From the IMG/VR virus record IMGVR_UViG_3300032038_000033, positions 1 to 64,000 of that record: a stretch of 64,000 nt of DNA; one strand, given 5' to 3'. Origin of the DNA: a virus. Taxonomy: Duplodnaviria > Caudoviricetes. Below are positions 1 to 64,000 of this stretch, piece by piece (position 1 is the first letter of the stretch; each line of letters begins with the position of its first letter). The notes beneath the pieces were generated by a model that did not search any database, was not told the DNA's origin, and worked only from the letters and a program-made list of their open reading frames with translations. The position numbers and the translations under genes are program-made.

Positions 1-1
1 T

Positions 2-691
2 AATGTTTCTCAACCAGATAATAATACTTCTGTTATTATACAAGATATAGTTAGTAAGGATTGTATTAATGATAAAACTAATTTAAATAATATAGATTCT
101 ATTAGTGAAACAGATAATAAAAATAATGCGTTGTTAAATGATTTAAGTAATATACAGAATGATAAACAAGAAACTAAGTCTAAAAAGAAGAAAGAGTTTG
201 TATTAAATACTAAGGGTGATAAACCTAAGCCTAAAAGAAATACTAAATCTAATAGAGCTAAAGAAACAGCTAAGATGTTTGTTTTAATAAAACAATTATT
301 TGAGAATGATGAAGTCAACGAACCTGATTTAGTAGAAATACTTACACAGTATTTACAGTCAAGGTTAGGAATGAAAGAAGCTAAAGCATTAACTTATGAA
401 GTTTGGCAAAGTCAATTAGAATTACTTATTAAGATTTGTGAAGGAGATTATAAGTATGCAGAAGATGTGGCTACTCAGGCATATTTAGGGCAATATAGAG
501 TTTTATGTTTTCCTAATCAACAGAAATCTAATAAGACTTATAATGGCTATAATGGAAATAAGAAATATGGATATGAAATAGAAGCTAATGAGGAATTTAT
601 ACAATTAAGTAACACTGAAAGAAAAGAAAGAAAGCAAGTTCTTAATACTCGTATTGCAAAAAATACTGACGGAAATGATTTCAAATTCTAA
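2..691 (+). CDS. C-terminal part of probable replication initiator (frame is open from the window start)
   Basis: No stop between nt 2 and the listed ORF at 131; lies directly upstream of DnaC-like loader, helicase and primase. Function inferred from position only. Confidence 0.4.
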   Translation, partial: NVSQPDNNTSVIIQDIVSKDCINDKTNLNNIDSISETDNKNNALLNDLSNIQNDKQETKSKKKKEFVLNTKGDKPKPKRNTKSNRAKETAKMFVLIKQLFENDEVNEPDLVEILTQYLQSRLGMKEAKALTYEVWQSQLELLIKICEGDYKYAEDVATQAYLGQYRVLCFPNQQKSNKTYNGYNGNKKYGYEIEANEEFIQLSNTERKERKQVLNTRIAKNTDGNDFKF

Positions 692-707
692 ATTCTAAAT
701 TCTAAAA

Positions 708-772
708 TTAACATTGAATTTATATTTTGTTAATATTTATATAACAAATAATTGTGTACAATATGTTATAAT
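708..772 (+). promoter_or_regulatory. Phage promoter, repeat-box class
   Basis: TTAACA-N5-TTTATA-N5-TTAATA, 31 nt gap, then TG-T-TATAAT at 767. Confidence 0.6.
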
Positions 773-828
773 TTTACTATAAACAAAAAAATGTAAGCAA
801 TTCTGAATTTATGTAGAACAAAAAGAAA

Positions 829-2616
829 GTGATGTGTAAAAAATTTATGGCAGAATACGAATTTAATTGGGATTGCAATAAATGTTGGTATAAGGAAGTT
901 TGTAGTAAATTTGGTACTCCTGAATGTAATCGACAATGTATAAGATATTCAGAAATGGATTATCTCATGTATTTATCTAATATACCTAAAGCAAGACAAG
1001 CTCCTTATTATTTATCTCCCGAACAAGATGATTTAGATGCTTTTTTCTATCTTAAACAAATTAAAGATAATATAAAAGGTTTTGTTGATAATGGGGATAA
1101 TCTTTATATTTATAGTGAAAATAGTGGTAATGGCAAAGCACAGCCTTTATCTGCTAAAGTATTAACTGAAACTGGATATAAAGATATGTCACAAATACAA
1201 CTAAAAGAAAAAGTATTTGGTGAAGATGGTAATTTGCATAGAGTTATAGGTATCTTTCCGCAAGGGAAACAAGATGTATATAAAGTAACATTTTCTGATA
1301 ATACTTATACCCATTGTACTAAAGAACATTTATGGACAGTACAAACTAATAGTAAAGGTATTCATACAATTACTTTAGAAGATATGATGAATAATCTTAA
1401 TAAATCTACCCATAACAATAATTCCGTATTTAATTATCGAATACCTTTATGTCAACCTATAAACTTTGCCGAAAAATACTTAGCTAATGACCCTTATATA
1501 ATGGGATTAGTAGTTGGTAATTATATCAATAATAAAACATCAAAAAATACTCTTAATAATGTTAAGTCAAAAGAAATTTTAGATAATCTTACTGAAAAAT
1601 GTGAAATCAATGATAAGATAAGATTAGAATGTCGGGATAAATCTAAAGGTAATTATAACATTTATATCAATGATGAACAGGTAATGTTATATGCTAAGGA
1701 TTTTACTGATACGGAAAAATTTAATCATTTAATTAACTCGTATTTGTATAATGACATTTATGTGCGTTATGAATTTCTAAAAGGCATTATTGATATGTCT
1801 GGTAAGTTTAGAGATAAATCAAATATTATAAGAATAGCACATAGAAATGAAAATATAATTAAACTTATTCAGCAAGCGGTAGAATTATTAGGTGGTATGT
1901 GTAGTATAGAAACACATAAAAATACTATAAGACAATCTAATTATATTAGAAAAGAACAAAAACCTAATAATATGTTATATATAGCATATATAGATATGCC
2001 TATAGCAAAATATAAACTATATTGTTCATCTAAATATTATGAAAAAATAATATCAAAGTATGAAGAATATACGCCGAGAAAGTATATTACAAATATTGAA
2101 TATTCACATAAAGAAGAATGTCAATGTATTAAACTTGATAGCAAATCAGAATTATATTTAACAAATAACTGTATTGTTACTCATAATACATCTTGGGCTA
2201 TAAAACTTATGCAAGAATACTTTAATCAAGTTTGGTATGGTAATAGATTTAGATGTAGAGGATTATTTGTTTTTGTTCCAGAATTTCTAAGTCTTGTTAG
2301 AAAAAATATGTATAATCCTTCAAAAGAATTTATTGATTTTGAGGATAGAGTTAAACAAGCTGACTTAGTTATATGGGATGATATTGGTTCAAGTAAGCTA
2401 AATGAATCTGATAATTTACAACTATTAACTTATATTAATAAAAGAGAACTTGAACTAAAAGCCAATATCTATACAAGTAATGTTCCATATAACAGATTGG
2501 TTGAATTAGTTGGAGCCAGATTAGCAAGTAGAATTTGGAATAAAAGTATAAGAGTAAAATTAGTAGGAATGGATAGGAGAGGGTTAGAAGATGGTGACTC
2601 TTCAGATACTGAATAA
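829..2616 (+). CDS. DnaC/IstB-like helicase loader ATPase, intein-containing
   Basis: Cys-rich N-terminus; Walker A SGNGK|T split by intein; Walker B LVIWDDIG; IYTSN; RLASRI. Confidence 0.85.
   Translation: MMCKKFMAEYEFNWDCNKCWYKEVCSKFGTPECNRQCIRYSEMDYLMYLSNIPKARQAPYYLSPEQDDLDAFFYLKQIKDNIKGFVDNGDNLYIYSENSGNGKAQPLSAKVLTETGYKDMSQIQLKEKVFGEDGNLHRVIGIFPQGKQDVYKVTFSDNTYTHCTKEHLWTVQTNSKGIHTITLEDMMNNLNKSTHNNNSVFNYRIPLCQPINFAEKYLANDPYIMGLVVGNYINNKTSKNTLNNVKSKEILDNLTEKCEINDKIRLECRDKSKGNYNIYINDEQVMLYAKDFTDTEKFNHLINSYLYNDIYVRYEFLKGIIDMSGKFRDKSNIIRIAHRNENIIKLIQQAVELLGGMCSIETHKNTIRQSNYIRKEQKPNNMLYIAYIDMPIAKYKLYCSSKYYEKIISKYEEYTPRKYITNIEYSHKEECQCIKLDSKSELYLTNNCIVTHNTSWAIKLMQEYFNQVWYGNRFRCRGLFVFVPEFLSLVRKNMYNPSKEFIDFEDRVKQADLVIWDDIGSSKLNESDNLQLLTYINKRELELKANIYTSNVPYNRLVELVGARLASRIWNKSIRVKLVGMDRRGLEDGDSSDTE
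1138..2187 (+). mobile_element. Class 3 (Ala1, WCT-type) intein, 350 aa, with degenerate LAGLIDADG region
   Basis: Starts AQPLSAKVLT after GNGK, block B CTKEHLW, block F ECQCI, ends VTHN followed by T; FLKGIIDMSG resembles a LAGLIDADG motif. Confidence 0.88.
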
Positions 2617-3961
2617 AGTAATACAATCTTCTGATATCTCGTTAATACAAAATAATGATTTAACAGTGGATTATTTTCCAGAATATGAGCCTGAGTTTGA
2701 TTTTATAATGAATCATTATCAAACATATGGCAATGTTCCAGATAAAGAAACATTTTCTTCTGTATTTCCTAATTTTGAATATATACAAGTTACTGAATCA
2801 GATAAGTATTTATTAGATACTGTTTTTGAAGAATATAACTATTCAAGAATGGTAGAAATAATTCAGAAAAGCGCTGATTTATTAAAATCAAATAGTAATG
2901 ATGCTGTAGAATATCTTAAAACCGCTATGGCTGATATTAATATTAAGTCTGGCAGAACATATGTAGATATTGTAGGTCAAGCAGATTTGCGATTAAATGA
3001 ATTTAAAAATAAACAAAATTCAGAAGAACCTTGGTGCATATCTACTGGTTTTCCAGAACTTGATAATATTGTTCAAGGCTGGACAAAGGGAGAAGAGTTT
3101 GTTGTAATTTTTGCAAGGACAGGTCAAGGTAAATCGTGGGTGTTAGTTAAAACAGCCACTCATGCTTGGAAATTAGGATTTAGAGTAGGTTATATATCTC
3201 CTGAAATGAGTTCCAATAAAATAGGTTATAGATTTGATACTCTCAATGAACATTTTTCTAATACAGGACTTTTAACTGGTAATGCAGAAAATTATGAAGA
3301 ATATATAAAAGAGCTTATAAATAATAAAGATAGACCTCTGTATGTAGCAACACCAGTAGATTTTAATAAGAGAATTACAGTAAGTAAACTTAGAACTTTT
3401 TGTATTGATAATAGATTAGATATGTTATGTGTGGATGGTATTAAGTATTTAACTGATGAAAGGGCTCATAGAAATGATAATCTAACAACACAATTAACTA
3501 ATATATCAGAAGACTTAATATATTTAAGTATGGAATTACAAATACCTGTCTTAGTAGTAGTTCAATCTAACAGACAAGGCGTTAGAGATGGCGAAAATGA
3601 TAGTGGTACACCTGACCTTGAAAATATAAGAGATAGTGATGGTATAGCTCATAATGCTACTAAAGTAATATCTTTAAGACAGACTGGACCCGGACTTGAA
3701 ATGGGTATTAAAAAGAATAGAGATGGCGCTAATAATGTTAAATTAGTTTATACTTGGGATATAGATACAGGTACTTTTACATATGTTCCAGGTGAAAGTG
3801 ATATGAACGCTATACCTACTACTTCTCATTCAAGTAATAATACTAACAATACTAAAAGAAGTAAAGGTAAAAGTAATTCTAATAATAATGAAAGAAATAC
3901 ATTAGCAGATGTTAAGCCTGAGCCGAGAATGGCATTTGCTGATAAGAGTAGTCCGTTTTAA
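2591..3961 (+). CDS. dnaB: DnaB-like replicative helicase
   Basis: STGFPELD, ARTGQGKS Walker A, ISPEM, VDGI, VVQSNR, DSDGIAHNA. Confidence 0.9.
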   Translation: MVTLQILNKVIQSSDISLIQNNDLTVDYFPEYEPEFDFIMNHYQTYGNVPDKETFSSVFPNFEYIQVTESDKYLLDTVFEEYNYSRMVEIIQKSADLLKSNSNDAVEYLKTAMADINIKSGRTYVDIVGQADLRLNEFKNKQNSEEPWCISTGFPELDNIVQGWTKGEEFVVIFARTGQGKSWVLVKTATHAWKLGFRVGYISPEMSSNKIGYRFDTLNEHFSNTGLLTGNAENYEEYIKELINNKDRPLYVATPVDFNKRITVSKLRTFCIDNRLDMLCVDGIKYLTDERAHRNDNLTTQLTNISEDLIYLSMELQIPVLVVVQSNRQGVRDGENDSGTPDLENIRDSDGIAHNATKVISLRQTGPGLEMGIKKNRDGANNVKLVYTWDIDTGTFTYVPGESDMNAIPTTSHSSNNTNNTKRSKGKSNSNNNERNTLADVKPEPRMAFADKSSPF

Positions 3962-3988
3962 AATTTTTATATTTAAGGATATAATAAT

Positions 3989-5035
3989 ATGTTCTATGTA
4001 GCAGGAAAACCAATAATAGCTTCTGAAATAGAAGTATTACAAGAATTAAAATCACAATTAGCTTTACAAGGAATATATAGATTTGATAAGTTCATAGAAA
4101 CTGAAAATCATATACAGTTTAACTGTCCTATTCATAAAGGTGGTCAAGAGCGTAAGCCTTCTTGTGGTATTACTAAAAATAGAATAGTTACTGAATTAGG
4201 TAATGGCAATAAAAAGATTACTGAAGCCGGTACTGTACATTGTTTTCAATGCGGATATACTACATCTTTACCCGAAATGATAAGCGATTGTTTTGGTAAA
4301 AATGATATGGGTATGTTTGGACATCAATGGTTAGCAAAGAATTTTTTAACAGTTTCAGTACAAGAAAGAAAACCATTAGAACTTGATTTAAGTAGAAATA
4401 AAAAAGTAGAAACACCAAAAATAGAATATATTACAGAAGAAGAATTAGATAGTTATAGATATATTCACCCATATATGTATCAGCGTAAACTTACTGATGA
4501 AGTAATAAATATGTTTGATGTAGGTTATGATAAAGATTTTACTTTAAAAACTAAAGATAAAGCGACTGGTAAAGATAAAGAATTACATTTTGGTGAATGT
4601 GTAACTTTTCCTATTCGTGATGAAAAAGGAAATGTATTATTTATAGCGAGAAGAAGTATTCATACTAAAATGTTTCATTATCCTAATGATGCAATTAAGC
4701 CTGTTTACGGCTTATATGAATTACCAAAAAATACAAATACAATAATTATATGTGAAAGTATATTTAATGCTTTAACTTGTTATGTATATGGTATTCCAGC
4801 GGTAGCTCTTAATGGAACAGGTACAGAGTTACAGATGGAACAATTAGCTAAATTACCTTGCAGAGAATTTATATTAGGTCTTGACCCTGATAGTGCAGGA
4901 GAAAGAGGAATACAAAAAATTAAAAAAGCATTAGGTAATAAAAAATTACTTAAACGCTTTATAATACCAACTGGTAAAGATATCAATGATTTATCAAAAG
5001 AAGAATTTGATAACTTACCAATTACCTTTGTATAA
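3989..5035 (+). CDS. DNA primase (Zn finger + TOPRIM)
   Basis: CPIH...HCFQC zinc finger; ICESIFNA; LDPDSAG; KDIND. Confidence 0.9.
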   Translation: MFYVAGKPIIASEIEVLQELKSQLALQGIYRFDKFIETENHIQFNCPIHKGGQERKPSCGITKNRIVTELGNGNKKITEAGTVHCFQCGYTTSLPEMISDCFGKNDMGMFGHQWLAKNFLTVSVQERKPLELDLSRNKKVETPKIEYITEEELDSYRYIHPYMYQRKLTDEVINMFDVGYDKDFTLKTKDKATGKDKELHFGECVTFPIRDEKGNVLFIARRSIHTKMFHYPNDAIKPVYGLYELPKNTNTIIICESIFNALTCYVYGIPAVALNGTGTELQMEQLAKLPCREFILGLDPDSAGERGIQKIKKALGNKKLLKRFIIPTGKDINDLSKEEFDNLPITFV

Positions 5036-5076
5036 GTTACACATTAAAAAATAAAAATCTTTGTATAGTATTATGC

Positions 5077-5105
5077 TTTACAAATATCATTAAATGTGCT
5101 ATACT
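5077..5105 (+). promoter_or_regulatory. Canonical sigma-A-type promoter
   Basis: TTTACA-N17-TATACT with extended TG. Confidence 0.65.
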
Positions 5106-5410
5106 TATTATGTAGTTAAAAAACAAAAATAGAGTACAAGTAGTTTATTTAAACTAAGTACAATAAGAAGAGAAAACAATTAAAAACAAAAAACCTATTG
5201 AAACAATTAAAAGAAGAGAAACAACTTATTTTTATTTAGCATTTTTATTCATCCTTTCAAATAGAATAAGTTCCCCTTTCTACTTAGCAGAGCAGATTAG
5301 GCTTAGTTTTTATTTATTACTTCTATTGTATGTAGTTATAAATAATACTAAGCCTAATTTGTTTTTTAATATATAATAATTATTTTATTTTAGAAAGGAA
5401 ATGATAAAAA

Positions 5411-6133
5411 ATGGCAGGTTTTAATCTCAATGATGTTGATAAGTATGGTGGCGAAAGTTTAGCTAATTTCTTTACATTAGCAGATGATGGTGATAGTGCA
5501 ATAGTGAGATTTATGTATGATACACTTGATGATATTCAGGGTTATGCTATACATACAATTAAGAATGGCGACAAGGAAATTACTATTAGCTGTCTTAGAA
5601 ATTATGATGAAGAAATTAGTAATTGTCCTCTTTGTGCCAATAAGAATTTTCAGAAAGCAAGATTATATCTTTCATTATATAACGAAGATGCTAATGAAAT
5701 TCAGATATGGACAAGAGGTAAGCAGATAGTACCTGAGATAATGAAAACATTTACGCCTATTCAGGATAATGTATGTGGCGGTAGAGTTAAGATTACAAGA
5801 AAAGGTGCTAAAGGCGATAAGTATACTAAATATATAATGGAACTTATTAATACCGATGACTTAACACTTGAAGAACTTATAGAAAATGTAGGTGAGCCTA
5901 CAAATCCTATGGGTACTCTTATTAAAGATTATTCATTTGATGAACTTACTAACTATGTAAATACTGGCAAACTTCCTGATATTGAAATTGAACAGTCTGC
6001 ACAGGTAAATGTAGCTTATAGAGGTAATAATTTCAATAACAATACAAATAATAATTCTTTTAATAGGGGTAGTACAAATGCAAATCCTATAAGAAGAAAT
6101 TATGTTCCTGGTGGTAATAATAGCTTTAACTAA
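5411..6133 (+). CDS. Single-stranded DNA-binding protein (gp32-like)
   Basis: FFTLADDGDSAIVRF, CPLC, KITRKG..TKY; located between primase and polymerase. Confidence 0.7.
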   Translation: MAGFNLNDVDKYGGESLANFFTLADDGDSAIVRFMYDTLDDIQGYAIHTIKNGDKEITISCLRNYDEEISNCPLCANKNFQKARLYLSLYNEDANEIQIWTRGKQIVPEIMKTFTPIQDNVCGGRVKITRKGAKGDKYTKYIMELINTDDLTLEELIENVGEPTNPMGTLIKDYSFDELTNYVNTGKLPDIEIEQSAQVNVAYRGNNFNNNTNNNSFNRGSTNANPIRRNYVPGGNNSFN

Positions 6134-6151
6134 TTAGGCGGTGATTAGTAA

Positions 6152-7450
6152 ATGGCTTTATTTAATTTACCAAAGAATAAAAATTCAAGAAGTAATGATA
6201 GTAAAGCTGTTTCTAAATCATCTTCTATAAAAAGTAATAAAACTATTACTATTAAAGGTGGAGGTACTTTAGCGGATAAGATACAATCTATATCCGTTTT
6301 AGTAGAAAGTAAACTTGGTAAATATAAGAAAGACTATGATGTTATAAGAGACGAACCTGAAAAGTTAAAACAATATATTGATGTTTGTATTGAAAATAAT
6401 ATAGTAGCAATAGATACAGAAACTACAGGTCTTGACCCAATGCAAGATGATATTGTAGGATTTTCATTATATACACCAGGACAAAAAGCAGTTTATGTTC
6501 CTTTAAATCATATAAGTTATATAACACAGATTAAATCAAATAATCAAATTAGTATTGATGTAGTAACTGAACAATTTCAAAGGTTGGCAGATAATAATGT
6601 AAGAATTATAATGTTTAATGCACCTTTTGATATAAGAGTTATCTGGAGTCATATTAAAGTTAGATTACATTGTTGGTTTGATTGTTATATAGCAGCAAGA
6701 TGTTTAAATGAAAATGAGCCTGCTAATGGACTTAAAGCTCTACATAAAAAATATGTGGAAGATGATACAGGAACAGCTTGGAGTTTTTCAAAATTATTTG
6801 ATACAATTCCATTTTCATTAGTTCCTATAAAAGACGGCTATATTTATGCAGCAAGAGATGCTTTAGTAACTTATGAATTATTCGAGTATCAATTACCATT
6901 CTTAGAATTAGAGAATGAAAAATGTAAGTTACATCAATTAGAAGGAGTTTCTAATATATTCTGGAATATAGAAATGAAATCTATGGACGCATTTATAGAT
7001 ATGGAACAGTTAGGTATTTCATTAGATTTTGATTATTGTGAAAAGTTATCTAATAAATATCATAAACTTGTAGATGTATCTAAGTCTAATATAGATAAAA
7101 TTCTTAAAGAATATAGACCTAAAATTGATGATTATAGACGTTCTCACCCTAATAGTGGTTTAGATAATCCAATAAATATAGCAAGTACAAAACAATTATC
7201 TTGTTTATTATATGATATTTTAGGTGTTAAAGTAGTAGATGAAAGAAATCCAAGAGGTGTTGGTAAAGAAATTTTGGAACAAATAAAATTACCCTTATGT
7301 AAAGCTATCTTGGAACAACGAAAACTTGAAAAACTTTTATCTACATATATAGATAAAATGCCTGAAATAGCTAATCCAAATGATGGTAGAGTTCATTGTA
7401 AATTTAATCAGTACGGTGCAGATACTGGCCGTACGAGTTCAAATGAGCCT
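6152..7450 (+). CDS. polA: DNA polymerase family A, exon 1 (3'-5' exonuclease)
   Basis: AIDTETTGL ExoI, YAARDA ExoIII, ends TGRTSSNEP; spliced product 785 aa. Confidence 0.92.
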
Positions 7451-8385
7451 AGACTTACTGCATATTGGGCTCATAAAATCAGGTTAATTCAGGGAAGGTT
7501 AGCAGCTTAATAATTATCTGAAGGATATAATTATGTTACTGCTAAATAATCCTGAGCTAAGACACTCATAAATCTATTCGATAAAGGAGTACACGTTATG
7601 AGAAAAATTATTCTAAATGAACAAACAATACAAGATATTAAATGTTATATTCAGCAAGGTCATACAATTATGGAAACCGCTAATAAGTTTACATTAAAAC
7701 CAGATACATTAAAAAGAATTATGCGAGAAAATAATATAAAACCCTTTTTTAAAAAACCTAATGTATCCATAAGACCTATTACATCTGAGATGATTCAAGG
7801 AGCTTGTAATTTATATTTAAACACAAATACGACATTGCAAACTATTGCAAAGACATTCAAATTAGAATATTGGGAATTACAAGAGATTTTAAATTCTAAT
7901 TTTACAGAAGAGGAACAAAAAATTAGAAAAAGAAAATTATATTCCTTGAGTAAAACTGGCAGTAAAAATCCAATGAAAGACAGAACAGGATTGAATCATC
8001 CTAATTATAAAGGTATAGTTTACGATGGAAATGGTTATTTAATGTGTTTAAAGCCTGATTGGTATACTGGAAGAATTAAAAGTAATTATGTGTTTGTTCA
8101 TACACTGGTAATGTGTGAAGCTCTTAATATCACTGAACTTCCTAAAGGTTTTGTAATTCATCATATAAATGGAGATAAGAAAGATAATAATATATCTAAT
8201 TTAGCTTTACTTACAATGGGAGCTCACACTAAATTACATTCAATACAGAATAATATGTGTAAAGTGCAGAGACTATTCAAATATGAAGTAGGTTTAGAAG
8301 GAACTTCTAATTCCGAAACGCCTGACGATACTTGTATATAATTTTAAGATTATATAAGGTTGATGAAGATATAGTCCACTAAATG
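7451..8385 (+). mobile_element. Group I intron 1 in polA (P|N site) encoding an HNH endonuclease
   Basis: Exon ends in U, intron ends in G. P1 GAGCCU/GGGCUC(7467-72); P10 CAUAUU/AAUAUG; core elements AATTCAGGGAA, AATCCTGAGC, GCAGAGACTA, AAGATATAGTCC; splicing restores SSNEP-NMQNIP. Confidence 0.92.
7598..8341 (+). CDS. Intron-encoded HNH homing endonuclease
   Basis: VHTLV...VIHHINGDKKDNNISNL; own RBS AAGGAG. Confidence 0.88.
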   Translation: MRKIILNEQTIQDIKCYIQQGHTIMETANKFTLKPDTLKRIMRENNIKPFFKKPNVSIRPITSEMIQGACNLYLNTNTTLQTIAKTFKLEYWELQEILNSNFTEEEQKIRKRKLYSLSKTGSKNPMKDRTGLNHPNYKGIVYDGNGYLMCLKPDWYTGRIKSNYVFVHTLVMCEALNITELPKGFVIHHINGDKKDNNISNLALLTMGAHTKLHSIQNNMCKVQRLFKYEVGLEGTSNSETPDDTCI

Positions 8386-9195
8386 AATATGCAAAATATT
8401 CCTTCACGTCCTTGGAAATTAGTTGATGGTACTAAAGTAGATGCTGGACACGATGTAAGACAAATGTTTTGTGCAAGTCCTGGTAATATACTTATATCTT
8501 GTGACTATTCAGCACAAGAACCAAGAGTAACAGCACATTTAAGTAAAGACGAAAAGATGATAAATGCTTATCTAGCAGGCAAAGACGTTTATTCAGAAAT
8601 AGCTGCTATAGCGTTTAATAAAACTTATGAAGAATGTCTCGAATTTGTCTTAGATGAAAACGGCAATAAAACAGATGTTACTAATGTAGAAGGTAAGGGT
8701 AGAAGAACCCAGGCAAAATCAATCGTTTTGGGAATACTTTATGGACGAAGTATTCCTTCAATAGCAGAACAATTACATTGTGAAAATGAAAAAGCTCAAC
8801 AAATTTATGATGATGTATTAAATAAGTTTACTGGTCTTAAAGCATTTAAACAAGATAGTGAGGAAATGGCGAGAAGATACGGATATGTTACTACTGTTTG
8901 GGGTAGAAAACGTAGACTTGTAGATATGCAACTTCCTTATTATGAATTTTCTTATAAAGAAGGTCAAATACCTATAGATTTTGACCCATTAGCAGATGAA
9001 GATAATGCTAATATAAGTACAGAAGTACCTAATGATATATGTGAAAAATATACTAATAAACTTCTTAATGCTAAATATTATAAAGATAGAAAACGTATTG
9101 AAGAAGAATTAGATAAAATGGGTATTACTATTAAAAATAATACTAAGAAAATTAGAGATGCTACAAGACAATGTGTAAATGCAAGAGTGCAGGGT
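8386..9195 (+). CDS. polA: DNA polymerase family A, exon 2
   Basis: NMQNIP, motif A DYSAQEPR, motif B RTQAKSIVLGILYG, ends VNARVQG. Confidence 0.92.
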
Positions 9196-9816
9196 AGATT
9201 AAACTGCTCATATATACTGAACTTCATTACTCAAAGGTGTGTATAAACTTAAAGTTTATATGCTAACGGTAAAAGCTGAATAAGACTGTCATATGAAATG
9301 TTACAACAAGATATATGACTTACCCCAAAGACGAAGTAGCTTTCTAAGAGAGCCTACGGTCCTATTATAAAGTAGGATAGCAGGTAATACCGTGCTAAGT
9401 TATAATTAAATGTTCAATATAAAAATCTTTTACCAAAATATTATTTGAAAGTAAAGTGAGGTGAATTAAATGACTGATATTTATTTAATAACTAATCTTA
9501 TAAATGGAAAACAATATGTAGGGCAAACAAGAAACGGCTACATTGATAGATTTCATAGACATTTGCTTGTAAATATTTAGGAGTGAATGATAAATCCGCT
9601 ATTGCACATATAAAAAGATATGCAGATAAAATTAATAAAAATGGTAAAAGAGCAAAATTTTTAGGTTATTCTTGGACTTTATTATAAAAAGTGTATCGAC
9701 TATTCCTTAACGGAAGTACAAGGGAAGATGAGTTACCCTTGGAAGTGGTATATTAAAATTTAGTTTTAAATTTTAAAGATATAGTCAGGTATTATATGAA
9801 AATATAATAATAACCG
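9196..9816 (+). mobile_element. Group I intron 2 in polA (QG|SAAD site)
   Basis: Exon ends GGU, intron ends CCG; GTATCGACTA (about 9693) and AAGATATAGTCAG (9776); splicing restores NARVQG-SAADLTKLAM. Confidence 0.9.
9470..9687 (+). pseudogene. Internally deleted GIY-YIG homing endonuclease remnant in intron 2
   Basis: MTDIYLITNLINGKQYVGQT stops at 9580; another frame carries ACKYLG...GYSWTLL; RBS GAGGTG retained. Confidence 0.8.
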
Positions 9817-10065
9817 AGTGCCGCAGACCTCACCAAGTTAGCTATGATAGAGTTGTATAATAATCAAGAACTTAAAGATTTAGGTTTTAAGATGTTAATT
9901 CCAATACACGATGAAATATTAGCAGAATGTCCTAAAGAAAATGCTAAACGTTGTGGTGAATTAATGGAGAAGATGATGATAGATGCAGCTCGTGATTTAA
10001 TAGTTCCTATATCTTGTGATGCAGAATATACTGACCATTGGTATGGTGAGAAAATTGATATTTAA
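9817..10065 (+). CDS. polA: DNA polymerase family A, exon 3
   Basis: SAADLTKLAM...LIPIHDEIL (motif C). Confidence 0.92.
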   Translation, partial: SAADLTKLAMIELYNNQELKDLGFKMLIPIHDEILAECPKENAKRCGELMEKMMIDAARDLIVPISCDAEYTDHWYGEKIDI

Positions 10066-10084
10066 TTTAAAGGAGAGATATTAA

Positions 10085-11005
10085 GTGGCTTTTGATTTTT
10101 ATTTCGCAGGTTCTCAATGCGAAGAAACCACTAATTTATTAAAAGAATTAAATGCAAATGTTCTTAAATCTTATGTCAATGATATGAATGAAATTTTAAA
10201 GTGGTTTGAATATAAAAAACAAGGTTGGACAGGTAAACTTTTAATAGATAGTGGTGCTTTCACTGCTCATCGTAAAGAAACAGTTTTAGATATTGACAAA
10301 TATATTAAATGGTTAAATGATAATGATAATGTTATTGATTATGCTATTGAATTAGACCATATACCAGGTAGATGGGGTCAAGTTAAAACATTTGAACATA
10401 CTGAGATTGGAGCTAAAGAATCGTGGAATAATTATTTATATATGACAGAGCATTGTATTTCTCCTTTAAAAATTCTTCCAGTATTTCATCAAGGTGAAAA
10501 TTTAAAATATTTAAAACGTATTGTAAATTATAAAATAAATGATACTTTTGTTCCTTATATCTGTATTTCAGGTAATAAAGAATTAACAAGTAAACAGCGT
10601 GAAGACTGGTATGCTCAATGTTATAATATAATTAAACAGAGTAACAATCCTAATGTTAAAGTTCATTGTCTAGGTAGTGCTACTCTTTCGAATATTGTTA
10701 AATTTCCTCTAACAAGTATGGATGCTACAAGTTGGATTATGACAGGAGCTACAGGTTCTATATTTTCAGACTATGGTAATATAGTTGTAAGTAAAGAATC
10801 TAAATCCAGTCCAGAATATATTGGTAATTTACCCATTGAAGCTCAGAATGTTGTTTCGAACTATTGTAATAAATATGGAATTACATTAGAACAAGTTCAG
10901 GACAACTATCGATATAGAATGTTAATTAATATACATTATATGTTTGATAAAAGTCAAACAACATCTTATGTTAAACGCAATTTAATACGAAGAACTTTAT
11001 TTTAA
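10085..11005 (+). CDS. TGT-fold transglycosylase, DpdA-like (7-deazaguanine insertion into DNA)
   Basis: LIDSGAF, ELDHIPG, LPVFHQGE, VHCLG, SMDATSW; heads the que cluster. Confidence 0.75.
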   Translation: MAFDFYFAGSQCEETTNLLKELNANVLKSYVNDMNEILKWFEYKKQGWTGKLLIDSGAFTAHRKETVLDIDKYIKWLNDNDNVIDYAIELDHIPGRWGQVKTFEHTEIGAKESWNNYLYMTEHCISPLKILPVFHQGENLKYLKRIVNYKINDTFVPYICISGNKELTSKQREDWYAQCYNIIKQSNNPNVKVHCLGSATLSNIVKFPLTSMDATSWIMTGATGSIFSDYGNIVVSKESKSSPEYIGNLPIEAQNVVSNYCNKYGITLEQVQDNYRYRMLINIHYMFDKSQTTSYVKRNLIRRTLF

Positions 11006-11024
11006 AGAATTAGAGGTATTTATT

Positions 11025-11753
11025 ATGAAAAAAGTATTATTATATAGTGGTGGTATGGATAGTTGGTTAATTAGTAATATATGGAAACCTGACATTAAGT
11101 TATATGTTAATATGCATACACGTTATTCAGAACAAGAAATAAAGAAAATAAAGGAAAATAATGAAGATGTAACCATTATAGATTTTCCATTAGGTCAATG
11201 GGAACGTGAAGATGCTATAATTCCTCTTCGCAATTTATATTTAGTTATGGTAGCTTGTAATATTACATATGATGAAGATGTTGAAATTTGTTTAGGTGCT
11301 ACAGCAGGTGACCGAGTATTAGATAAATCTTCTGAATTTGTAACTAAAACAAATGATTTACTAAATTATCTATATAAACCTCAACATTGGATACCAAAAG
11401 GTAAGCAGGTTAAAATTAATATTGATTTTAAATCAAAAACAAAGACAGAACTTATTAAAATGTTTGTAGAAAATGGAGGAAATATAGATGAAGCATTTCA
11501 TAAATCTTTTAGCTGTTATAATCCTATAGATGGTTGTGAATGTTGGAAATGTAAACCTTGTTTTAGAAAATTTGTATCTTTTAATTTAAATAATTATAAA
11601 TTTACAAATACACAAATTCATACAGTCATTAATTATATTAATACAGAGATTAAACCTCAAATTATTAATGGGACATACGGTAGAGGTAAACAGGAAGAGC
11701 AAGATATTTTAAATATATTAGACAAATATAAGGATTTTATAGATGAAAAATAA
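11025..11753 (+). CDS. queC: QueC-like 7-cyano-7-deazaguanine synthase
   Basis: SGGMDS PP-loop, IPLRN, SCY...CWKCKPC. Confidence 0.8.
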   Translation: MKKVLLYSGGMDSWLISNIWKPDIKLYVNMHTRYSEQEIKKIKENNEDVTIIDFPLGQWEREDAIIPLRNLYLVMVACNITYDEDVEICLGATAGDRVLDKSSEFVTKTNDLLNYLYKPQHWIPKGKQVKINIDFKSKTKTELIKMFVENGGNIDEAFHKSFSCYNPIDGCECWKCKPCFRKFVSFNLNNYKFTNTQIHTVINYINTEIKPQIINGTYGRGKQEEQDILNILDKYKDFIDEK

Positions 11754-12078
11754 AATAATTGCAATTGATTTTGATGGTACTATAACTGACGATACACCTT
11801 ATCCTGTTTGTGGAAATCTTCGTACAGAAGCAGTAATTTACATTCATAAACTTTATAAATTGGGTTATAAGTTAGTTCTATGGACTGCTCGTAAAGATAA
11901 ATATTATGATGAATGTATTTACAAGTTAAAGGAATGGAATCTATATAAATATTTCTCGTTTGATAATTTAACTAATACAAATGGTAAAATTTATGCTGAC
12001 TTTTATATTGATGACCGTTCTTTAATGGAAAAAATTGATTGGAAAAAAATCTATAATTATATTATAAATAACATTTGA
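11743..12078 (+). CDS. HAD-superfamily phosphatase
   Basis: IAIDFDGTI, LWTAR, K..ADFYIDDR. Confidence 0.8.
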   Translation: MKNKIIAIDFDGTITDDTPYPVCGNLRTEAVIYIHKLYKLGYKLVLWTARKDKYYDECIYKLKEWNLYKYFSFDNLTNTNGKIYADFYIDDRSLMEKIDWKKIYNYIINNI

Positions 12079-12185
12079 TTTAAGATAATTCTAATTTTTA
12101 AAATTAAGTTACAATTATATTATAATTAGTTAATATTTTAAGTGTATAATATTATTACAGATATAATTAAAGGAGAAATGTAATT

Positions 12186-12542
12186 ATGTATTATGTTAGT
12201 AAACGAATGGAAATAGCAGGTTCACATCAACTTAAACTTCCTTATGAAAGTCCTTGTAGTAAATTACACGGTCATAACTGGTTCATAACTGTTCATTGTA
12301 AAGCAAAAGATGTAACAGATTATGGAATGATAATTGATTTTGCTAAAATTAAAAAAGAAATTCACGGATTTCTTGACCACGGTTATCTTAATGAACTCTT
12401 ACCTAATATGAACCCTACTGCTGAAAATATTGCTAAGTGGATTTGTAATAAAGTAACTGAAATGTGTGAAGTAGGTTATTGTTATAAGGTAGAAGTTCAA
12501 GAAAGTGAAGGAAATATAGCCATATATAATGTTGATGAATAA
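12186..12542 (+). CDS. queD: 6-carboxytetrahydropterin synthase
   Basis: CSKLHGHNW, IDF, LDH, NPTAENIA, ES. Confidence 0.92.
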   Translation: MYYVSKRMEIAGSHQLKLPYESPCSKLHGHNWFITVHCKAKDVTDYGMIIDFAKIKKEIHGFLDHGYLNELLPNMNPTAENIAKWICNKVTEMCEVGYCYKVEVQESEGNIAIYNVDE

Positions 12543-12554
12543 GAGGTTTTATGT

Positions 12555-13241
12555 ATGTTAATTAGCGAAATTTTTTCAAGTATTGACGGTGAAGGTGTTA
12601 GAAGTGGATATTTAGCTACATTCATTAGGACAATTGGTTGTCCTTTAAGATGTAGTTATTGTGATACTTCTTATGCTTTTAAACCTGATAATAATACAAA
12701 AGATATGTCCATACCGGATATAGTAAATGCTTGTCTAAATCTATGTAATTCTCGTATTACAATTACTGGAGGAGAACCTTTAATACAGGACGATATAAAA
12801 GAATTGATAGAATCTCTTTTAGTTAATGGTTTTTATCTAAATATAGAAACATCGGGTTCTGTTTTTTTAAATATTAAAGAATGTAACAATATAATACAAG
12901 ATGCTTATAATGACGGTAGACTCTTTTTTACTTATGATTATAAGTGTCCTACCAGTGGTATGTCTGATAGAATGAAATCCATTATATTTGAAAATCTTGG
13001 ACCCAATGATATATTAAAATTTGTTGTAGGTTCTGTCGAAGATTTAGATTTTATGAAATCCATTATTTCTGATTTAGATAGTAGACATAATTATACAAAT
13101 AAATATTATGTAAGTCCTGTATTTGGAAATATAGAACCTGTTAATATAGTAGAGTATCTTAAAGAAAATAATTTACAAAATGTAAGGTTACAATTACAGA
13201 TTCATAAAATAATATGGGATAAAAATATGAGAGGAGTGTAA
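12555..13241 (+). CDS. queE: 7-carboxy-7-deazaguanine synthase (radical SAM)
   Basis: EIFSSIDGEG, GCPLRCSYCDT, TGGEP, QIHK. Confidence 0.93.
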   Translation: MLISEIFSSIDGEGVRSGYLATFIRTIGCPLRCSYCDTSYAFKPDNNTKDMSIPDIVNACLNLCNSRITITGGEPLIQDDIKELIESLLVNGFYLNIETSGSVFLNIKECNNIIQDAYNDGRLFFTYDYKCPTSGMSDRMKSIIFENLGPNDILKFVVGSVEDLDFMKSIISDLDSRHNYTNKYYVSPVFGNIEPVNIVEYLKENNLQNVRLQLQIHKIIWDKNMRGV

Positions 13242-13248
13242 TTTACAA

Positions 13249-13824
13249 ATGGCTTATGATTATGAACTTGTAAAAGAAAGTGTTAAAAATATTCTTATCG
13301 GTATTGGTGAGGACCCAAATAGACCTGGACTTATCGAAACTCCTGATAGAGTAGCTCGTATGTATAAAGAAATATTCGAAGGAATACAATACACTAATGA
13401 CCAAATAGGTGAAATGTTTAATAAATGTTTTGACGATGTACAAACAGAAGACCTTGTAGTTATTAGTAATATTCCTGTATTCAGTTATTGTGAACATCAT
13501 ATGGCTTTAATGTATAATATGAAGGTTTCTGTAGGTTATATACCTAATGGAAAAGTTATAGGATTATCTAAAGTTGCTCGAATAGCTGATATGGTAGCAA
13601 GAAGATTACAGATACAAGAGCGTATTGGTACAGATATATGTGACATTTTACAGAAGATATTAAATACTGAAAATGTTATAGTAGTTATTGAAGGAGAACA
13701 TTCTTGTATGACTGCCAGAGGTATTAAAAAACCCGGAACTATTACAAAAACAGCTTCTTTAAGGGGTGCTTTTAAAGACAATTATAATTTAAGAACTGAG
13801 TTCTATTCTTTAATAGGTGATTAG
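13249..13824 (+). CDS. folE: GTP cyclohydrolase I
   Basis: ETPDRVA, CEHH, GLSK, QIQER, HSCM..RG. Confidence 0.95.
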   Translation: MAYDYELVKESVKNILIGIGEDPNRPGLIETPDRVARMYKEIFEGIQYTNDQIGEMFNKCFDDVQTEDLVVISNIPVFSYCEHHMALMYNMKVSVGYIPNGKVIGLSKVARIADMVARRLQIQERIGTDICDILQKILNTENVIVVIEGEHSCMTARGIKKPGTITKTASLRGAFKDNYNLRTEFYSLIGD

Positions 13825-13825
13825 T

Positions 13826-14362
13826 ATGACTACCAAAATATTATATACTAATAATATAATTCAAAATAGAGTTAATGAACTTGCTAAAGAAATAACAAAT
13901 TACTTTAAGTCCAAAAATAATAAACCATTATTAGTAATAGGAGTATTAAATGGATGTTATTTGTTTTTTGCAGATTTAACTCGTAATTTGAATTTAGAAG
14001 TAGAGACAGAATTCATTAAAATTAGTAGTTATTACAATAATAAAAGAAGTTCAAATATAACTTTTGAATACGAAAATCTAAGCAAATATAATTTAAAAGA
14101 ATATAACATTTTAATTATTGATGATATTGTTGATACTGGAAGTAGTGCAAATAACTTATTAAATTATTTTATTGAAAATTATAATTTGCAGAAAGAACAG
14201 ATAGTTTTTTGTACCTTGTTATATAAGAGATTTAAGAATAATACTGAATTTATTCCAGATTTTGTAGGTTTTGAATTAGATAAAGACTATTTTGTTGTTG
14301 GTTATGGTATGGACGACAATAATAAGTGTAGAAATACAAACTATATTTATTATAATAATTAA
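13826..14362 (+). CDS. HPRT-like purine phosphoribosyltransferase
   Basis: GVLNG..FFADL, LIIDDIVDTG, FVVGYGMD. Confidence 0.85.
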   Translation: MTTKILYTNNIIQNRVNELAKEITNYFKSKNNKPLLVIGVLNGCYLFFADLTRNLNLEVETEFIKISSYYNNKRSSNITFEYENLSKYNLKEYNILIIDDIVDTGSSANNLLNYFIENYNLQKEQIVFCTLLYKRFKNNTEFIPDFVGFELDKDYFVVGYGMDDNNKCRNTNYIYYNN

Positions 14363-14380
14363 ATAGGAGGCATTAATAAT

Positions 14381-15529
14381 ATGCAATTTAAAATTTTAAC
14401 AAAAACAATGCAGGATATGATTAATAAAGTTACTAAAGGTGCAGGTAATAATAAGTTACTTCCGCTTACAAGTATGATTGATATTAACCTTGAAAATGAA
14501 GTATTATCTTTTACTACAACAGATATGAATAATTATTTTACAGTTAAAGAAACTGGCATTAAAGGTGATAATTTCAATGTAGTTATTCCGATAGATACTT
14601 TTAGTAAATTGGTTCAGAAAACTACTACTGATACTATTACTATTGAATTAAATGATACTAATATTAAATTTACTGGTAATGGTACTTATAATTTACCTAT
14701 TGCTGTTGATGAAGAAGGTCTTGGTGTTAAGTTTCCACAGTATAGTTTTCCTGCCGAATTTGATACAGATACTATTAAACTTTCAGATATTAGAAAAGTA
14801 ATTGAAAATAATAGTTCGTGTCTTTCAACAGATATGTCAACTCCTTGTTTAACTGGTTATTACTTTGATAATAATACAATATCTACTGATAGTATAGCTA
14901 TTTGTATTAATAAGAGTAAGATATTTAATAAGGCTGTACTTCTTTCCCCTATTGTTATAAATCTTTTAGGTTTATTTGATAAAGAAGATATTACAGTACA
15001 GACAGCACTTAATAAGATTAAGTTTATTACACCTAATATTATTCTTTGTGCAACTATAATGGAAGATGTTGAAGATTATCCCGCAGAAGCCATTGAGGGT
15101 TATCTTGATGCTGAATTTAGCAATAGCTGTAAAATAAATAAATCAACACTTATAGGTGTACTTGATAGAATGTTGATTTTTATTGATGAAAATAGAGATA
15201 ATTTCAGCGGAACACTTATATTTAGTGATAAAGGTTTACTTATAAGAAATAAAGATAATACAGCAAGTGAGCTTATTCCTTATGTAACTAATTCTTTAAC
15301 TGGTATTACTGGTCCATATGAATGTAATATAAATATAAGCATACTTAAATCACAGATTAGTAGCTGTTCTGATGAAAATGTAAATATCTATTTTGGTCAC
15401 GATATCTGTATTAAACTTGAATCTGAAAACATTGTAAAGATTATTGCACTTACAGAAGATGATACAGAAGAAGACTATGAAGATAATGTTGAAGAAGAAA
15501 ATAAAAACTCTGACGAAGTAGAGGAGTAA
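14381..15529 (+). CDS. Sliding clamp, DNA Pol III beta-like
   Basis: About 380 aa; LSFTTTD, LTGYYF..STD, DYP; clamp-loader genes nearby. Confidence 0.75.
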   Translation: MQFKILTKTMQDMINKVTKGAGNNKLLPLTSMIDINLENEVLSFTTTDMNNYFTVKETGIKGDNFNVVIPIDTFSKLVQKTTTDTITIELNDTNIKFTGNGTYNLPIAVDEEGLGVKFPQYSFPAEFDTDTIKLSDIRKVIENNSSCLSTDMSTPCLTGYYFDNNTISTDSIAICINKSKIFNKAVLLSPIVINLLGLFDKEDITVQTALNKIKFITPNIILCATIMEDVEDYPAEAIEGYLDAEFSNSCKINKSTLIGVLDRMLIFIDENRDNFSGTLIFSDKGLLIRNKDNTASELIPYVTNSLTGITGPYECNINISILKSQISSCSDENVNIYFGHDICIKLESENIVKIIALTEDDTEEDYEDNVEEENKNSDEVEE

Positions 15530-15536
15530 TATTAAT

Positions 15537-16343
15537 ATGGGAAAGGTAAATCTTTCTCGTATTTGTAAATTGGTTGATATAGCAAGTAATGAAGATAAGT
15601 CTGTTGCAGATTCATTCTTAGCAGACTTATCTTACGCTATACGCAAATACGAAGAAATAAATCAACCAGAAACAGTATCTAAATCATATAAGCCTTCATC
15701 TTTACATTGTATAAGAAATATGTATTATCAAGTTACGGGTCAGAAGTTAGAAACAAATAGTGCTGTTTCTTCTGACTTTATAGGTATTTGTCAATCAGGT
15801 ACTAATAGACATAATGACATTCAAAATGCTATATCTAAGATGAAAGAACTTAATGTAGATTGTGAGTATGTAAATGTTGCAGAATATGTTAAGGAAAATA
15901 AACTACCTGATTTAGAAATAATAGAACAGTGTGGAAATGAAACTAAGTTATTTAATTCTAAATATAATATAAGATTTTTATGTGATGGCATTATAAAATA
16001 TCAAGGTAAATATTATATATTAGAGATAAAAACAGAATCAAGTTTCAAGTGGAACGGTAGAACTGATGTTGATGATAGTCATAAATTACAAGCTACTGCA
16101 TATAGTCTATCTTTAGGCTTAAATAAAGTTATTTTCTTATATGAGAATAGAGATGTATGTTCAAAGAAATGTTATGTGTTTGAAGTTACAGATGATATGA
16201 GAAATAGACTTATTTCTAAGATAGCCACTTGTGATAATTGTGTAGCTAATAATAAAGTTCCTTATATGCCGTTTGTTGATTATAATAATAAGCATTGTAA
16301 GTATTGTAATTACATAGAACAATGTAAGAGGGATAATAACTAA
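15537..16343 (+). CDS. Cas4-like PD-(D/E)xK exonuclease
   Basis: PSSLHC, DGII...LEIKT, QATAY, CKYCNYIEQC. Confidence 0.8.
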   Translation: MGKVNLSRICKLVDIASNEDKSVADSFLADLSYAIRKYEEINQPETVSKSYKPSSLHCIRNMYYQVTGQKLETNSAVSSDFIGICQSGTNRHNDIQNAISKMKELNVDCEYVNVAEYVKENKLPDLEIIEQCGNETKLFNSKYNIRFLCDGIIKYQGKYYILEIKTESSFKWNGRTDVDDSHKLQATAYSLSLGLNKVIFLYENRDVCSKKCYVFEVTDDMRNRLISKIATCDNCVANNKVPYMPFVDYNNKHCKYCNYIEQCKRDNN

Positions 16344-16873
16344 TGAAGCGAAATAATGAGGGCAAGAAGTTTGAAGAACAAATTAGAAAGGCTTTAGATA
16401 AACCCGAATTAAATATATCAATGGATAGATTTAATGATAATATGGGCGGTTATTCTAATATTGCAAGTATATCTGATTTTTGTTGTTATAATTATCCATA
16501 TATGTTTTATTTAGAATGTAAATCAACATATAATAATACATTGAATTTCAAAGGAGATATTACCGAAAATCAATGGCAGGGTATGTTAGCAAAGTCTAAA
16601 TTAAGAGGTATATTAGCTGGTATATGTGTTTGGTATATGAGTTATGATGAAACATATTTTGTGCCGATACAAGAATTAGAGAGACTTAAACAAGAGGGTA
16701 AAAAGTCTTTAAATATAAGTTATTTTACAGAAAATGACAAAAATAATTTATACTATTTCCCGATTACAGGAAAAAAGAAAGTAAAATATACTGATTATAA
16801 TACAGAAATGTTCTTAGATAACTTAAAGAAAATGACAGAACATTTTATGAATGGAAGTGATAATAATGCCTGA
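16343..16873 (+). CDS. RecU-like Holliday junction resolvase
   Basis: GKKFE, SDF, YLECKST, ITENQ. Confidence 0.75.
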   Translation: MKRNNEGKKFEEQIRKALDKPELNISMDRFNDNMGGYSNIASISDFCCYNYPYMFYLECKSTYNNTLNFKGDITENQWQGMLAKSKLRGILAGICVWYMSYDETYFVPIQELERLKQEGKKSLNISYFTENDKNNLYYFPITGKKKVKYTDYNTEMFLDNLKKMTEHFMNGSDNNA

Positions 16874-17399
16874 AATACATTTAGCAAATGCCGATAATGA
16901 AACAGATACAGAATTAAACAATACAATCAATTATATAGACAACATATCTGTTTTAATAGAACAATATGTAGAAAATATAGTAGCTACTAATTGTGCTGAA
17001 TTAGATGATTATGTGAATTATATTAAATCTGTTCTGGCTGATGATACTAATGAAATACCTACTAAAGTATTAGAAGATATTACTTTAGCATTACCAACAC
17101 TTTTATATCAGTTATCAGATATTTCAGAAAGAATTGGCGTTAAAGAAGATATATCTAAATCAATAAAAACAGAAGTATATAATAAGATAGTGTTAAATTC
17201 TTCTGGTAAAGCTACTGAAAATAAACTTAAAGCAGAGTTAGAAACACAATCAGAAAACTTAGCTTTAATAGTATATCAGAGAGCATATAAGACAATGAAA
17301 TGTAAAGTAGATTTCGGCTTAGAATTATTACAATCTACTAAGAAAATATTATCAAAACGTATTACTGAAATGGAATTAAGTAGAAGTGTAAGTCAATAA
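16866..17399 (+). CDS. Helical protein, possible recombination mediator
   Basis: Coiled-coil character, directly upstream of recA; positional inference. Confidence 0.35.
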   Translation: MPEIHLANADNETDTELNNTINYIDNISVLIEQYVENIVATNCAELDDYVNYIKSVLADDTNEIPTKVLEDITLALPTLLYQLSDISERIGVKEDISKSIKTEVYNKIVLNSSGKATENKLKAELETQSENLALIVYQRAYKTMKCKVDFGLELLQSTKKILSKRITEMELSRSVSQ

Positions 17400-17413
17400 G
17401 GGAGTGATTCATT

Positions 17414-18556
17414 TTGGCAACTAAATTAGAAGAATTAGTAAAGAAATTTAATAGTGAACACGAAGGAACTATATTAGTAACTGGTAGTATTACTTATAAT
17501 ATAGAAAGAATACCCTTTTCCAGTCCGAGAGCTAATTATATGACTTATGGTGGTATTCCACTTGGTAGAGTTATTGAGTTTGCTGGGGAAGAGAATGGTG
17601 GTAAAACTACCACGGCATTAGATATAGTAAGTAATGCTCAGAAGTATTTTCAACAAGAATGGGAAGAAGAAGTAGAAAAACTTACTAATAGTAAAAATCT
17701 TAGTAAAGCTCAAACTTTAAGATTACAATATTTAAATGAAAGAGGACCCAGAACAGTTCTTTGGATTGATTCAGAAAATACTTTTGACGATACTTGGGCA
17801 GAAAAATTAGGTGTTAATTTAAATATATTACTTAAAATGACCCCTCAGCAAGAATACGCAGAAGAAATTTTTGAAATGGCATTAGCCCTTATGGATTCTG
17901 GTGATATTGGTTTAGTCGTATTAGATAGTTTAGGTATCTTAATGTCTAAACAACAATATGAAAAGAATGTTGAAGATAAAACTTATGGTGGTATTGCTAT
18001 GGCTCTTACAAGATTCTCTAAAGAAGCCTGTATGATATGTGCTAAACAAAAATGTTCTTTCATTGGTATAAATCAGCTTAGAGATGATATGAATAGTATG
18101 TATGGAGGTACTACAACTACTGGTGGTAGAGCTTGGAAACATAATTGCAGTTTAAGAATTATGTTTAGAAAAGGTAATCTATTTGATGAAAAGTATAAGG
18201 ATATACCTCGTAAATCTGAAACCGCTGTGGGTAATATTGTTGAAATGCAAATTGTAAAGACTAAAGTATGTAAGCCAGACAGACTTAAAGGTGATTATAG
18301 CTTACTTTATGAATCTGGTGTAGACGCATTACACGATTTAATAGATTTATCTATTAGTTATGGACTTATAAATAAGTCCGGTGCTTGGTTTACATTTGTA
18401 GAGCCTGAAACTGGTGAACTTGTTTTAGATATGAACGGTGATAATGTGAAATTACAAGGTGAATTGAATGTACGAAAGTATCTATTAGAGAATGAAGAAC
18501 TAACACAAAAATACTATTCTGAAATTCATAAGATTTGTACAACACAAGAAAACTAA
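17414..18556 (+). CDS. recA: RecA recombinase
   Basis: GGIPLGRVIEFAGEENGGKTT, VLDS, INQLR, TTGGRAWKH, GAWF. Confidence 0.93.
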   Translation: MATKLEELVKKFNSEHEGTILVTGSITYNIERIPFSSPRANYMTYGGIPLGRVIEFAGEENGGKTTTALDIVSNAQKYFQQEWEEEVEKLTNSKNLSKAQTLRLQYLNERGPRTVLWIDSENTFDDTWAEKLGVNLNILLKMTPQQEYAEEIFEMALALMDSGDIGLVVLDSLGILMSKQQYEKNVEDKTYGGIAMALTRFSKEACMICAKQKCSFIGINQLRDDMNSMYGGTTTTGGRAWKHNCSLRIMFRKGNLFDEKYKDIPRKSETAVGNIVEMQIVKTKVCKPDRLKGDYSLLYESGVDALHDLIDLSISYGLINKSGAWFTFVEPETGELVLDMNGDNVKLQGELNVRKYLLENEELTQKYYSEIHKICTTQEN

Positions 18557-18689
18557 TAGATTTAATACTTTGTTTATAAAATATTAAATCTACTATAACA
18601 TATAATATCTCCAAATGTGTTATAATAACTACAGTACAAAAGATAGTACAAAAAAAAACGTGTAAAAAACATTTGGAGAGGTATTTATT

Positions 18690-19145
18690 ATGGAACTGAG
18701 AACTTATAGACACGCAAAAGAATATTATGATAACTTTATATTAATACTCAAAAAGCGTAAGGCACAGAAGATAGAAGAGCTTAGGCGATTAGCTAAAATC
18801 AAGTATTGTTTAGAATTATCATATATAGTAGCGGCAACAATGTTTACAATGGGGGCAATTATATTTAGTTGCTTTACAGATGAAACAAAACTTAGAACAT
18901 CGGCAATAGTAATGTTTATGTTTGTATCTATAGCAATTATACTTAGCTGTATATATCTGTTATATCTCATAATAAGAAATATAGATATTACTAAAGAACG
19001 TATTAGAGATTTGGACTATAAGATTGAGAATACAGAGCTTATAGTTCATACTAATGCAAAGTTTGATACAATTGAATTTGCTTCTAAAAATAATTGGTTT
19101 CTTGATTCATTAGATGAAATCAATAAGTTAAATATAGAAGACTAA
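18690..19145 (+). CDS. Hypothetical membrane protein (2 TM)
   Basis: Two hydrophobic segments; RBS GAGG. Confidence 0.55.
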   Translation: MELRTYRHAKEYYDNFILILKKRKAQKIEELRRLAKIKYCLELSYIVAATMFTMGAIIFSCFTDETKLRTSAIVMFMFVSIAIILSCIYLLYLIIRNIDITKERIRDLDYKIENTELIVHTNAKFDTIEFASKNNWFLDSLDEINKLNIED

Positions 19146-19164
19146 TTGAAGGAAGTGTAGTAAA

Positions 19165-19617
19165 ATGGGTAGTAGTTATGAAAAGGTAATTGATAACTTA
19201 GATGAAACATCAAAGTATTATTATTTACATAATTGCTACCCTATTACTATATCTTATAAAGGACTTACATATTTAAATTTACAATCTACCTATGAAGCAC
19301 AGAAAGAACTAAATGCTGTCAATAGAATTAAATATACAACGACTACCGGATATTATGCTATGATATTATCCGCCAACTTAGATAAAACTGTAAGTGATAA
19401 AGTGTTTTATGAACTTTTAAAGATAAAGTTTAGTGATGAAATACTTAAAGAAAAATTGCTTGACACTAAAGATTATGAAATCGTTTATAAAAATACTTGG
19501 CACGATAATACATTTGGTGTTTGTATATGTGACAAGTGTAAAGACATTACAGGCGAAAACAAGTTAGGTAAATATTTAATGCAGCTGAGAGAAGAATTAC
19601 TGAATGAAAGTAAATAA
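19165..19617 (+). CDS. NADAR (YbiA-like) protein
   Basis: KFS..LKEKLLDT, NTWHDNTFG, GENKLGKYLMQLRE. Confidence 0.8.
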   Translation: MGSSYEKVIDNLDETSKYYYLHNCYPITISYKGLTYLNLQSTYEAQKELNAVNRIKYTTTTGYYAMILSANLDKTVSDKVFYELLKIKFSDEILKEKLLDTKDYEIVYKNTWHDNTFGVCICDKCKDITGENKLGKYLMQLREELLNESK

Positions 19618-20068
19618 TCATAATTATAGAAGAAAGAAAAATAATCATAAGCATAAAAATAAAGTAAAGAAGCCTAAAATATTTTATGCTAATACAAATT
19701 TACTTGCCTATGTAACTTATATTGTTATAGATAAAAGATATGCTATCTGTACTGCTGTAGCTAAAAAAGGAATTGAAAGTTGTTTTAACATAAAAGATTT
19801 TCCAAATAATTTAGGCTATCACCCACATATTGAATTATTGAATACAATAAATGAAATTACTCACAATACATACATTTATAGATTAGATGTAGATTTTGAT
19901 AATATTTTAGATACTATTGATGATGAAGATTTTGAAACACCTACAATGATAGATGATATTATTATAGAGAAAATAAATGAATATATGTTCTCATTAGGTA
20001 GTGTTGAAATATACGATTACAACAATGGTGAGGATATTGATTATTTAAACGAGCCTTTTGATGACTAA
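19604..20068 (+). CDS. Hypothetical protein
   Basis: 154-aa ORF overlapping the upstream stop. Confidence 0.5.
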   Translation: MKVNNHNYRRKKNNHKHKNKVKKPKIFYANTNLLAYVTYIVIDKRYAICTAVAKKGIESCFNIKDFPNNLGYHPHIELLNTINEITHNTYIYRLDVDFDNILDTIDDEDFETPTMIDDIIIEKINEYMFSLGSVEIYDYNNGEDIDYLNEPFDD

Positions 20069-20070
20069 TT

Positions 20071-20124
20071 TTAATACTAATTTAACATTATAAATATTAT
20101 TTAGTAACATTTTTATGTTATAAT
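20071..20124 (+). promoter_or_regulatory. Phage promoter, repeat-box class
   Basis: TTAATA-N5-TTAACA-N31-TATAAT. Confidence 0.65.
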
Positions 20125-20178
20125 ATAACTTAACGTTAAACACACTAAAATTTATGAACAGAAAGGGGAATTTTGTTT

Positions 20179-21018
20179 ATGTGTGCAGAAAAAGGTTGGT
20201 ATAAGTATTTAAGAGGTAGTATTTGGTGGGTAGAGTTCAAAAAGAACTTAATGAGTGAGCATGATATTATAGGTTTACATCCTGCACTTATTATAAGTGA
20301 TAATGATATTAATGCAAAAGAACATACTGTTTTAGTAATGCCACTTAGTTCATCAGAGAAATATAAACAGTATGAAAACACATATCAAATACATAGGATA
20401 ACACTTGATAGAGATAGCTATGTTCAAGTAAACTTTCCGAGAAAGATTGAAACTAAGTATCTTAAAACATTTGTATGTTTGCTTAATGAAAATATTCTTG
20501 ATGAAATTCTTGAAAAGTTTAAGCAGTATATAGGTTTATCTGTATCAACAGATAAGGTAAAATCTATGCTTGATAATAAAATTAAATTTGAATTTACAAT
20601 TGATAATGATAATCCATTTAAGCCTTTATCTGCTAATGATTATTTCGATATGTCAAAAAATTCAACAATGCTTACTAATGTTGATACTCCTATTAATACT
20701 AAGCCTGCAACTAATTCTATGAATGAATTTGTTGATAAAGTTAAGGAAGCTAAGACAAAGACTAAATCTAAGAAGTCTAAAACACAGAATCGTAAAAATA
20801 AGTTTCCACATGGCTATTGGAAAAATATAGATAATAATATTGAATGTTGGAATGATAAACTTACAAAGAGCAGAGAATATTGTATGCAAAAGTATAAACT
20901 AACATACAAGGAACAATGGCCTAAACTTACATATAGAGTAAGGCAATTTCTCCATGAACACGGCTTAACTGATGAACAGTTAAAGAATACAATTACAAGG
21001 GAGATGTGTAAAAATTGA
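20179..21018 (+). CDS. PemK/MazF-like domain protein with basic C-terminal extension
   Basis: RGSIWWVEF...HPALIISD...VLVMPLSS. Confidence 0.65.
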   Translation: MCAEKGWYKYLRGSIWWVEFKKNLMSEHDIIGLHPALIISDNDINAKEHTVLVMPLSSSEKYKQYENTYQIHRITLDRDSYVQVNFPRKIETKYLKTFVCLLNENILDEILEKFKQYIGLSVSTDKVKSMLDNKIKFEFTIDNDNPFKPLSANDYFDMSKNSTMLTNVDTPINTKPATNSMNEFVDKVKEAKTKTKSKKSKTQNRKNKFPHGYWKNIDNNIECWNDKLTKSREYCMQKYKLTYKEQWPKLTYRVRQFLHEHGLTDEQLKNTITREMCKN

Positions 21019-21296
21019 GTTTAAAAGCAGTAGGTAATTCAGTATTACTTAAAGAAGTTAACTTAGAAGAAAAGACAGAAGCTGGCATTATTGTTAAGTC
21101 AAAGCAAATGCACCCTATTTATGAAGTAGTTTGTATTGGTGATGATATTGACTTGAAAAATGCTAATGGCGAAAATGAACTATCTGTAGGCGATTATGTT
21201 ATGATACCCCTTACAGTAGGTAATACAATAAACTATGAAAATAAAACTTATAAATATTGTAAATATTGGGAAATACTTTGTAAAGTAGAGGTTTAA
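21015..21296 (+). CDS. GroES-like co-chaperonin
   Basis: LKAVGNSVLL, EEKTEAGII, VVCIG, VGDYV. Confidence 0.8.
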   Translation: MSLKAVGNSVLLKEVNLEEKTEAGIIVKSKQMHPIYEVVCIGDDIDLKNANGENELSVGDYVMIPLTVGNTINYENKTYKYCKYWEILCKVEV

Positions 21297-21299
21297 TAT

Positions 21300-22412
21300 A
21301 TGAATAAGAAAGAAATAAATGAAATTAAAACGAATATAAGTAAAAATAGTTCACTATTAACTATAAATAAAGTATATACACTTTATATAGATTCTGAAAA
21401 GAATATAGTGTATGATGCTTTGCTGCCGAGTTGGTCTATTGATGAAGAAACACTGGACTTAATTAAGAGTAATTTTGTTAAGATACTTAAAGGTAGATTA
21501 GGCAGTACAATTTTAGAGTTTAATAATTTTAATAATTCAGAGAATTATGAAATATTTACTGATGCTTTATTCACTAAGTTTGATGGAGATGAAATACTTA
21601 ATAAGTATGTAGAAAATATTATAAATAATAATTCTATATTAGGACCTTATGTAATATTTACTGCACATTGTACTTATAATGCTCTAAGTAAAGACCATAA
21701 TAAAGATAGTGAAACAGATTTTGATGAAATCACTTATAACTTTATTATAACAAGTATATGTCCAGTAGCTACTGAGTTTAAAGGACTTATATGTGTTGAC
21801 GAACCTGAAAGTAAGGTAGAAAAAGAATTATCACTTACAAAGGTAGTACAAGACCCTATTGAAGGTTTCTTATATCCTGCATTTTGTGATAGAGATTCAG
21901 ATTTGAATAGTATTATATATTCTTGTAAAGGCGTTAAAAATTTAGATAGAGAGTTTATTGAAAATGCTTTAGGTTGTACTTATGATATAAATGCAGAACA
22001 ACAGAAAGAAACATTTAATGATATAATTAAAGATTCTATCGGTGATGACTTAACGTATAATGATGTATGTAATATAAACGATACTATTGTAAATATTATA
22101 GAACAAAGAAAGTTTGAAACCGAACCAGTAGAACTTACTAAGCAAGATATAGTTAGAATTGCAGAAGAAGCTGGCTTAGAAGATGAAACAATTGAAAGCA
22201 TAGAAAAAGTTTGTAATAATAAACTTCAAGATAATCAAACAATAAATGCCAATAATGTAGCAGTAAGTAAACATAAGATAGAAACAGATAGTTCTATAAC
22301 AATAACATATAATAATTCTGATACTGATAGTATTCAGATTAAAGAAGAAAATGGCAGAAAATATATAGTTATTGCTACAGATGATGTAATTGTTGATAAC
22401 TTTGTTATTTAA
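21300..22412 (+). CDS. DUF4317-like protein
   Basis: MNKKEINEIK start, ICPV, GFLYPAFCDRDSD, NGRKYIVI. Confidence 0.7.
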   Translation: MNKKEINEIKTNISKNSSLLTINKVYTLYIDSEKNIVYDALLPSWSIDEETLDLIKSNFVKILKGRLGSTILEFNNFNNSENYEIFTDALFTKFDGDEILNKYVENIINNNSILGPYVIFTAHCTYNALSKDHNKDSETDFDEITYNFIITSICPVATEFKGLICVDEPESKVEKELSLTKVVQDPIEGFLYPAFCDRDSDLNSIIYSCKGVKNLDREFIENALGCTYDINAEQQKETFNDIIKDSIGDDLTYNDVCNINDTIVNIIEQRKFETEPVELTKQDIVRIAEEAGLEDETIESIEKVCNNKLQDNQTINANNVAVSKHKIETDSSITITYNNSDTDSIQIKEENGRKYIVIATDDVIVDNFVI

Positions 22413-22460
22413 GATTATGAGAAACTGGCATATTTGATTTCTCCCACTTCTTTCTTTGCT

Positions 22461-22510
22461 AAAGGATAGGATTTATAATTACACATCTAAATCCTATCCT
22501 TACTATTTTT
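22461..22510 (+). terminator. Intrinsic terminator-like hairpin
   Basis: AAGGATAGGATTT...AAATCCTATCCTT followed by T-rich tail. Confidence 0.5.
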
Positions 22511-22527
22511 ACATAAGGAGTATATAA

Positions 22528-22863
22528 ATGAATACAAGATATTATAGTAGTAAACAAGAAAAAAGAGTTGCTAAAGAATTTAATGGAAAAACCGTAGCAA
22601 ATAGTGGAGCTGCTATGTTTTGTGGCGGAGATGTAAATTTAGAAAACTTTCTTGTAGAATGTAAAACATCAACAAAACCAAAAGACAGTATGTCTATTAA
22701 AAAAGAATGGTTAACTAAAATAAAAGAAGAAGCAATAGCAAAACGTAAAAGATATTATGCTTTAACAATAGATTTCGGTTCACAAGATGATTATTTTGTA
22801 ATAGATAAAAATACATTTAAGTTATTAGTAGATTATGTAAATAAGTTAGAGGGAGGAGAATAA
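22528..22863 (+). CDS. Small PD-(D/E)xK nuclease (Holliday-junction-resolvase-like)
   Basis: QEKRVAK, SGA..GDV, LVECKT. Confidence 0.65.
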   Translation: MNTRYYSSKQEKRVAKEFNGKTVANSGAAMFCGGDVNLENFLVECKTSTKPKDSMSIKKEWLTKIKEEAIAKRKRYYALTIDFGSQDDYFVIDKNTFKLLVDYVNKLEGGE

Positions 22864-23895
22864 ATGGCAAAACAAGCATTAGCATTAAAATATAGACCAA
22901 GAAAATTTGAAGATGTAGTAGAACAAGATGCTATTAAGGCAACATTAATGCAACAGTTAAAGACAAATACTATACAGCATTGTTATTTGTTTACTGGTCC
23001 TGCTGGTTGCGGTAAGACGACAGATGCTCGTATATTTGCAAATGAAATAAATAAAGGTAAAGGTATTCCTATTGAGCTTGACGCTGCTTCAAATAATAGT
23101 GTTGATGATATGCGTAGAATATTAGACCAAGCTAAATATCGTGCTGTAGATAGTGAATATAAAGTATTTATATTGGATGAGGTACACGCATTTAGTAATA
23201 CGGCTTTTCAGTGCTTTCTCAAAACTTGTGAGGAACCTCCTGCAAAATCAATATTCATCCTTTGCACAACAGACCCGCAAAAAATACCAAACACTATATT
23301 ATCCAGAGTTCAAAGATATGACTTTAGAAAAATATCGTTTAATGGTATTGTAAATAGACTAAAGTATATTATTGAAAATGAAAATAAAGAAGGAGCTAAT
23401 ATAACTTATACTGATGATGCTATTGAATATATAGCTAAATTATGTGACGGCGGTATGAGAGATAGTATTACTACTCTTGATAAATGTTTAAGTTATAATA
23501 ATAGTTTAACATTAGAAAATGTTACTAAGGCTCTTGGCACAGTTAACTATGACGTTCTATTTGACTTAACCGATTATGTTTATAATTATGATACTAATAA
23601 TGTTATTGAAACAATAGAAAGTATTTATATGTCCGGTGCAAATATAAAACAGTTTATAAAAGACTATACTTTATTTGTTCTTGATTTATGTAAATATGGA
23701 CTTAATAAGTCTTTTACTTATGTACAGATACCTTCTTTATATAAGAATAGACTTGATAAGTATGATAATAATGCTTATGCTTTCTTTGTTCAATTATTAG
23801 GTGAAATGACAAAGTTAAACACAAATATTAAATGGGAAAGTTCACCTAAGCCAACCATTGAATCTACATTTATCTTACTTTGTCAGAAAGGATAG
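22864..23895 (+). CDS. dnaX: Clamp loader gamma/tau subunit
   Basis: KYRP, GPAGCGKTT, ELDAASN, LDEVH, EEPP, SRVQ, GGMRD. Confidence 0.92.
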   Translation: MAKQALALKYRPRKFEDVVEQDAIKATLMQQLKTNTIQHCYLFTGPAGCGKTTDARIFANEINKGKGIPIELDAASNNSVDDMRRILDQAKYRAVDSEYKVFILDEVHAFSNTAFQCFLKTCEEPPAKSIFILCTTDPQKIPNTILSRVQRYDFRKISFNGIVNRLKYIIENENKEGANITYTDDAIEYIAKLCDGGMRDSITTLDKCLSYNNSLTLENVTKALGTVNYDVLFDLTDYVYNYDTNNVIETIESIYMSGANIKQFIKDYTLFVLDLCKYGLNKSFTYVQIPSLYKNRLDKYDNNAYAFFVQLLGEMTKLNTNIKWESSPKPTIESTFILLCQKG

Positions 23896-23901
23896 CCTTA
23901 T

Positions 23902-24747
23902 ATGCTTAAAAGAAAAGATATTATAGGACAAACTGAATTATTAGATAGAATAGATTATTTAATAGATAATAATAAGTTGCCGAGATTTCTTATTATTGTT
24001 GGAAATAAAAATAGCGGTAAAAAACTTATTGCAAATTATATATCTGATAAATTATGTGCTACTTTTGTTCCCTGTAATCTTAAAGCTGATGATGTTCGTG
24101 CTGTTATAGATGAATCTTATAAACAATCTGAACTTATGTGTTATATGTGGGCAAATAGTGATAGTATGAGTATTACATCTAAAAATGCCATATTAAAAGT
24201 AACAGAAGAACCCCCTAACTTAGCTTATTTTATAATTACTTTAAATGATGTAAATAATATGTTGCCGACTATTTTAAGTCGAGGAACACAATTACTTATT
24301 AACCCTTATTCAGATAAAGAATTATTAGAATATGCTAAGAGTAAAAATTATGATTATGAAAAACATAGTGTTATAATTACTAATGTATGTTCTAATCCAG
24401 GAGATATAGATAACTTATTTGCTTATAATATAGATAAGTTTATTAACTTTACTTATAGTATATTAGATAATATTGGGGGTGCTTCTTATGCAAACACATT
24501 AAAACTTTCTAATTCTTTTAAACTTAGAAAAGAAGATAATATAAATAATGATAAATATGATATTACATTGTTTATTAGATGTTTTAATGCTATCTGTTTA
24601 AATGAATTAAAGAGTAGTAATGATATGAAATATGCCCATGCCTCAATATTGTGTTCTCAATGTATATCAGAGTTTAGAATACCTTCTATAAGTAAATTAG
24701 CTGTTTTAGATAAGTGGTTAATCGGAATTAAAGAAATTCTAAGATAG
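23902..24747 (+). CDS. Clamp loader delta-prime-like subunit
   Basis: IIGQ, degenerate P-loop, NAILKVTEEPP, LPTILSR. Confidence 0.78.
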   Translation: MLKRKDIIGQTELLDRIDYLIDNNKLPRFLIIVGNKNSGKKLIANYISDKLCATFVPCNLKADDVRAVIDESYKQSELMCYMWANSDSMSITSKNAILKVTEEPPNLAYFIITLNDVNNMLPTILSRGTQLLINPYSDKELLEYAKSKNYDYEKHSVIITNVCSNPGDIDNLFAYNIDKFINFTYSILDNIGGASYANTLKLSNSFKLRKEDNINNDKYDITLFIRCFNAICLNELKSSNDMKYAHASILCSQCISEFRIPSISKLAVLDKWLIGIKEILR

Positions 24748-24759
24748 GTGGTGATATAA

Positions 24760-25731
24760 TTGACACTTATGGAGTTAAAAGAACAAGTAGTAAAGAATAA
24801 AACATTACAGAATTTATATGTTTTCACGGGAGAAGAAACATCTATACTAAATACCTATGTGAATAAAATAACTACTTTATTTGAAACAAAATATAATGGA
24901 AATGTGACTCATATAGATTCTATAATGGAAGTATATAATAAATTTGGCAAAACTAATTTATTAAAAATGAAGCCTACTTGTTATGTAATGTATGAAGATA
25001 AGAATTATATAAGTCAAAATGAAAGTGTATGGAAATCACTAACTGTAAGTGGTAAAAAACTGCTTAAAGATAATGTAGTAATCTTTATTTATAATAATAT
25101 AGATAAGAAAACAAAGTTTTATAAAGCACATAAAGATTATATAACCTTATTTGATAAACTCAATAATGATTTATTGATAAAGTATATTAAAAAAGAATTT
25201 CCTACTATAACTACTGAAAATGCAAATATATTAGTAGGTATTTGCCGAAATGATTATACACGAATACTATTAGAATGTAATAAACTTAAAAATCTTCAAG
25301 ATGCTATGCAGTTTCAAGATATAAATAATTGTTTTAATTATGCTCTACAACAGTCATTCATATATATTCCGCCAGAAGATGCTATATTTTCATTCGTAAG
25401 TGCTTGTTTAAGTAGAAATATAGATGATTGTTATTATTATCTAAATGAATGTAAATTAAAGGGCGAAAATGAATTGAATATATTATCTAATTTATATACA
25501 AACTTTAGAGCATTATTTCAAGTACAGTCATTAGGATATAATAAAGATATTTGTAATATAACAGGTTTGCAGATGTATCAGGTAAAAAATGTTTCAGATA
25601 AAACTAAAAATTATAGCTTAGACCAAATATTAAGAGCATTAAGACTAATAAGATATTGTGAAAAATCAATTAAAGACGGAACTATTGAAGTTGATATAGT
25701 ATTAGATTTTATGCTTGTAAATCTTTTATGA
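24760..25731 (+). CDS. Clamp loader delta-like subunit
   Basis: LYVFTGEE, ECNKL, IFSFV, EKSIKDG; third gene of loader operon. Confidence 0.72.
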   Translation: MTLMELKEQVVKNKTLQNLYVFTGEETSILNTYVNKITTLFETKYNGNVTHIDSIMEVYNKFGKTNLLKMKPTCYVMYEDKNYISQNESVWKSLTVSGKKLLKDNVVIFIYNNIDKKTKFYKAHKDYITLFDKLNNDLLIKYIKKEFPTITTENANILVGICRNDYTRILLECNKLKNLQDAMQFQDINNCFNYALQQSFIYIPPEDAIFSFVSACLSRNIDDCYYYLNECKLKGENELNILSNLYTNFRALFQVQSLGYNKDICNITGLQMYQVKNVSDKTKNYSLDQILRALRLIRYCEKSIKDGTIEVDIVLDFMLVNLL

Positions 25732-25745
25732 AATGAGTGATTTAA

Positions 25746-26012
25746 TTGAAAAATAACAAGTTAATTCCTAATATAGAAAATTTAGTAGATATTAGTAGTA
25801 TGGTTAAATCACTTAATGATGAAGCTATGCAAAGTCTTATAGATTATGTAAATACTTTAGTTAAAGATACTGAAAATAATGATACAGTATATTATTGTCG
25901 GAGGTGCGGAAAGCCAATAAAAAGACTTAATAGCATAAACAATTCTATGGGTCCAGTATGTTATAAACATTATTGTGATGAAAATAAGAAAAAGAATAAA
26001 CCTTTATTTTAA
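25746..26012 (+). CDS. Small Zn-finger protein (DUF6011-like)
   Basis: CRRCGKPIK...MGPVC. Confidence 0.55.
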   Translation: MKNNKLIPNIENLVDISSMVKSLNDEAMQSLIDYVNTLVKDTENNDTVYYCRRCGKPIKRLNSINNSMGPVCYKHYCDENKKKNKPLF

Positions 26013-26028
26013 TTTTTAAGATATAAAA

Positions 26029-26075
26029 AAATTACCTATGTACTTTTTGTTTGTACATAGGTAAATTTCTTTTTT
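26029..26075. terminator. Bidirectional terminator between convergent genes
   Basis: TTACCTATGTAC/GTACATAGGTAA inverted repeat flanked by A and T runs. Confidence 0.7.
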
Positions 26076-26105
26076 ACTCAGTGTCAATAAGTTAAAGTTT
26101 AGAAA

Positions 26106-26246
26106 TCAATTAGTGTACGGCTCACCCACTATCATTTCATACTCTTCCGCCGTTATCCACCCTTTTCCAACTGCGTTATAGACCCTGTGCTTGTTCCACA
26201 AACCATTGTCGTAGTAGGATTTGACTTGTTCATATCTCTTGCTCAT
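26106..26246 (-). CDS. XkdX-like small tail-cassette protein (46 aa, not in ORF track)
   Basis: MSKRYEQVKSYYDNGLWNKHRVYNAVGKGWITAEEYEMIVGEPYTN. Confidence 0.8.
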   Translation of the reverse strand: MSKRYEQVKSYYDNGLWNKHRVYNAVGKGWITAEEYEMIVGEPYTN

Positions 26247-26391
26247 CTTCATCACCTTCTTCGAGGTCTACATCGCTCATCATCGCCATATATTCCATAT
26301 CAGCTTTTGTTTTGATAAGGTCGGACAATACAGACTCTATGTTTCTGCGTTCTTCTGCGATTTGTTCGATTATGTTTTTATGGACAAACAT
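26230..26391 (-). CDS. Small tail-cassette protein (53 aa, not in ORF track)
   Basis: MFVHKNIIEQIAEERR...ADMEYMAMMSDVDL; RBS GAGGTG; sits between the fibre-like gene and xkdX-like gene. Confidence 0.7.
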   Translation of the reverse strand: MFVHKNIIEQIAEERRNIESVLSDLIKTKADMEYMAMMSDVDLEEGDEDEQEI

Positions 26392-26404
26392 CTATATCAC
26401 CTCT

Positions 26405-27544
26405 TTAAATTATGTTGCAAGCAAGCGCCACTCCGTAATTGTTGTTGACACGGTCGCCATATATACCACCATCAAAATCCACGGTGAACGCAGTTCTGGA
26501 GGCGTATATGTTTGGAGAGCGAAGCCAATATATGCTTGACCTTCCATTTTTATACATCACTCTTGATGCATCATCAGAATAAGGTGTATACTTAGTGCCC
26601 TCGCTATCATAACCTCCACTATAGCTATTATTAACCTGAGAACAAGACATTAAAAAGAAATAATCCTCTGTTGTATAAGTGCCATTGAATGTGCCGATTG
26701 ATGTATCAAAGTAATTAGTTGTAACTTGCGTTTTGCCAATAACAGCAAGAAATTCAGTGTCTAAATCATACAAAAAGCCATTAAGAGTGTTAGCATAAGC
26801 AGGAGGTCTATCCCAAGGTGTCTGAGGTTCCCACCATTGTCCTGCTGGTTTGTTGCTATTTAGCCATTGTCTTATAGCTGACTCTCTCCAGTCACCAGAG
26901 CCATATTTTCGTCTTTCATCTGTATTAAGATTTTCACTACAAGTATTATCAGCCAATGTGCCAAGGTTTGTACCCAAGGCACCAGTTGTTACACTAACTG
27001 TTTCAATAGGCGTTGTGCTACTTCCACTTACGTAAGAATATAAAGTTGAATCATTCGTACATACTAACTGACCACCAACAGGTACGGATTGTGTGAGTGT
27101 GAATGTACGATAGTAGCCTCCACTCACATAACAATATGTGCCTGCATTTAAGGCACTTGTTTGACAAGCATACAACGCCTCTGGAGCATCAAACACTAAA
27201 TTATCAGGCAATAAGCTATGTACCCTAAGCGTTAAAGCGTGAGAAAGATTAGGATTTGCAGGAGTATCAATATTCTTGCCTATAACATCCCAAGTAAGTT
27301 CGCCACTACCTTGACTACAAGTATATTGGTCGCCAATACTAATACTATCCATATCATTATTTCTTACTTTCATTTGTAATTTTTGCCAAGAGGTTAATAT
27401 AGTAGTATTGTCTTTCATATATTTATTAATTTTACCGAAACTTGTAGAAATATTTTCACCACTTATTAAAAATAAATCATCATAACTGCCAGTAGAATCT
27501 GTAAAGTTAACAGAAATTTTTGCGTTCATATTTTTATTAGCCAT
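26405..27544 (-). CDS. DUF6273-like tail/receptor-binding protein
   Basis: WDVIG, WRESAIRQWLNS, FFLMS, YWLRSP...GVALAC; followed by xkdX-like genes. Confidence 0.7.
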   Translation of the reverse strand: MANKNMNAKISVNFTDSTGSYDDLFLISGENISTSFGKINKYMKDNTTILTSWQKLQMKVRNNDMDSISIGDQYTCSQGSGELTWDVIGKNIDTPANPNLSHALTLRVHSLLPDNLVFDAPEALYACQTSALNAGTYCYVSGGYYRTFTLTQSVPVGGQLVCTNDSTLYSYVSGSSTTPIETVSVTTGALGTNLGTLADNTCSENLNTDERRKYGSGDWRESAIRQWLNSNKPAGQWWEPQTPWDRPPAYANTLNGFLYDLDTEFLAVIGKTQVTTNYFDTSIGTFNGTYTTEDYFFLMSCSQVNNSYSGGYDSEGTKYTPYSDDASRVMYKNGRSSIYWLRSPNIYASRTAFTVDFDGGIYGDRVNNNYGVALACNII

Positions 27545-27573
27545 TGTATAATTTCCTTTCTATATATTTTTGT

Positions 27574-27589
27574 GTAATATTAGTAGTTT
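27574..27589 (-). promoter_or_regulatory. ACTAATA-class (putative late) promoter motif
   Basis: AACTACTAATATTAC on the minus strand upstream of the tail gene. Confidence 0.45.
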
Positions 27590-27724
27590 ATTAAACAAAA
27601 GTGGCGTTTTTTTTTTTGTTTGTAAATTTTATAACTTTTGTATTTTGTAACTTTATCAAAACCCCTTTTTTGATATTTCAATATTTTAAATAACAAAATA
27701 TCTAACAAAACAATTCCTTAATAT

Positions 27725-27738
27725 AACTACTAATATTA
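27725..27738 (+). promoter_or_regulatory. ACTAATA-class (putative late) promoter motif
   Basis: AACTACTAATATTA; related copies near 40217, 44698, 51036, 51608 and 59859. Confidence 0.45.
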
Positions 27739-27790
27739 CAATTATTATAATAATTGAAAATAAATATATAAGAAAGGAATTATTTTTGTT

Positions 27791-28279
27791 ATGGTTAGGA
27801 AACTAAGAATTAACGAAACTGTAAATCTTATGAATTTCTCTATATATAACAAAATAGCTATATTAGGTTATAAATGTTCTTTAGCAGCTAATGACTTACA
27901 TCACATACACCTTTGTGCGGAAGGTGATAAATTTCAAGAAATTCACATTGACGCCGAAAATTATATGGGTAGGGTTAGAGAACTTGGAGATTTATGTTTT
28001 GAATTAGCAAAAGAAGCAAATGTATCATTAATTAATGAAACATATGCCTTAAAAGTTTTAAAAGATAATAATGATTTATGGGAAGTAGAAGATGTACAGT
28101 CTTATTACTTTACAGAAGCATATGAAACTATTTCAAGAATACTTAGTGAACTTTGTGATGAAATAGTAGCTGTTCAGAAAATGCCTGAAATTAGTTCTGA
28201 TGTATCTTCTGAATTAGATACTTATTTAAGAGAATTTACTAAGGACGTTAATTATTTTATTGATAAGAAATTAAGCTGA
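27791..28279 (+). CDS. Ferritin/Dps-like protein with MVRKLRINE leader
   Basis: DLHHIHLCAEGDKFQEIH...D...E four-helix pattern. Confidence 0.6.
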   Translation: MVRKLRINETVNLMNFSIYNKIAILGYKCSLAANDLHHIHLCAEGDKFQEIHIDAENYMGRVRELGDLCFELAKEANVSLINETYALKVLKDNNDLWEVEDVQSYYFTEAYETISRILSELCDEIVAVQKMPEISSDVSSELDTYLREFTKDVNYFIDKKLS

Positions 28280-28351
28280 TTTATTTTTATTCTTAAATGA
28301 TATATAAAAGGGTAGTCGATTGCTACCCTTATTTTTTTTCTATTCCTAAAG

Positions 28352-28405
28352 TTAATAATATGTTTACAAAAATAATAAGTATTTGTAATAATAGTATGTT
28401 ATACT
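28352..28405 (+). promoter_or_regulatory. Phage promoter, repeat-box class
   Basis: TTAATA-N5-TTTACA-N31-TATACT, following terminator at 28308-28339. Confidence 0.7.
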
Positions 28406-28458
28406 AATTACAGTAGATAAGACAACAACATAAACACAAACTTTAGGAGGAATTAATT

Positions 28459-28776
28459 ATGACAAAGACAATGACAGCTACACAGAAGGAAATGAAGAGA
28501 CTTGCAAGAGAGTACACTAAGCTCAATGCCAAAATGAAGGAAATTGAGGACAAGAAGAAGGAACTTGCCGAGCAGATGAAGCAGATTATGGATGCTGAGA
28601 ATGTTGATACAATGTGTGTAGATGAATACACTATCAGAAACAAGAATGTAGATACTACACGCTTTGATTCAAAGGCTCTTAAAAAGAACGCTATAGACAT
28701 TTATAACCTCTATGCTAAGGTTACAAGCTCTGTAAGGTTCACAGTAGATTATACCGCACCTAAGACAGTTGGTTAA
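28459..28776 (+). CDS. Hypothetical coiled-coil protein
   Basis: Strong RBS AGGAGG; TTRFDSKALKK; own promoter and terminator. Confidence 0.6.
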   Translation: MTKTMTATQKEMKRLAREYTKLNAKMKEIEDKKKELAEQMKQIMDAENVDTMCVDEYTIRNKNVDTTRFDSKALKKNAIDIYNLYAKVTSSVRFTVDYTAPKTVG

Positions 28777-28905
28777 TCTAACACATAATAAGTAAAAAGT
28801 GGTTTAATTACCCACTTTTTATTTTTATAAATATTTTCTTTAAACAACTTTATAAGTCATCTACACTACATAATATATGATATAAAATAAAAGAAGGTAA
28901 GATAA

Positions 28906-29115
28906 TTGAGAAGAGATTGTTTTAAGAAAGTTATTTGTGAAATTTGTCGGCATTCTATTCCCACACAAAATAAGTTTTTTAATAAATATGATTGTGAGTT
29001 AAGTAAGAAGCCGAGTAATAAAGAAAATTGTTTTTACTTTTATTGTAATGGAAAAGAAAAGAATAGGAATTGTGACTATTGTTCTTTTTTAAATATAAAC
29101 GACAATCAAGATTAA
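28906..29115 (+). CDS. Cys-rich small hypothetical protein
   Basis: CxxC motifs; RBS GAAGG. Confidence 0.45.
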   Translation: MRRDCFKKVICEICRHSIPTQNKFFNKYDCELSKKPSNKENCFYFYCNGKEKNRNCDYCSFLNINDNQD

Positions 29116-29165
29116 CAATTAGTTTACAAATTATAAATCACTATTTAATATTTATCATTTATAAT
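29112..29165 (+). promoter_or_regulatory. Phage promoter, repeat-box class, heading the leader-protein array
   Basis: TTAACA-ATTAG-TTTACA-N31-TATAAT. Confidence 0.65.
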
Positions 29166-29203
29166 ATATGTATATAATAATAATATAAATGGAGGTATTA
29201 AAT

Positions 29204-29527
29204 ATGTCTATAAGAGAAATTTATAATGATATATTTGACAAAAGACCTGGTAGTTGCATTATTATTTATAAGAAAAATGATACTAATGTACTTTCTCATT
29301 TAGTGTTAAATGATATTATTAAACTAAGAAATATAGACGTAAATGATATTTTATATATTAATTATCAAGAGGGTTATAGTATTATTAGAAAAGAACCCAA
29401 TTATGCCATTGATAACATAAGAGGCACCATAAAGGAAAGTAATTATGGTAATAATAATTATAAGAATTATCTTGAATATTTAGATACTATATATGATAAA
29501 TTTGGAGTAGAAAATTATGAAGATTAA
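29204..29527 (+). CDS. Hypothetical protein (MSIRE start)
   Basis: RBS GGAGG; first gene of the array. Confidence 0.6.
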   Translation: MSIREIYNDIFDKRPGSCIIIYKKNDTNVLSHLVLNDIIKLRNIDVNDILYINYQEGYSIIRKEPNYAIDNIRGTIKESNYGNNNYKNYLEYLDTIYDKFGVENYED

Positions 29528-30056
29528 AATTAAAGAAACAAATTCTTTAGATAATAGAAGTCAATATATTCTTAATCGTTTTATTGAAAATCTTATAAGT
29601 AAATATAATTCTTTTCTTATGGAAGAAATAATAGGTCCTGACGATGAAATAAAACGATATTCTAAATATGTAGATAAAGCTGAAACTAAAACTTCTTTAT
29701 TGAACACATTTACAACTATTATTGAAAACTTAACCTTAGATGATATTGTGAATGATATTAGTGTAAATAGCAGTGACCAAAAAGGTTTATCAATGTATCT
29801 TACAATTACTTTCAATATCAAGAATTTAGTTAATGATTATGTAAAGTTTAAAGAGAAATATGGAGATTTGAGTGAATTTGTTGTAAGAGTTTCAGACCAT
29901 CCTTATAATAAATATACAGGATTTGATAAAAATATTATTTTTAATGGTAAAACTATAAATCAAATTTTGCCATCTATACAAACTTATGTAACTAACAGAA
30001 TTAATAGAGTTAAACAATCGATTCAAGAATTTAATGAGGTAGAAAATAATGGTTAG
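29517..30056 (+). CDS. Leader-family protein (MKIKIKE)
   Basis: Shared N-terminal motif; VRVSDH. Confidence 0.65.
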   Translation: MKIKIKETNSLDNRSQYILNRFIENLISKYNSFLMEEIIGPDDEIKRYSKYVDKAETKTSLLNTFTTIIENLTLDDIVNDISVNSSDQKGLSMYLTITFNIKNLVNDYVKFKEKYGDLSEFVVRVSDHPYNKYTGFDKNIIFNGKTINQILPSIQTYVTNRINRVKQSIQEFNEVENNG

Positions 30057-30942
30057 ACTTATTGAAGGTATTGAAACTGGCGGATATATGTTACATAGAA
30101 CTGGAAATGTAATTCCAGTTAAATATCATCCGTATGGAGTTAAGGGAGATAGCATTTATGACATTCAATATAATATAGCCTGTTCTTTCTTCCTTTATTT
30201 ATATAATAGAAAATATAAGAATATAGCCATAAATACTCTTAAGAACTATGTTGCCTTTTTAGTTAGTGAAAGTGATTTAGTTAATTATGATAATCTTGAT
30301 TATATAGGTAATGACGCTAAAAATCTATTATTTGAAATCTTTGAAGAAGCTGATATAAATAATGATTTGTGTGATTGGTCTAAAACAATTCCCGATACTA
30401 AAAACATACTTTATGATTTTGTAAAGAATATGAGTATTAGTGATATATTAGATGAATTTGATGAAAGTAATAATGGTGTTCAAGATTATGTTTACCTTAA
30501 TCAAGAATATACAAGATTTAGAATTGGTGGAGAATATGATGATACTAATGAGAATGAAATTTATTTCCGTATTAGTTCTTCTGGCTATGATTGGGGAGAA
30601 GATATAGTCGATTTAGTATTTAATAAGTATAGAGATATTCAGTTTATAACTATTGAAAGAGATAAAGAATCTTGTAAGCTAAACGATAGGGATTATAAGA
30701 TATACACACTTAATGGTGTTCCAATAAATCATTATCCTGTAAAAGATTTTATTTTTACAGAAAAACCACCTATATTATCTTCTGTAAATAGAATGAGAAA
30801 AATTCCTATAAGAACTATTGTTGAAGATTTTAGTAGAATGATTAATAATAAAAATACTATTTTAGATTATTTAGACAGAATGAATGATATTGAGAATAGA
30901 TTTGTCAAAAGAAATTATAAGACAAATAAATTTATTTTATGA
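30049..30942 (+). CDS. Leader-family protein (MVRLIE), paralog of 46778
   Basis: YMLHRTG..HP and EIYFRISS.YDW match the 46778 ORF. Confidence 0.65.
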   Translation: MVRLIEGIETGGYMLHRTGNVIPVKYHPYGVKGDSIYDIQYNIACSFFLYLYNRKYKNIAINTLKNYVAFLVSESDLVNYDNLDYIGNDAKNLLFEIFEEADINNDLCDWSKTIPDTKNILYDFVKNMSISDILDEFDESNNGVQDYVYLNQEYTRFRIGGEYDDTNENEIYFRISSSGYDWGEDIVDLVFNKYRDIQFITIERDKESCKLNDRDYKIYTLNGVPINHYPVKDFIFTEKPPILSSVNRMRKIPIRTIVEDFSRMINNKNTILDYLDRMNDIENRFVKRNYKTNKFIL

Positions 30943-30958
30943 TTTAAGGTGTGATATT

Positions 30959-31459
30959 ATGAAATTAAGAATTAATGAAGGTCTTAAAATAACGGATAAG
31001 AAAATTATGGTACTCAAAGAATCTAAAATTATCAATGTCGTATCAGAAGAAACAGGAGAAGTATTACAAGAAATTGATGTTCTAAATCACACAGAGGACT
31101 ATTACATTGATTTAATTAAAAAAGATAATTATATTAATAGAATTGAGCATAACAAATATCATCCTGAAATATTATGCGTTTATGTTTTTGATAGTCTTAA
31201 TAGTAAGAAATTAATGCAACAAGAAATCATAGAAACTCTTTTAGAAGATGTAAAATATGCACTTGAAGCAGCTTATGAAGAATGTAATGAAACATATACA
31301 CATATAGATTTAGATATTCCTAAATACTTAGATGACAGTGACTTATGGCAAAAGATTAATATGACATTAGAAGATAATAGAATTAGTTATAACATAGAAC
31401 ATAAAAATATGAGAATTGGTCCATATAATTATTATTATATGTATGTACGACAATATTAA
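30959..31459 (+). CDS. Leader-family protein (MKLRINE)
   Basis: Start reassigned to ATG 30959 after AAGGTG. Confidence 0.65.
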   Translation: MKLRINEGLKITDKKIMVLKESKIINVVSEETGEVLQEIDVLNHTEDYYIDLIKKDNYINRIEHNKYHPEILCVYVFDSLNSKKLMQQEIIETLLEDVKYALEAAYEECNETYTHIDLDIPKYLDDSDLWQKINMTLEDNRISYNIEHKNMRIGPYNYYYMYVRQY

Positions 31460-31492
31460 TTAAAAATAATTTATAGGTAAGGTGAAGGTATT

Positions 31493-31753
31493 ATGAGACT
31501 TAGAATTAATGAAAATGAAAGTATTGTGGATAAATTCGGAGGTAGAAATTACTCTAATATAAATCCTATACTTCAAGAATATTTAGATTTCTTAGAAGAG
31601 GCTGGAATTGAAGTTTTAAATGTTTATTTAGGTACAAAGAGTATTGAAGTTAGAAATAAAGATTTAGAAGATGCATCGTTTTATTTATGTGGTAGAGATT
31701 ATTTTGGTAAAGATTTATATAAACAAGGTTGGTCCGTTGTTTCTAATATCTAA
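31493..31753 (+). CDS. Leader-family protein (MRLRINE)
   Basis: Shared N-terminal motif. Confidence 0.65.
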   Translation: MRLRINENESIVDKFGGRNYSNINPILQEYLDFLEEAGIEVLNVYLGTKSIEVRNKDLEDASFYLCGRDYFGKDLYKQGWSVVSNI

Positions 31754-31774
31754 ACAAAGAAAGGAATTAATCAT

Positions 31775-32275
31775 ATGAAATTAAAAATACCAGAAAGTTC
31801 TGATTGGAACACAAATACAGATAATCCTAAAATTAATTTTATTAGAGAAATAATGAAAGAAAATAATGATTATGTAGATGACCCTTGTGTGGGTATTTTC
31901 TGGTATGACCCTAATGAAAATGAACTATTTGGTATTCGTTCTAATATAGCGGAAGATACTAATTTTTATTATTCGGATATGTTAAATCAATATGTAAGAA
32001 CAACTAAATTTTTACATTATGCTGTTTGGCAGAAAGAATGTAATAGAGGTAAAGATAATAGATTTCAAACTCTTAATTATACTGAATATCCAAGGGGTAG
32101 GATTTTTGAAATCAAAGATAAAGGCTTTGAAGTTTATGTTGGTAACTGGATAAAAGATTATCCTGAATGTAAAGAATTAATTTTAGATGAATTTCAATTA
32201 CCAAGAAATAAAACAGAATTTGTAATTGATATTCATTGGGATTTAGGTCACGGTTGGAGTGACAAAGAATTTTAA
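31775..32275 (+). CDS. Leader-family protein (MKLKIPE), paralog of 48123
   Basis: GIFWY...H..W...YPRGRI. Confidence 0.65.
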   Translation: MKLKIPESSDWNTNTDNPKINFIREIMKENNDYVDDPCVGIFWYDPNENELFGIRSNIAEDTNFYYSDMLNQYVRTTKFLHYAVWQKECNRGKDNRFQTLNYTEYPRGRIFEIKDKGFEVYVGNWIKDYPECKELILDEFQLPRNKTEFVIDIHWDLGHGWSDKEF

Positions 32276-32294
32276 GAAAGGAAAACGCATTACT

Positions 32295-32795
32295 ATGATA
32301 ACTATTAAAGAAAATAAAACTAATGAGATTTATGATGATTTATATAACTATGCTGATAGGTATAGATTTACTACAAGATGGACTAAGGATAATGTAGAAA
32401 ATTATCTTATAAAAATAAAAAGAATGTATGCTTTATCTGATAAAGAACTTACTGATGTTATTAGTAAAGTAAATAAAGATTTTAAGCGTAAGAATAAAGT
32501 CAAGAGTGACCCTTATGCAGAAACTTCTTACAAAACTGAAAAATTAAACATAAGAGAAAATCAATTAAATAAAGGTAGATATTGGGTTACTGATGATAAC
32601 TACATTCCAATTCCTGAACAACCAGGTAATGGATATACTCAACTCGGAGCTATTCAAAGAGCACAGAGAGAAGCTGAACAATCAGCTAAATTATTTGGTA
32701 AAAGATTTGGTGTTACAATACAAGACGCTGTAAAAGATTATCATATAATGGATAGTGACGGCAATATATGTCACGATTTAGATAATGCTATATAA
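32295..32795 (+). CDS. Leader-family protein (MITIKE; internal KLNIRE)
   Basis: Start reassigned to ATG 32295 after GAAAGG. Confidence 0.6.
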   Translation: MITIKENKTNEIYDDLYNYADRYRFTTRWTKDNVENYLIKIKRMYALSDKELTDVISKVNKDFKRKNKVKSDPYAETSYKTEKLNIRENQLNKGRYWVTDDNYIPIPEQPGNGYTQLGAIQRAQREAEQSAKLFGKRFGVTIQDAVKDYHIMDSDGNICHDLDNAI

Positions 32796-32812
32796 AGGAG
32801 GTTTGATTAGCT

Positions 32813-33229
32813 ATGAAATTAAGAATTAAGGAATCCATAGATATTATGTCTTTACCTACAAGTGAAAGAGTTGAACTTATGATTAAATTCTGGAATGACC
32901 CAAATGTAGTTGGTTCTTTATCTACAGAAAAAGCTATGAGATATTGGGAAAGAAAAGGATTTGACACTTCTAATTATACTTCAGAAGAGTTTAATCGTGT
33001 TTGGGATTTAGCACAAGATGAACTTGACGCAGGTGGTTATGTAGACGAAGAAGATGACTATGAAGAAGATGACTTTGAAGAAGAAATTGAAACCAAAGAA
33101 GATGCTTATAATTGGTTACAAGATAAATTAAGAGAATATGGAAATACATATCATTTTAATAATGAAGATAGATATAAGTTAGATAGGCTTATAGATAAAT
33201 TTGGTAATACTTATTTTTGGAATAGATAA
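32813..33229 (+). CDS. Leader-family protein (MKLRIKE), acidic; C-terminal module shared with 51668
   Basis: AYNWLQDK...LIDKFGNTYFW. Confidence 0.65.
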   Translation: MKLRIKESIDIMSLPTSERVELMIKFWNDPNVVGSLSTEKAMRYWERKGFDTSNYTSEEFNRVWDLAQDELDAGGYVDEEDDYEEDDFEEEIETKEDAYNWLQDKLREYGNTYHFNNEDRYKLDRLIDKFGNTYFWNR

Positions 33230-33568
33230 TTGAAGAAAGGTTGATGATTTATGAAATTAAGAATTAATGAAGATACAAGAACTAATGGTTATTATATGGT
33301 ATATTATGGAGGTACTTGGAATCACGGTTCTTATAGGTGTAACACACAAATGGAATTGCGTGAATTTTTATCTTCAAATATATTTGATAGAATTACTAAG
33401 ATAGAATATGTTGTTGATGAAACAAGTAAGTGGAAAGAATTTGCCAATGTATTATATCAAAATGTAGATAGAAATTCTATAAGTGATGAACAGTATGATA
33501 AATTGTTTAATAGAGGTATTGTTGCTAAATAAATAAATTTGGTAATACTTATTTTTATAATAGATAAT
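33195..33568 (+). repeat. 36-bp direct repeat flanking the 33251 gene
   Basis: ATAAATTTGGTAATACTTATTTTT(GG/AT)AATAGATAAT at 33195 and 33533; related copy at about 52263. Confidence 0.8.
33251..33532 (+). CDS. Leader-family protein (MKLRINE)
   Basis: Shared N-terminal motif. Confidence 0.65.
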   Translation: MKLRINEDTRTNGYYMVYYGGTWNHGSYRCNTQMELREFLSSNIFDRITKIEYVVDETSKWKEFANVLYQNVDRNSISDEQYDKLFNRGIVAK

Positions 33569-33591
33569 ATAATGAAAGGATTTAATTTACT

Positions 33592-34899
33592 ATGAAATTA
33601 CAAATTAAAGAATCTGATGATAAAATAACTGCTAAAAATTTTCAAGAACTTATAGATAAACTTGAAGCACACGGTTATTCTTGTGAACACTATTATGATG
33701 TAGATTATCCTGATAGTAATTGGCTTTATATTACTAAAAATGGCGACCCTTATGAAGCAGAGTTTTATAAATATCGTGATGGTGAGTACGAGTTATATTT
33801 ACATAATATTCATCCTACAAAAGAAAAATCTTATAATGAATCTTATGATAGTGATTATACTTATGAAGATAGATATGAACGTATAAAAAGTAAATCTATA
33901 CTTGATTTTGACGGTTTTTATACCGATTATACTATGTATTACGATAATGAAGAAGATAGGTTTATATTTATATTCGGTGATAATGATTTATATGACCCAT
34001 ATAATTCTGAACCTGATTGGGAATGTGAAACAGAGGAAGAAGCCGAAGATTGGTATAACGATTATAACGGTTTTGAAGATGAATTAGATGAAAGACTTAT
34101 CACTATCAAGGAAAAGATTTCAGATAATGATTATTCTCAATCTAAGAAAGGTAAAGCATATAAAGTTTTTAAAGTTAAAAATGGAAAACTTTATCCGCCT
34201 ATGGTAGCAAATCCTGGTGGTGAAGATACTCCTTTAGGTGTTTGGCTTGATGCAGAAGAAGGTGAATTTGCTGGTTTATCTAAGACAGGTAGAAAGCAAG
34301 TTAAATCTACTGGTAGTGGTAATTTAGCGTATCGTCCTGGTTGGCATTTAGGTGATGTTCCGAGAGCTAAACAGTTTGATAGGTCTTTTGGTTGGGAAAT
34401 AGTTGATAATGTAAATGAAGATGAAGTTATAAAAACAATAAACAACTATACAACATTCGTAAATAGTTACGCTAAAGCTGGTAATGTAGGCAATATATAT
34501 TTTATTAAAGATATAGATAAATATGTTCAAGTAACTAATGATAATGCACCTTATTTCCCATATGATTTTGTTTGGGCTGAATGTGAATATGTAATGGATA
34601 TTGACTATCAAGGTGAAGCTGATGAACAAGGTTATATGAGAACTAAAGCAGACGGTTCTACTTATAGAAGTGACAAATATCAACACTCTCTTGCAGGTTT
34701 ACCTAAATTACCTAAGAATGGTTATTATAAGTATAGGACTAATCCTAATCCTGATACAGTTCCTTGGGTAATTACAGGTGCTATCAAAGTTACTAAACTT
34801 CTTGATGATTATGATGTAGCTAAAATTTTGGGTGGTAATGCACCTGAAAGACAGGGTGGAGATAAGACATTAGCAGAACTTGGTCTTAAACAGATATAA
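33592..34899 (+). CDS. Leader-family multi-module protein (MKLQIKE)
   Basis: Modules separated by SYNES and LITIKE; C-terminal domain with AYKVF..KLYP, LAYRPGWH. Confidence 0.7.
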   Translation: MKLQIKESDDKITAKNFQELIDKLEAHGYSCEHYYDVDYPDSNWLYITKNGDPYEAEFYKYRDGEYELYLHNIHPTKEKSYNESYDSDYTYEDRYERIKSKSILDFDGFYTDYTMYYDNEEDRFIFIFGDNDLYDPYNSEPDWECETEEEAEDWYNDYNGFEDELDERLITIKEKISDNDYSQSKKGKAYKVFKVKNGKLYPPMVANPGGEDTPLGVWLDAEEGEFAGLSKTGRKQVKSTGSGNLAYRPGWHLGDVPRAKQFDRSFGWEIVDNVNEDEVIKTINNYTTFVNSYAKAGNVGNIYFIKDIDKYVQVTNDNAPYFPYDFVWAECEYVMDIDYQGEADEQGYMRTKADGSTYRSDKYQHSLAGLPKLPKNGYYKYRTNPNPDTVPWVITGAIKVTKLLDDYDVAKILGGNAPERQGGDKTLAELGLKQI

Positions 34900-35009
34900 T
34901 ATGTTTAATAAAATTTATACTTTGTTTACTTAATTATAATACTATATTAAAATATATAGTGTATTATTATTGTAAACAAAGTATATTTTTTATATAAGGA
35001 ATGATATAA

Positions 35010-35660
35010 ATGAAACTAACAATTAAAGAAGAACGTGAAATCTTAGAGGAATTAGGTGATTTAGACTATGAAGATGAAAATTTTGATAATGATATAGCGG
35101 AACAATTCTATAATGACATATTAACTGTATTAAATGATATTATAAACACATCTGATATAGTTAAAGAAAATTTTATTTCATCTAAATGCACTAATGACCA
35201 TTATAGAAAACATTGTTTATATAATGTTGAAAATAGACGTTCTACTACTAATAGAGTTTATTATGACTTCACGAATAAAAATCAATATATTGAATATGAA
35301 AAACAGATATCATATCTATCCTCCCATACAGATTATGAAATAACAACTTTGTATGATTATGATTTGATTATAAGATATATAAGAAAATTATTTGAGGGTG
35401 GAATAACTCTTAATTTTACAAATAGTTGTGGGTTAAGAAATAATGATGGTAGAATAAATATGACTTTACATTCGTTTGCTACTAATGTAACAGAAAACTA
35501 TCAAAAAGGTAATACTATTGATATATGTATTAAATCTACAAGAGATAAGACAATAACTTTATACCCTGTAGATGCACATAAATTAGAAAACAAATTTAAT
35601 TCGATTATAAGGTGTTATGGCAATTATATTGGAAATAATATTAAATTCAATAATGATTAA
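35010..35660 (+). CDS. Leader-family protein (MKLTIKE)
   Basis: Shared motif; HYRKH. Confidence 0.65.
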   Translation: MKLTIKEEREILEELGDLDYEDENFDNDIAEQFYNDILTVLNDIINTSDIVKENFISSKCTNDHYRKHCLYNVENRRSTTNRVYYDFTNKNQYIEYEKQISYLSSHTDYEITTLYDYDLIIRYIRKLFEGGITLNFTNSCGLRNNDGRINMTLHSFATNVTENYQKGNTIDICIKSTRDKTITLYPVDAHKLENKFNSIIRCYGNYIGNNIKFNND

Positions 35661-35669
35661 ATTCTAACT

Positions 35670-35762
35670 TTAACAATTTATTTACAATAATAATAAACTT
35701 TTATAACATTTATCTGTTATACTATATTATAGTAAAGAACAGATAAATGTTATTTTTTTTTA
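35670..35762 (+). promoter_or_regulatory. Repeat-box promoter embedded in a terminator hairpin
   Basis: TTAACA-N5-TTTACA-N31-TATACT; perfect 16-bp IR 35703-18/35738-53 plus T run. Confidence 0.7.
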
Positions 35763-35825
35763 TGCTTAGATTAAAATAGAGAAACATTATCCTGAATATT
35801 TGAGTGATGATAAGGAATGGTTTAA

Positions 35826-36959
35826 ATGAAACAGTTTAAAACAGATATGAAATTTGATGAAGAGAAATTTATGAAATCTTTATATTTCTATCCGAATAAT
35901 ATAGAGCCTTTTCCTATTCAAAGGATTAATTGGCTTCATAAACTTCTTGTATGTACAAAATCTGTCTTTAGTAAACTTAAAATAAAATGCACTGGTGACG
36001 GATATTTAGATAAACTTACTTCTCTTGAATTTACTGATAGCCTTATTTATGACGCAATGAAAGATGAACTAAATAGCTATATTTATGATGATAGTATGAG
36101 TTTTGGAGTTGAAGATTTAAATACTTTCTATAAAAGTGCCGCATATAACATCACCTTAATGTATAACTGGAATATATATAAGCAAGTTTATAGATTTGAT
36201 AAAGATACTTTTAATCTACTAATGAATGTTAATATAGATAAAGTGCCTTTTGATATCATAAAGAATAATCTGCCCTATCCTGCATTTTTCATTGACAATA
36301 CATTTAAATCTACTGTAAGTGGAATTGTTTTTAGAGGTTGTTTCGTATCACTACTTAATATGTTTAATGGTTTAGAGCTTTGTTTATTCTTTATAACAGA
36401 TACTCCCGAAAGTGATTACCAATACGCTTTTTTACCTTTATATTTTAAAGAAGATGATTTGACAATCAAAGAAGCCTTAATAAAAAGAAATGAAGTTTAT
36501 GAAGTAGATTGTGATGAATCTATTTTGAAAGATGCTGAAGGTCTTGTTTCACAAGCATTAAAAGCTATAATTTATATTTGTTCTGCGAATAGAGAAATAG
36601 AAACCATAAAGGTAACAGTTAATGATAATGAAAATAAGAAAAATAAGAAAAATAAGAAAAATAAGAATAAAAAGCCTAAAACAGTTACACAGAACAATGT
36701 CGGCTATAAAATGGGTGCTGCGATTAGATTAAATAAAAAGAATTATGTATATGTAGACGAAGAAGGAAATACAATTGATAATAAGAATAAAGGAAATCAT
36801 AGTAAAAAATCACCACATCTAAGAATGGGTCACTATCATCATTATTGGATTGGTTCAAAAGATAAACCCGAAGAAAGAAAACTTGTTTTAAAATATGTTG
36901 CACCTATTTTTATCAATTCCACAGACATTAAAGATACTACATTACACAATGTAAAATAA
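35826..36959 (+). CDS. AcrVA2/FinQ-like protein
   Basis: W..YKQVYRFD, LPYPAFFI, IIYICS, KSPHLRMGHYHHYWIG. Confidence 0.6.
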   Translation: MKQFKTDMKFDEEKFMKSLYFYPNNIEPFPIQRINWLHKLLVCTKSVFSKLKIKCTGDGYLDKLTSLEFTDSLIYDAMKDELNSYIYDDSMSFGVEDLNTFYKSAAYNITLMYNWNIYKQVYRFDKDTFNLLMNVNIDKVPFDIIKNNLPYPAFFIDNTFKSTVSGIVFRGCFVSLLNMFNGLELCLFFITDTPESDYQYAFLPLYFKEDDLTIKEALIKRNEVYEVDCDESILKDAEGLVSQALKAIIYICSANREIETIKVTVNDNENKKNKKNKKNKNKKPKTVTQNNVGYKMGAAIRLNKKNYVYVDEEGNTIDNKNKGNHSKKSPHLRMGHYHHYWIGSKDKPEERKLVLKYVAPIFINSTDIKDTTLHNVK

Positions 36960-36965
36960 ACAGTT

Positions 36966-37020
36966 AAAAAAATATCCTTACACATAAATTCAAAAGTTTT
37001 AGCGTGTAAGGATTTTTTTA
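36966..37020 (+). terminator. Intrinsic terminator
   Basis: ATCCTTACAC...GTGTAAGGAT followed by T run. Confidence 0.65.
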
Positions 37021-37364
37021 ATTATTATTATTTGTGTCTATGTTCTTTCCCATATTGTTATATGTAGAAATTGTTTGGATTGACATCTATTTTATGTAGC
37101 ACTGTACACTGTAGTGTAAGTAGAACCACATAATATATTTTCAAGAAATTTATTGAATTAATTATGTAAATGATTTAATTACGTTCATAATTATGAATAC
37201 TTGTTAATTCTTTAAATACTTTGTACAAATAGAATATTCATTTTTTGTTTAAACACACAAAATTTATTTTATTGTCAAATTTACTGTTGATAAATAGTAC
37301 AAAATATGTTATACTTATAATAGAGAAATACTTTTGTTTTCAATGCTTTTTTGAGGTGTTTATT

Positions 37365-38045
37365 ATGGCGTTAAATTTTAAACAAACCGAAGAAGAATTA
37401 ACTAAATTAGTTAATGAAAATAGAAATAATCCTGAAATATATAAGAAATTACACGCTATTACATTTAATTATTTATATAATGTATTAAAACCCGGTAGTG
37501 AATTATATGATTATGATACCATAGCTTGTGATATTGCCGCAGATTTATTTTTAAGAATTAGAAAAGGAGCTAAAATAGAATATTGGCTTAACTACATATC
37601 AAGAACATTGAAAATGTATTATTTAAGAGATTACCAGAAGAAAAATTGGTCTGTTGTTATAGATACGACTGGAAGCGCAACATTAGAAGAAGCTCTTAAA
37701 CAATGTTTTATAGATAATTCAACTAATTCAAGTCCTATAAATAATTCTCTTAATATTATATACTTAGAACAGTTTGAAAAAATACTTAATAAAGTTTTAT
37801 ACAATAGTAAGTTTAACTTTAATAGTAAAGAACGAGTTAATTTACAGATTTCAATATTACTTACTTTATTAAAGGGTGAAAATACTTATTTTCATATAGA
37901 AGAATATCTTTATCCCTATATACCTATTATTATAGCACAATTAAAAACAGAAATAATAAACTCAGGCTTATTTATAGAAGATAATATATTAAGTACATTA
38001 GAATTAGACCCATTAAATATAAATGATAATTTGGAAGAAAATTAA
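37365..38045 (+). CDS. Hypothetical protein
   Basis: Start reassigned after GAGGTG; TTGATA-N17-TATACT promoter at 37287-37315. Confidence 0.6.
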   Translation: MALNFKQTEEELTKLVNENRNNPEIYKKLHAITFNYLYNVLKPGSELYDYDTIACDIAADLFLRIRKGAKIEYWLNYISRTLKMYYLRDYQKKNWSVVIDTTGSATLEEALKQCFIDNSTNSSPINNSLNIIYLEQFEKILNKVLYNSKFNFNSKERVNLQISILLTLLKGENTYFHIEEYLYPYIPIIIAQLKTEIINSGLFIEDNILSTLELDPLNINDNLEEN

Positions 38046-38060
38046 AAGTGGAGGCGCACA

Positions 38061-38441
38061 ATGACTTCTGATAAAGATTTATATAAACTTAAACAGCCCG
38101 ATATATATTCTTTAATCTGTGAATTATTATTTGTTCTTAAAGATAACCCAAAATATTCTATTATAAGTGAATTAGCATTTATCTTAGAGAGAGATTCTTT
38201 TATAAAGTTTATAAAATATTTTGGAGGTATGACAATAACAATTCCTAAAGAAGAAGAGTTTAAAGATGTTATACAATTATTATTATTATATCAAGCCGTT
38301 GAAATAGATAAAATGCCTTGGCGAAAGGCCTTAGATGATTGTGGTATTGATATTGATAAATCCCGTTCTATGCAAAGAAAATTAGCTATTTTAAAGAAAA
38401 CATTATCAGATTATAGGGTAGGTGAGCGAAACTATGATTGA
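38061..38441 (+). CDS. Mor-like transcription regulator candidate
   Basis: FIKYFGGMTITIP resembles the Mor-family GG..(I/Y)IP motif. Confidence 0.4.
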   Translation: MTSDKDLYKLKQPDIYSLICELLFVLKDNPKYSIISELAFILERDSFIKFIKYFGGMTITIPKEEEFKDVIQLLLLYQAVEIDKMPWRKALDDCGIDIDKSRSMQRKLAILKKTLSDYRVGERNYD

Positions 38442-38796
38442 TAGACTTATAAGCCCCGAACAATTAAATTTCACAAATGAGTGTTTAACTATGTATAAAG
38501 AGTTTTGTGAACCTACAAATAGAGAACAATTATTTACTAATTGTGTAAAAGAAAGATTAAATAACCTACTTATTGATAATACAAATAGAATAGATTCTAT
38601 TTTAAGTGAATTTGAACAATTTACTGACAATCTTATTAGGGATGATATTGGATTTAATAGATGTGAGAATTATAATAGAATGATTAAGGAAAAGAATAAA
38701 TCAAGTATTTTTTACATGAGAAAACTTTTCAATACATATAATAAATCGTGTAGAATGTCAACAATAATGCTTAAACGTCTTGTGAAATCATTGTGA
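38434..38796 (+). CDS. Hypothetical protein
   Basis: Coupled ORF in operon. Confidence 0.5.
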   Translation: MIDRLISPEQLNFTNECLTMYKEFCEPTNREQLFTNCVKERLNNLLIDNTNRIDSILSEFEQFTDNLIRDDIGFNRCENYNRMIKEKNKSSIFYMRKLFNTYNKSCRMSTIMLKRLVKSL

Positions 38797-38809
38797 GGTG
38801 TGTTTTGAT

Positions 38810-39226
38810 ATGCGTAAACCAGGAACTATTTTATCACCAGAGTGTAAAAGTTATGCCGAAGATATAGAAACTATTTCAGGTGTGCCAAAAGATATATCGT
38901 TACAATTATTAAGACTTATTGAAGGTTTGGTTTGTCAGAGAATATGTGAACAAGTACAGGAAAATAAGAAAAATGACACAAATTTACCGATAAATGTAGA
39001 AATTCCGTTGATTGGAAATTTAATAATAACTGCACAGACATGGCATAAACATCATCTTAGAACAGATAAGCCGTCAACTCACTTTAATTTTGAATTTAAA
39101 CCATTATCCACATTCAAAACACATATAAGCAAGATATATAATAAAGACGAATGTGAATTAATATCGCTTTTATCAGAATCTTATGCAAAAATATTAGTAG
39201 ACACCTATAAAAATCTGTTGCAATAA
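38810..39226 (+). CDS. Hypothetical protein
   Basis: RBS GAGGTG; VEIPLIGNL is loosely HU-like. Confidence 0.5.
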   Translation: MRKPGTILSPECKSYAEDIETISGVPKDISLQLLRLIEGLVCQRICEQVQENKKNDTNLPINVEIPLIGNLIITAQTWHKHHLRTDKPSTHFNFEFKPLSTFKTHISKIYNKDECELISLLSESYAKILVDTYKNLLQ

Positions 39227-39243
39227 GTTTTTAGGGGGAAATT

Positions 39244-39783
39244 ATGATAATGCCAGAACAAATTGTGACTAAAGAAAACTATTCACCTTTAAATGAGATG
39301 CGATTATTGTCTAATAATCAATTACATGACAACAGTTTAGCTCAATTGAACGGTAAAGATACAGAAAATCAAGCCAAATTGTTTTTAATTGCTCAGGCAA
39401 GGAATGAATTACAAAGAATAGTTAAAATGACGCAGTATTTAGATAATTTAGAAGATAAATTTATGAATGTTGTGAATCAAAAGCTCATTGAACAGCCTTG
39501 TAATCTAAATCTTATAATGACAGCTATGGATATTACGCAACAATCACTCAAACGTTCTAATGATTTAGTAAATGCTATACTTAAAGATAATTCTTTACAG
39601 ACATTAGTATTAAATACTGTTAATATAATTCCTGGTGTTGAAGATAGTGCTACTATTGATATGAGTTCGAGAGAATCTATAAGAAATGTAGCATCTAATC
39701 TACTGGCACAGTTAAAAAGCAAAGAAAATGAAATTGTTGAAGTTAATGACGAAGAAATAAAGGAAGTAGATAAGAGTGAATAG
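39244..39783 (+). CDS. Hypothetical helical protein
   Basis: 179-aa ORF in operon. Confidence 0.55.
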   Translation: MIMPEQIVTKENYSPLNEMRLLSNNQLHDNSLAQLNGKDTENQAKLFLIAQARNELQRIVKMTQYLDNLEDKFMNVVNQKLIEQPCNLNLIMTAMDITQQSLKRSNDLVNAILKDNSLQTLVLNTVNIIPGVEDSATIDMSSRESIRNVASNLLAQLKSKENEIVEVNDEEIKEVDKSE

Positions 39784-40159
39784 TAAATTTTTATTTTTAG
39801 ATAAAGAAACTTCTAATGTAGTTAATCCAATTAAGGCTGATTTTAAAATAGATGGCTCTTTTAATACATTAGAAGGTTATACTAATACTGGAATAACTAA
39901 AACATACGATGTAGAAAATGAACTTATATGTTTATCTAACTATATATTTGTTCCTAATGTTGGAAAAGTATATGAAGGTGATAAAATAAGACTTAAAGAA
40001 GATAGTGCCGAAGAATATACATTAGGTTTTGGTTGGTATAATACAAATGAGGGTTTAGATTTATACGGTTGGTATCTATATAGTAATAATGTTGTAAAGC
40101 CATTTTACAAAAGTTATATAGATACATTGACTGTTGTTAAGTTTACATTCAATAAATAG
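39776..40159 (+). CDS. Hypothetical protein
   Basis: Coupled ORF; VYEGD, FGWY, GWY. Confidence 0.55.
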   Translation: MNSKFLFLDKETSNVVNPIKADFKIDGSFNTLEGYTNTGITKTYDVENELICLSNYIFVPNVGKVYEGDKIRLKEDSAEEYTLGFGWYNTNEGLDLYGWYLYSNNVVKPFYKSYIDTLTVVKFTFNK

Positions 40160-40263
40160 TAAATATGGGCTTTTAACATAGTTTTTAGCTAAATAAATGG
40201 AGGCGTTTGGCTACAACTAATATTATGGTAAAAGCCCTTATTTTATATTGAGGTGAAAGATAA

Positions 40264-40683
40264 ATGAAAGCTTATAATAATTTAGGTCTACCTATTATAT
40301 TATCAGATGAACCCAAATATAAGTCTGATTCAAAAGTAATGCCAACAATGTTTTTAATATTGGGTACTGCTACTATAATGGTAGATTTTCAATATACTTG
40401 TGTTCTTAAAAAAGGTCATTCAAATGATAATTCTAAGAAAGTATTATCAAGTGCTACTGATATAGAACAGAGAGTTACAAGTTATACCATTTATGTTGCT
40501 GGTAGTAATAGAGCATTGGTAAATCAAGTTTATTCTACAAATGGTGTGGCTTTAAGTGTTGCATTTAAAGCTGCCTACGGTGAACTGAGTGGTATATATG
40601 ACGCTGCTGTAAGTAAATTACAAGCAAGTATAAGTGAATTTGATACAGTAATTTGGCGTTGTGATAATACAACAAAAGCATAA
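40264..40683 (+). CDS. Hypothetical protein
   Basis: RBS GAGGTG; preceded by ACTAATA motif inside a hairpin. Confidence 0.55.
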   Translation: MKAYNNLGLPIILSDEPKYKSDSKVMPTMFLILGTATIMVDFQYTCVLKKGHSNDNSKKVLSSATDIEQRVTSYTIYVAGSNRALVNQVYSTNGVALSVAFKAAYGELSGIYDAAVSKLQASISEFDTVIWRCDNTTKA

Positions 40684-40700
40684 CATATAGAAGAGGGTGA

Positions 40701-41288
40701 ATGATTTTGATTTCAGAAAAATTGAACAAAACAAAATATATTATAACAGAATGGGAACAAATAAGATATATACCTAATATAAAGGTTAATGGCATAACAT
40801 ATAGTTTGGTTCTTAATTGTATTCGAGATGAAGAATATATTTGTAAGACATTATCAATAATTAAGTCACCTGAAAAAATATATTCAGATACGCTATACAC
40901 ATTTATAGTTGAAACTACAAAATATGATGAAAATATTATATTGCTTAGTAAACAAGAAATAATTAATATAATAAACTCATTTGGTTTTAAAATAGAGTGG
41001 GCTAATCAAATTAAACTTAGTAGCAAAGAATATGATATACTTTGTAGCTTATTTAGACTTGGATATAATTATGTACAAAGATTAAGATATTCAGAACCTG
41101 TAGATGAAACTTATTTGGCTTGTACTGAAAACGTATTAAGCACTTATGCGTCTACTTTTAAACCTAAGAAAATGCAGGATATATGTAATATAGAAATATC
41201 CAAGAATGATTTTAAATGGATTGAAACTGAACAATATATTTCTATACCTACTATTATAGGAATAAATATAAGAGGTGCTAAATGTTAA
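40701..41288 (+). CDS. Hypothetical protein
   Basis: 195-aa ORF with RBS. Confidence 0.55.
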   Translation: MILISEKLNKTKYIITEWEQIRYIPNIKVNGITYSLVLNCIRDEEYICKTLSIIKSPEKIYSDTLYTFIVETTKYDENIILLSKQEIINIINSFGFKIEWANQIKLSSKEYDILCSLFRLGYNYVQRLRYSEPVDETYLACTENVLSTYASTFKPKKMQDICNIEISKNDFKWIETEQYISIPTIIGINIRGAKC

Positions 41289-41578
41289 AATTATTTAGAA
41301 TTGAGTTAAAACAATCTCCAAATTCTGAAACTTTATTACCTAAGAATTGCTCTCCTATGGTGACATATGTAGTAGCGCCTACAATGGATAGCGCACATAT
41401 AGCTTTATTAAATGCTTATAAAGATGATATTGCAAATGGTGATATTTCTGAATCAGATATAAATATTGATACATTAACAGTTATAGCTTCCGAGGATAAT
41501 CAAATATTCCAATCTAATTTTTATAGATTAGTTGATTATAGGAATATTAGTGATAAGGAGAATGATAACAATGAGTAA
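41282..41578 (+). CDS. Hypothetical protein
   Basis: Coupled ORF with RBS GAGG. Confidence 0.5.
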   Translation: MLKLFRIELKQSPNSETLLPKNCSPMVTYVVAPTMDSAHIALLNAYKDDIANGDISESDINIDTLTVIASEDNQIFQSNFYRLVDYRNISDKENDNNE

Positions 41579-42575
41579 TTATTATATTTATCATCATACT
41601 GATGATGACGGTTGGAGTTCAGCAGCAATTACTATATTACATTTACTTGAAACTGGAAAGATAACCTCATGGGAAGATGATAGATTAAATTTGATTTCAT
41701 ACAGTTACGAACCGATTAATTTCTTTTTACCTATGAGAAATTATGTAGAAGGTGATGAAGTATTTATTGTTGATTTATCTGTATCATTAGCTACTTCAAC
41801 TAAATTTAATAATTTCTTAGTTTTACTTAACACTGTTGGCTCTAAGTTAACTTGGATAGACCACCATTTATCTTCTGAAAATGTGTTGAATGATAACATA
41901 GATGACATTAAAACATTATTTATAAAATATAATTTTAATTATTATGTTAATAAAGATAATTGTGCTTCTTTTAATTGTTGGAATTATTTCTTTAAGGATA
42001 GGCCGATACCTGAAATAATTAGAATTATTGATGATTGGGATTGTTTCAAGCATAAACTGTCAATAACAAAGCCGTTTCACTATGGTTTTGTGTCAAGTAA
42101 AAAGAATTTACCCTTTATTACAGATTGGCAAGATATTTTACTTGACAGAGGTAAATGTTTATCTTTTGTAAATCAATGTGTTGAAAATGGTAAAGCTGTA
42201 ATAAATTTCTTAGAAGAAGAAAATATGGTGAATTATAGCAATTATCATTTTGAATGTAAGTTATATGGTTTTAATTGTTGTTGTTTAAATGCTCGTAGAA
42301 ATAGTGATATATTTATAGATTATGATAAATATGATTTAGTATTATCATTTATATATGATGGTAAATATTATAAATATTCTTTATATAGTGCAGGAAAACA
42401 AAAAGAAGTATTTTGTAATATAATTTCTTCAATTTATGGTGGTGGCGGTCATAAAGGTGCTGCCGGATTTACAAGTCCAAAACTTATTGTAGATAAGTAT
42501 TATACTAAATTATATAAAATAAAAGATTTCATTCGTTCTTTTAAATATAAAAAGTTGCTTAGGAAAGGAAAATGA
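41571..42575 (+). CDS. DHH/DHHA1 phosphoesterase
   Basis: HHTDDDG, IVDLS, WIDHH, GGGGHKGAAG. Confidence 0.88.
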   Translation: MSNYYIYHHTDDDGWSSAAITILHLLETGKITSWEDDRLNLISYSYEPINFFLPMRNYVEGDEVFIVDLSVSLATSTKFNNFLVLLNTVGSKLTWIDHHLSSENVLNDNIDDIKTLFIKYNFNYYVNKDNCASFNCWNYFFKDRPIPEIIRIIDDWDCFKHKLSITKPFHYGFVSSKKNLPFITDWQDILLDRGKCLSFVNQCVENGKAVINFLEEENMVNYSNYHFECKLYGFNCCCLNARRNSDIFIDYDKYDLVLSFIYDGKYYKYSLYSAGKQKEVFCNIISSIYGGGGHKGAAGFTSPKLIVDKYYTKLYKIKDFIRSFKYKKLLRKGK

Positions 42576-42578
42576 CCT

Positions 42579-43583
42579 ATGCTTATAAGAGGTAAAGGTA
42601 ATATTGCTTCATATACATTAGACGGAAAAACAAGAAGTTATAGTGACGGAGATTTACGTCTGGTTAATATGGAAACAGTTCAAATGATTGAGGGTATTAA
42701 AGCTTCACAAGGTATATATTATTTAGTAGCTTATGTTAGTACAGGTAGAACGAATTATGGTCCTATAAGTTTTAATGCAGTACACCCAGCTTCTTATTCA
42801 TTGCAACCGATTGACCTTAAAAACATTACTGATATTGATAAAAATAATAACTTTGTTAATGAATCTAATGGTTATAGAGTTGTTTTGGCGAATAAAGATG
42901 ATAAATTTTATCGTGCGAGAGATACTAATAATATTTATATTATTAGAAAATATATGAGACAGTTATCTCGTAACATGACATATTTTATTTTATCATTTGG
43001 TAATAACTTTAAAAATGCATTAACTAAATTATTTTCTTGGAATTGGCTTACAACAGAAAGTAGTGGCGGTGGTAAATATTCTTATACAGCAAGAACATTA
43101 ATGCTTCATAAATTAACCAATGAGGAAGATAGTAGATATGATGACTGTTTGGGTGTTAACGGTATAGAAATAGTTAAACTCGGTAGATACACTACTAAAG
43201 AAAATATAGCAGTAGAAATAAATAAAATACAAAGAGAATATTCTAAGTTTATAAGAGGTACTTTATCTTGTTTTGAACCCCCAAAAGTATATCAGTTAGG
43301 TGCAGATAGGCTCAAAGCAAGTAACATACAAGCTGGTAATCCGTATCAAGGTGGAGGTGCATCTTATAGATATACTACTTCTCCTTATATATCAAATAAT
43401 AAGGTAATTGCTGACGCTGGCTTATATATAGATAAAAATACTTGGTTAAGGTCAGGTATTGATTATGATATAAGTTTTCCCACATATAGTTCAAGTAAGA
43501 AAACATATAAACTTACTTATAAATTCAAAGGTCAGTATATAGGACTTGGAACCAAAGAAGTTTATTTTAATTTTACTAAATAA
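42579..43583 (+). CDS. Hypothetical protein
   Basis: 334-aa ORF; C-terminal DY.ISF...FKGQYIG...FNF looks like a beta-sandwich repeat. Confidence 0.55.
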   Translation: MLIRGKGNIASYTLDGKTRSYSDGDLRLVNMETVQMIEGIKASQGIYYLVAYVSTGRTNYGPISFNAVHPASYSLQPIDLKNITDIDKNNNFVNESNGYRVVLANKDDKFYRARDTNNIYIIRKYMRQLSRNMTYFILSFGNNFKNALTKLFSWNWLTTESSGGGKYSYTARTLMLHKLTNEEDSRYDDCLGVNGIEIVKLGRYTTKENIAVEINKIQREYSKFIRGTLSCFEPPKVYQLGADRLKASNIQAGNPYQGGGASYRYTTSPYISNNKVIADAGLYIDKNTWLRSGIDYDISFPTYSSSKKTYKLTYKFKGQYIGLGTKEVYFNFTK

Positions 43584-43585
43584 CT

Positions 43586-43683
43586 TTAATAGTTTATTTA
43601 GATTTTTATTAAACCTTTTTAATATTTATGTGTTATACTAATTATATAAAAAGAGGAACACATAAATGTTGAAAAGGTTTTTA
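43586..43683 (+). promoter_or_regulatory. Repeat-box promoter embedded in a terminator hairpin
   Basis: TTAATA-N5-TTTAGA-N31-TATACT; IR 43611-34/43657-80. Confidence 0.6.
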
Positions 43684-43712
43684 AATTTTTGTATTATAAG
43701 GAGGCTTTATTT

Positions 43713-43937
43713 ATGAATAATAAGAATAATTTCACATTAGGTGGTAGGGATTTAACTAAAGGTAGATTATCTACAATGGAAACCACCTTTCTCGCTGCTA
43801 ATCTAAATAGTATCGAAAAAGAAAGAAATGAACAAAAGTATTTTTCTGAAACTACACCGTCAAGTATTAAAACTATTGCTACTATAATTGTAATTGCAAT
43901 TATTATTTTACAGTGCTTGCCAATATTTTTCAAATGA
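43713..43937 (+). CDS. Small C-terminally anchored membrane protein
   Basis: RBS AAGGAGG; hydrophobic C-terminus. Confidence 0.55.
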   Translation: MNNKNNFTLGGRDLTKGRLSTMETTFLAANLNSIEKERNEQKYFSETTPSSIKTIATIIVIAIIILQCLPIFFK

Positions 43938-44078
43938 CTTAATTTAATATTTATAAAAACTTGTTTATTTGTTAATTTTTATGTGTTAAAATAAATTTGT
44001 AAAGAAAGAAAATTAGAGAAAAAAAATGTAGAAAGTGAGGTTGTTTGCAAGATATTAAATATCTTGGAGGTAGAAATT

Positions 44079-44648
44079 ATGAGAAGGAGTACACTATTAA
44101 ATAAATCTAAATCAATTATACTTAATAATCATATTGTTGATAATATACTAAATAATACATTAACAACAATTATCATGCCAGTTACTAATAAAAATTTATA
44201 CAGTGCTAATGATATACTTTATTGTAAGGAAAGCGTTTATGTAGTTCCGCTTAGTATTGCAGTAGAATTTGAGAAGAAGAACAATATAGAACGAACTTCA
44301 TTTGATGAAACATATAGTTATTATTATACGGAAAAAATCTTAGATTTGAATGATTTTTCAGGTGTGGTTAAATCTAATACGAAAAATAATTGTAGATGTT
44401 TTATAAAGGTAACTAAATCAGTTCTTTGTAATACAGATTATATTACTGATGATATTGCTAAGTCTTTAGGTTTTGAAAATAAGAAGGAACTTGCCAAAAG
44501 TTATAATTCATATATAAAGTATTATTTAGACATGACGTGTAAGAATGAATGTCAGAAAGTAAATCTATTTAAAAATATTTATCAGTTTAATAAAAATCCT
44601 GATATTCAGTTAGTTTCATTTGAGCGATTAGAAAGCTCTGATGAATAA
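44079..44648 (+). CDS. ASCH-like domain protein
   Basis: DILYCKES, FIKVT, ITDDIAKSLGF, NPDIQLVSFER. Confidence 0.5.
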   Translation: MRRSTLLNKSKSIILNNHIVDNILNNTLTTIIMPVTNKNLYSANDILYCKESVYVVPLSIAVEFEKKNNIERTSFDETYSYYYTEKILDLNDFSGVVKSNTKNNCRCFIKVTKSVLCNTDYITDDIAKSLGFENKKELAKSYNSYIKYYLDMTCKNECQKVNLFKNIYQFNKNPDIQLVSFERLESSDE

Positions 44649-44753
44649 CATATAAGAATATTTACTAATTATTTATTTATATTCAATTAATAATGACACT
44701 ACTAATATAAAATAGTAGTGTCATTATTATTTTTTGCAAAGGAGATAATTAAA

Positions 44754-45227
44754 ATGGTAATAGATACAAGTACAATAGTTGTGATTTGTAGTGTTATCAC
44801 ATCTGTTGCCGGCGCAGGTGCCGTTATAAATAAAAGTATTAAGAAATGGTCCGATAAAGTCACCGATAAACTTAAAGCTGATATTATGAAGGAAGTAGGT
44901 GTTGATATGGACGCTATGAAAAAGGAATTTGCTGAAAAGTATAGTTCAGCGGTCGCAGATTTTAACGCTAAGTTAGATATTGTTGTAAGTGCTATGACTG
45001 AAACTAAACAATATCGAAGTAAGAGAGAAAATGATGAAAAGAAATTTAGATTAGCAACATTAAAAGGTCTTATTGTATCTGCGCACGGTACTTATGTGCC
45101 TATAGGTAAAATAGACACTCACGTTCTAAGTACACTTGAAGATGTTTATGATGAGTATAAAGAACTGGGTGGCAATCATTTTGTTGATAATCTAATGGAA
45201 GATTTAAGAAAATTACAAAAAATATAA
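44754..45227 (+). CDS. Membrane-anchored phage protein (lysis/holin-associated type)
   Basis: N-terminal TM, coiled coil, YKELGGNHFV. Confidence 0.5.
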   Translation: MVIDTSTIVVICSVITSVAGAGAVINKSIKKWSDKVTDKLKADIMKEVGVDMDAMKKEFAEKYSSAVADFNAKLDIVVSAMTETKQYRSKRENDEKKFRLATLKGLIVSAHGTYVPIGKIDTHVLSTLEDVYDEYKELGGNHFVDNLMEDLRKLQKI

Positions 45228-45242
45228 GGAGGTTGATTTAAA

Positions 45243-46625
45243 ATGTCAACTGAAATAGCAACAAACGGTATTCAATATACAGATAGATATAATAGCTCAG
45301 TTGGATATAAATGCTGTACAACCGTAGAACATAATATTATATTAACTCATAATAGTTCTATACAACCCACAACAGTTGATATTCCGCAAACTGATGCTAA
45401 TTGTCATGTTCTTATGATGCATTTATATAATAATGATACATTAGTTAACTTGTGTAATGTATCAAATATTGAAATTAAATTTATATGTGGAGATAAAACA
45501 GTTATTGGTGATTATCGGAGATTAGCTATTGTTAATGCTTGCAAAGGCATAGTGTCCTATTTATTAGACAAAGATGCTACAAGTCATTTAGGTACTAATT
45601 CTATAAAATTAACATTAACTATCGGTACAGGTACAGTTACATTTGACGGCACATATAACGTAGTTCCAAATGTTCAAACTGATACTACTACTATTGTATT
45701 ACCTGATACTTGTAGAGATACAGAATATGTTTATGGTCCGTATTGTAGGCATACATTATCCTATAAAAATTCTTCTACAACTGATTCCGCAGATAGTGAT
45801 GATGATTGTAATTGTGATTGCAATTGTCCTTCTTGTCCTGTATATCCTGACGGAGCTGATGAAATAACACTTAGAGAATTATATTTTATTACAATGGGTC
45901 ATATCAATAATAAATCTTTACACCTTAATAATAAGAGAATTGAAACTCTTAGTAGCTGTTTTAAAACTGTAGAAAATTATGCCGATTTACTTAATGAAAT
46001 TAGTTGTTCTTGTAGTGGAGATAAAATAGCTAATGGTAGATTATATCGAGTTAATAATGTTAATGGTGAAGTGAAATATTATTATTGGGATGCTCCTTCT
46101 ATTTCATTTAAAGAAACTACTTTTGGTAGTCAAGGTGAGCCTGGTAGAGACGCTGATGACATTACTTGGAATGAAACAGGCTATAGCGGAATAGTGAATT
46201 ATAATGTAGGTAATTTAACTGCTGGTACTGACATATCTAATATGACTATTACTCAAATATTAGCTAAGATGTTTGGTATGGGTAAAGTTGTGCCTACACC
46301 TATTATAATGGGCGAAAATGCAGAATATGATTATATTCAAACAATAGCTTTATCATTCCCGATTACAAATCTTGTAAATGAATTGGTTGCTAATATAGAT
46401 TTAGAGAAAATAACTGTAACTGGCAATAAAGAATTTACAAGCAACATATTATTTGATGATGTTAGCAATATGATAGTAATAACATTAAGTAGTTTACTTG
46501 AAGATACTACTATAACTATTAACTTTGCAGAAGGAACTGTTTCACAAACTGGCAATATAGAATATGGCTATGAGCTAACAACAGTAAATTCTGAGCAGAA
46601 AGAAATTACAATAAAAGTGAACTAA
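45243..46625 (+). CDS. Probable structural protein (BppU-like N-terminal domain)
   Basis: Beta-rich N-terminus (GIVSYLL), HINNKSLH, GSQGEPGRD. Confidence 0.5.
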   Translation: MSTEIATNGIQYTDRYNSSVGYKCCTTVEHNIILTHNSSIQPTTVDIPQTDANCHVLMMHLYNNDTLVNLCNVSNIEIKFICGDKTVIGDYRRLAIVNACKGIVSYLLDKDATSHLGTNSIKLTLTIGTGTVTFDGTYNVVPNVQTDTTTIVLPDTCRDTEYVYGPYCRHTLSYKNSSTTDSADSDDDCNCDCNCPSCPVYPDGADEITLRELYFITMGHINNKSLHLNNKRIETLSSCFKTVENYADLLNEISCSCSGDKIANGRLYRVNNVNGEVKYYYWDAPSISFKETTFGSQGEPGRDADDITWNETGYSGIVNYNVGNLTAGTDISNMTITQILAKMFGMGKVVPTPIIMGENAEYDYIQTIALSFPITNLVNELVANIDLEKITVTGNKEFTSNILFDDVSNMIVITLSSLLEDTTITINFAEGTVSQTGNIEYGYELTTVNSEQKEITIKVN

Positions 46626-46777
46626 ATGAATCTTTTAAACTAATTTATAAATATAAAGGGTATCGTTTTATTTGAGATGCCCTTTATAATTTTTTATGTT
46701 TTATTTACATTAATTTAATTTTATATTAATACATACACGTCTTAAATGTGTTATAATTAGTGTAGAAAGAAAGGTGA

Positions 46778-47263
46778 ATGTATGTGAAACTTACAATAAG
46801 AGAAAACTATTTCGGTAATGCCTATCTGCTTACAAGAAATGGAGATGAAATAGATGTTTTAAATCACCCTACTGAAAATTTTGAATTTGAAAGCATATTG
46901 TATTTACTTGAAAACTTTGGCACAGAAGAAGATAAGCGATTAGCTTTAGAATATGAACAAAATCAATTTGACTATTTAAAAGACCAAATTTTACAGAATT
47001 ACAATGAAAATTATTGTAAAGTAAGAGTGTGGGGAATATTTGCTGATGAAGTGACTTTTAGAATTACTTCAACAGATAAATTTAATTGGTACAATATTAT
47101 TGTTGAATTTCTTTTAAAACATAGATATACAAATTCTTTAATTACAGTTGAATCTAACAAAAATGAAAATTATAGAATTTATTGGAACAAAGTAACTTAT
47201 GATTGTGCCGTTAATCCGATAAATAAAATGATTTTGGAAAAGAAACTAAAAAGAACAAAGTAA
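46778..47263 (+). CDS. Leader-family protein (MYVKLTIRE), paralog of 30049
   Basis: YLLTRNG..HP; EVTFRITS..FNW. Confidence 0.65.
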   Translation: MYVKLTIRENYFGNAYLLTRNGDEIDVLNHPTENFEFESILYLLENFGTEEDKRLALEYEQNQFDYLKDQILQNYNENYCKVRVWGIFADEVTFRITSTDKFNWYNIIVEFLLKHRYTNSLITVESNKNENYRIYWNKVTYDCAVNPINKMILEKKLKRTK

Positions 47264-47266
47264 AAG

Positions 47267-47320
47267 TTAACATTTATTTAACATTATTATAACACGTTTT
47301 ACATAAATATATGTTATACT
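47267..47320 (+). promoter_or_regulatory. Repeat-box promoter of tRNA block 1
   Basis: TTAACA-N5-TTAACA-N31-TATACT. Confidence 0.7.
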
Positions 47321-47334
47321 AATAAATGTAGAAA

Positions 47335-47454
47335 AGAGTAAATAACCACTTAAACTATTGTAAGGGTAATTCATAGTTACACTTACGAATAAGGTACTAA
47401 TTCAACTCGTACTGATTAAAGTTTGTGTGCTTTTATGATAGGGTTATTTACTCT
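47335..47454 (+). ncRNA. Candidate structured ncRNA
   Basis: Closing stem AGAGTAAATAACC/GGTTATTTACTCT starting just after the promoter. Confidence 0.4.
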
Positions 47455-47460
47455 ATATAA

Positions 47461-47535
47461 GGTCGGTTGGTCAAGTGGTTAAGACATTGACCTTTCACGG
47501 CAAAGTCACGGGTTCAATTCCTGTACCGACTACCA
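47461..47535 (+). tRNA. tRNA-Glu(TTC)
   Basis: Cloverleaf, loop CTTTCAC, encoded CCA; one mismatch in anticodon stem. Confidence 0.85.
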
Positions 47536-47675
47536 AATCCGAAATTATAAAATGATAGCTGATTTTATTTGAGTAGGCGTTGCTCACGTTACGAGAAGTC
47601 AGTTTTACGTTTCTGGCGCATAGGAAATTTAGATTAACGTGACCAATGGTTGTGAGGTAAATCAACCTCCTATGT

Positions 47676-47751
47676 TGGGTATTAGCCAAGTGGTAAGGCA
47701 GAGGACTTTGACTCCTTCATTTCGCTGGTTCAAATCCAGCATACCCAGCCA
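47676..47751 (+). tRNA. tRNA-Gln(TTG)
   Basis: TGGGTAT/ATACCCA, loop CTTTGAC, CCA. Confidence 0.92.
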
Positions 47752-47838
47752 TAGCCTATAAAGGCTTATTCATTTTTAATTTCTCGTTTCTGACAAATCG
47801 GAATAGACGGTTGACAGCTTGGACAGACAAGTATTTAT

Positions 47839-47909
47839 GTACCTGTAGTAGGTAGAGCACCGTCCTTTTAAGGGGGTTGTCGTGAGTTCAAGTCTCACCA
47901 GGTACACCA
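47839..47909 (+). pseudogene. Pseudo-tRNA-Lys(TTT)
   Basis: Acceptor and T arm intact; 5' D-stem strand (CTCAG) missing; weak anticodon stem. Confidence 0.7.
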
Positions 47910-48020
47910 TTAAGAGTAAAGCGTTTATTCTGCTTAAAAAATTAGTTAACTTCCTTTTATTTATTTGATGGATTGTGATTAGCAGAATGAGTTGGTTAAC
48001 GAATAGCTTTACTCTTGTGC

Positions 48021-48097
48021 CGAGGTGTAACTCAGCTTGGTAGAGTGCTTGGTTTGGGACCAAGATGCCATAGGTTCAAATCCTGTCACCTCGACCA
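48021..48097 (+). tRNA. tRNA-Pro(TGG)
   Basis: CGAGGTG/CACCTCG, loop TTTGGGA, CCA. Confidence 0.93.
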
Positions 48098-48122
48098 TAA
48101 AATAAGAAAGGAGTTAAGCAAA

Positions 48123-48545
48123 ATGATTACTTTATTAGAAAGTAAAGATAATGCCTTAATAGGTATTTGGTGGTGGACTGGTAATGAAATCATTGGTAAA
48201 TCTTGTTTAGTTGACAATGGATTTACAGATAATCGTTACATTCAATATTCTGATAAAGAAAATCATTTAACTCTTTGGAGAAAAATATGCGAAGAAAACA
48301 ATATACCTAAAGAAATCATAAATAAAGGATATAAGTATTATGAGAGGGGAAGAGTAATCTATAATCTTATGTCACAAAGTTTTGAAGTTATTCTTAGTCA
48401 AGATTTATATGGTAATAAAGATTTTAAACGTGAGTGTAAAGATTATTTCAATTTATATAATTGTCGAGTAGAATTTATTCCATTAAATCATTATTACCGA
48501 GTTGATACAGATAATCCAGCTATATTAGATTTTGAATACGATTAA
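48123..48545 (+). CDS. Leader-family protein (MITLLE), paralog of 31775
   Basis: Start reassigned after AAAGGAG (the listed ORF start overlaps tRNA-Pro); GIWWW...HLTLW...YERGRV. Confidence 0.7.
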   Translation: MITLLESKDNALIGIWWWTGNEIIGKSCLVDNGFTDNRYIQYSDKENHLTLWRKICEENNIPKEIINKGYKYYERGRVIYNLMSQSFEVILSQDLYGNKDFKRECKDYFNLYNCRVEFIPLNHYYRVDTDNPAILDFEYD

Positions 48546-48593
48546 AGATAGGAAAGAATTTATTTACGATTATCTTAAAAGAATTACTAAAGT

Positions 48594-48647
48594 TTAACAA
48601 TTACTTAACATTTATATAACATATTTTTAAATAATATGTGTTATACT
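48594..48647 (+). promoter_or_regulatory. Repeat-box promoter of tRNA block 2
   Basis: TTAACA-N5-TTAACA-N31-TATACT. Confidence 0.7.
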
Positions 48648-48826
48648 ATAATAGTAATACAAATAAATAAGATTGGTGCTACGGGCTATGACTATGTTTA
48701 CAACGTTTATGATATAGAGGCATCCGTTCGGGATATCCTCTTAGAGGAGTTGAACTTAATAATAGGCTTTGAGTATTACACCAGCAGTAGTTAAATGGAG
48801 TTTGATGAACAGCCAATTTTATATAG

Positions 48827-48903
48827 GTGCCTTTAGCTCAGTTGGAAAGAGTAACTGCCTTCTAAGCAGTAGGTTATTGGTTCAAATCCAATAAGGCATA
48901 CCA
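48827..48903 (+). tRNA. tRNA-Arg(TCT)
   Basis: ACTGC-CTTCTAA-GCAGT, CCA. Confidence 0.92.
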
Positions 48904-49010
48904 TATAAAGATTGTAGTGAGTATAAAGCCATAAGAAATTAAGATTTCAATGTACAAACTTATACTTTATAACTTCCGTACAAGGTTTAGTGTAAGAGAA
49001 ATCAGAGATT

Positions 49011-49085
49011 AGATAAATGGTGTAGCGGTAGCACGTTTCCACTATAAGGAAAAGGGTAGCAGTTCAAGCCTGCATTTATCGACCA
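49011..49085 (+). tRNA. Atypical tRNA, anticodon TAT (Ile?), possibly pseudo
   Basis: TTTCC-ACTATAA-GGAAA; C33 instead of U, 1:72 mismatch, CCA. Confidence 0.55.
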
Positions 49086-49245
49086 AAAAGAAAATCTCTT
49101 AAAATTAGTATCTTATGAAAAACAATGGTAAAATGAGAAGTTACAACTTAGTCGGTTTGGAGAAAGACTGTAGGTAAGTGATGTGTACACAAATCCTACC
49201 CATTGTCCTATAGGTGAAAATCCTATAGCAATCTTTATAATATAT

Positions 49246-49335
49246 CTATGTGTAGTATTTATATCATGATACGCTCTGGCCAGAATATAAATATGATATT
49301 GGAAAATGTTAGTTCGATTCTAACCACATAGGCCA
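49246..49335 (+). ncRNA. tRNA-like RNA (acceptor + T arm + CCA, non-canonical core)
   Basis: CTATGTG/CACATAG-G-CCA; GTTAG-TTCGATT-CTAAC. Confidence 0.55.
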
Positions 49336-49568
49336 GCTGACTTGTCAATGTCGTTAAACTTGATAAGTGACAACAGCTTGAAAGCAATTTGGAAGTTGAC
49401 GGTTCGTTTCCGTTTTAATGCAGAGTTTGGCTGCGCAATGACCTCTTTGTAAATGTGATTCCTCCTACTTGTTGCCGCTGTAAGGTGATTTATGAGTAAA
49501 AATACCGAAAGATATTTACAGCTATTGATTAGGTAAAGCTATCGTAGAGGATTGCCGATAGCAGATAT

Positions 49569-49644
49569 GCTGAATAATCCAAAGAAACGAGGTAATTTCC
49601 AAAGTGAAATTAATTAATTGGTGTAAGTCCAATATTCAGCACCA
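49569..49644 (+). ncRNA. tRNA-like RNA, 76 nt, no valid anticodon loop
   Basis: GCTGAAT/ATTCAGC-A-CCA; ATTGG-TGTAAGT-CCAAT. Confidence 0.55.
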
Positions 49645-49791
49645 GAGTTCCAGATAGCTTTAGAGGAAATACACATAAAATTTAGCTATCATAATTGTGT
49701 GTGGCGAGTGATACGTTGCATAAGGCTATTAAGTTAGGTCTGTTTATATCACAATAACTTATGACAGTCTGGAAAGACAGACATTCATAAT

Positions 49792-49878
49792 GCTGCTGTG
49801 GTGGAATAGGCAGACACCTCGGACTTAAAATCCGATGATAGAAATATCGTACCAGTTCAAGTCTGGTCAGCAGCACCA
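49792..49878 (+). tRNA. tRNA-Leu(TAA)
   Basis: TCGGA-CTTAAAA-TCCGA, long variable arm, CCA. Confidence 0.93.
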
Positions 49879-49883
49879 TTTAT

Positions 49884-49959
49884 TCCTCCTTAACTCAGTC
49901 GGTAGAGTGACGCTCTGTTAAAGCGTAGGTCGTTGGTTCAAGTCCAACAGGGGGAGCCA
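49884..49959 (+). tRNA. tRNA-Asn(GTT)
   Basis: ACGCT-CTGTTAA-AGCGT, GCCA end. Confidence 0.92.
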
Positions 49960-49971
49960 TTTTAGGTATAA

Positions 49972-50062
49972 GGGCGTTAAATAAGCTACCAATGTATTAA
50001 ATTCTAAACGGTGAAACGTTGAACGTTGGGTAGAGCGAGAATTTAATCCTTATTTAGCGCCC
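49972..50062 (+). ncRNA. Candidate pseudoknotted ncRNA
   Basis: 14-bp closing stem GGGCGTTAAATAAG/CTTATTTAGCGCCC enclosing two interleaved helices. Confidence 0.5.
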
Positions 50063-50070
50063 GTCTATAA

Positions 50071-50145
50071 GGCCCTTTGGTCAAGTGGTTAAGACGAGAG
50101 CTTTTCACGCTCTAATCGTGGGTTCGATTCCCGCAAGGGTCACCA
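50071..50145 (+). tRNA. tRNA-Glu(TTC)
   Basis: AGAGC-TTTTCAC-GCTCT, CCA. Confidence 0.92.
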
Positions 50146-50293
50146 TATAGCCTATATAAGTTTAGTTTTTATCTTAGTTGTGGTTGTTGCGAATGAAACC
50201 GTCCTTTCATTAGTAAGTCTAATATTAAAAAATTAACACCCTCACAGTTAATTATTTATGTTTATTGACTAAATACTATATAGGCTATTATCT

Positions 50294-50369
50294 GTGTCTG
50301 TAGCTCAGTTGGTAGAGCAGAGCACTTTTAATGCTAAGGTCAAGGGTTCAAATCCCTTCAGGCACACCA
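50294..50369 (+). tRNA. tRNA-Lys(TTT)
   Basis: AGCA-CTTTTAA-TGCT, CCA. Confidence 0.92.
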
Positions 50370-50506
50370 GGGTTGATATATTTTAACCTCATCTCATTCA
50401 TTTTTAATTCATCCTTTGTTTTTAAGTTCGAGTTGTTTGGACGACTATTATGTTTTTAGCACCTAAAGTAATTTTTAGGTGCTACTTTTTTACTTTTATC
50501 TAAAAG

Positions 50507-50560
50507 TTAATAATTAGTTTACATTATTATAAAGACAACTTAATAAATATCTGTTATACT
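50507..50560 (+). promoter_or_regulatory. Phage promoter, repeat-box class
   Basis: TTAATA-N5-TTTACA-N31-TATACT after terminator at 50457-50491. Confidence 0.7.
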
Positions 50561-50618
50561 ATAAGTACAGTAAAAAATACAAAACAAAACAATAATGAAA
50601 AAAATGGAGGAATTAAAA

Positions 50619-50984
50619 ATGACAAACACAACAACAAACATTCAGACATTCAACCCTTATGCAATCTATGAGGAAATTTATGGCTATGATAGCCTTGATG
50701 TAATGACAAGAGAAGAAATAGGCTCAGATTATTATTATCACACTCTTGTTAAGAATGTAAGAGAAGCAGAGAAGTTCAACTATCATACCGATTACTGGGG
50801 TTTTGATGAAGATTATCAGGAAAATGCAGTTGAATTTGTAAGAGAAGTTAAGCCTTATATCGGCAAACGAGTTGGCATTGAATGTGATGACGGCAATACT
50901 CTTATCTGTAAGATAGTGGGTGTTTTTATAGATAGACAGTATAATAGTCACCTTAAAATTCTTATTGAAGATGTTGAAGAATAA
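50619..50984 (+). CDS. Hypothetical protein
   Basis: RBS GGAGG; own promoter. Confidence 0.6.
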   Translation: MTNTTTNIQTFNPYAIYEEIYGYDSLDVMTREEIGSDYYYHTLVKNVREAEKFNYHTDYWGFDEDYQENAVEFVREVKPYIGKRVGIECDDGNTLICKIVGVFIDRQYNSHLKILIEDVEE

Positions 50985-51148
50985 AAAAGTTATTTAGTTA
51001 ATGCAAAAAAAAACAACAATTTTGTAAGGGGTTAAACTACTAATAATGTAAGTATTTAACCCCTTATACAAATAAAAATAAATTAATAATAGAGAATAAG
51101 GCGTTATAAGTTTACTAAATTGATTAGTTAGAAAGGATTTTGATTTAT

Positions 51149-51556
51149 ATGGTTAAAAGATTAAGATTAAATGAAAGTGCTAATGATGATATGGAAATCA
51201 TAGAAGTAATGAATAAAATTAAACAAAGTAATGTGTTCAATCGCAATTTTGATATATATTATTTTGTATGGAATGATAAGCATTTAGAATTAAAAGCAGG
51301 AATTATGTTAGATAGATATTTTCATTACGATAAACTATTTCTTTTTTATAATTCCGCTGAATCTAAAATTCTTAAAATGTCTTTTGAATTGTCTGAGCCA
51401 TGTGATGTGATTAATGAATCTATGAGGAGATTAGCCAATGTGTTTGACAAAGTAGATTATGATAGTGTAAATAGTTATTTAGATACTTTAAAGAATTTAT
51501 GCATAAGTAAGAGTATAGATTATATAGATTTTTATAAAGAATTTATTAGATACTAA
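51149..51556 (+). CDS. Leader-family protein (MVKRLRLNE)
   Basis: Shared motif; ACTAATA motif upstream. Confidence 0.65.
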   Translation: MVKRLRLNESANDDMEIIEVMNKIKQSNVFNRNFDIYYFVWNDKHLELKAGIMLDRYFHYDKLFLFYNSAESKILKMSFELSEPCDVINESMRRLANVFDKVDYDSVNSYLDTLKNLCISKSIDYIDFYKEFIRY

Positions 51557-51667
51557 CTTATAAAATTTATAACGCAAAAAAAAAACAAACAAATTCCTTT
51601 CATAACTAACTAATATTATAAAGTAAAATAACTTTATTATATTATAATAATGAAAGGAATTTTTATT

Positions 51668-52294
51668 ATGGTTAGAAAATTAATGATAAAAGAGAACATT
51701 AAAGTAAAGTCAAAATTAGCTAACATTATATTTAATGATGTTAAAAATAGTATTAGTAAAAAAATTAAATCATTAGGATATGATTTATTGGATGTCATTG
51801 AACTTGATAAAGATGTTACACGAAATACATCTAATTCATCAGATTGTTACATTAAATTTGATTTTAAAAGTACAGCAACTTCTGAGAGTTTTGAAACTAC
51901 TTATGATGTTCTTACTGATATAGTAGATAGATTGGATTTAAAATATAGTAAATATTGGTATAATGATTATGAATCCAGATTATATATAACTTGGGAATTT
52001 GAAACTTATGAAAATAATAATATGAAACCAGTTTATGGTTCATCACAACAGTGGTATGATAGTGACTGTTATTCATTATTAATTTGGATTTATGGTTTAT
52101 ATGATGTAGATGAGGAATTTGAGTCTGATACTGATGATGAACCTATTAGAGATATTTCAAACAAACACGAAGCCTATAGATGGTTACAAGATAAAATAGA
52201 TGAATATGGTGATGTATCATATTTTCCTTATAATGATAGATTGAAATTAAATAAATTGATTGATAGATTTGGTAATACTTATTTTTGGAGATAA
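51668..52294 (+). CDS. Leader-family protein (MVRKLMIKE); C-terminal module shared with 32813
   Basis: AYRWLQDK...LIDRFGNTYFWR; upstream region resembles that of 27791. Confidence 0.68.
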   Translation: MVRKLMIKENIKVKSKLANIIFNDVKNSISKKIKSLGYDLLDVIELDKDVTRNTSNSSDCYIKFDFKSTATSESFETTYDVLTDIVDRLDLKYSKYWYNDYESRLYITWEFETYENNNMKPVYGSSQQWYDSDCYSLLIWIYGLYDVDEEFESDTDDEPIRDISNKHEAYRWLQDKIDEYGDVSYFPYNDRLKLNKLIDRFGNTYFWR

Positions 52295-52349
52295 TAAATA
52301 ATATAAAAAATACAAGTGTTTCACTTGTATTTTTTTTTACTTTGTAAAT

Positions 52350-52403
52350 TTAATAATTTCTTTACAAATAAAATAAGTATTAGTAATAAATATATGTTAT
52401 ACT
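52350..52403 (+). promoter_or_regulatory. Phage promoter, repeat-box class
   Basis: TTAATA-N5-TTTACA-N31-TATACT. Confidence 0.7.
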
Positions 52404-52450
52404 ATAAGTGTACTAAGAAAGTAATTAAGTTATTTAAGGAGGAATTATAT

Positions 52451-52615
52451 ATGATGAGAAGATATTATAATACAGATTATATTGCTACATTAAATTTATA
52501 TTCTTCAATAGAAGAAGCTGAAAAAGAATTAGAGACAAAAGGTGAATTTTATTACTTAGTTCGAGTGTATGATAGCAAAACAAAATTGTTTTGTGGTTAT
52601 GGAGTTGAATATTAA
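52451..52615 (+). CDS. Small hypothetical protein
   Basis: RBS AAGGAGG; start reassigned. Confidence 0.6.
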   Translation: MMRRYYNTDYIATLNLYSSIEEAEKELETKGEFYYLVRVYDSKTKLFCGYGVEY

Positions 52616-52631
52616 TAAGGAGGAATTAATT

Positions 52632-52817
52632 ATGAAAGATTTAGCAATTAATAGGTATCTTAATGAAGATACAAGAAAACAGGGAATTGTTATTAATGGA
52701 GAAGTTTATTCACTTCATATTACACATAATAATGAAGTAATTATTACTGATAATCATGATTATACAATCATATATCAGATTACATCATTAGATTTTTGGA
52801 GAAATTGTTGCGAATAA
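52632..52817 (+). CDS. Small hypothetical protein
   Basis: RBS AAGGAGG; start reassigned. Confidence 0.6.
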   Translation: MKDLAINRYLNEDTRKQGIVINGEVYSLHITHNNEVIITDNHDYTIIYQITSLDFWRNCCE

Positions 52818-52838
52818 TGATTAGAGGAGGTTATTGGT

Positions 52839-53042
52839 ATGAAAGCATTTGTTTGTATTGTCGAAGATTATGAAGGTAATAAGACACCAAATCGTGTTTT
52901 TGCAGAAAATGAAATCGAAGCTCGTAATAAGTTGATAAAAATATTTCCTAAATGTTATGTAAGTAAGGCTGTTCGTTTTAAAGATTATGTATTAAATAAG
53001 GAAAATAAAAATAAGATTGTAAATATGTTTACAGAAGATTAA
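52839..53042 (+). CDS. Small hypothetical protein
   Basis: RBS AGGAGG. Confidence 0.6.
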   Translation: MKAFVCIVEDYEGNKTPNRVFAENEIEARNKLIKIFPKCYVSKAVRFKDYVLNKENKNKIVNMFTED

Positions 53043-53046
53043 AAGT

Positions 53047-53190
53047 TATGCAGTGGCGGAATAGGTAGACGCTGATGAGGATGGGAAGATATACAATTGC
53101 CTGTGGCGACAGTGAGTTACAATATATAGTATGTAGCAAATAGCTGAAGTGAAAGTATATTATATGTGGTGCAAATCCACATCTGCATAA
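53047..53190 (+). ncRNA. tRNA-Leu-like RNA with expanded central domain
   Basis: TATGCAG/CTGCATA acceptor, D arm TGGCGGAATAGGTAGACGC, T arm TGTGG-TGCAAAT-CCACA; no encoded CCA. Confidence 0.6.
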
Positions 53191-53230
53191 TATTTATAAA
53201 AAAGAAAATTACAGAAAGGATTTAAAAATT

Positions 53231-53434
53231 ATGAAAGAACAATGGCAGATAGAATTTGCAAGAAAAATTTGCAGGGAGCGTAAACTCAATTATAAAATAA
53301 AAGATGAGGCATTGTATCTGTTTGTGCCTCAGGCAGGTCATTATACGAGGTCGTGTTTTAGTTTACTTGATTATGATTCTAAAGAAGACATATTGGATAT
53401 GATAGTAAGAGAAATTTATACTTGGCAGATTTGA
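53231..53434 (+). CDS. Small hypothetical protein
   Basis: RBS GAAAGGA. Confidence 0.55.
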   Translation: MKEQWQIEFARKICRERKLNYKIKDEALYLFVPQAGHYTRSCFSLLDYDSKEDILDMIVREIYTWQI

Positions 53435-53455
53435 AGTGTAAGAAAGGATAAACTT

Positions 53456-53740
53456 ATGACTATAAAGAAATTTGTAAAATTATTTGATAAGAAATCTATT
53501 GAAAAAGGTTTAGAATTTTATGTTGTTGCCAATAATTCACTACAGAACATATATCTAAAACTTACACCAGAAGTTATTAAATCATTCATTGGCAAAATAG
53601 AAATTGACAACAATTCTATTTTTCTCCTTGATGAAGTTGTAACTGGTATTGTGATTCCTATTGATATGCACGCAGCAACATTAGTTTCTTTAAAGCAGTT
53701 TGATAAAGATGATTGGATTGAATGTACTTTGAAAGGATGA
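53456..53740 (+). CDS. Hypothetical protein
   Basis: RBS GAAAGGA. Confidence 0.55.
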   Translation: MTIKKFVKLFDKKSIEKGLEFYVVANNSLQNIYLKLTPEVIKSFIGKIEIDNNSIFLLDEVVTGIVIPIDMHAATLVSLKQFDKDDWIECTLKG

Positions 53741-54336
53741 TTTTAGTTTTGAATAATAAAAAAGAATATATAATAGTTTTAATAGTATTTATACTTATGG
53801 TATTTGTCATATCAATAATAGCTATTAAAAATAGTGGTACTAATATTACTGATAATAAAGTAGATAGTAATACCACTACTACCATCACTACCACAGATAC
53901 TAAAGAAACTACTACGACAACTACCCCTAAAGTTACTACAACTACTACTAAAGCTACTACCAAGAAAAAGAAGAAAACTACTACAACTACAACTACAACC
54001 ACGACAACTCCTATAGAAGCTACTACAACTACTGAATATATTGAAACATATTATGCAGAATATTCTCCTTATGATTTACAAACTATGGGTGTTATTTATT
54101 GGGGCAATTATAGATATACTTATTATAGTGAACTTGTATTGCCTGGATATGGACTTGACATTGACGGTAGACACATTGATGAAAATGGATTTGTATGTGA
54201 TGGTAATGGCTATATATGTGTAGCTTCAAGTGCTTTGGAGTGGGGAACTATTGTAGATACTCCATTCGGAAAGCAAGGTAAAGTGTATGATAGTGGTTGT
54301 GCTTATGATACGATAGATATTTATGTACATTGGTAA
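53722..54336 (+). CDS. Membrane-anchored Thr-rich protein with C-terminal 3D-like (cell-wall-active) domain
   Basis: TM, poly-Thr linker, YICVAS..GTIVDTPFG..VYDSGC..IDIYV; true start probably slightly downstream. Confidence 0.6.
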   Translation: MYFERMILVLNNKKEYIIVLIVFILMVFVISIIAIKNSGTNITDNKVDSNTTTTITTTDTKETTTTTTPKVTTTTTKATTKKKKKTTTTTTTTTTTPIEATTTTEYIETYYAEYSPYDLQTMGVIYWGNYRYTYYSELVLPGYGLDIDGRHIDENGFVCDGNGYICVASSALEWGTIVDTPFGKQGKVYDSGCAYDTIDIYVHW

Positions 54337-54482
54337 CTAAAAATTTAATAGTTTTAACAATATAAGTTCTACAATTTATATGTAGAACTTATATTTATTT
54401 ATACTTAATTTACAAAATTACATATATTTATTAATACGATATGTGTTATAATGTAATTATACAATTAAAAGGGGTATATTTT

Positions 54483-55130
54483 ATGAAGATAGGATTAAAT
54501 GATATAAATAAAACATATTATGCCGTTAGAAAAGGTTATAATCCTGGCATATATGATAATTGGGAAGATTGTAAAAAGCAAATACATAAATATAGTGGAG
54601 CAGAGTATAAGAAATTTAAAAATAAAGTTGATGCTGAAAATTTTATTAAGGGTATTGAATTTAATAATGATATTAGTGATATAGATACTACTAATTATTA
54701 TAAAGCATATACTGACGGTAGTTGTGATAGAGATAATGGTATATTTTCTTATGGCTTTGTTATACTTGATAATAATGATTTTGTTATTACAAGATGCTAT
54801 CAAGGATATGAAAATAGCGAGTTTAAAGAACACGCTAATATTTCTGGTGAGTGTTTTGGTGTTCTTAAAGCATTGAAATATTGTGTTAAAAACAATATTA
54901 GCAATATTATTATATATCATGATTATTTAGGTGTATCTCAGTGGGCTAATGATTTGTGGCAAACTAATACACCTATATCTAAGTATTATAAAGCAGAAAT
55001 AGATAAATTTCGTGATAAACTTAATTTTAAATTTGTGTGGGTAAGAGGACATCAAGGTAATAGGTACAATGAGCAGGCTGACCAATTAGCTAAGTTAGGA
55101 CTTAAAAATTTTACTCAATCTTTCCTTTAA
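54483..55130 (+). CDS. rnhA: RNase HI with N-terminal hybrid-binding domain
   Basis: YYAVRKG.NPGIYDNW..C; YTDGS; GE; HDY; WVRGH..YNEQADQLA. Confidence 0.92.
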   Translation: MKIGLNDINKTYYAVRKGYNPGIYDNWEDCKKQIHKYSGAEYKKFKNKVDAENFIKGIEFNNDISDIDTTNYYKAYTDGSCDRDNGIFSYGFVILDNNDFVITRCYQGYENSEFKEHANISGECFGVLKALKYCVKNNISNIIIYHDYLGVSQWANDLWQTNTPISKYYKAEIDKFRDKLNFKFVWVRGHQGNRYNEQADQLAKLGLKNFTQSFL

Positions 55131-55146
55131 AGGAGATTAATAGAAA

Positions 55147-55725
55147 ATGTATGTAATACAATATACAGACGGCAAATATGTCAAGAAAACAGCTACTAAA
55201 GTAACAATGACTTTCAATGAACATATTGCCGATAGATTTAGGACTGTTGAAGAAGCAAATAAGTTTATAGACAATTATATTTCCAAGAAACGGCGTAGAA
55301 GTTTTGTAATTCAAGAATCCACAATTAAAGATGAACAAATTATTTTGAAGCCTACTAAAAATATTCGTAATTCTACAATCTATGAGAAATTAGAGGATAT
55401 GATTAATAATTGTATAGAGAATGAACTTGTAAAACTTGAAAATAAGATTGCAAGATATGATGATATGATACTTGACATTAGACATTATATTCGGGATAAA
55501 AATACAAAATTAAATACAGTTTACGGCTATAAAATCATTAAACTTATGCAGGATATAGAAAGAAAGAGATTAGATTGCAAATATGAAATTGCCCGAATAG
55601 AGCAATTAAAATCCAGACTTGTAACAGATTTAAATAAATTTGATAAGTTTGAGTTTGAAGAATACAAGCCGAGAGTAATAACCAATATTGATGATTATAT
55701 TAACGGTAATAAAGAAATTGAATAA
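55147..55725 (+). CDS. Hypothetical protein
   Basis: RBS AAGGAG; DIRHYI coiled coil. Confidence 0.55.
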   Translation: MYVIQYTDGKYVKKTATKVTMTFNEHIADRFRTVEEANKFIDNYISKKRRRSFVIQESTIKDEQIILKPTKNIRNSTIYEKLEDMINNCIENELVKLENKIARYDDMILDIRHYIRDKNTKLNTVYGYKIIKLMQDIERKRLDCKYEIARIEQLKSRLVTDLNKFDKFEFEEYKPRVITNIDDYINGNKEIE

Positions 55726-55744
55726 GAAAGGATTGAATTATTTT

Positions 55745-56086
55745 ATGAAAACTTTATTGTTAGATACATCAACAAAAATTGCTTATGGAAGTTGTAACTG
55801 TGATTATTGTGGAGAAACAATAATTCCCGGTATGTATTTTGTAAGTGATATTGTGGAAAGGCATAATGATGACGGTAGTGTGGATTGTTATGATTTTAAT
55901 TCCCATATTTCTTGTAATGGAATAGCTCAAACTTATTGGGATGAAATTACTAAAAATGATACTAAAGAAATGAATATTACTACATTTATTCAAGGTATAA
56001 ACAGAATTTGTAGAGAAAGAAAACTTTGTGGACATTCCATACCTTTTGACTTAAAACTTGCAAGAGTTTATGAAACAATTTATTGA
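55745..56086 (+). CDS. Zn-binding hypothetical protein
   Basis: CDYCGETI.PG..Y, HISC. Confidence 0.55.
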   Translation: MKTLLLDTSTKIAYGSCNCDYCGETIIPGMYFVSDIVERHNDDGSVDCYDFNSHISCNGIAQTYWDEITKNDTKEMNITTFIQGINRICRERKLCGHSIPFDLKLARVYETIY

Positions 56087-56097
56087 GGAATATTTTT

Positions 56098-56253
56098 ATG
56101 ATTGTGTTAGTTGTAATTGTTGCTATTTTAGTTTTTATAGCATTTTCTTTTATGATACATTTACTGGTTGTTGCCAATAAAAGAACAGAGGGAGCTATAC
56201 AAAGAGCTAAAGAAACAAAAATAGATTATGAAGAATTAGATAAATTTTTTTAA
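56098..56253 (+). CDS. Small membrane protein (51 aa, not in ORF track)
   Basis: MIVLVVIVAILVFIAFSFMIHLLVVANKR; RBS GAGG. Confidence 0.55.
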   Translation: MIVLVVIVAILVFIAFSFMIHLLVVANKRTEGAIQRAKETKIDYEELDKFF

Positions 56254-56825
56254 TGAGGAAAGGAAAGATGATACTAATGTATAAGAAATTAAGAGAATGG
56301 ATAAAGTATAATTCAGATAAGGCAGTTGATATAAAATTATCTAACATAGATATAGTATACGATATACACCAAACAGGTAAGTTTAAGCCTTCTGAATCTA
56401 TGTATACTAAAGTATTACCTTGTGTTGTTAAGCAAAATGGTGATAGATATATTCTTATTGCTAACTGGTATGCTTATACATATTTCCGCTATCTTAATTT
56501 ACTTAACACTAAGATAAAGTGTATTATTGTAAATCGAGATAGAGATGATTTCTTTAATTATATAGAAAATCTTTCTTATTATCAAACTTCTGTTAAGATG
56601 AATATAAATGATATTATAATCCCGAAAGATTTTATTACTCATAAGCCGAAAGATAGTAAAATAAATAGTGTTATTAATTATTATAATAAATATAAGATAA
56701 TGGATAAGAGCTTGTGTGTAAATCCTGATAATGTTCTTATGAACGGTTATATAAGATATTTAGCTTTTGTTAAGTTAGGAGTTAAAGAAGTTACAGTAGA
56801 AAAAACTTTTGTAGAGGAGAAGTAA
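56253..56825 (+). CDS. ParB/Srx-like domain protein
   Basis: Duplicated pattern ending VLMNGYIRYLA..LGVKEV. Confidence 0.5.
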   Translation: MRKGKMILMYKKLREWIKYNSDKAVDIKLSNIDIVYDIHQTGKFKPSESMYTKVLPCVVKQNGDRYILIANWYAYTYFRYLNLLNTKIKCIIVNRDRDDFFNYIENLSYYQTSVKMNINDIIIPKDFITHKPKDSKINSVINYYNKYKIMDKSLCVNPDNVLMNGYIRYLAFVKLGVKEVTVEKTFVEEK

Positions 56826-56834
56826 AGCGGTTAG

Positions 56835-57131
56835 ATGAATACAGCTATGATGGTTTTAATTGCAGTTATTTTAGTTCCAGCGTTTATATCTTTTTCTATT
56901 ATCTTAGCATTAGTATTATTATCTTTAAAGAAGTTACCTTCAATGTATAAGTTTTCTTTTAAGTTGCTGAATGATTGTGCTAAAAACATTCTTCTTGATA
57001 TTTTTGGATGTCGGCAGAACTTCATAATTATTCTAAGTCCAATCGTAAATATTTTGGTTTTAATTCTACTTATATTCGACATAACTTATTTTTATAAACT
57101 TACAAAAAGGTACATTATCAATAAGGGGTGA
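56835..57131 (+). CDS. Hypothetical membrane protein
   Basis: Two hydrophobic segments. Confidence 0.5.
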   Translation: MNTAMMVLIAVILVPAFISFSIILALVLLSLKKLPSMYKFSFKLLNDCAKNILLDIFGCRQNFIIILSPIVNILVLILLIFDITYFYKLTKRYIINKG

Positions 57132-57439
57132 TTGCTATGAAAGATGAAATTGTCGAATTTATTAATAAAAGATTTAAAGACAAAGATTGTGATTGGATGA
57201 ATGGTAATTGTTATTATTTTGCTTTAATTCTGCACGATAGATTTCCTGAAACTAAAATAGTTTATGATACATTGGAAGGTCATTTTCTTATTTTAGATAG
57301 TGATACTTCTAATCTTTTCCCTCTCTACGATTATAAGGGTAAGCATATGATAAATGGTCGTCATTTAATTGTCTGGGATAGATTTGACGAATATGACCCA
57401 CTACTAAAGAAAAGAATTGAAAGGGATTGTTTACTATGA
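57128..57439 (+). CDS. Hypothetical protein (papain-like C/H/D pattern)
   Basis: GNCYYFA, GHF, YDYKG. Confidence 0.5.
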   Translation: MIAMKDEIVEFINKRFKDKDCDWMNGNCYYFALILHDRFPETKIVYDTLEGHFLILDSDTSNLFPLYDYKGKHMINGRHLIVWDRFDEYDPLLKKRIERDCLL

Positions 57440-57678
57440 ATGTGTTTAAAAGATTATTTTGTAAACACCAGAACAAAATCTGCATAACTAATTTTCACGG
57501 AGATGTGATACATTGGGTTAGTTATGGAAATAAAATTATAAGAAGTGCTTGGACTTGTAAAGATTGTGGCAAGATTATTTATAGCGAATACTTAGAGCCA
57601 AGCTGTAATGTTATTAACTGGAATTTAACTTGGAATGAAGAAGGACATTTGGTCGATATGAGAAAGGAAAACAAATGA
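57436..57678 (+). CDS. Small Zn-ribbon protein (DUF1660-like)
   Basis: KRLFCKH...CKDCGK. Confidence 0.55.
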   Translation: MNVFKRLFCKHQNKICITNFHGDVIHWVSYGNKIIRSAWTCKDCGKIIYSEYLEPSCNVINWNLTWNEEGHLVDMRKENK

Positions 57679-58122
57679 TAAAGCCTGCTGTATTGTATGA
57701 AGAAGAATTAACTAAAAAATTAAGAGAAACGTGGTATGATGAAAAATATAAATACTATCATTTCGGTAATTTCTTTACAGATTTTGATATTGTAAAAGAT
57801 ACATTCAATAATCATCAATTTGTTTCTGTAGATAAGAATGATAATATTTTAGGTTATTTTAGCTACGGCGTTGATAGAGTAGCTTACAATGCAAATGAAT
57901 TTGGTATTATAGCATTTGAAAATTATTCTTTGACTTTCGGTAAAGACTTACATCAAGTGTTTGATGATATTTTTATAAAATATAATCTTAATAAAGTTAC
58001 TTTTTTCTGTGTTGTTGGAAATCCTATTATGCCCTATTATATAAAGATGATAAATAAGTTAGGTGGCAGATACATAGGAGAATACAAAAATCACGTTAAA
58101 TTGATGGACGGCAAAATTTATG
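57675..58122 (+). pseudogene. RimJ/RimL-type GNAT acetyltransferase, 5' part, interrupted by the IscB element
   Basis: LNKV...GN...GGRYIG...LMDGKIYD; frame continues at 59700. Confidence 0.75.
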
Positions 58123-58390
58123 ATACCCTCAATAACACATAAAATGTGTTAGTATTATTAATATTTTTAATAATACTTAGGGTATTAGCCTAAGTCTTGA
58201 AATAAAGACTACGTTATTTAAGAATGATATAGTTACCTTGGAATGTTTAGCCAAGTTCCAAGCTCTAAGGCTATTGTTTAAACAATCTTATAATTGTAGA
58301 GATAGTGATGATAGTAAAAACCTTAAATAACATTGGCGATGGCTACATTACAGTATTTTTAGATACTGAATTACTTAATTATAAGTTAGG
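58123..58390 (+). ncRNA. omegaRNA (HEARO-like) scaffold
   Basis: ATACCCT/AGGGTAT first stem, TAGCCTAAG, GACTACGTTA, CTTGGAA/TTCCAAG, AACATTGGCGA; directly upstream of iscB. Confidence 0.8.
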
Positions 58391-58398
58391 AAGATTTT

Positions 58399-59646
58399 AT
58401 GGTGGTTTATGTTTTAGATATTGAGGGTAAACCTTTAATGCCTACTACAAGATTTGGCAAAGTAAGAAGAATGTTGAAAAATAAAGAAGCTAAGGTAGTT
58501 AAAAGAGAACCTTTTACTATTCAACTTCTTTATAAATCAACTATTTATACACAGCCTATAAATCTTGGTGTTGATGCTGGTAGTAAGACTATTGGTATTT
58601 CTGCTACTACTTCTGATAAAGAATTATTTTGTGCAGAAGTAAAATTAAGAAATGATATAGTTAATTTAATTGTTACAAAAAGAGAAGCAAGAAGAAATAG
58701 ACGTAATAGAAAAACAAGATATCGTAAGGCAAGATTTAATAATAGAATTAGTACGAAGAAAGAAGGTTGGTTAGCTCCTTCTATTCAAAATAAGATTAAT
58801 TCACATCTTACGATAATTGACAAAATAACAAAAATATTGCCGATTACAAATATTATAGTTGAAGTAGCTTCATTTGATATTCAGAAAATTAAAAATTCTA
58901 ACATTCAAAGTAAAGAATATCAAGAAGGTGAACAACTTAGTTTTTGGAATGTTCGGGAATATGTTTTGTTTCGTGATAAGCATATCTGTCAATGTTGTAA
59001 AGGTAAATCAAAAGATAAGATACTTAATGTTCATCATATTGAAAGTAGAAAAACTGGTGGAAATGCCCCAAACAATTTAATTACTTTATGCGAAACTTGT
59101 CATACTAATTATCATAAAGGAAAAATTAATTTACCTAAGAATATAAAGCGTGGTATAAGTTTTAAAGACGCTACTTTTATGGGAATTATGCGTTGGGCTT
59201 TCTATAATAAATTAAAAGAAATTTATACAAATATAAAAATGACTTTTGGCTATATTACTAAAAATATAAGAATTAATAATAATTTGCCAAAAGAACATTA
59301 TATTGATGCAAGATGTATAAGCGGAAATCCATTAGCTAAATCATTAGGAATTTGTTATAAATATAAAAAAGTTAGATGTCATAATAGACAAATACATAAA
59401 TTTGTTCCTAACAAGAAAGGTATAAGACAAGCTAATCAAGCATCTTATAAAGTATTTGGTTTTAGACTTAATGATAAAGTTTTATATAAAGGTCAAGTTT
59501 GTTTTATTAATGGTAGAAGACAAAGTGGTTATTTTAGTTTAAGAGATATTGATAACAATAAGATTGGAAATGATAATGTTTCTCATAAAAAGTTAAAATT
59601 TTTAGAACACAAAAAATCTTTACTTTGTCAATCTATTGTAATTTAA
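58399..59646 (+). CDS. iscB: RNA-guided endonuclease IscB
   Basis: KPLMPT, LGVDAG (RuvC-I), RRNRR bridge helix, IVEVASFD, CQCC..HHI..NLITLCETCH (HNH), HYIDA. Confidence 0.93.
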   Translation: MVVYVLDIEGKPLMPTTRFGKVRRMLKNKEAKVVKREPFTIQLLYKSTIYTQPINLGVDAGSKTIGISATTSDKELFCAEVKLRNDIVNLIVTKREARRNRRNRKTRYRKARFNNRISTKKEGWLAPSIQNKINSHLTIIDKITKILPITNIIVEVASFDIQKIKNSNIQSKEYQEGEQLSFWNVREYVLFRDKHICQCCKGKSKDKILNVHHIESRKTGGNAPNNLITLCETCHTNYHKGKINLPKNIKRGISFKDATFMGIMRWAFYNKLKEIYTNIKMTFGYITKNIRINNNLPKEHYIDARCISGNPLAKSLGICYKYKKVRCHNRQIHKFVPNKKGIRQANQASYKVFGFRLNDKVLYKGQVCFINGRRQSGYFSLRDIDNNKIGNDNVSHKKLKFLEHKKSLLCQSIVI

Positions 59647-59699
59647 TATTTGTTAAAATTTATATTAATTATATTAGAAGGTGAATAAAAATGTGTACA

Positions 59700-59779
59700 A
59701 TGTAGCTTTATTTGAATTGCTTAAAGAAGATTATCTTAAAAATAAGAAGATTATCGTAAAAATCCCCGTTTGTAAATAA
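59700..59779 (+). pseudogene. 3' fragment of the interrupted GNAT gene
   Basis: VALFELLKEDYLKNKKIIVKIPVCK-stop. Confidence 0.7.
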
Positions 59780-59889
59780 ATTAGCATTTTTAAAATATTA
59801 CTATAAAAATAATAGTTTAAAACCTATTGTACATAGATTATAAAATAGTAGTTGTGATAACTACTAATATTACATTTAAAGATTTCAAT

Positions 59890-59936
59890 ATACAATATGT
59901 TGTGTGTTGAAATCTTAAAATTACTACATATATAGA
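59890..59936 (+). promoter_or_regulatory. Tandem NrdR boxes
   Basis: ATACAATATGTTGTGT (14/16 to acaCwAtATaTwGtgt) and a weaker copy starting 31 nt later, next to the RBS. Confidence 0.65.
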
Positions 59937-59953
59937 AAGGTTGGTAATTTGTT

Positions 59954-62179
59954 ATGCCACAAAATGTAATAAAAAGAGATAAAAGCATAGTTGAATTTGA
60001 CAGAGGAAAGATAGAAAGTGCTATTTCAAAAGCATATAAAGAAGTTTATCCTCAAATCAATATTAGCAACTATGCTGTTATTATTAGTAATGCTACAGAT
60101 AAGATATATAAGGAAATTTTATGGATAGCAGGTAATAATGAAAATATAGATATAGAAATTATACAGGATATAGTAGAAAGAGAATTAATGGAATTAGATA
60201 AGAGTGTCGCTAAGGAGTACATTACTTATCGTTACAAGCGTCAGATAATGAGAGATAGTAATACCACTGATGAAGTAATTAAAGAATTGATGTGTGGAGA
60301 AAGTGATTATTGGAACCATGAAAATTCTAATAAAAATCCTATAAGAGCTACTGTGCAAAGAGATTATTTAGCCGGTATTACAAGTACAGATATGACAAAA
60401 AGATTCTTATTACCTAAAGATATTAAAGATGCTGATGAAGCTGGTATATTACATTTTCACGACCAAGATTATTTTATTCAACATATAACAAATTGTTGCT
60501 TAATTAATCTTGACGATATGTTGCAGAACGGTACTGTTATTAACGGAGTTCTCATTGAAAAACCCCATAGCTTTATAGTTGCTGCCACAGTAGCTACTCA
60601 AATTATTACTGCTGTTACAAGTAGTCAATATGGTGGTACTACTATAACATTAACAGATTTAGCACCATTTGTAAGAATTAGTTATAATAAACATTATGAA
60701 AAGTTTAAGTCTTGGGGTCTTAGTGAAGAGGATTGTGTTAAGTTTGCTAAGAAAGACTTAAAGAAAGAAATTGCTGACGGCGTACAAACATTTAATTATC
60801 AAGTTAATTCAATGTCAACTACTAATGGTCAATCACCTTTCCTTAGTGTGTTTATGTATCTCAATGAAACTGACGAATATAAAGAAGAACTTGCTATGTT
60901 AATAGAGGAATTTTTAAGACAAAGAATAGTAGGTTTAAAGAATGAAGTCGGAGTTTATATTACACAAGCATTTCCTAAATTATTATATGTTCTTGAAGAA
61001 GATAATATGTATGAAGGAAGTAAATATTATTATTTAACAAAACTTGCAGCTGAGTGTACTGCAAAAAGAATGGTTCCAGACTACATTTCTGAAAAGGTAA
61101 TGTTAAGAGATAAAGGAGATGTTTACCCCTGTATGGGCTGTCGAAGTTTTGCTACACCCGATAGATTTACTGATAATGGTATCGGTAATATAGCAAATGC
61201 TAAAAATTATGTAGAGGGTAAGCATAGATATTACGGTAGATTTAATCAAGGTGTTGTTACTTTAAATCTTGTAGATTTAGCATTATCTTCTAATAGAAAT
61301 ATGGAATTGTTTTGGAATTTATTTAATGAAAGAATGGATTTATGTCATAAGGCATTAAGAATTAGACACGAAAGATTAAAAGGTACTTTATCAGATGTAG
61401 CACCTATTATGTGGCAACACGGAGCTTTAGCACGATTAGCTAAAGGTGAAACCATAGATAAATTATTATATAATGGATATTCTACCATCTCATTAGGTTA
61501 TGCTGGATTGTATGAATGTGTTAAGTTTATGACTGGAGAAAGTCATTCTGAGCCAAATGGTATGAAATTTGGTCTTGAACTTATGGAAGCATTAAATAAT
61601 AAGTGTAAGAAATGGAAAGAAGAAGAAAATATAGATTATTCTATCTACGGTACACCTATAGAATCAGCAACATATAAATTTGCTCAAAAACTTCAAAAGA
61701 GATTTGGCAGGGTAGAAGGTATTACTGATAGAAATTATATTACAAATAGTTATCATATTCCTGTGTTTGAAGAAATAAATCCTTACGAAAAACTTGCTAT
61801 CGAAAGTAAATTCCAAAAGTTAAGTCCTGGTGGCGCTATATCATATATTGAATGTTGTGATATGACACATAATATAGAAGGTGTTATAGATGTACTTAAA
61901 TTTATTTATGATAATATAATGTATGCAGAACTTAACACAAAGAGCGATTATTGTCAAGTATGTGGTTATGACGGTGAAATTAAGATTATTGATGAAGATA
62001 ATCATTTAGATTGGGAATGTCCTAATTGTGGTAATAGGGACCATAGTAAAATGAATGTAAGTAGAAGAACGTGTGGATATATAGGAACTAATTTTTGGAA
62101 TCAAGGTAGAACAGAAGAAATAGCAAATAGATATGTTCACTTAGATAATCATAAATACCAAGAAAAAGAGGTATGTTAA
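59954..62179 (+). CDS. nrdD: Anaerobic (class III) ribonucleotide reductase with ATP cone
   Basis: VIKRD, HFHD, NCCL, AFPKL, MGCRS, GRFNQGVVTLN, TPIES, RRTCGYIG. Confidence 0.96.
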   Translation: MPQNVIKRDKSIVEFDRGKIESAISKAYKEVYPQINISNYAVIISNATDKIYKEILWIAGNNENIDIEIIQDIVERELMELDKSVAKEYITYRYKRQIMRDSNTTDEVIKELMCGESDYWNHENSNKNPIRATVQRDYLAGITSTDMTKRFLLPKDIKDADEAGILHFHDQDYFIQHITNCCLINLDDMLQNGTVINGVLIEKPHSFIVAATVATQIITAVTSSQYGGTTITLTDLAPFVRISYNKHYEKFKSWGLSEEDCVKFAKKDLKKEIADGVQTFNYQVNSMSTTNGQSPFLSVFMYLNETDEYKEELAMLIEEFLRQRIVGLKNEVGVYITQAFPKLLYVLEEDNMYEGSKYYYLTKLAAECTAKRMVPDYISEKVMLRDKGDVYPCMGCRSFATPDRFTDNGIGNIANAKNYVEGKHRYYGRFNQGVVTLNLVDLALSSNRNMELFWNLFNERMDLCHKALRIRHERLKGTLSDVAPIMWQHGALARLAKGETIDKLLYNGYSTISLGYAGLYECVKFMTGESHSEPNGMKFGLELMEALNNKCKKWKEEENIDYSIYGTPIESATYKFAQKLQKRFGRVEGITDRNYITNSYHIPVFEEINPYEKLAIESKFQKLSPGGAISYIECCDMTHNIEGVIDVLKFIYDNIMYAELNTKSDYCQVCGYDGEIKIIDEDNHLDWECPNCGNRDHSKMNVSRRTCGYIGTNFWNQGRTEEIANRYVHLDNHKYQEKEVC

Positions 62180-62181
62180 TT

Positions 62182-62691
62182 ATGAGATATGCTTCCATTA
62201 ATAGTTTAGATATATCGAACGGTGAAGGTACTGGTGTAGCCCTGTTTACTCAGGGCTGCCTTAAGCATTGTAAAAATTGTTTTAATCCTGATACTTGGGA
62301 TATAAATGGAGGTAAGGAATTTACGTCCGAAATACAAAAACAATTTTTAGAGTTAGTTGATAAGTCCTATATATCAAGAGTAACATTTTTAGGTGGAGAA
62401 CCCCTACTTGGAGAAAGTGCTTTTGGAGTTTCTAATTTAAGTGAGATTATTCATAATAAATATCCTAATAAAAAACAATGGCTATATACAGGTTATACTT
62501 GGGAAGAATTACAAGAATTGAATTTATTGTCTTATATAAAATATATTGATATTGTAGTCGAAGGACCTTATATGGATGACCTTAAAGACTATGCTCTTAA
62601 ATTTAGGGGTAGTAAAAATCAAAGAATTGTAGATGTTCAAAAATCTCTAACTACAAATTCCCTTGTCTTGTGGAAAGAAGGTAACTACTAA
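62182..62691 (+). CDS. nrdG: Class III RNR activase
   Basis: NGEG, GCLKHCKNCFN, LGGEP, FRGSKNQR. Confidence 0.95.
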   Translation: MRYASINSLDISNGEGTGVALFTQGCLKHCKNCFNPDTWDINGGKEFTSEIQKQFLELVDKSYISRVTFLGGEPLLGESAFGVSNLSEIIHNKYPNKKQWLYTGYTWEELQELNLLSYIKYIDIVVEGPYMDDLKDYALKFRGSKNQRIVDVQKSLTTNSLVLWKEGNY

Positions 62692-63869
62692 TGAATAATA
62701 AATGGATAAGAGGTGCGTTACCTGCCGTACTAATTCATATAAGTATAGGCTCAGTTTATGCCTGGTCTTTATTTGTAAAACCTATATCAGATTATATAGG
62801 TCAAAGTCAAGCTAAAGTGCAGTTTGCATTTTCTTTGGCGATATTCTTTTTAGGTATGTCAGCAGCGTTTGGTGGCAAAATAGTTGAAAAGAATATACAT
62901 AAATCATCTTTAATAAGTTGTTTATGTTTTTGTAGTGGACTTATATTAACATCATTTGCAATAAGATATAAACAATTACCACTAATATATTTAGGTTATG
63001 GTTGTTTAATGGGTGTTGGACTGGGTACAGGATATATAACACCAGTTAAAACACTTATGTTATGGTTTAAGGAAAATAAAGGTTTAGCTACTGGTATTTC
63101 TGTATGTGCTTTCGGTTTTGCGAGTAGTGTAGCAAGCCCAATAATTACTTATCTAACTAATAAAACGACTTTACCTAATACTTTTATTGTGTTAAGTTGT
63201 ATTTATTTTGTACCTATGATGATAGCACATTTTATAATTAAGAAGCCTGATGGCTGGGTAGAAGTTGCTAATAAAGATGACACATTTAAAGTATCTTCAA
63301 TGTGGAAACAAAAAGAATTTGTATTTATATGGATAATAATATTTATTAATATTACTTGCGGATTAGCATTAATATCAACAGCAAGTCCTATAATGGTAGA
63401 GCATAACATAAACACTAAAACAATAGCTATTATAGTTAGTATTATGGGTATATTTAATGGGTGTGGTAGATTAGTATTTTCCGCATTTTCCGATAAGCTA
63501 AAACAGAGAATAACAATATATAAAATAATCTTAATGTTATCTATTAGTACATCTATAATAACAAGATTATATACTAATACAATTACGATAGCTATTTCAT
63601 TGGCTGTTATTTCTGCTTGCTATGGTGCTGGATTTAGTTGTTTGCCGACATTATTATCCGATATATATGATATGAAACATATATCTCAAATACACGGATT
63701 GTCTTTAACAGCTTGGGCGATAGCCGGCTTAGTAGGAAATCAAATAAGTAGTATAACAAAAAGTGTTACAGGCTCTTATAATAATGTTTATTTTATTATA
63801 TGTGGAATGTATAGTTTTGCTTTAATCTTTACATTCTTGATTAAAACTAATGAATTGAAAAAAGTTTGA
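62691..63869 (+). CDS. MFS transporter, oxalate/formate antiporter (OFA) family
   Basis: GSVYAWSLF, GYITPV..LMLWF..KGLATG, FNGCGRL, YGAGFS.LP..LSD; about 12 TM. Confidence 0.88.
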   Translation: MNNKWIRGALPAVLIHISIGSVYAWSLFVKPISDYIGQSQAKVQFAFSLAIFFLGMSAAFGGKIVEKNIHKSSLISCLCFCSGLILTSFAIRYKQLPLIYLGYGCLMGVGLGTGYITPVKTLMLWFKENKGLATGISVCAFGFASSVASPIITYLTNKTTLPNTFIVLSCIYFVPMMIAHFIIKKPDGWVEVANKDDTFKVSSMWKQKEFVFIWIIIFINITCGLALISTASPIMVEHNINTKTIAIIVSIMGIFNGCGRLVFSAFSDKLKQRITIYKIILMLSISTSIITRLYTNTITIAISLAVISACYGAGFSCLPTLLSDIYDMKHISQIHGLSLTAWAIAGLVGNQISSITKSVTGSYNNVYFIICGMYSFALIFTFLIKTNELKKV

Positions 63870-63912
63870 TATAAATAAAACATAAACATTGTGGCATAAA
63901 AATACTACAATG

Positions 63913-63966
63913 TTTATGTTTTATTAACATTTAATTTATTTTAAAAACATAATTATGTGTTATAAT
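63913..63966 (+). promoter_or_regulatory. Phage promoter, repeat-box class
   Basis: TTAACA(63924)-N31-TATAAT, followed by GGAGG at the window end. Confidence 0.6.
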
Positions 63967-64000
63967 TTTAGTACAGTTAAGTGGAGGTTTAAAAAACATT

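Follow-up and report, generated by a model that had tools for sequence, protein, structure and literature searches.

Many unrelated proteins of a jumbo phage share a short Glu-terminated leader, a candidate label for a T4-type head protease

Many genes of an uncultured giant (jumbo) phage, probably of a Gram-positive host (Bacillota), begin with the same kind of short leader, 5-9 residues long and ending in hydrophobic-x-Glu, in front of proteins that are otherwise unrelated to each other. We consider, with a probability of about 0.6, that this leader is a cut-off label, read by a T4-type head protease, through which many unrelated proteins enter the capsid; the system is most likely a much larger version of the capsid targeting of phage T4. 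The stretch of DNA that we have analysed (the window, 64,000 nucleotides) is part of a 104-kb viral record that is about 58% complete.

All 16 N-termini that were reported in the preliminary description of the window (Table 1) translate as given there, with a Shine-Dalgarno-like site located 3-12 nt upstream of each start, and eleven of the genes, from 29204 to 35660, are indeed consecutive. For one of them, MSIRE at 29204, the start is real, but the leader fits the loose I-x-E form only and not the strict pattern, i.e. ^M-x(0-3)-[LIVM]-x-[LIVM]-x-E, the expectation for which has been derived from the internal frequency of the pattern. In the 104-kb record, the strict pattern is found at 25 of 150 plausible gene starts against 2.2 expected, i.e. 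in about one sixth of the genes, and at 14 starts against 0.27 expected when a preceding K/R is added; eight further tagged genes are located beyond the window (74173, 75011, 75841, 76365, 83681, 86397, 93624 and 103556). The corresponding DNA pattern, for M-K-L-x-I-x-E, has seven matches in the window, six of which are tagged starts of Table 1, while dinucleotide-preserving shuffles give 0.10. All 22 leaders have Ile or Leu at position P3 and Glu at P1, as in the (L/I)-x-E cleavage logo of gp21; the residue that follows the Glu (P1') is mostly Ser, Asn, Thr, Gly or Asp. The synonymous codon variation that had been noticed in the tag is real, and codon choice matches genome usage (Leu at P5: TTA 9, CTT 3, CTA 2, TTG 1; the leader Glu: GAA 20, GAG 2). 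The tag is selected at the peptide level; an AT-rich initiation bias, named at the outset as an explanation that would undo the proposal, is excluded by the GC comparison given below, by the codons and by the strand-specific DNA pattern. The statement that no replication gene begins in this way has proved not quite right, as three matches occur, at about chance level: an HNH endonuclease gene inside the polymerase region (7598, MRKIILNE), a clamp-loader delta-like gene (24760, MTLMELKE) and 40701 (MILISE).

Table 1. Tagged genes of the window and the variable island that contains the main cluster (G003, the closest relative; G001, a class-B genome).
Feature	Coordinates	Strand	Length (aa)	Leader	Remarks
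Tagged gene	27791..28279	+	162	MVRKLRINE	mature part pI 4.5; weak PHROG 'DNA binding protein' match only
Tagged gene	29204..29527	+	107	MSIRE	short, loose form; no Pfam family found
Tagged gene	29517..30056	+	179	MKIKIKE	distant G003 homologue (196614), also leader-bearing (MILHLTE)
Tagged gene	30049..30942	+	297	MVRLIE	21-member family
Tagged gene	30959..31459	+	166	MKLRINE	
Tagged gene	31493..31753	+	86	MRLRINE	
Tagged gene	31775..32275	+	166	MKLKIPE	
Tagged gene	32295..32795	+	166	MITIKE	second copy KLNIRE, residues 83-88; sole basic body (pI 8.5)
Tagged gene	32813..33229	+	138	MKLRIKE	C-terminal 65 aa 49% identical to 51668
Tagged gene	33251..33532	+	93	MKLRINE	
Tagged gene	33592..34899	+	435	MKLQIKE	C-terminal 267 aa, widespread conserved domain
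Tagged gene	35010..35660	+	216	MKLTIKE	closes the consecutive cluster
Dispersed tagged gene	46778..47263	+	161	MYVKLTIRE	G001 orthologue 44% identical, without such a leader
Dispersed tagged gene	48123..48545	+	140	MITLLE	G001 orthologue without leader
Dispersed tagged gene	51149..51556	+	135	MVKRLRLNE	
Dispersed tagged gene	51668..52294	+	208	MVRKLMIKE	BLASTP match to 32813
Variable island with tagged cluster	26013..37364	.			orthologues of the flanking genes in G003

The bodies behind the leaders are unrelated, as had been proposed: an all-against-all BLASTP comparison with the tags removed (E 0.01) joins one pair only, 32813 and 51668, and the possibility of a single paralogous family is rejected, since the other pairs have no match at this threshold. 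No Pfam or PHROG family is common to the tagged proteins, and the same searches found no recognisable enzyme domain among those of this record. The bodies had also been described as acidic and Tyr-rich; their acidity is clear (median pI 4.8 vs 6.1 for the other proteins, Mann-Whitney P = 2e-5), while Tyr is only slightly raised (7.9% vs 6.3%). Tag-like second sites occur inside two of the proteins, ending at residue 88 in 32295 and near residue 224 in 103556 (LTIRE). A secretion signal (Sec, Tat or lipoprotein) is rejected: the leaders alternate hydrophobic and charged or polar residues and reach the Glu by residue 5-9, the sequence that follows is polar and acidic, and they have no hydrophobic core of the required length (about 10 residues or longer). 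The main cluster is located within the replication region and not beside head genes; the orthologues of the genes that flank its island (25746-26012 and 37365-38045) lie only about 180 bp apart in the closest relative (96040-96339 and 95177-95863).

This closest relative, G003, is a 272-kb phage that has 59 proteins in common with the record, and its replication modules are syntenic with those of the record at 45-70% identity. The MKLxINE tag is present there as well, with 28 tagged starts against 4.7 expected, and the DNA pattern has 13 matches on the coding strand and none on the opposite strand. A methyltransferase-domain protein of this phage has a double leader, and a protein of the S-AdoMet-lyase family has a borderline one. 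Profile searches with Peptidase_S77 and Gp23 gave no match in the whole 104-kb contig. As this fragment contains no head genes, the head protease cannot be demonstrated in it, and the connection between protease and tag rests on the relatives. The gp21-like protease and the capsid or scaffold propeptide motif that had been predicted are therefore absent from this record, but both have been found in the relatives. G003 encodes a T4-type head module that consists of Portal_T4 (gp20), a Peptidase_S77 protease of the gp21 type (36.9 bits, cut-off 27) fused to the scaffold, and Gp23; Peptidase_S77 is also encoded by the genomes G002 and G001. The protease-scaffold fusion of G003 starts with MKSKLVE↓S..SLRLVE↓S (sites KLVE-7 and RLVE-18; arrows follow the Glu of each site), and its capsid protein has the site ...KRINMAE↓S. 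When a scoring matrix that was built solely from the leaders of our record is run over the G003 proteome (70,077 positions), the protease site SLRLVE↓S ranks 16th, and 14 of the 40 top positions are N-termini; the capsid site RINMAE↓S conforms to the loose pattern only and ranks poorly with this matrix (3774 of 70,077).

The comparison has been extended to 80 loci with related proteases, where the N-terminus of the capsid protein was scored if the capsid gene was located on the locus. Of these loci, 29 form a class that is marked by a Glu site in the N-terminal part of the capsid protein (...KYAKRI-x-h-x-E↓S/A); this h-x-h-x-E↓S/A motif, conserved near residue 30, fits the loose pattern only, and those proteases of the class whose gene has an intact 5' end have an N-terminus that resembles a leader or contains h-x-E. 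Tag-like starts were counted in 34 of 500 genes at the loci of the Glu class and in 7 of 919 at those of the other class, in which the capsid N-terminus is free of the Glu. Whole genomes of the Glu class have tagged starts in 25/150, 28/347, 25/292, 22/209, 12/187, 9/242 and 1/245 genes, and those of the other class in 3/226, 2/192 and 1/197, all at expectation; among the genomes that we examined, tag expansions are thus confined to the Glu class. Tagged starts number 22 in the genome with 39% GC and one in the most AT-rich genome (24.5% GC). Leaders take a genome-specific form, or "dialect" (MKLxINE, MKLYIxE, MIRVxE, MITVLNE), while their chemistry is constant. In G002, which is complete (128 kb), leaders are found in 20 of the 42 genes that lie between portal and protease and in 17 of 145 elsewhere (P = 2e-6); in G008 and in loci L052-L061, tagged genes are located immediately upstream of the protease.

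Two families from the window have been compared across phages. The domain of about 265-267 aa from 33592 is very widespread and highly conserved, and in other phages it is directly preceded by a lineage-specific leader: h-x-E in many phages, and R-P-I-T-A-G where the capsid N-terminus is R-R-P-I-T-A-G, so that leader and capsid motif vary together in this family. In the 30049 family (21 database entries), 14 members bear the leader as called and the remaining seven have an internal Met as their start; in the G003 orthologue, a leader is readable only from a non-ATG (ATT/ATA) start, and a class-B orthologue has none. The leader persists in this family down to 36% identity, its sequence varying freely while the pattern is kept.

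The closest counterpart among known systems is the capsid-targeting sequence (CTS) of T4, which was reportedly described on the internal proteins by Mullaney & Black in 1996. The T4 internal-protein leader has 10 residues and is of the MKTYQEFIAE type. The T4 CTS spans 10-20 residues and is the only part that the internal proteins (Ips) have in common (PMC5694885, PMC9026906, PMC12373910, PMC3012670); it is removed from IPI, IPII and IPIII by the prohead protease gp21 (PMC9026906, PMC3012670, PMC12373910), which has a LIE-9 site near its own N-terminus (PMC5694885, PMC9026906, PMC12373910, PMC3012670). The two systems are alike in that a short leader, ending in (L/I)-x-E, is the sole likeness among unrelated, non-essential, polymorphic proteins, that a Peptidase_S77 protease belongs to a head module of the gp20/gp21/gp23 type (here, in the relatives), and that a site is located at the N-terminus of the protease (LIE-9 in T4; KLVE-7 and RLVE-18 in G003). 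They differ in the consensus, which is [KR]-h-x-h-x-E within 5-9 residues here, and in scale: our fragment, 58% complete, has about 25 tagged genes and G003, with its 272 kb, has 28, where T4 has three Ips and Alt; moreover, the cargo here is acidic, whereas the T4 internal proteins are basic (PMC9026906), the protease of the relatives is fused to a coiled-coil scaffold, the host is probably a member of the Bacillota, and our evidence comes from sequence. T4 Alt, an ADP-ribosyltransferase that is packaged, loses six N-terminal residues at ITE-6 and is also processed at LTE-619 (PMC5694885); its six-residue I-T-E propeptide has the length and chemistry of MITIKE, MVRLIE and MITLLE, and internal or C-terminal second sites occur here too (32295, 103556), although an enzyme domain is not recognisable in the tagged proteins of this record.

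In the jumbo phages phiKZ, 201phi2-1 and SPN3US, inner-body and ejection proteins are processed by gp175/gp245 (PMC5694885, PMC10052503, PMC9026906); dozens of head-internal proteins are cut there after Glu by a gp21-related protease, and the propeptides, which contain multiple sites, are thought to target the prohead. However, their motif is S/A/G-x-E (PMC9026906, PMC5694885), their propeptides mostly have 100 or more residues and their hosts are Gram-negative; processing of this type is rejected here, where Ile/Leu occupies P3 and the leader has 5-9 residues. By capsid protein, the closest cultured phages are Thornevirus (Bacillus phage SP-15, Listeria phage LIS04) and Bacillus phage vB_BceM-HSE3, with only 33-37% identity: they have the same head order of portal, protease-scaffold fusion (annotated in LIS04 as 'peptidase U9, T4 prohead protease') and gp23-type capsid protein, and h-x-E at the N-termini of the protease (..LSIVE↓S, ..LTLVE↓G) and the capsid protein (..DVNE↓A, ..AVNE↓A). 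Tag expansion was found in neither LIS04 nor HSE3 (8 vs 3.8 expected and 3 vs 2.3 expected), and G014, a member of the Glu class, also has the protease and capsid sites and no expansion; because of these three, the protease alone is not sufficient to predict a set of tagged genes. A literature search has found virion proteomics, N-terminal sequences or expression data for no member of the clade.

The idea of a T4-like tag that is read by a Glu-specific head protease is well supported by the comparison with relatives, in which the protease itself is found. According to the mechanism that we propose, the M-(x0-3)-h-x-h-x-E leader would be a removable N-terminal propeptide, read by a head-maturation protease of the gp21 type (S77) that would cut after the leader Glu (P3 Ile/Leu, P1 Glu); as in T4, the tag would direct its carrier to the core of scaffold and protease within the prohead and would be clipped there, the mature, mostly acidic protein would stay in the head and would enter the host together with the DNA, and the tagged genes would form an accessory set with fast turnover. 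Cleavage by the S77 head protease is likely; packaging into the head has somewhat better than even odds, and injection, with host-directed or anti-defence roles, is put forward tentatively.

The same protease, or a free pool of it, might instead cut the tag without any packaging; such trimming, at a late stage of infection and in the cytoplasm, would activate, inactivate or relocalise the proteins. The comparative evidence ties the tag to the protease and not to the capsid interior, the main cluster of the record is surrounded by replication genes, acidic bodies are unusual for DNA-associated head proteins, and phage proteases are reported in a 2026 preprint to activate the host CBASS immunity pathway by proteolysis (PMC12991175). 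We nevertheless regard this as unlikely: the T4 protease assembles with its substrates in the prohead core, where the leaders of the internal proteins act as capsid-targeting signals (PMC5694885, PMC9026906), the fusion to the scaffold ties the protease of the relatives to the prohead interior, tagged genes of G002 and G008 occur inside or beside the head module, and shortening by 5-9 residues would seem a poor way to regulate 25 unrelated folds.

Still less probable is that the tag addresses another machine, e.g. a chaperone of host or phage, an unfoldase, an N-degron pathway or another compartment, its likeness to a protease site being coincidental; a tag that is the sole common feature of unrelated proteins is typical of any sorting signal, and a direct link between tag and protease is missing within this record, but the tag on the N-terminus of the protease itself, the confinement of expansions to genomes with a Glu-site capsid and the switch to the capsid-type I-T-A-G leader in one domain family would all be left unexplained, and the tag does not have a hydrophobic core of secretion-signal length. 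We give very little credence to the view that the 5' gene end (ribosome-binding site and the first seven codons) is kept as nucleic acid, i.e. as an enhancer of translation initiation in an AT-rich genome or a patch for cassette recombination. Each of K, L, I, N and E is encoded by AT-rich codons, AGAAAGGA is located 9-12 nt before many leaders, and the tagged genes lie in variable islands that differ among relatives; yet the tag codons follow genome usage, substitutions preserve h-x-h-x-E, the shuffles fall far short of the observed matches (0.10 vs 7), the 24.5%-GC relative has a single tagged start vs 22 at 39% GC, the dialects retain the same chemistry, and one orthologue (G003, 30049 family) keeps the peptide behind a non-ATG start. 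Recombination at the common 5' end may aid the turnover of the set, as a secondary effect.

If the leader is a packaging label, a further and rather doubtful possibility is that it marks a large, rapidly exchanged arsenal of ready-made proteins, which would be loaded into the head and injected to disarm defences or seize the cell before phage expression. If this is true, the arsenal of the complete genome would comprise perhaps 40 or more proteins, or about 15% of its genes; the tag would list the injected effectors of uncultured Gram-positive phages from sequence alone, and the I-T-A-G dialect of the sister phages would mean that the head protease and its address label evolve together and can be re-tuned as a pair.

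All sixteen tagged N-termini of the preliminary description are present in the window where it had placed them, each behind a Shine-Dalgarno-like site, and eight more tagged genes are located in the 40 kb of the record that follow. The tag comprises 5-9 residues, with Ile/Leu at P3, Glu at P1, a hydrophobic residue at P5 and often Lys/Arg before it; its pattern, M-x(0-3)-[LIVM]-x-[LIVM]-x-E, occurs at 25 of the 150 gene starts judged plausible, whereas the frequency of the five-residue pattern inside proteins predicts 2.2, and the form with K/R in front occurs at 14, against 0.27 expected. The codons inside the tag vary synonymously and are used as across the rest of the genome, and the amino-acid changes preserve the alternating hydrophobic pattern and the Glu, which argues for selection on the peptide. 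The bodies behind the tags are unrelated and acidic, as had been described: with the tags removed, BLASTP finds a single pair alike among the 24 proteins, and the median pI of the mature parts is 4.8, as opposed to 6.1 for the other proteins (P = 2e-5).

The earlier claim that no replication or metabolic gene has this start has held only in the sense that such matches stay at about the chance level: three genes outside the cluster do fit the pattern, i.e. an HNH endonuclease (7598), a clamp-loader delta-like gene (24760) and gene 40701. The start of the endonuclease ORF is kept as MRKIIYNE in the closest relative, the contig G003; this resemblance to the tag may be fortuitous, or the endonuclease may itself be tagged. 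The tail-sheath N-termini MPRVIINEID and MPQIKVNEID also fit the pattern, and have been treated as chance matches rather than tags, because the same N-termini recur on the tail-sheath proteins of several of these phages.

The window spans the first 64 kb of the record; the GC content is 27.3%, and nearly all of the genes are on the plus strand. The PHROG and Pfam scans have identified the replication and nucleotide genes (helicase loader/primase, sliding clamp, clamp loader, UvsX-type recombinase, NrdDG and NAD-dependent ligase), a family-A polymerase gene in pieces with an HNH insert, and mobile elements, but no portal, capsid, protease or tail genes; searches with Peptidase_S77 and Gp23 over the whole 104,460-bp record, which is rated about 58% complete, are blank. 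The host is likely a member of the Bacillota, since the phages nearest to it in the databases, similar at the protein level only, infect Clostridium, Streptococcus, Bacillus and Listeria. Against 50,697 phage records, neither megablast of the tagged cluster nor tblastn of the 435-aa protein encoded at 33592-34899 gives a match. Next to the tagged cluster lies the only sizeable minus-strand gene of the window, a DUF6273 gene whose PHROG matches include a Hoc-like head-decoration family; it has the appearance of a foreign insertion, in a 2-kb patch where the GC content is higher (33.5%) and the GC skew is reversed.

Features of the window, the record and related loci
Feature	Location	Strand	Remark
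HNH/HTH homing-endonuclease ORF	window 7598-8341		between family-A DNA polymerase gene pieces; start MRKIILNE
DUF6273 gene, 379 aa	window 26405-27544	minus	adjoins tagged cluster
Island holding the main cluster, 11 kb	window 26.0-37.4 kb
C-terminal domain (~265-267 aa) of the 435-aa protein	window 34096-34899
ACTACTAATA(T/A)T box	window 27726, 44698, 51036, 59860; record 71837, 74069, 86354; G003 168592		40-115 nt upstream of several tagged genes; also upstream of nrdD and, in G003, of the tail-sheath gene
Orthologue of 30049	L039, G003 55171-56085	minus
Conserved highly charged protein, 370-440 aa	G003 171229-172542; L054:15358-16656; equivalents in L056, L060, L061		downstream of capsid gene
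Methyltransf_23 and S-AdoMet lyase genes	L046, G003 187621-189650	minus	among tagged genes upstream of portal gene
gp23-type capsid gene of G002	L012, 45389-51062
Second-class sister phages	L081-L131; L017-L026 (G001); L124:8636-13062

The head genes that belong with the tag are found in relatives of the record, above all in G003, an IMG/VR contig of 272,222 bp and 27.5% GC that was found by a scan with the UvsX-type recombinase; it has 59 proteins in common with the record, with synteny across the replication modules at roughly 45-70% identity. The tag occurs there at 28 gene starts, against 4.7 expected. The head module of G003 is of the T4 type by Pfam (Portal_T4, 150 bits; Peptidase_S77, 36.9 bits, with a cut-off of 27; Gp23, 70 bits), and its protease forms a 618-aa fusion with a long coiled-coil scaffold, the protease domain taking up about residues 19-200; the His, Ser and Asp columns that are invariant in a four-sequence alignment of the protease are, we take it by analogy, the catalytic triad reported for gp21-type proteases (PMC5694885). 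The N-terminus of this protease reads MKSKLVE↓S...SLRLVE↓S (the arrows mark proposed cut sites), and a matrix built from the leaders of the record alone places SLRLVE↓S 16th among the 70,077 positions of the G003 proteome, with protein N-termini making up 14 of the top 40 positions; the capsid site ranks only 3774 of 70,077, so that only a loose, pattern-level match is claimed for the capsid. Thus, the expectation of motif hits in head proteins and of a gp21-like protease has been borne out in the relatives, at the start of the S77 protease and loosely at the capsid site, and not in the record itself.

The island that holds the main cluster is missing in G003, which has the flanking genes about 180 bp from each other, and G003 homologues exist for only two of the tagged proteins; the make-up of the tagged set therefore changes quickly from one relative to the next, like that of the polymorphic internal-protein loci of T-even phages (PMC3012670, PMC12373910). 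A G003-like subset of the Glu-type loci (the first class, below) also encodes a conserved charged protein with a Cys-rich, zinc-ribbon-like centre, a basic, repeat-rich C-terminus and the start MA-x-x-(I/L)-N-V-F-E↓L, which may be a conserved tagged head protein.

With the protease alignment as the scan query, 80 loci have been collected, which fall into two classes. In the first class (29 loci), ...KYAKRI-x-h-x-E↓(S/A) is conserved at about residue 26-36 of the capsid protein, wherever the locus includes that gene, and every protease with an intact 5' end has a leader-like or h-x-E-bearing start (MKSQLVE, MQVLIE, MGKATIIE, MAKSVLIE); in the second class (51 loci), the protease lacks a leader-like start and the capsid N-terminus is basic, without h-x-h-x-E, and reads R-R-P-I-T-A-G..S-I-T-S-G in many loci. 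Tag-like starts follow the same division: they occur at 34 of 500 first-class genes versus 7 of 919 second-class ones, and in whole genomes at 25/150, 28/347, 25/292, 22/209, 12/187, 9/242 and 1/245 versus 3/226, 2/192 and 1/197, the last three all at expectation. One genome of the first class, as well as the Listeria innocua phage LIS04 (genus Thornevirus) and the Bacillus phage HSE3, has the protease and capsid sites with no expanded tagged set; these two cultured relatives have accordingly been rejected as models of the tag system. The Bacillus phage SP-15 shares their site pattern in protease and capsid.

A further link between tag and head module is gene position: in G002, a complete phage genome of 128 kb with the leader dialect MITVLNE / MIRVIIE, 42 genes are located between portal and protease, of which 20 have a leader, versus 17 of 145 elsewhere (P = 2e-6), and in G008 and several shorter contigs tagged genes are located directly upstream of the protease. 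Homing-endonuclease ORFs of the GIY-YIG and HNH types interrupt the capsid gene of G002, leaving it in three or more coding pieces, and a GIY-YIG ORF also directly precedes the protease gene. In the second-class sister phages, which have the same protease-scaffold family and Glu-free capsid N-termini, small acidic neighbour proteins start M..K-[IV]-T-A-G; this has the look of a second leader dialect, of the Ala/Gly type, which would imply a re-tuned protease specificity.

In two protein families, the tag acts as a module. The C-terminal domain of protein 33592 has 398 matches (55-97% identity) in large phage contigs and no Pfam family, and is fused to varied N-terminal parts (GNAT, ferritin/rubrerythrin-like and others); in 22 of 45 short forms, an h-x-E leader end directly precedes (E)K-[IV]-S-E-x-D-Y-S, with which the conserved part begins. 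In second-class phages, the same position is occupied by ...R-P-I-[TM]-[AS]-G, a motif that their capsid proteins have at the N-terminus, with a copy of the domain that starts MYRYLRP-I-[TM]-[AS]-G, and in one of these phages the gene is immediately upstream of the protease. The domain is found in only 2 of 36 related genomes and is therefore accessory; its conservation is high for a sporadic phage gene. Its AlphaFold2 model has a mean pLDDT of 65.7, and Foldseek against the PDB returns nothing at E <= 0.001. In the 30049 family (297 aa in the window), 14 of 21 database entries have the leader as called, and the other seven are called from an internal Met that lies 20 residues further on; the leaders drift freely with the pattern kept (MIRLIE, MIILKE, MININE, MIKLTE). 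In the G003 orthologue, translation would have to begin at an ATT or ATA codon to include the leader ..I-T-K-L-N-I-N-E↓S, and the second-class orthologue is without a leader.

As to the function of the cargo, Pfam scans of 20 of the 24 tagged proteins (all except 31493, 33251, 83681 and 93624) and PHROG scans of 11 have given marginal matches and one PHROG of unknown function, and ESM Atlas look-ups of 30049 and 48123 no usable lead. Functional hints are limited to G003, where a protein with a Methyltransf_23 domain bears two tandem leader copies (MKLNINE..KLSINE) and the adjoining protein, of the S-AdoMet lyase family, bears a borderline leader. The SAM lyase of phage T3 has an anti-restriction function.

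In T4, proteins attach to the scaffold core through a capsid-targeting sequence of 10-20 residues, which gp21 cuts off at (L/I)-x-E before the mature protein enters the host together with the DNA; from Alt only six residues are removed, at ITE-6, and gp21 itself has a site close to the N-terminus, LIE-9 (PMC5694885, PMC9026906). Our observations fit this model, by analogy with which the tag would bring the protein to the scaffold core of the prohead, the S77 protease would clip it after the Glu, and the mature protein would stay in the head and be injected with the DNA. Cleavage of the tagged proteins by the S77 protease is quite probable; their packaging in the head is the best reading (probability about 0.6), because 25 unrelated proteins have only the tag in common, because protease and scaffold form one fusion protein, and because it is in the interior of the prohead that such proteases are active. 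That the proteins are injected and counter host defences is possible, but less likely than not.

The head-loading reading has its weak points: the main cluster is located among replication genes, the record itself gives no protease or capsid match, the capsid site of the relatives fits only loosely, the cargo is acidic, and the first-class genome and the cultured relatives named above have the sites with no expanded set. The tagged proteins might be processed without being packaged, a reading that the scaffold-fused protease makes unlikely, and another sorting or recognition function of the tag is more improbable still. Least credible is a nucleic-acid-level explanation of the conserved 5' gene end, against which stand not only the codons of the tag, but also the back-translated M-K-L-x-I-x-E, with seven matches in the window, six of them at these starts, versus 0.10 in dinucleotide-preserving shuffles, and the same DNA pattern in G003, with 13 matches on the coding strand versus 0 on the other. 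The bias of AT-rich initiation regions, considered in the preliminary description as a source of the motif, is excluded, since a genome of 39% GC has 22 tagged starts and one of 24.5% GC has 1. A shared late promoter has been rejected: the ACTACTAATA box precedes several tagged genes, but also nrdD here and the sheath gene in G003, and is thus non-discriminating; with its (T/A)T extension, the box is a candidate promoter class.

Packaging by a cleaved leader is, as a principle, textbook knowledge in the T-even group, and phiKZ-like phages follow a related principle. The present case differs in the host group (likely Gram-positive), the very short leader with genome-specific dialects, the scale of about one gene in six, the acidic cargo, whereas the internal proteins of T4 are basic, and the protease-scaffold fusion, as read in relatives; our literature search has found no report of such leaders for phages of Gram-positive hosts. 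The 5-9-residue tag could be a compact packaging handle for phage capsids engineered as protein carriers, and the Glu-type and Ala/Gly-type lineages offer a natural experiment on the co-evolution of head-protease specificity and substrates. If the tag works as in T4, sequence alone would label the proteins that an uncultured jumbo phage delivers with its DNA, and the two dozen unannotated proteins, unrelated to each other and evolving rapidly, would offer a wealth of anti-defence or host-takeover candidates for Gram-positive hosts, since each of the three internal proteins of T4 inhibits a different type IV restriction enzyme (PMC12373910).
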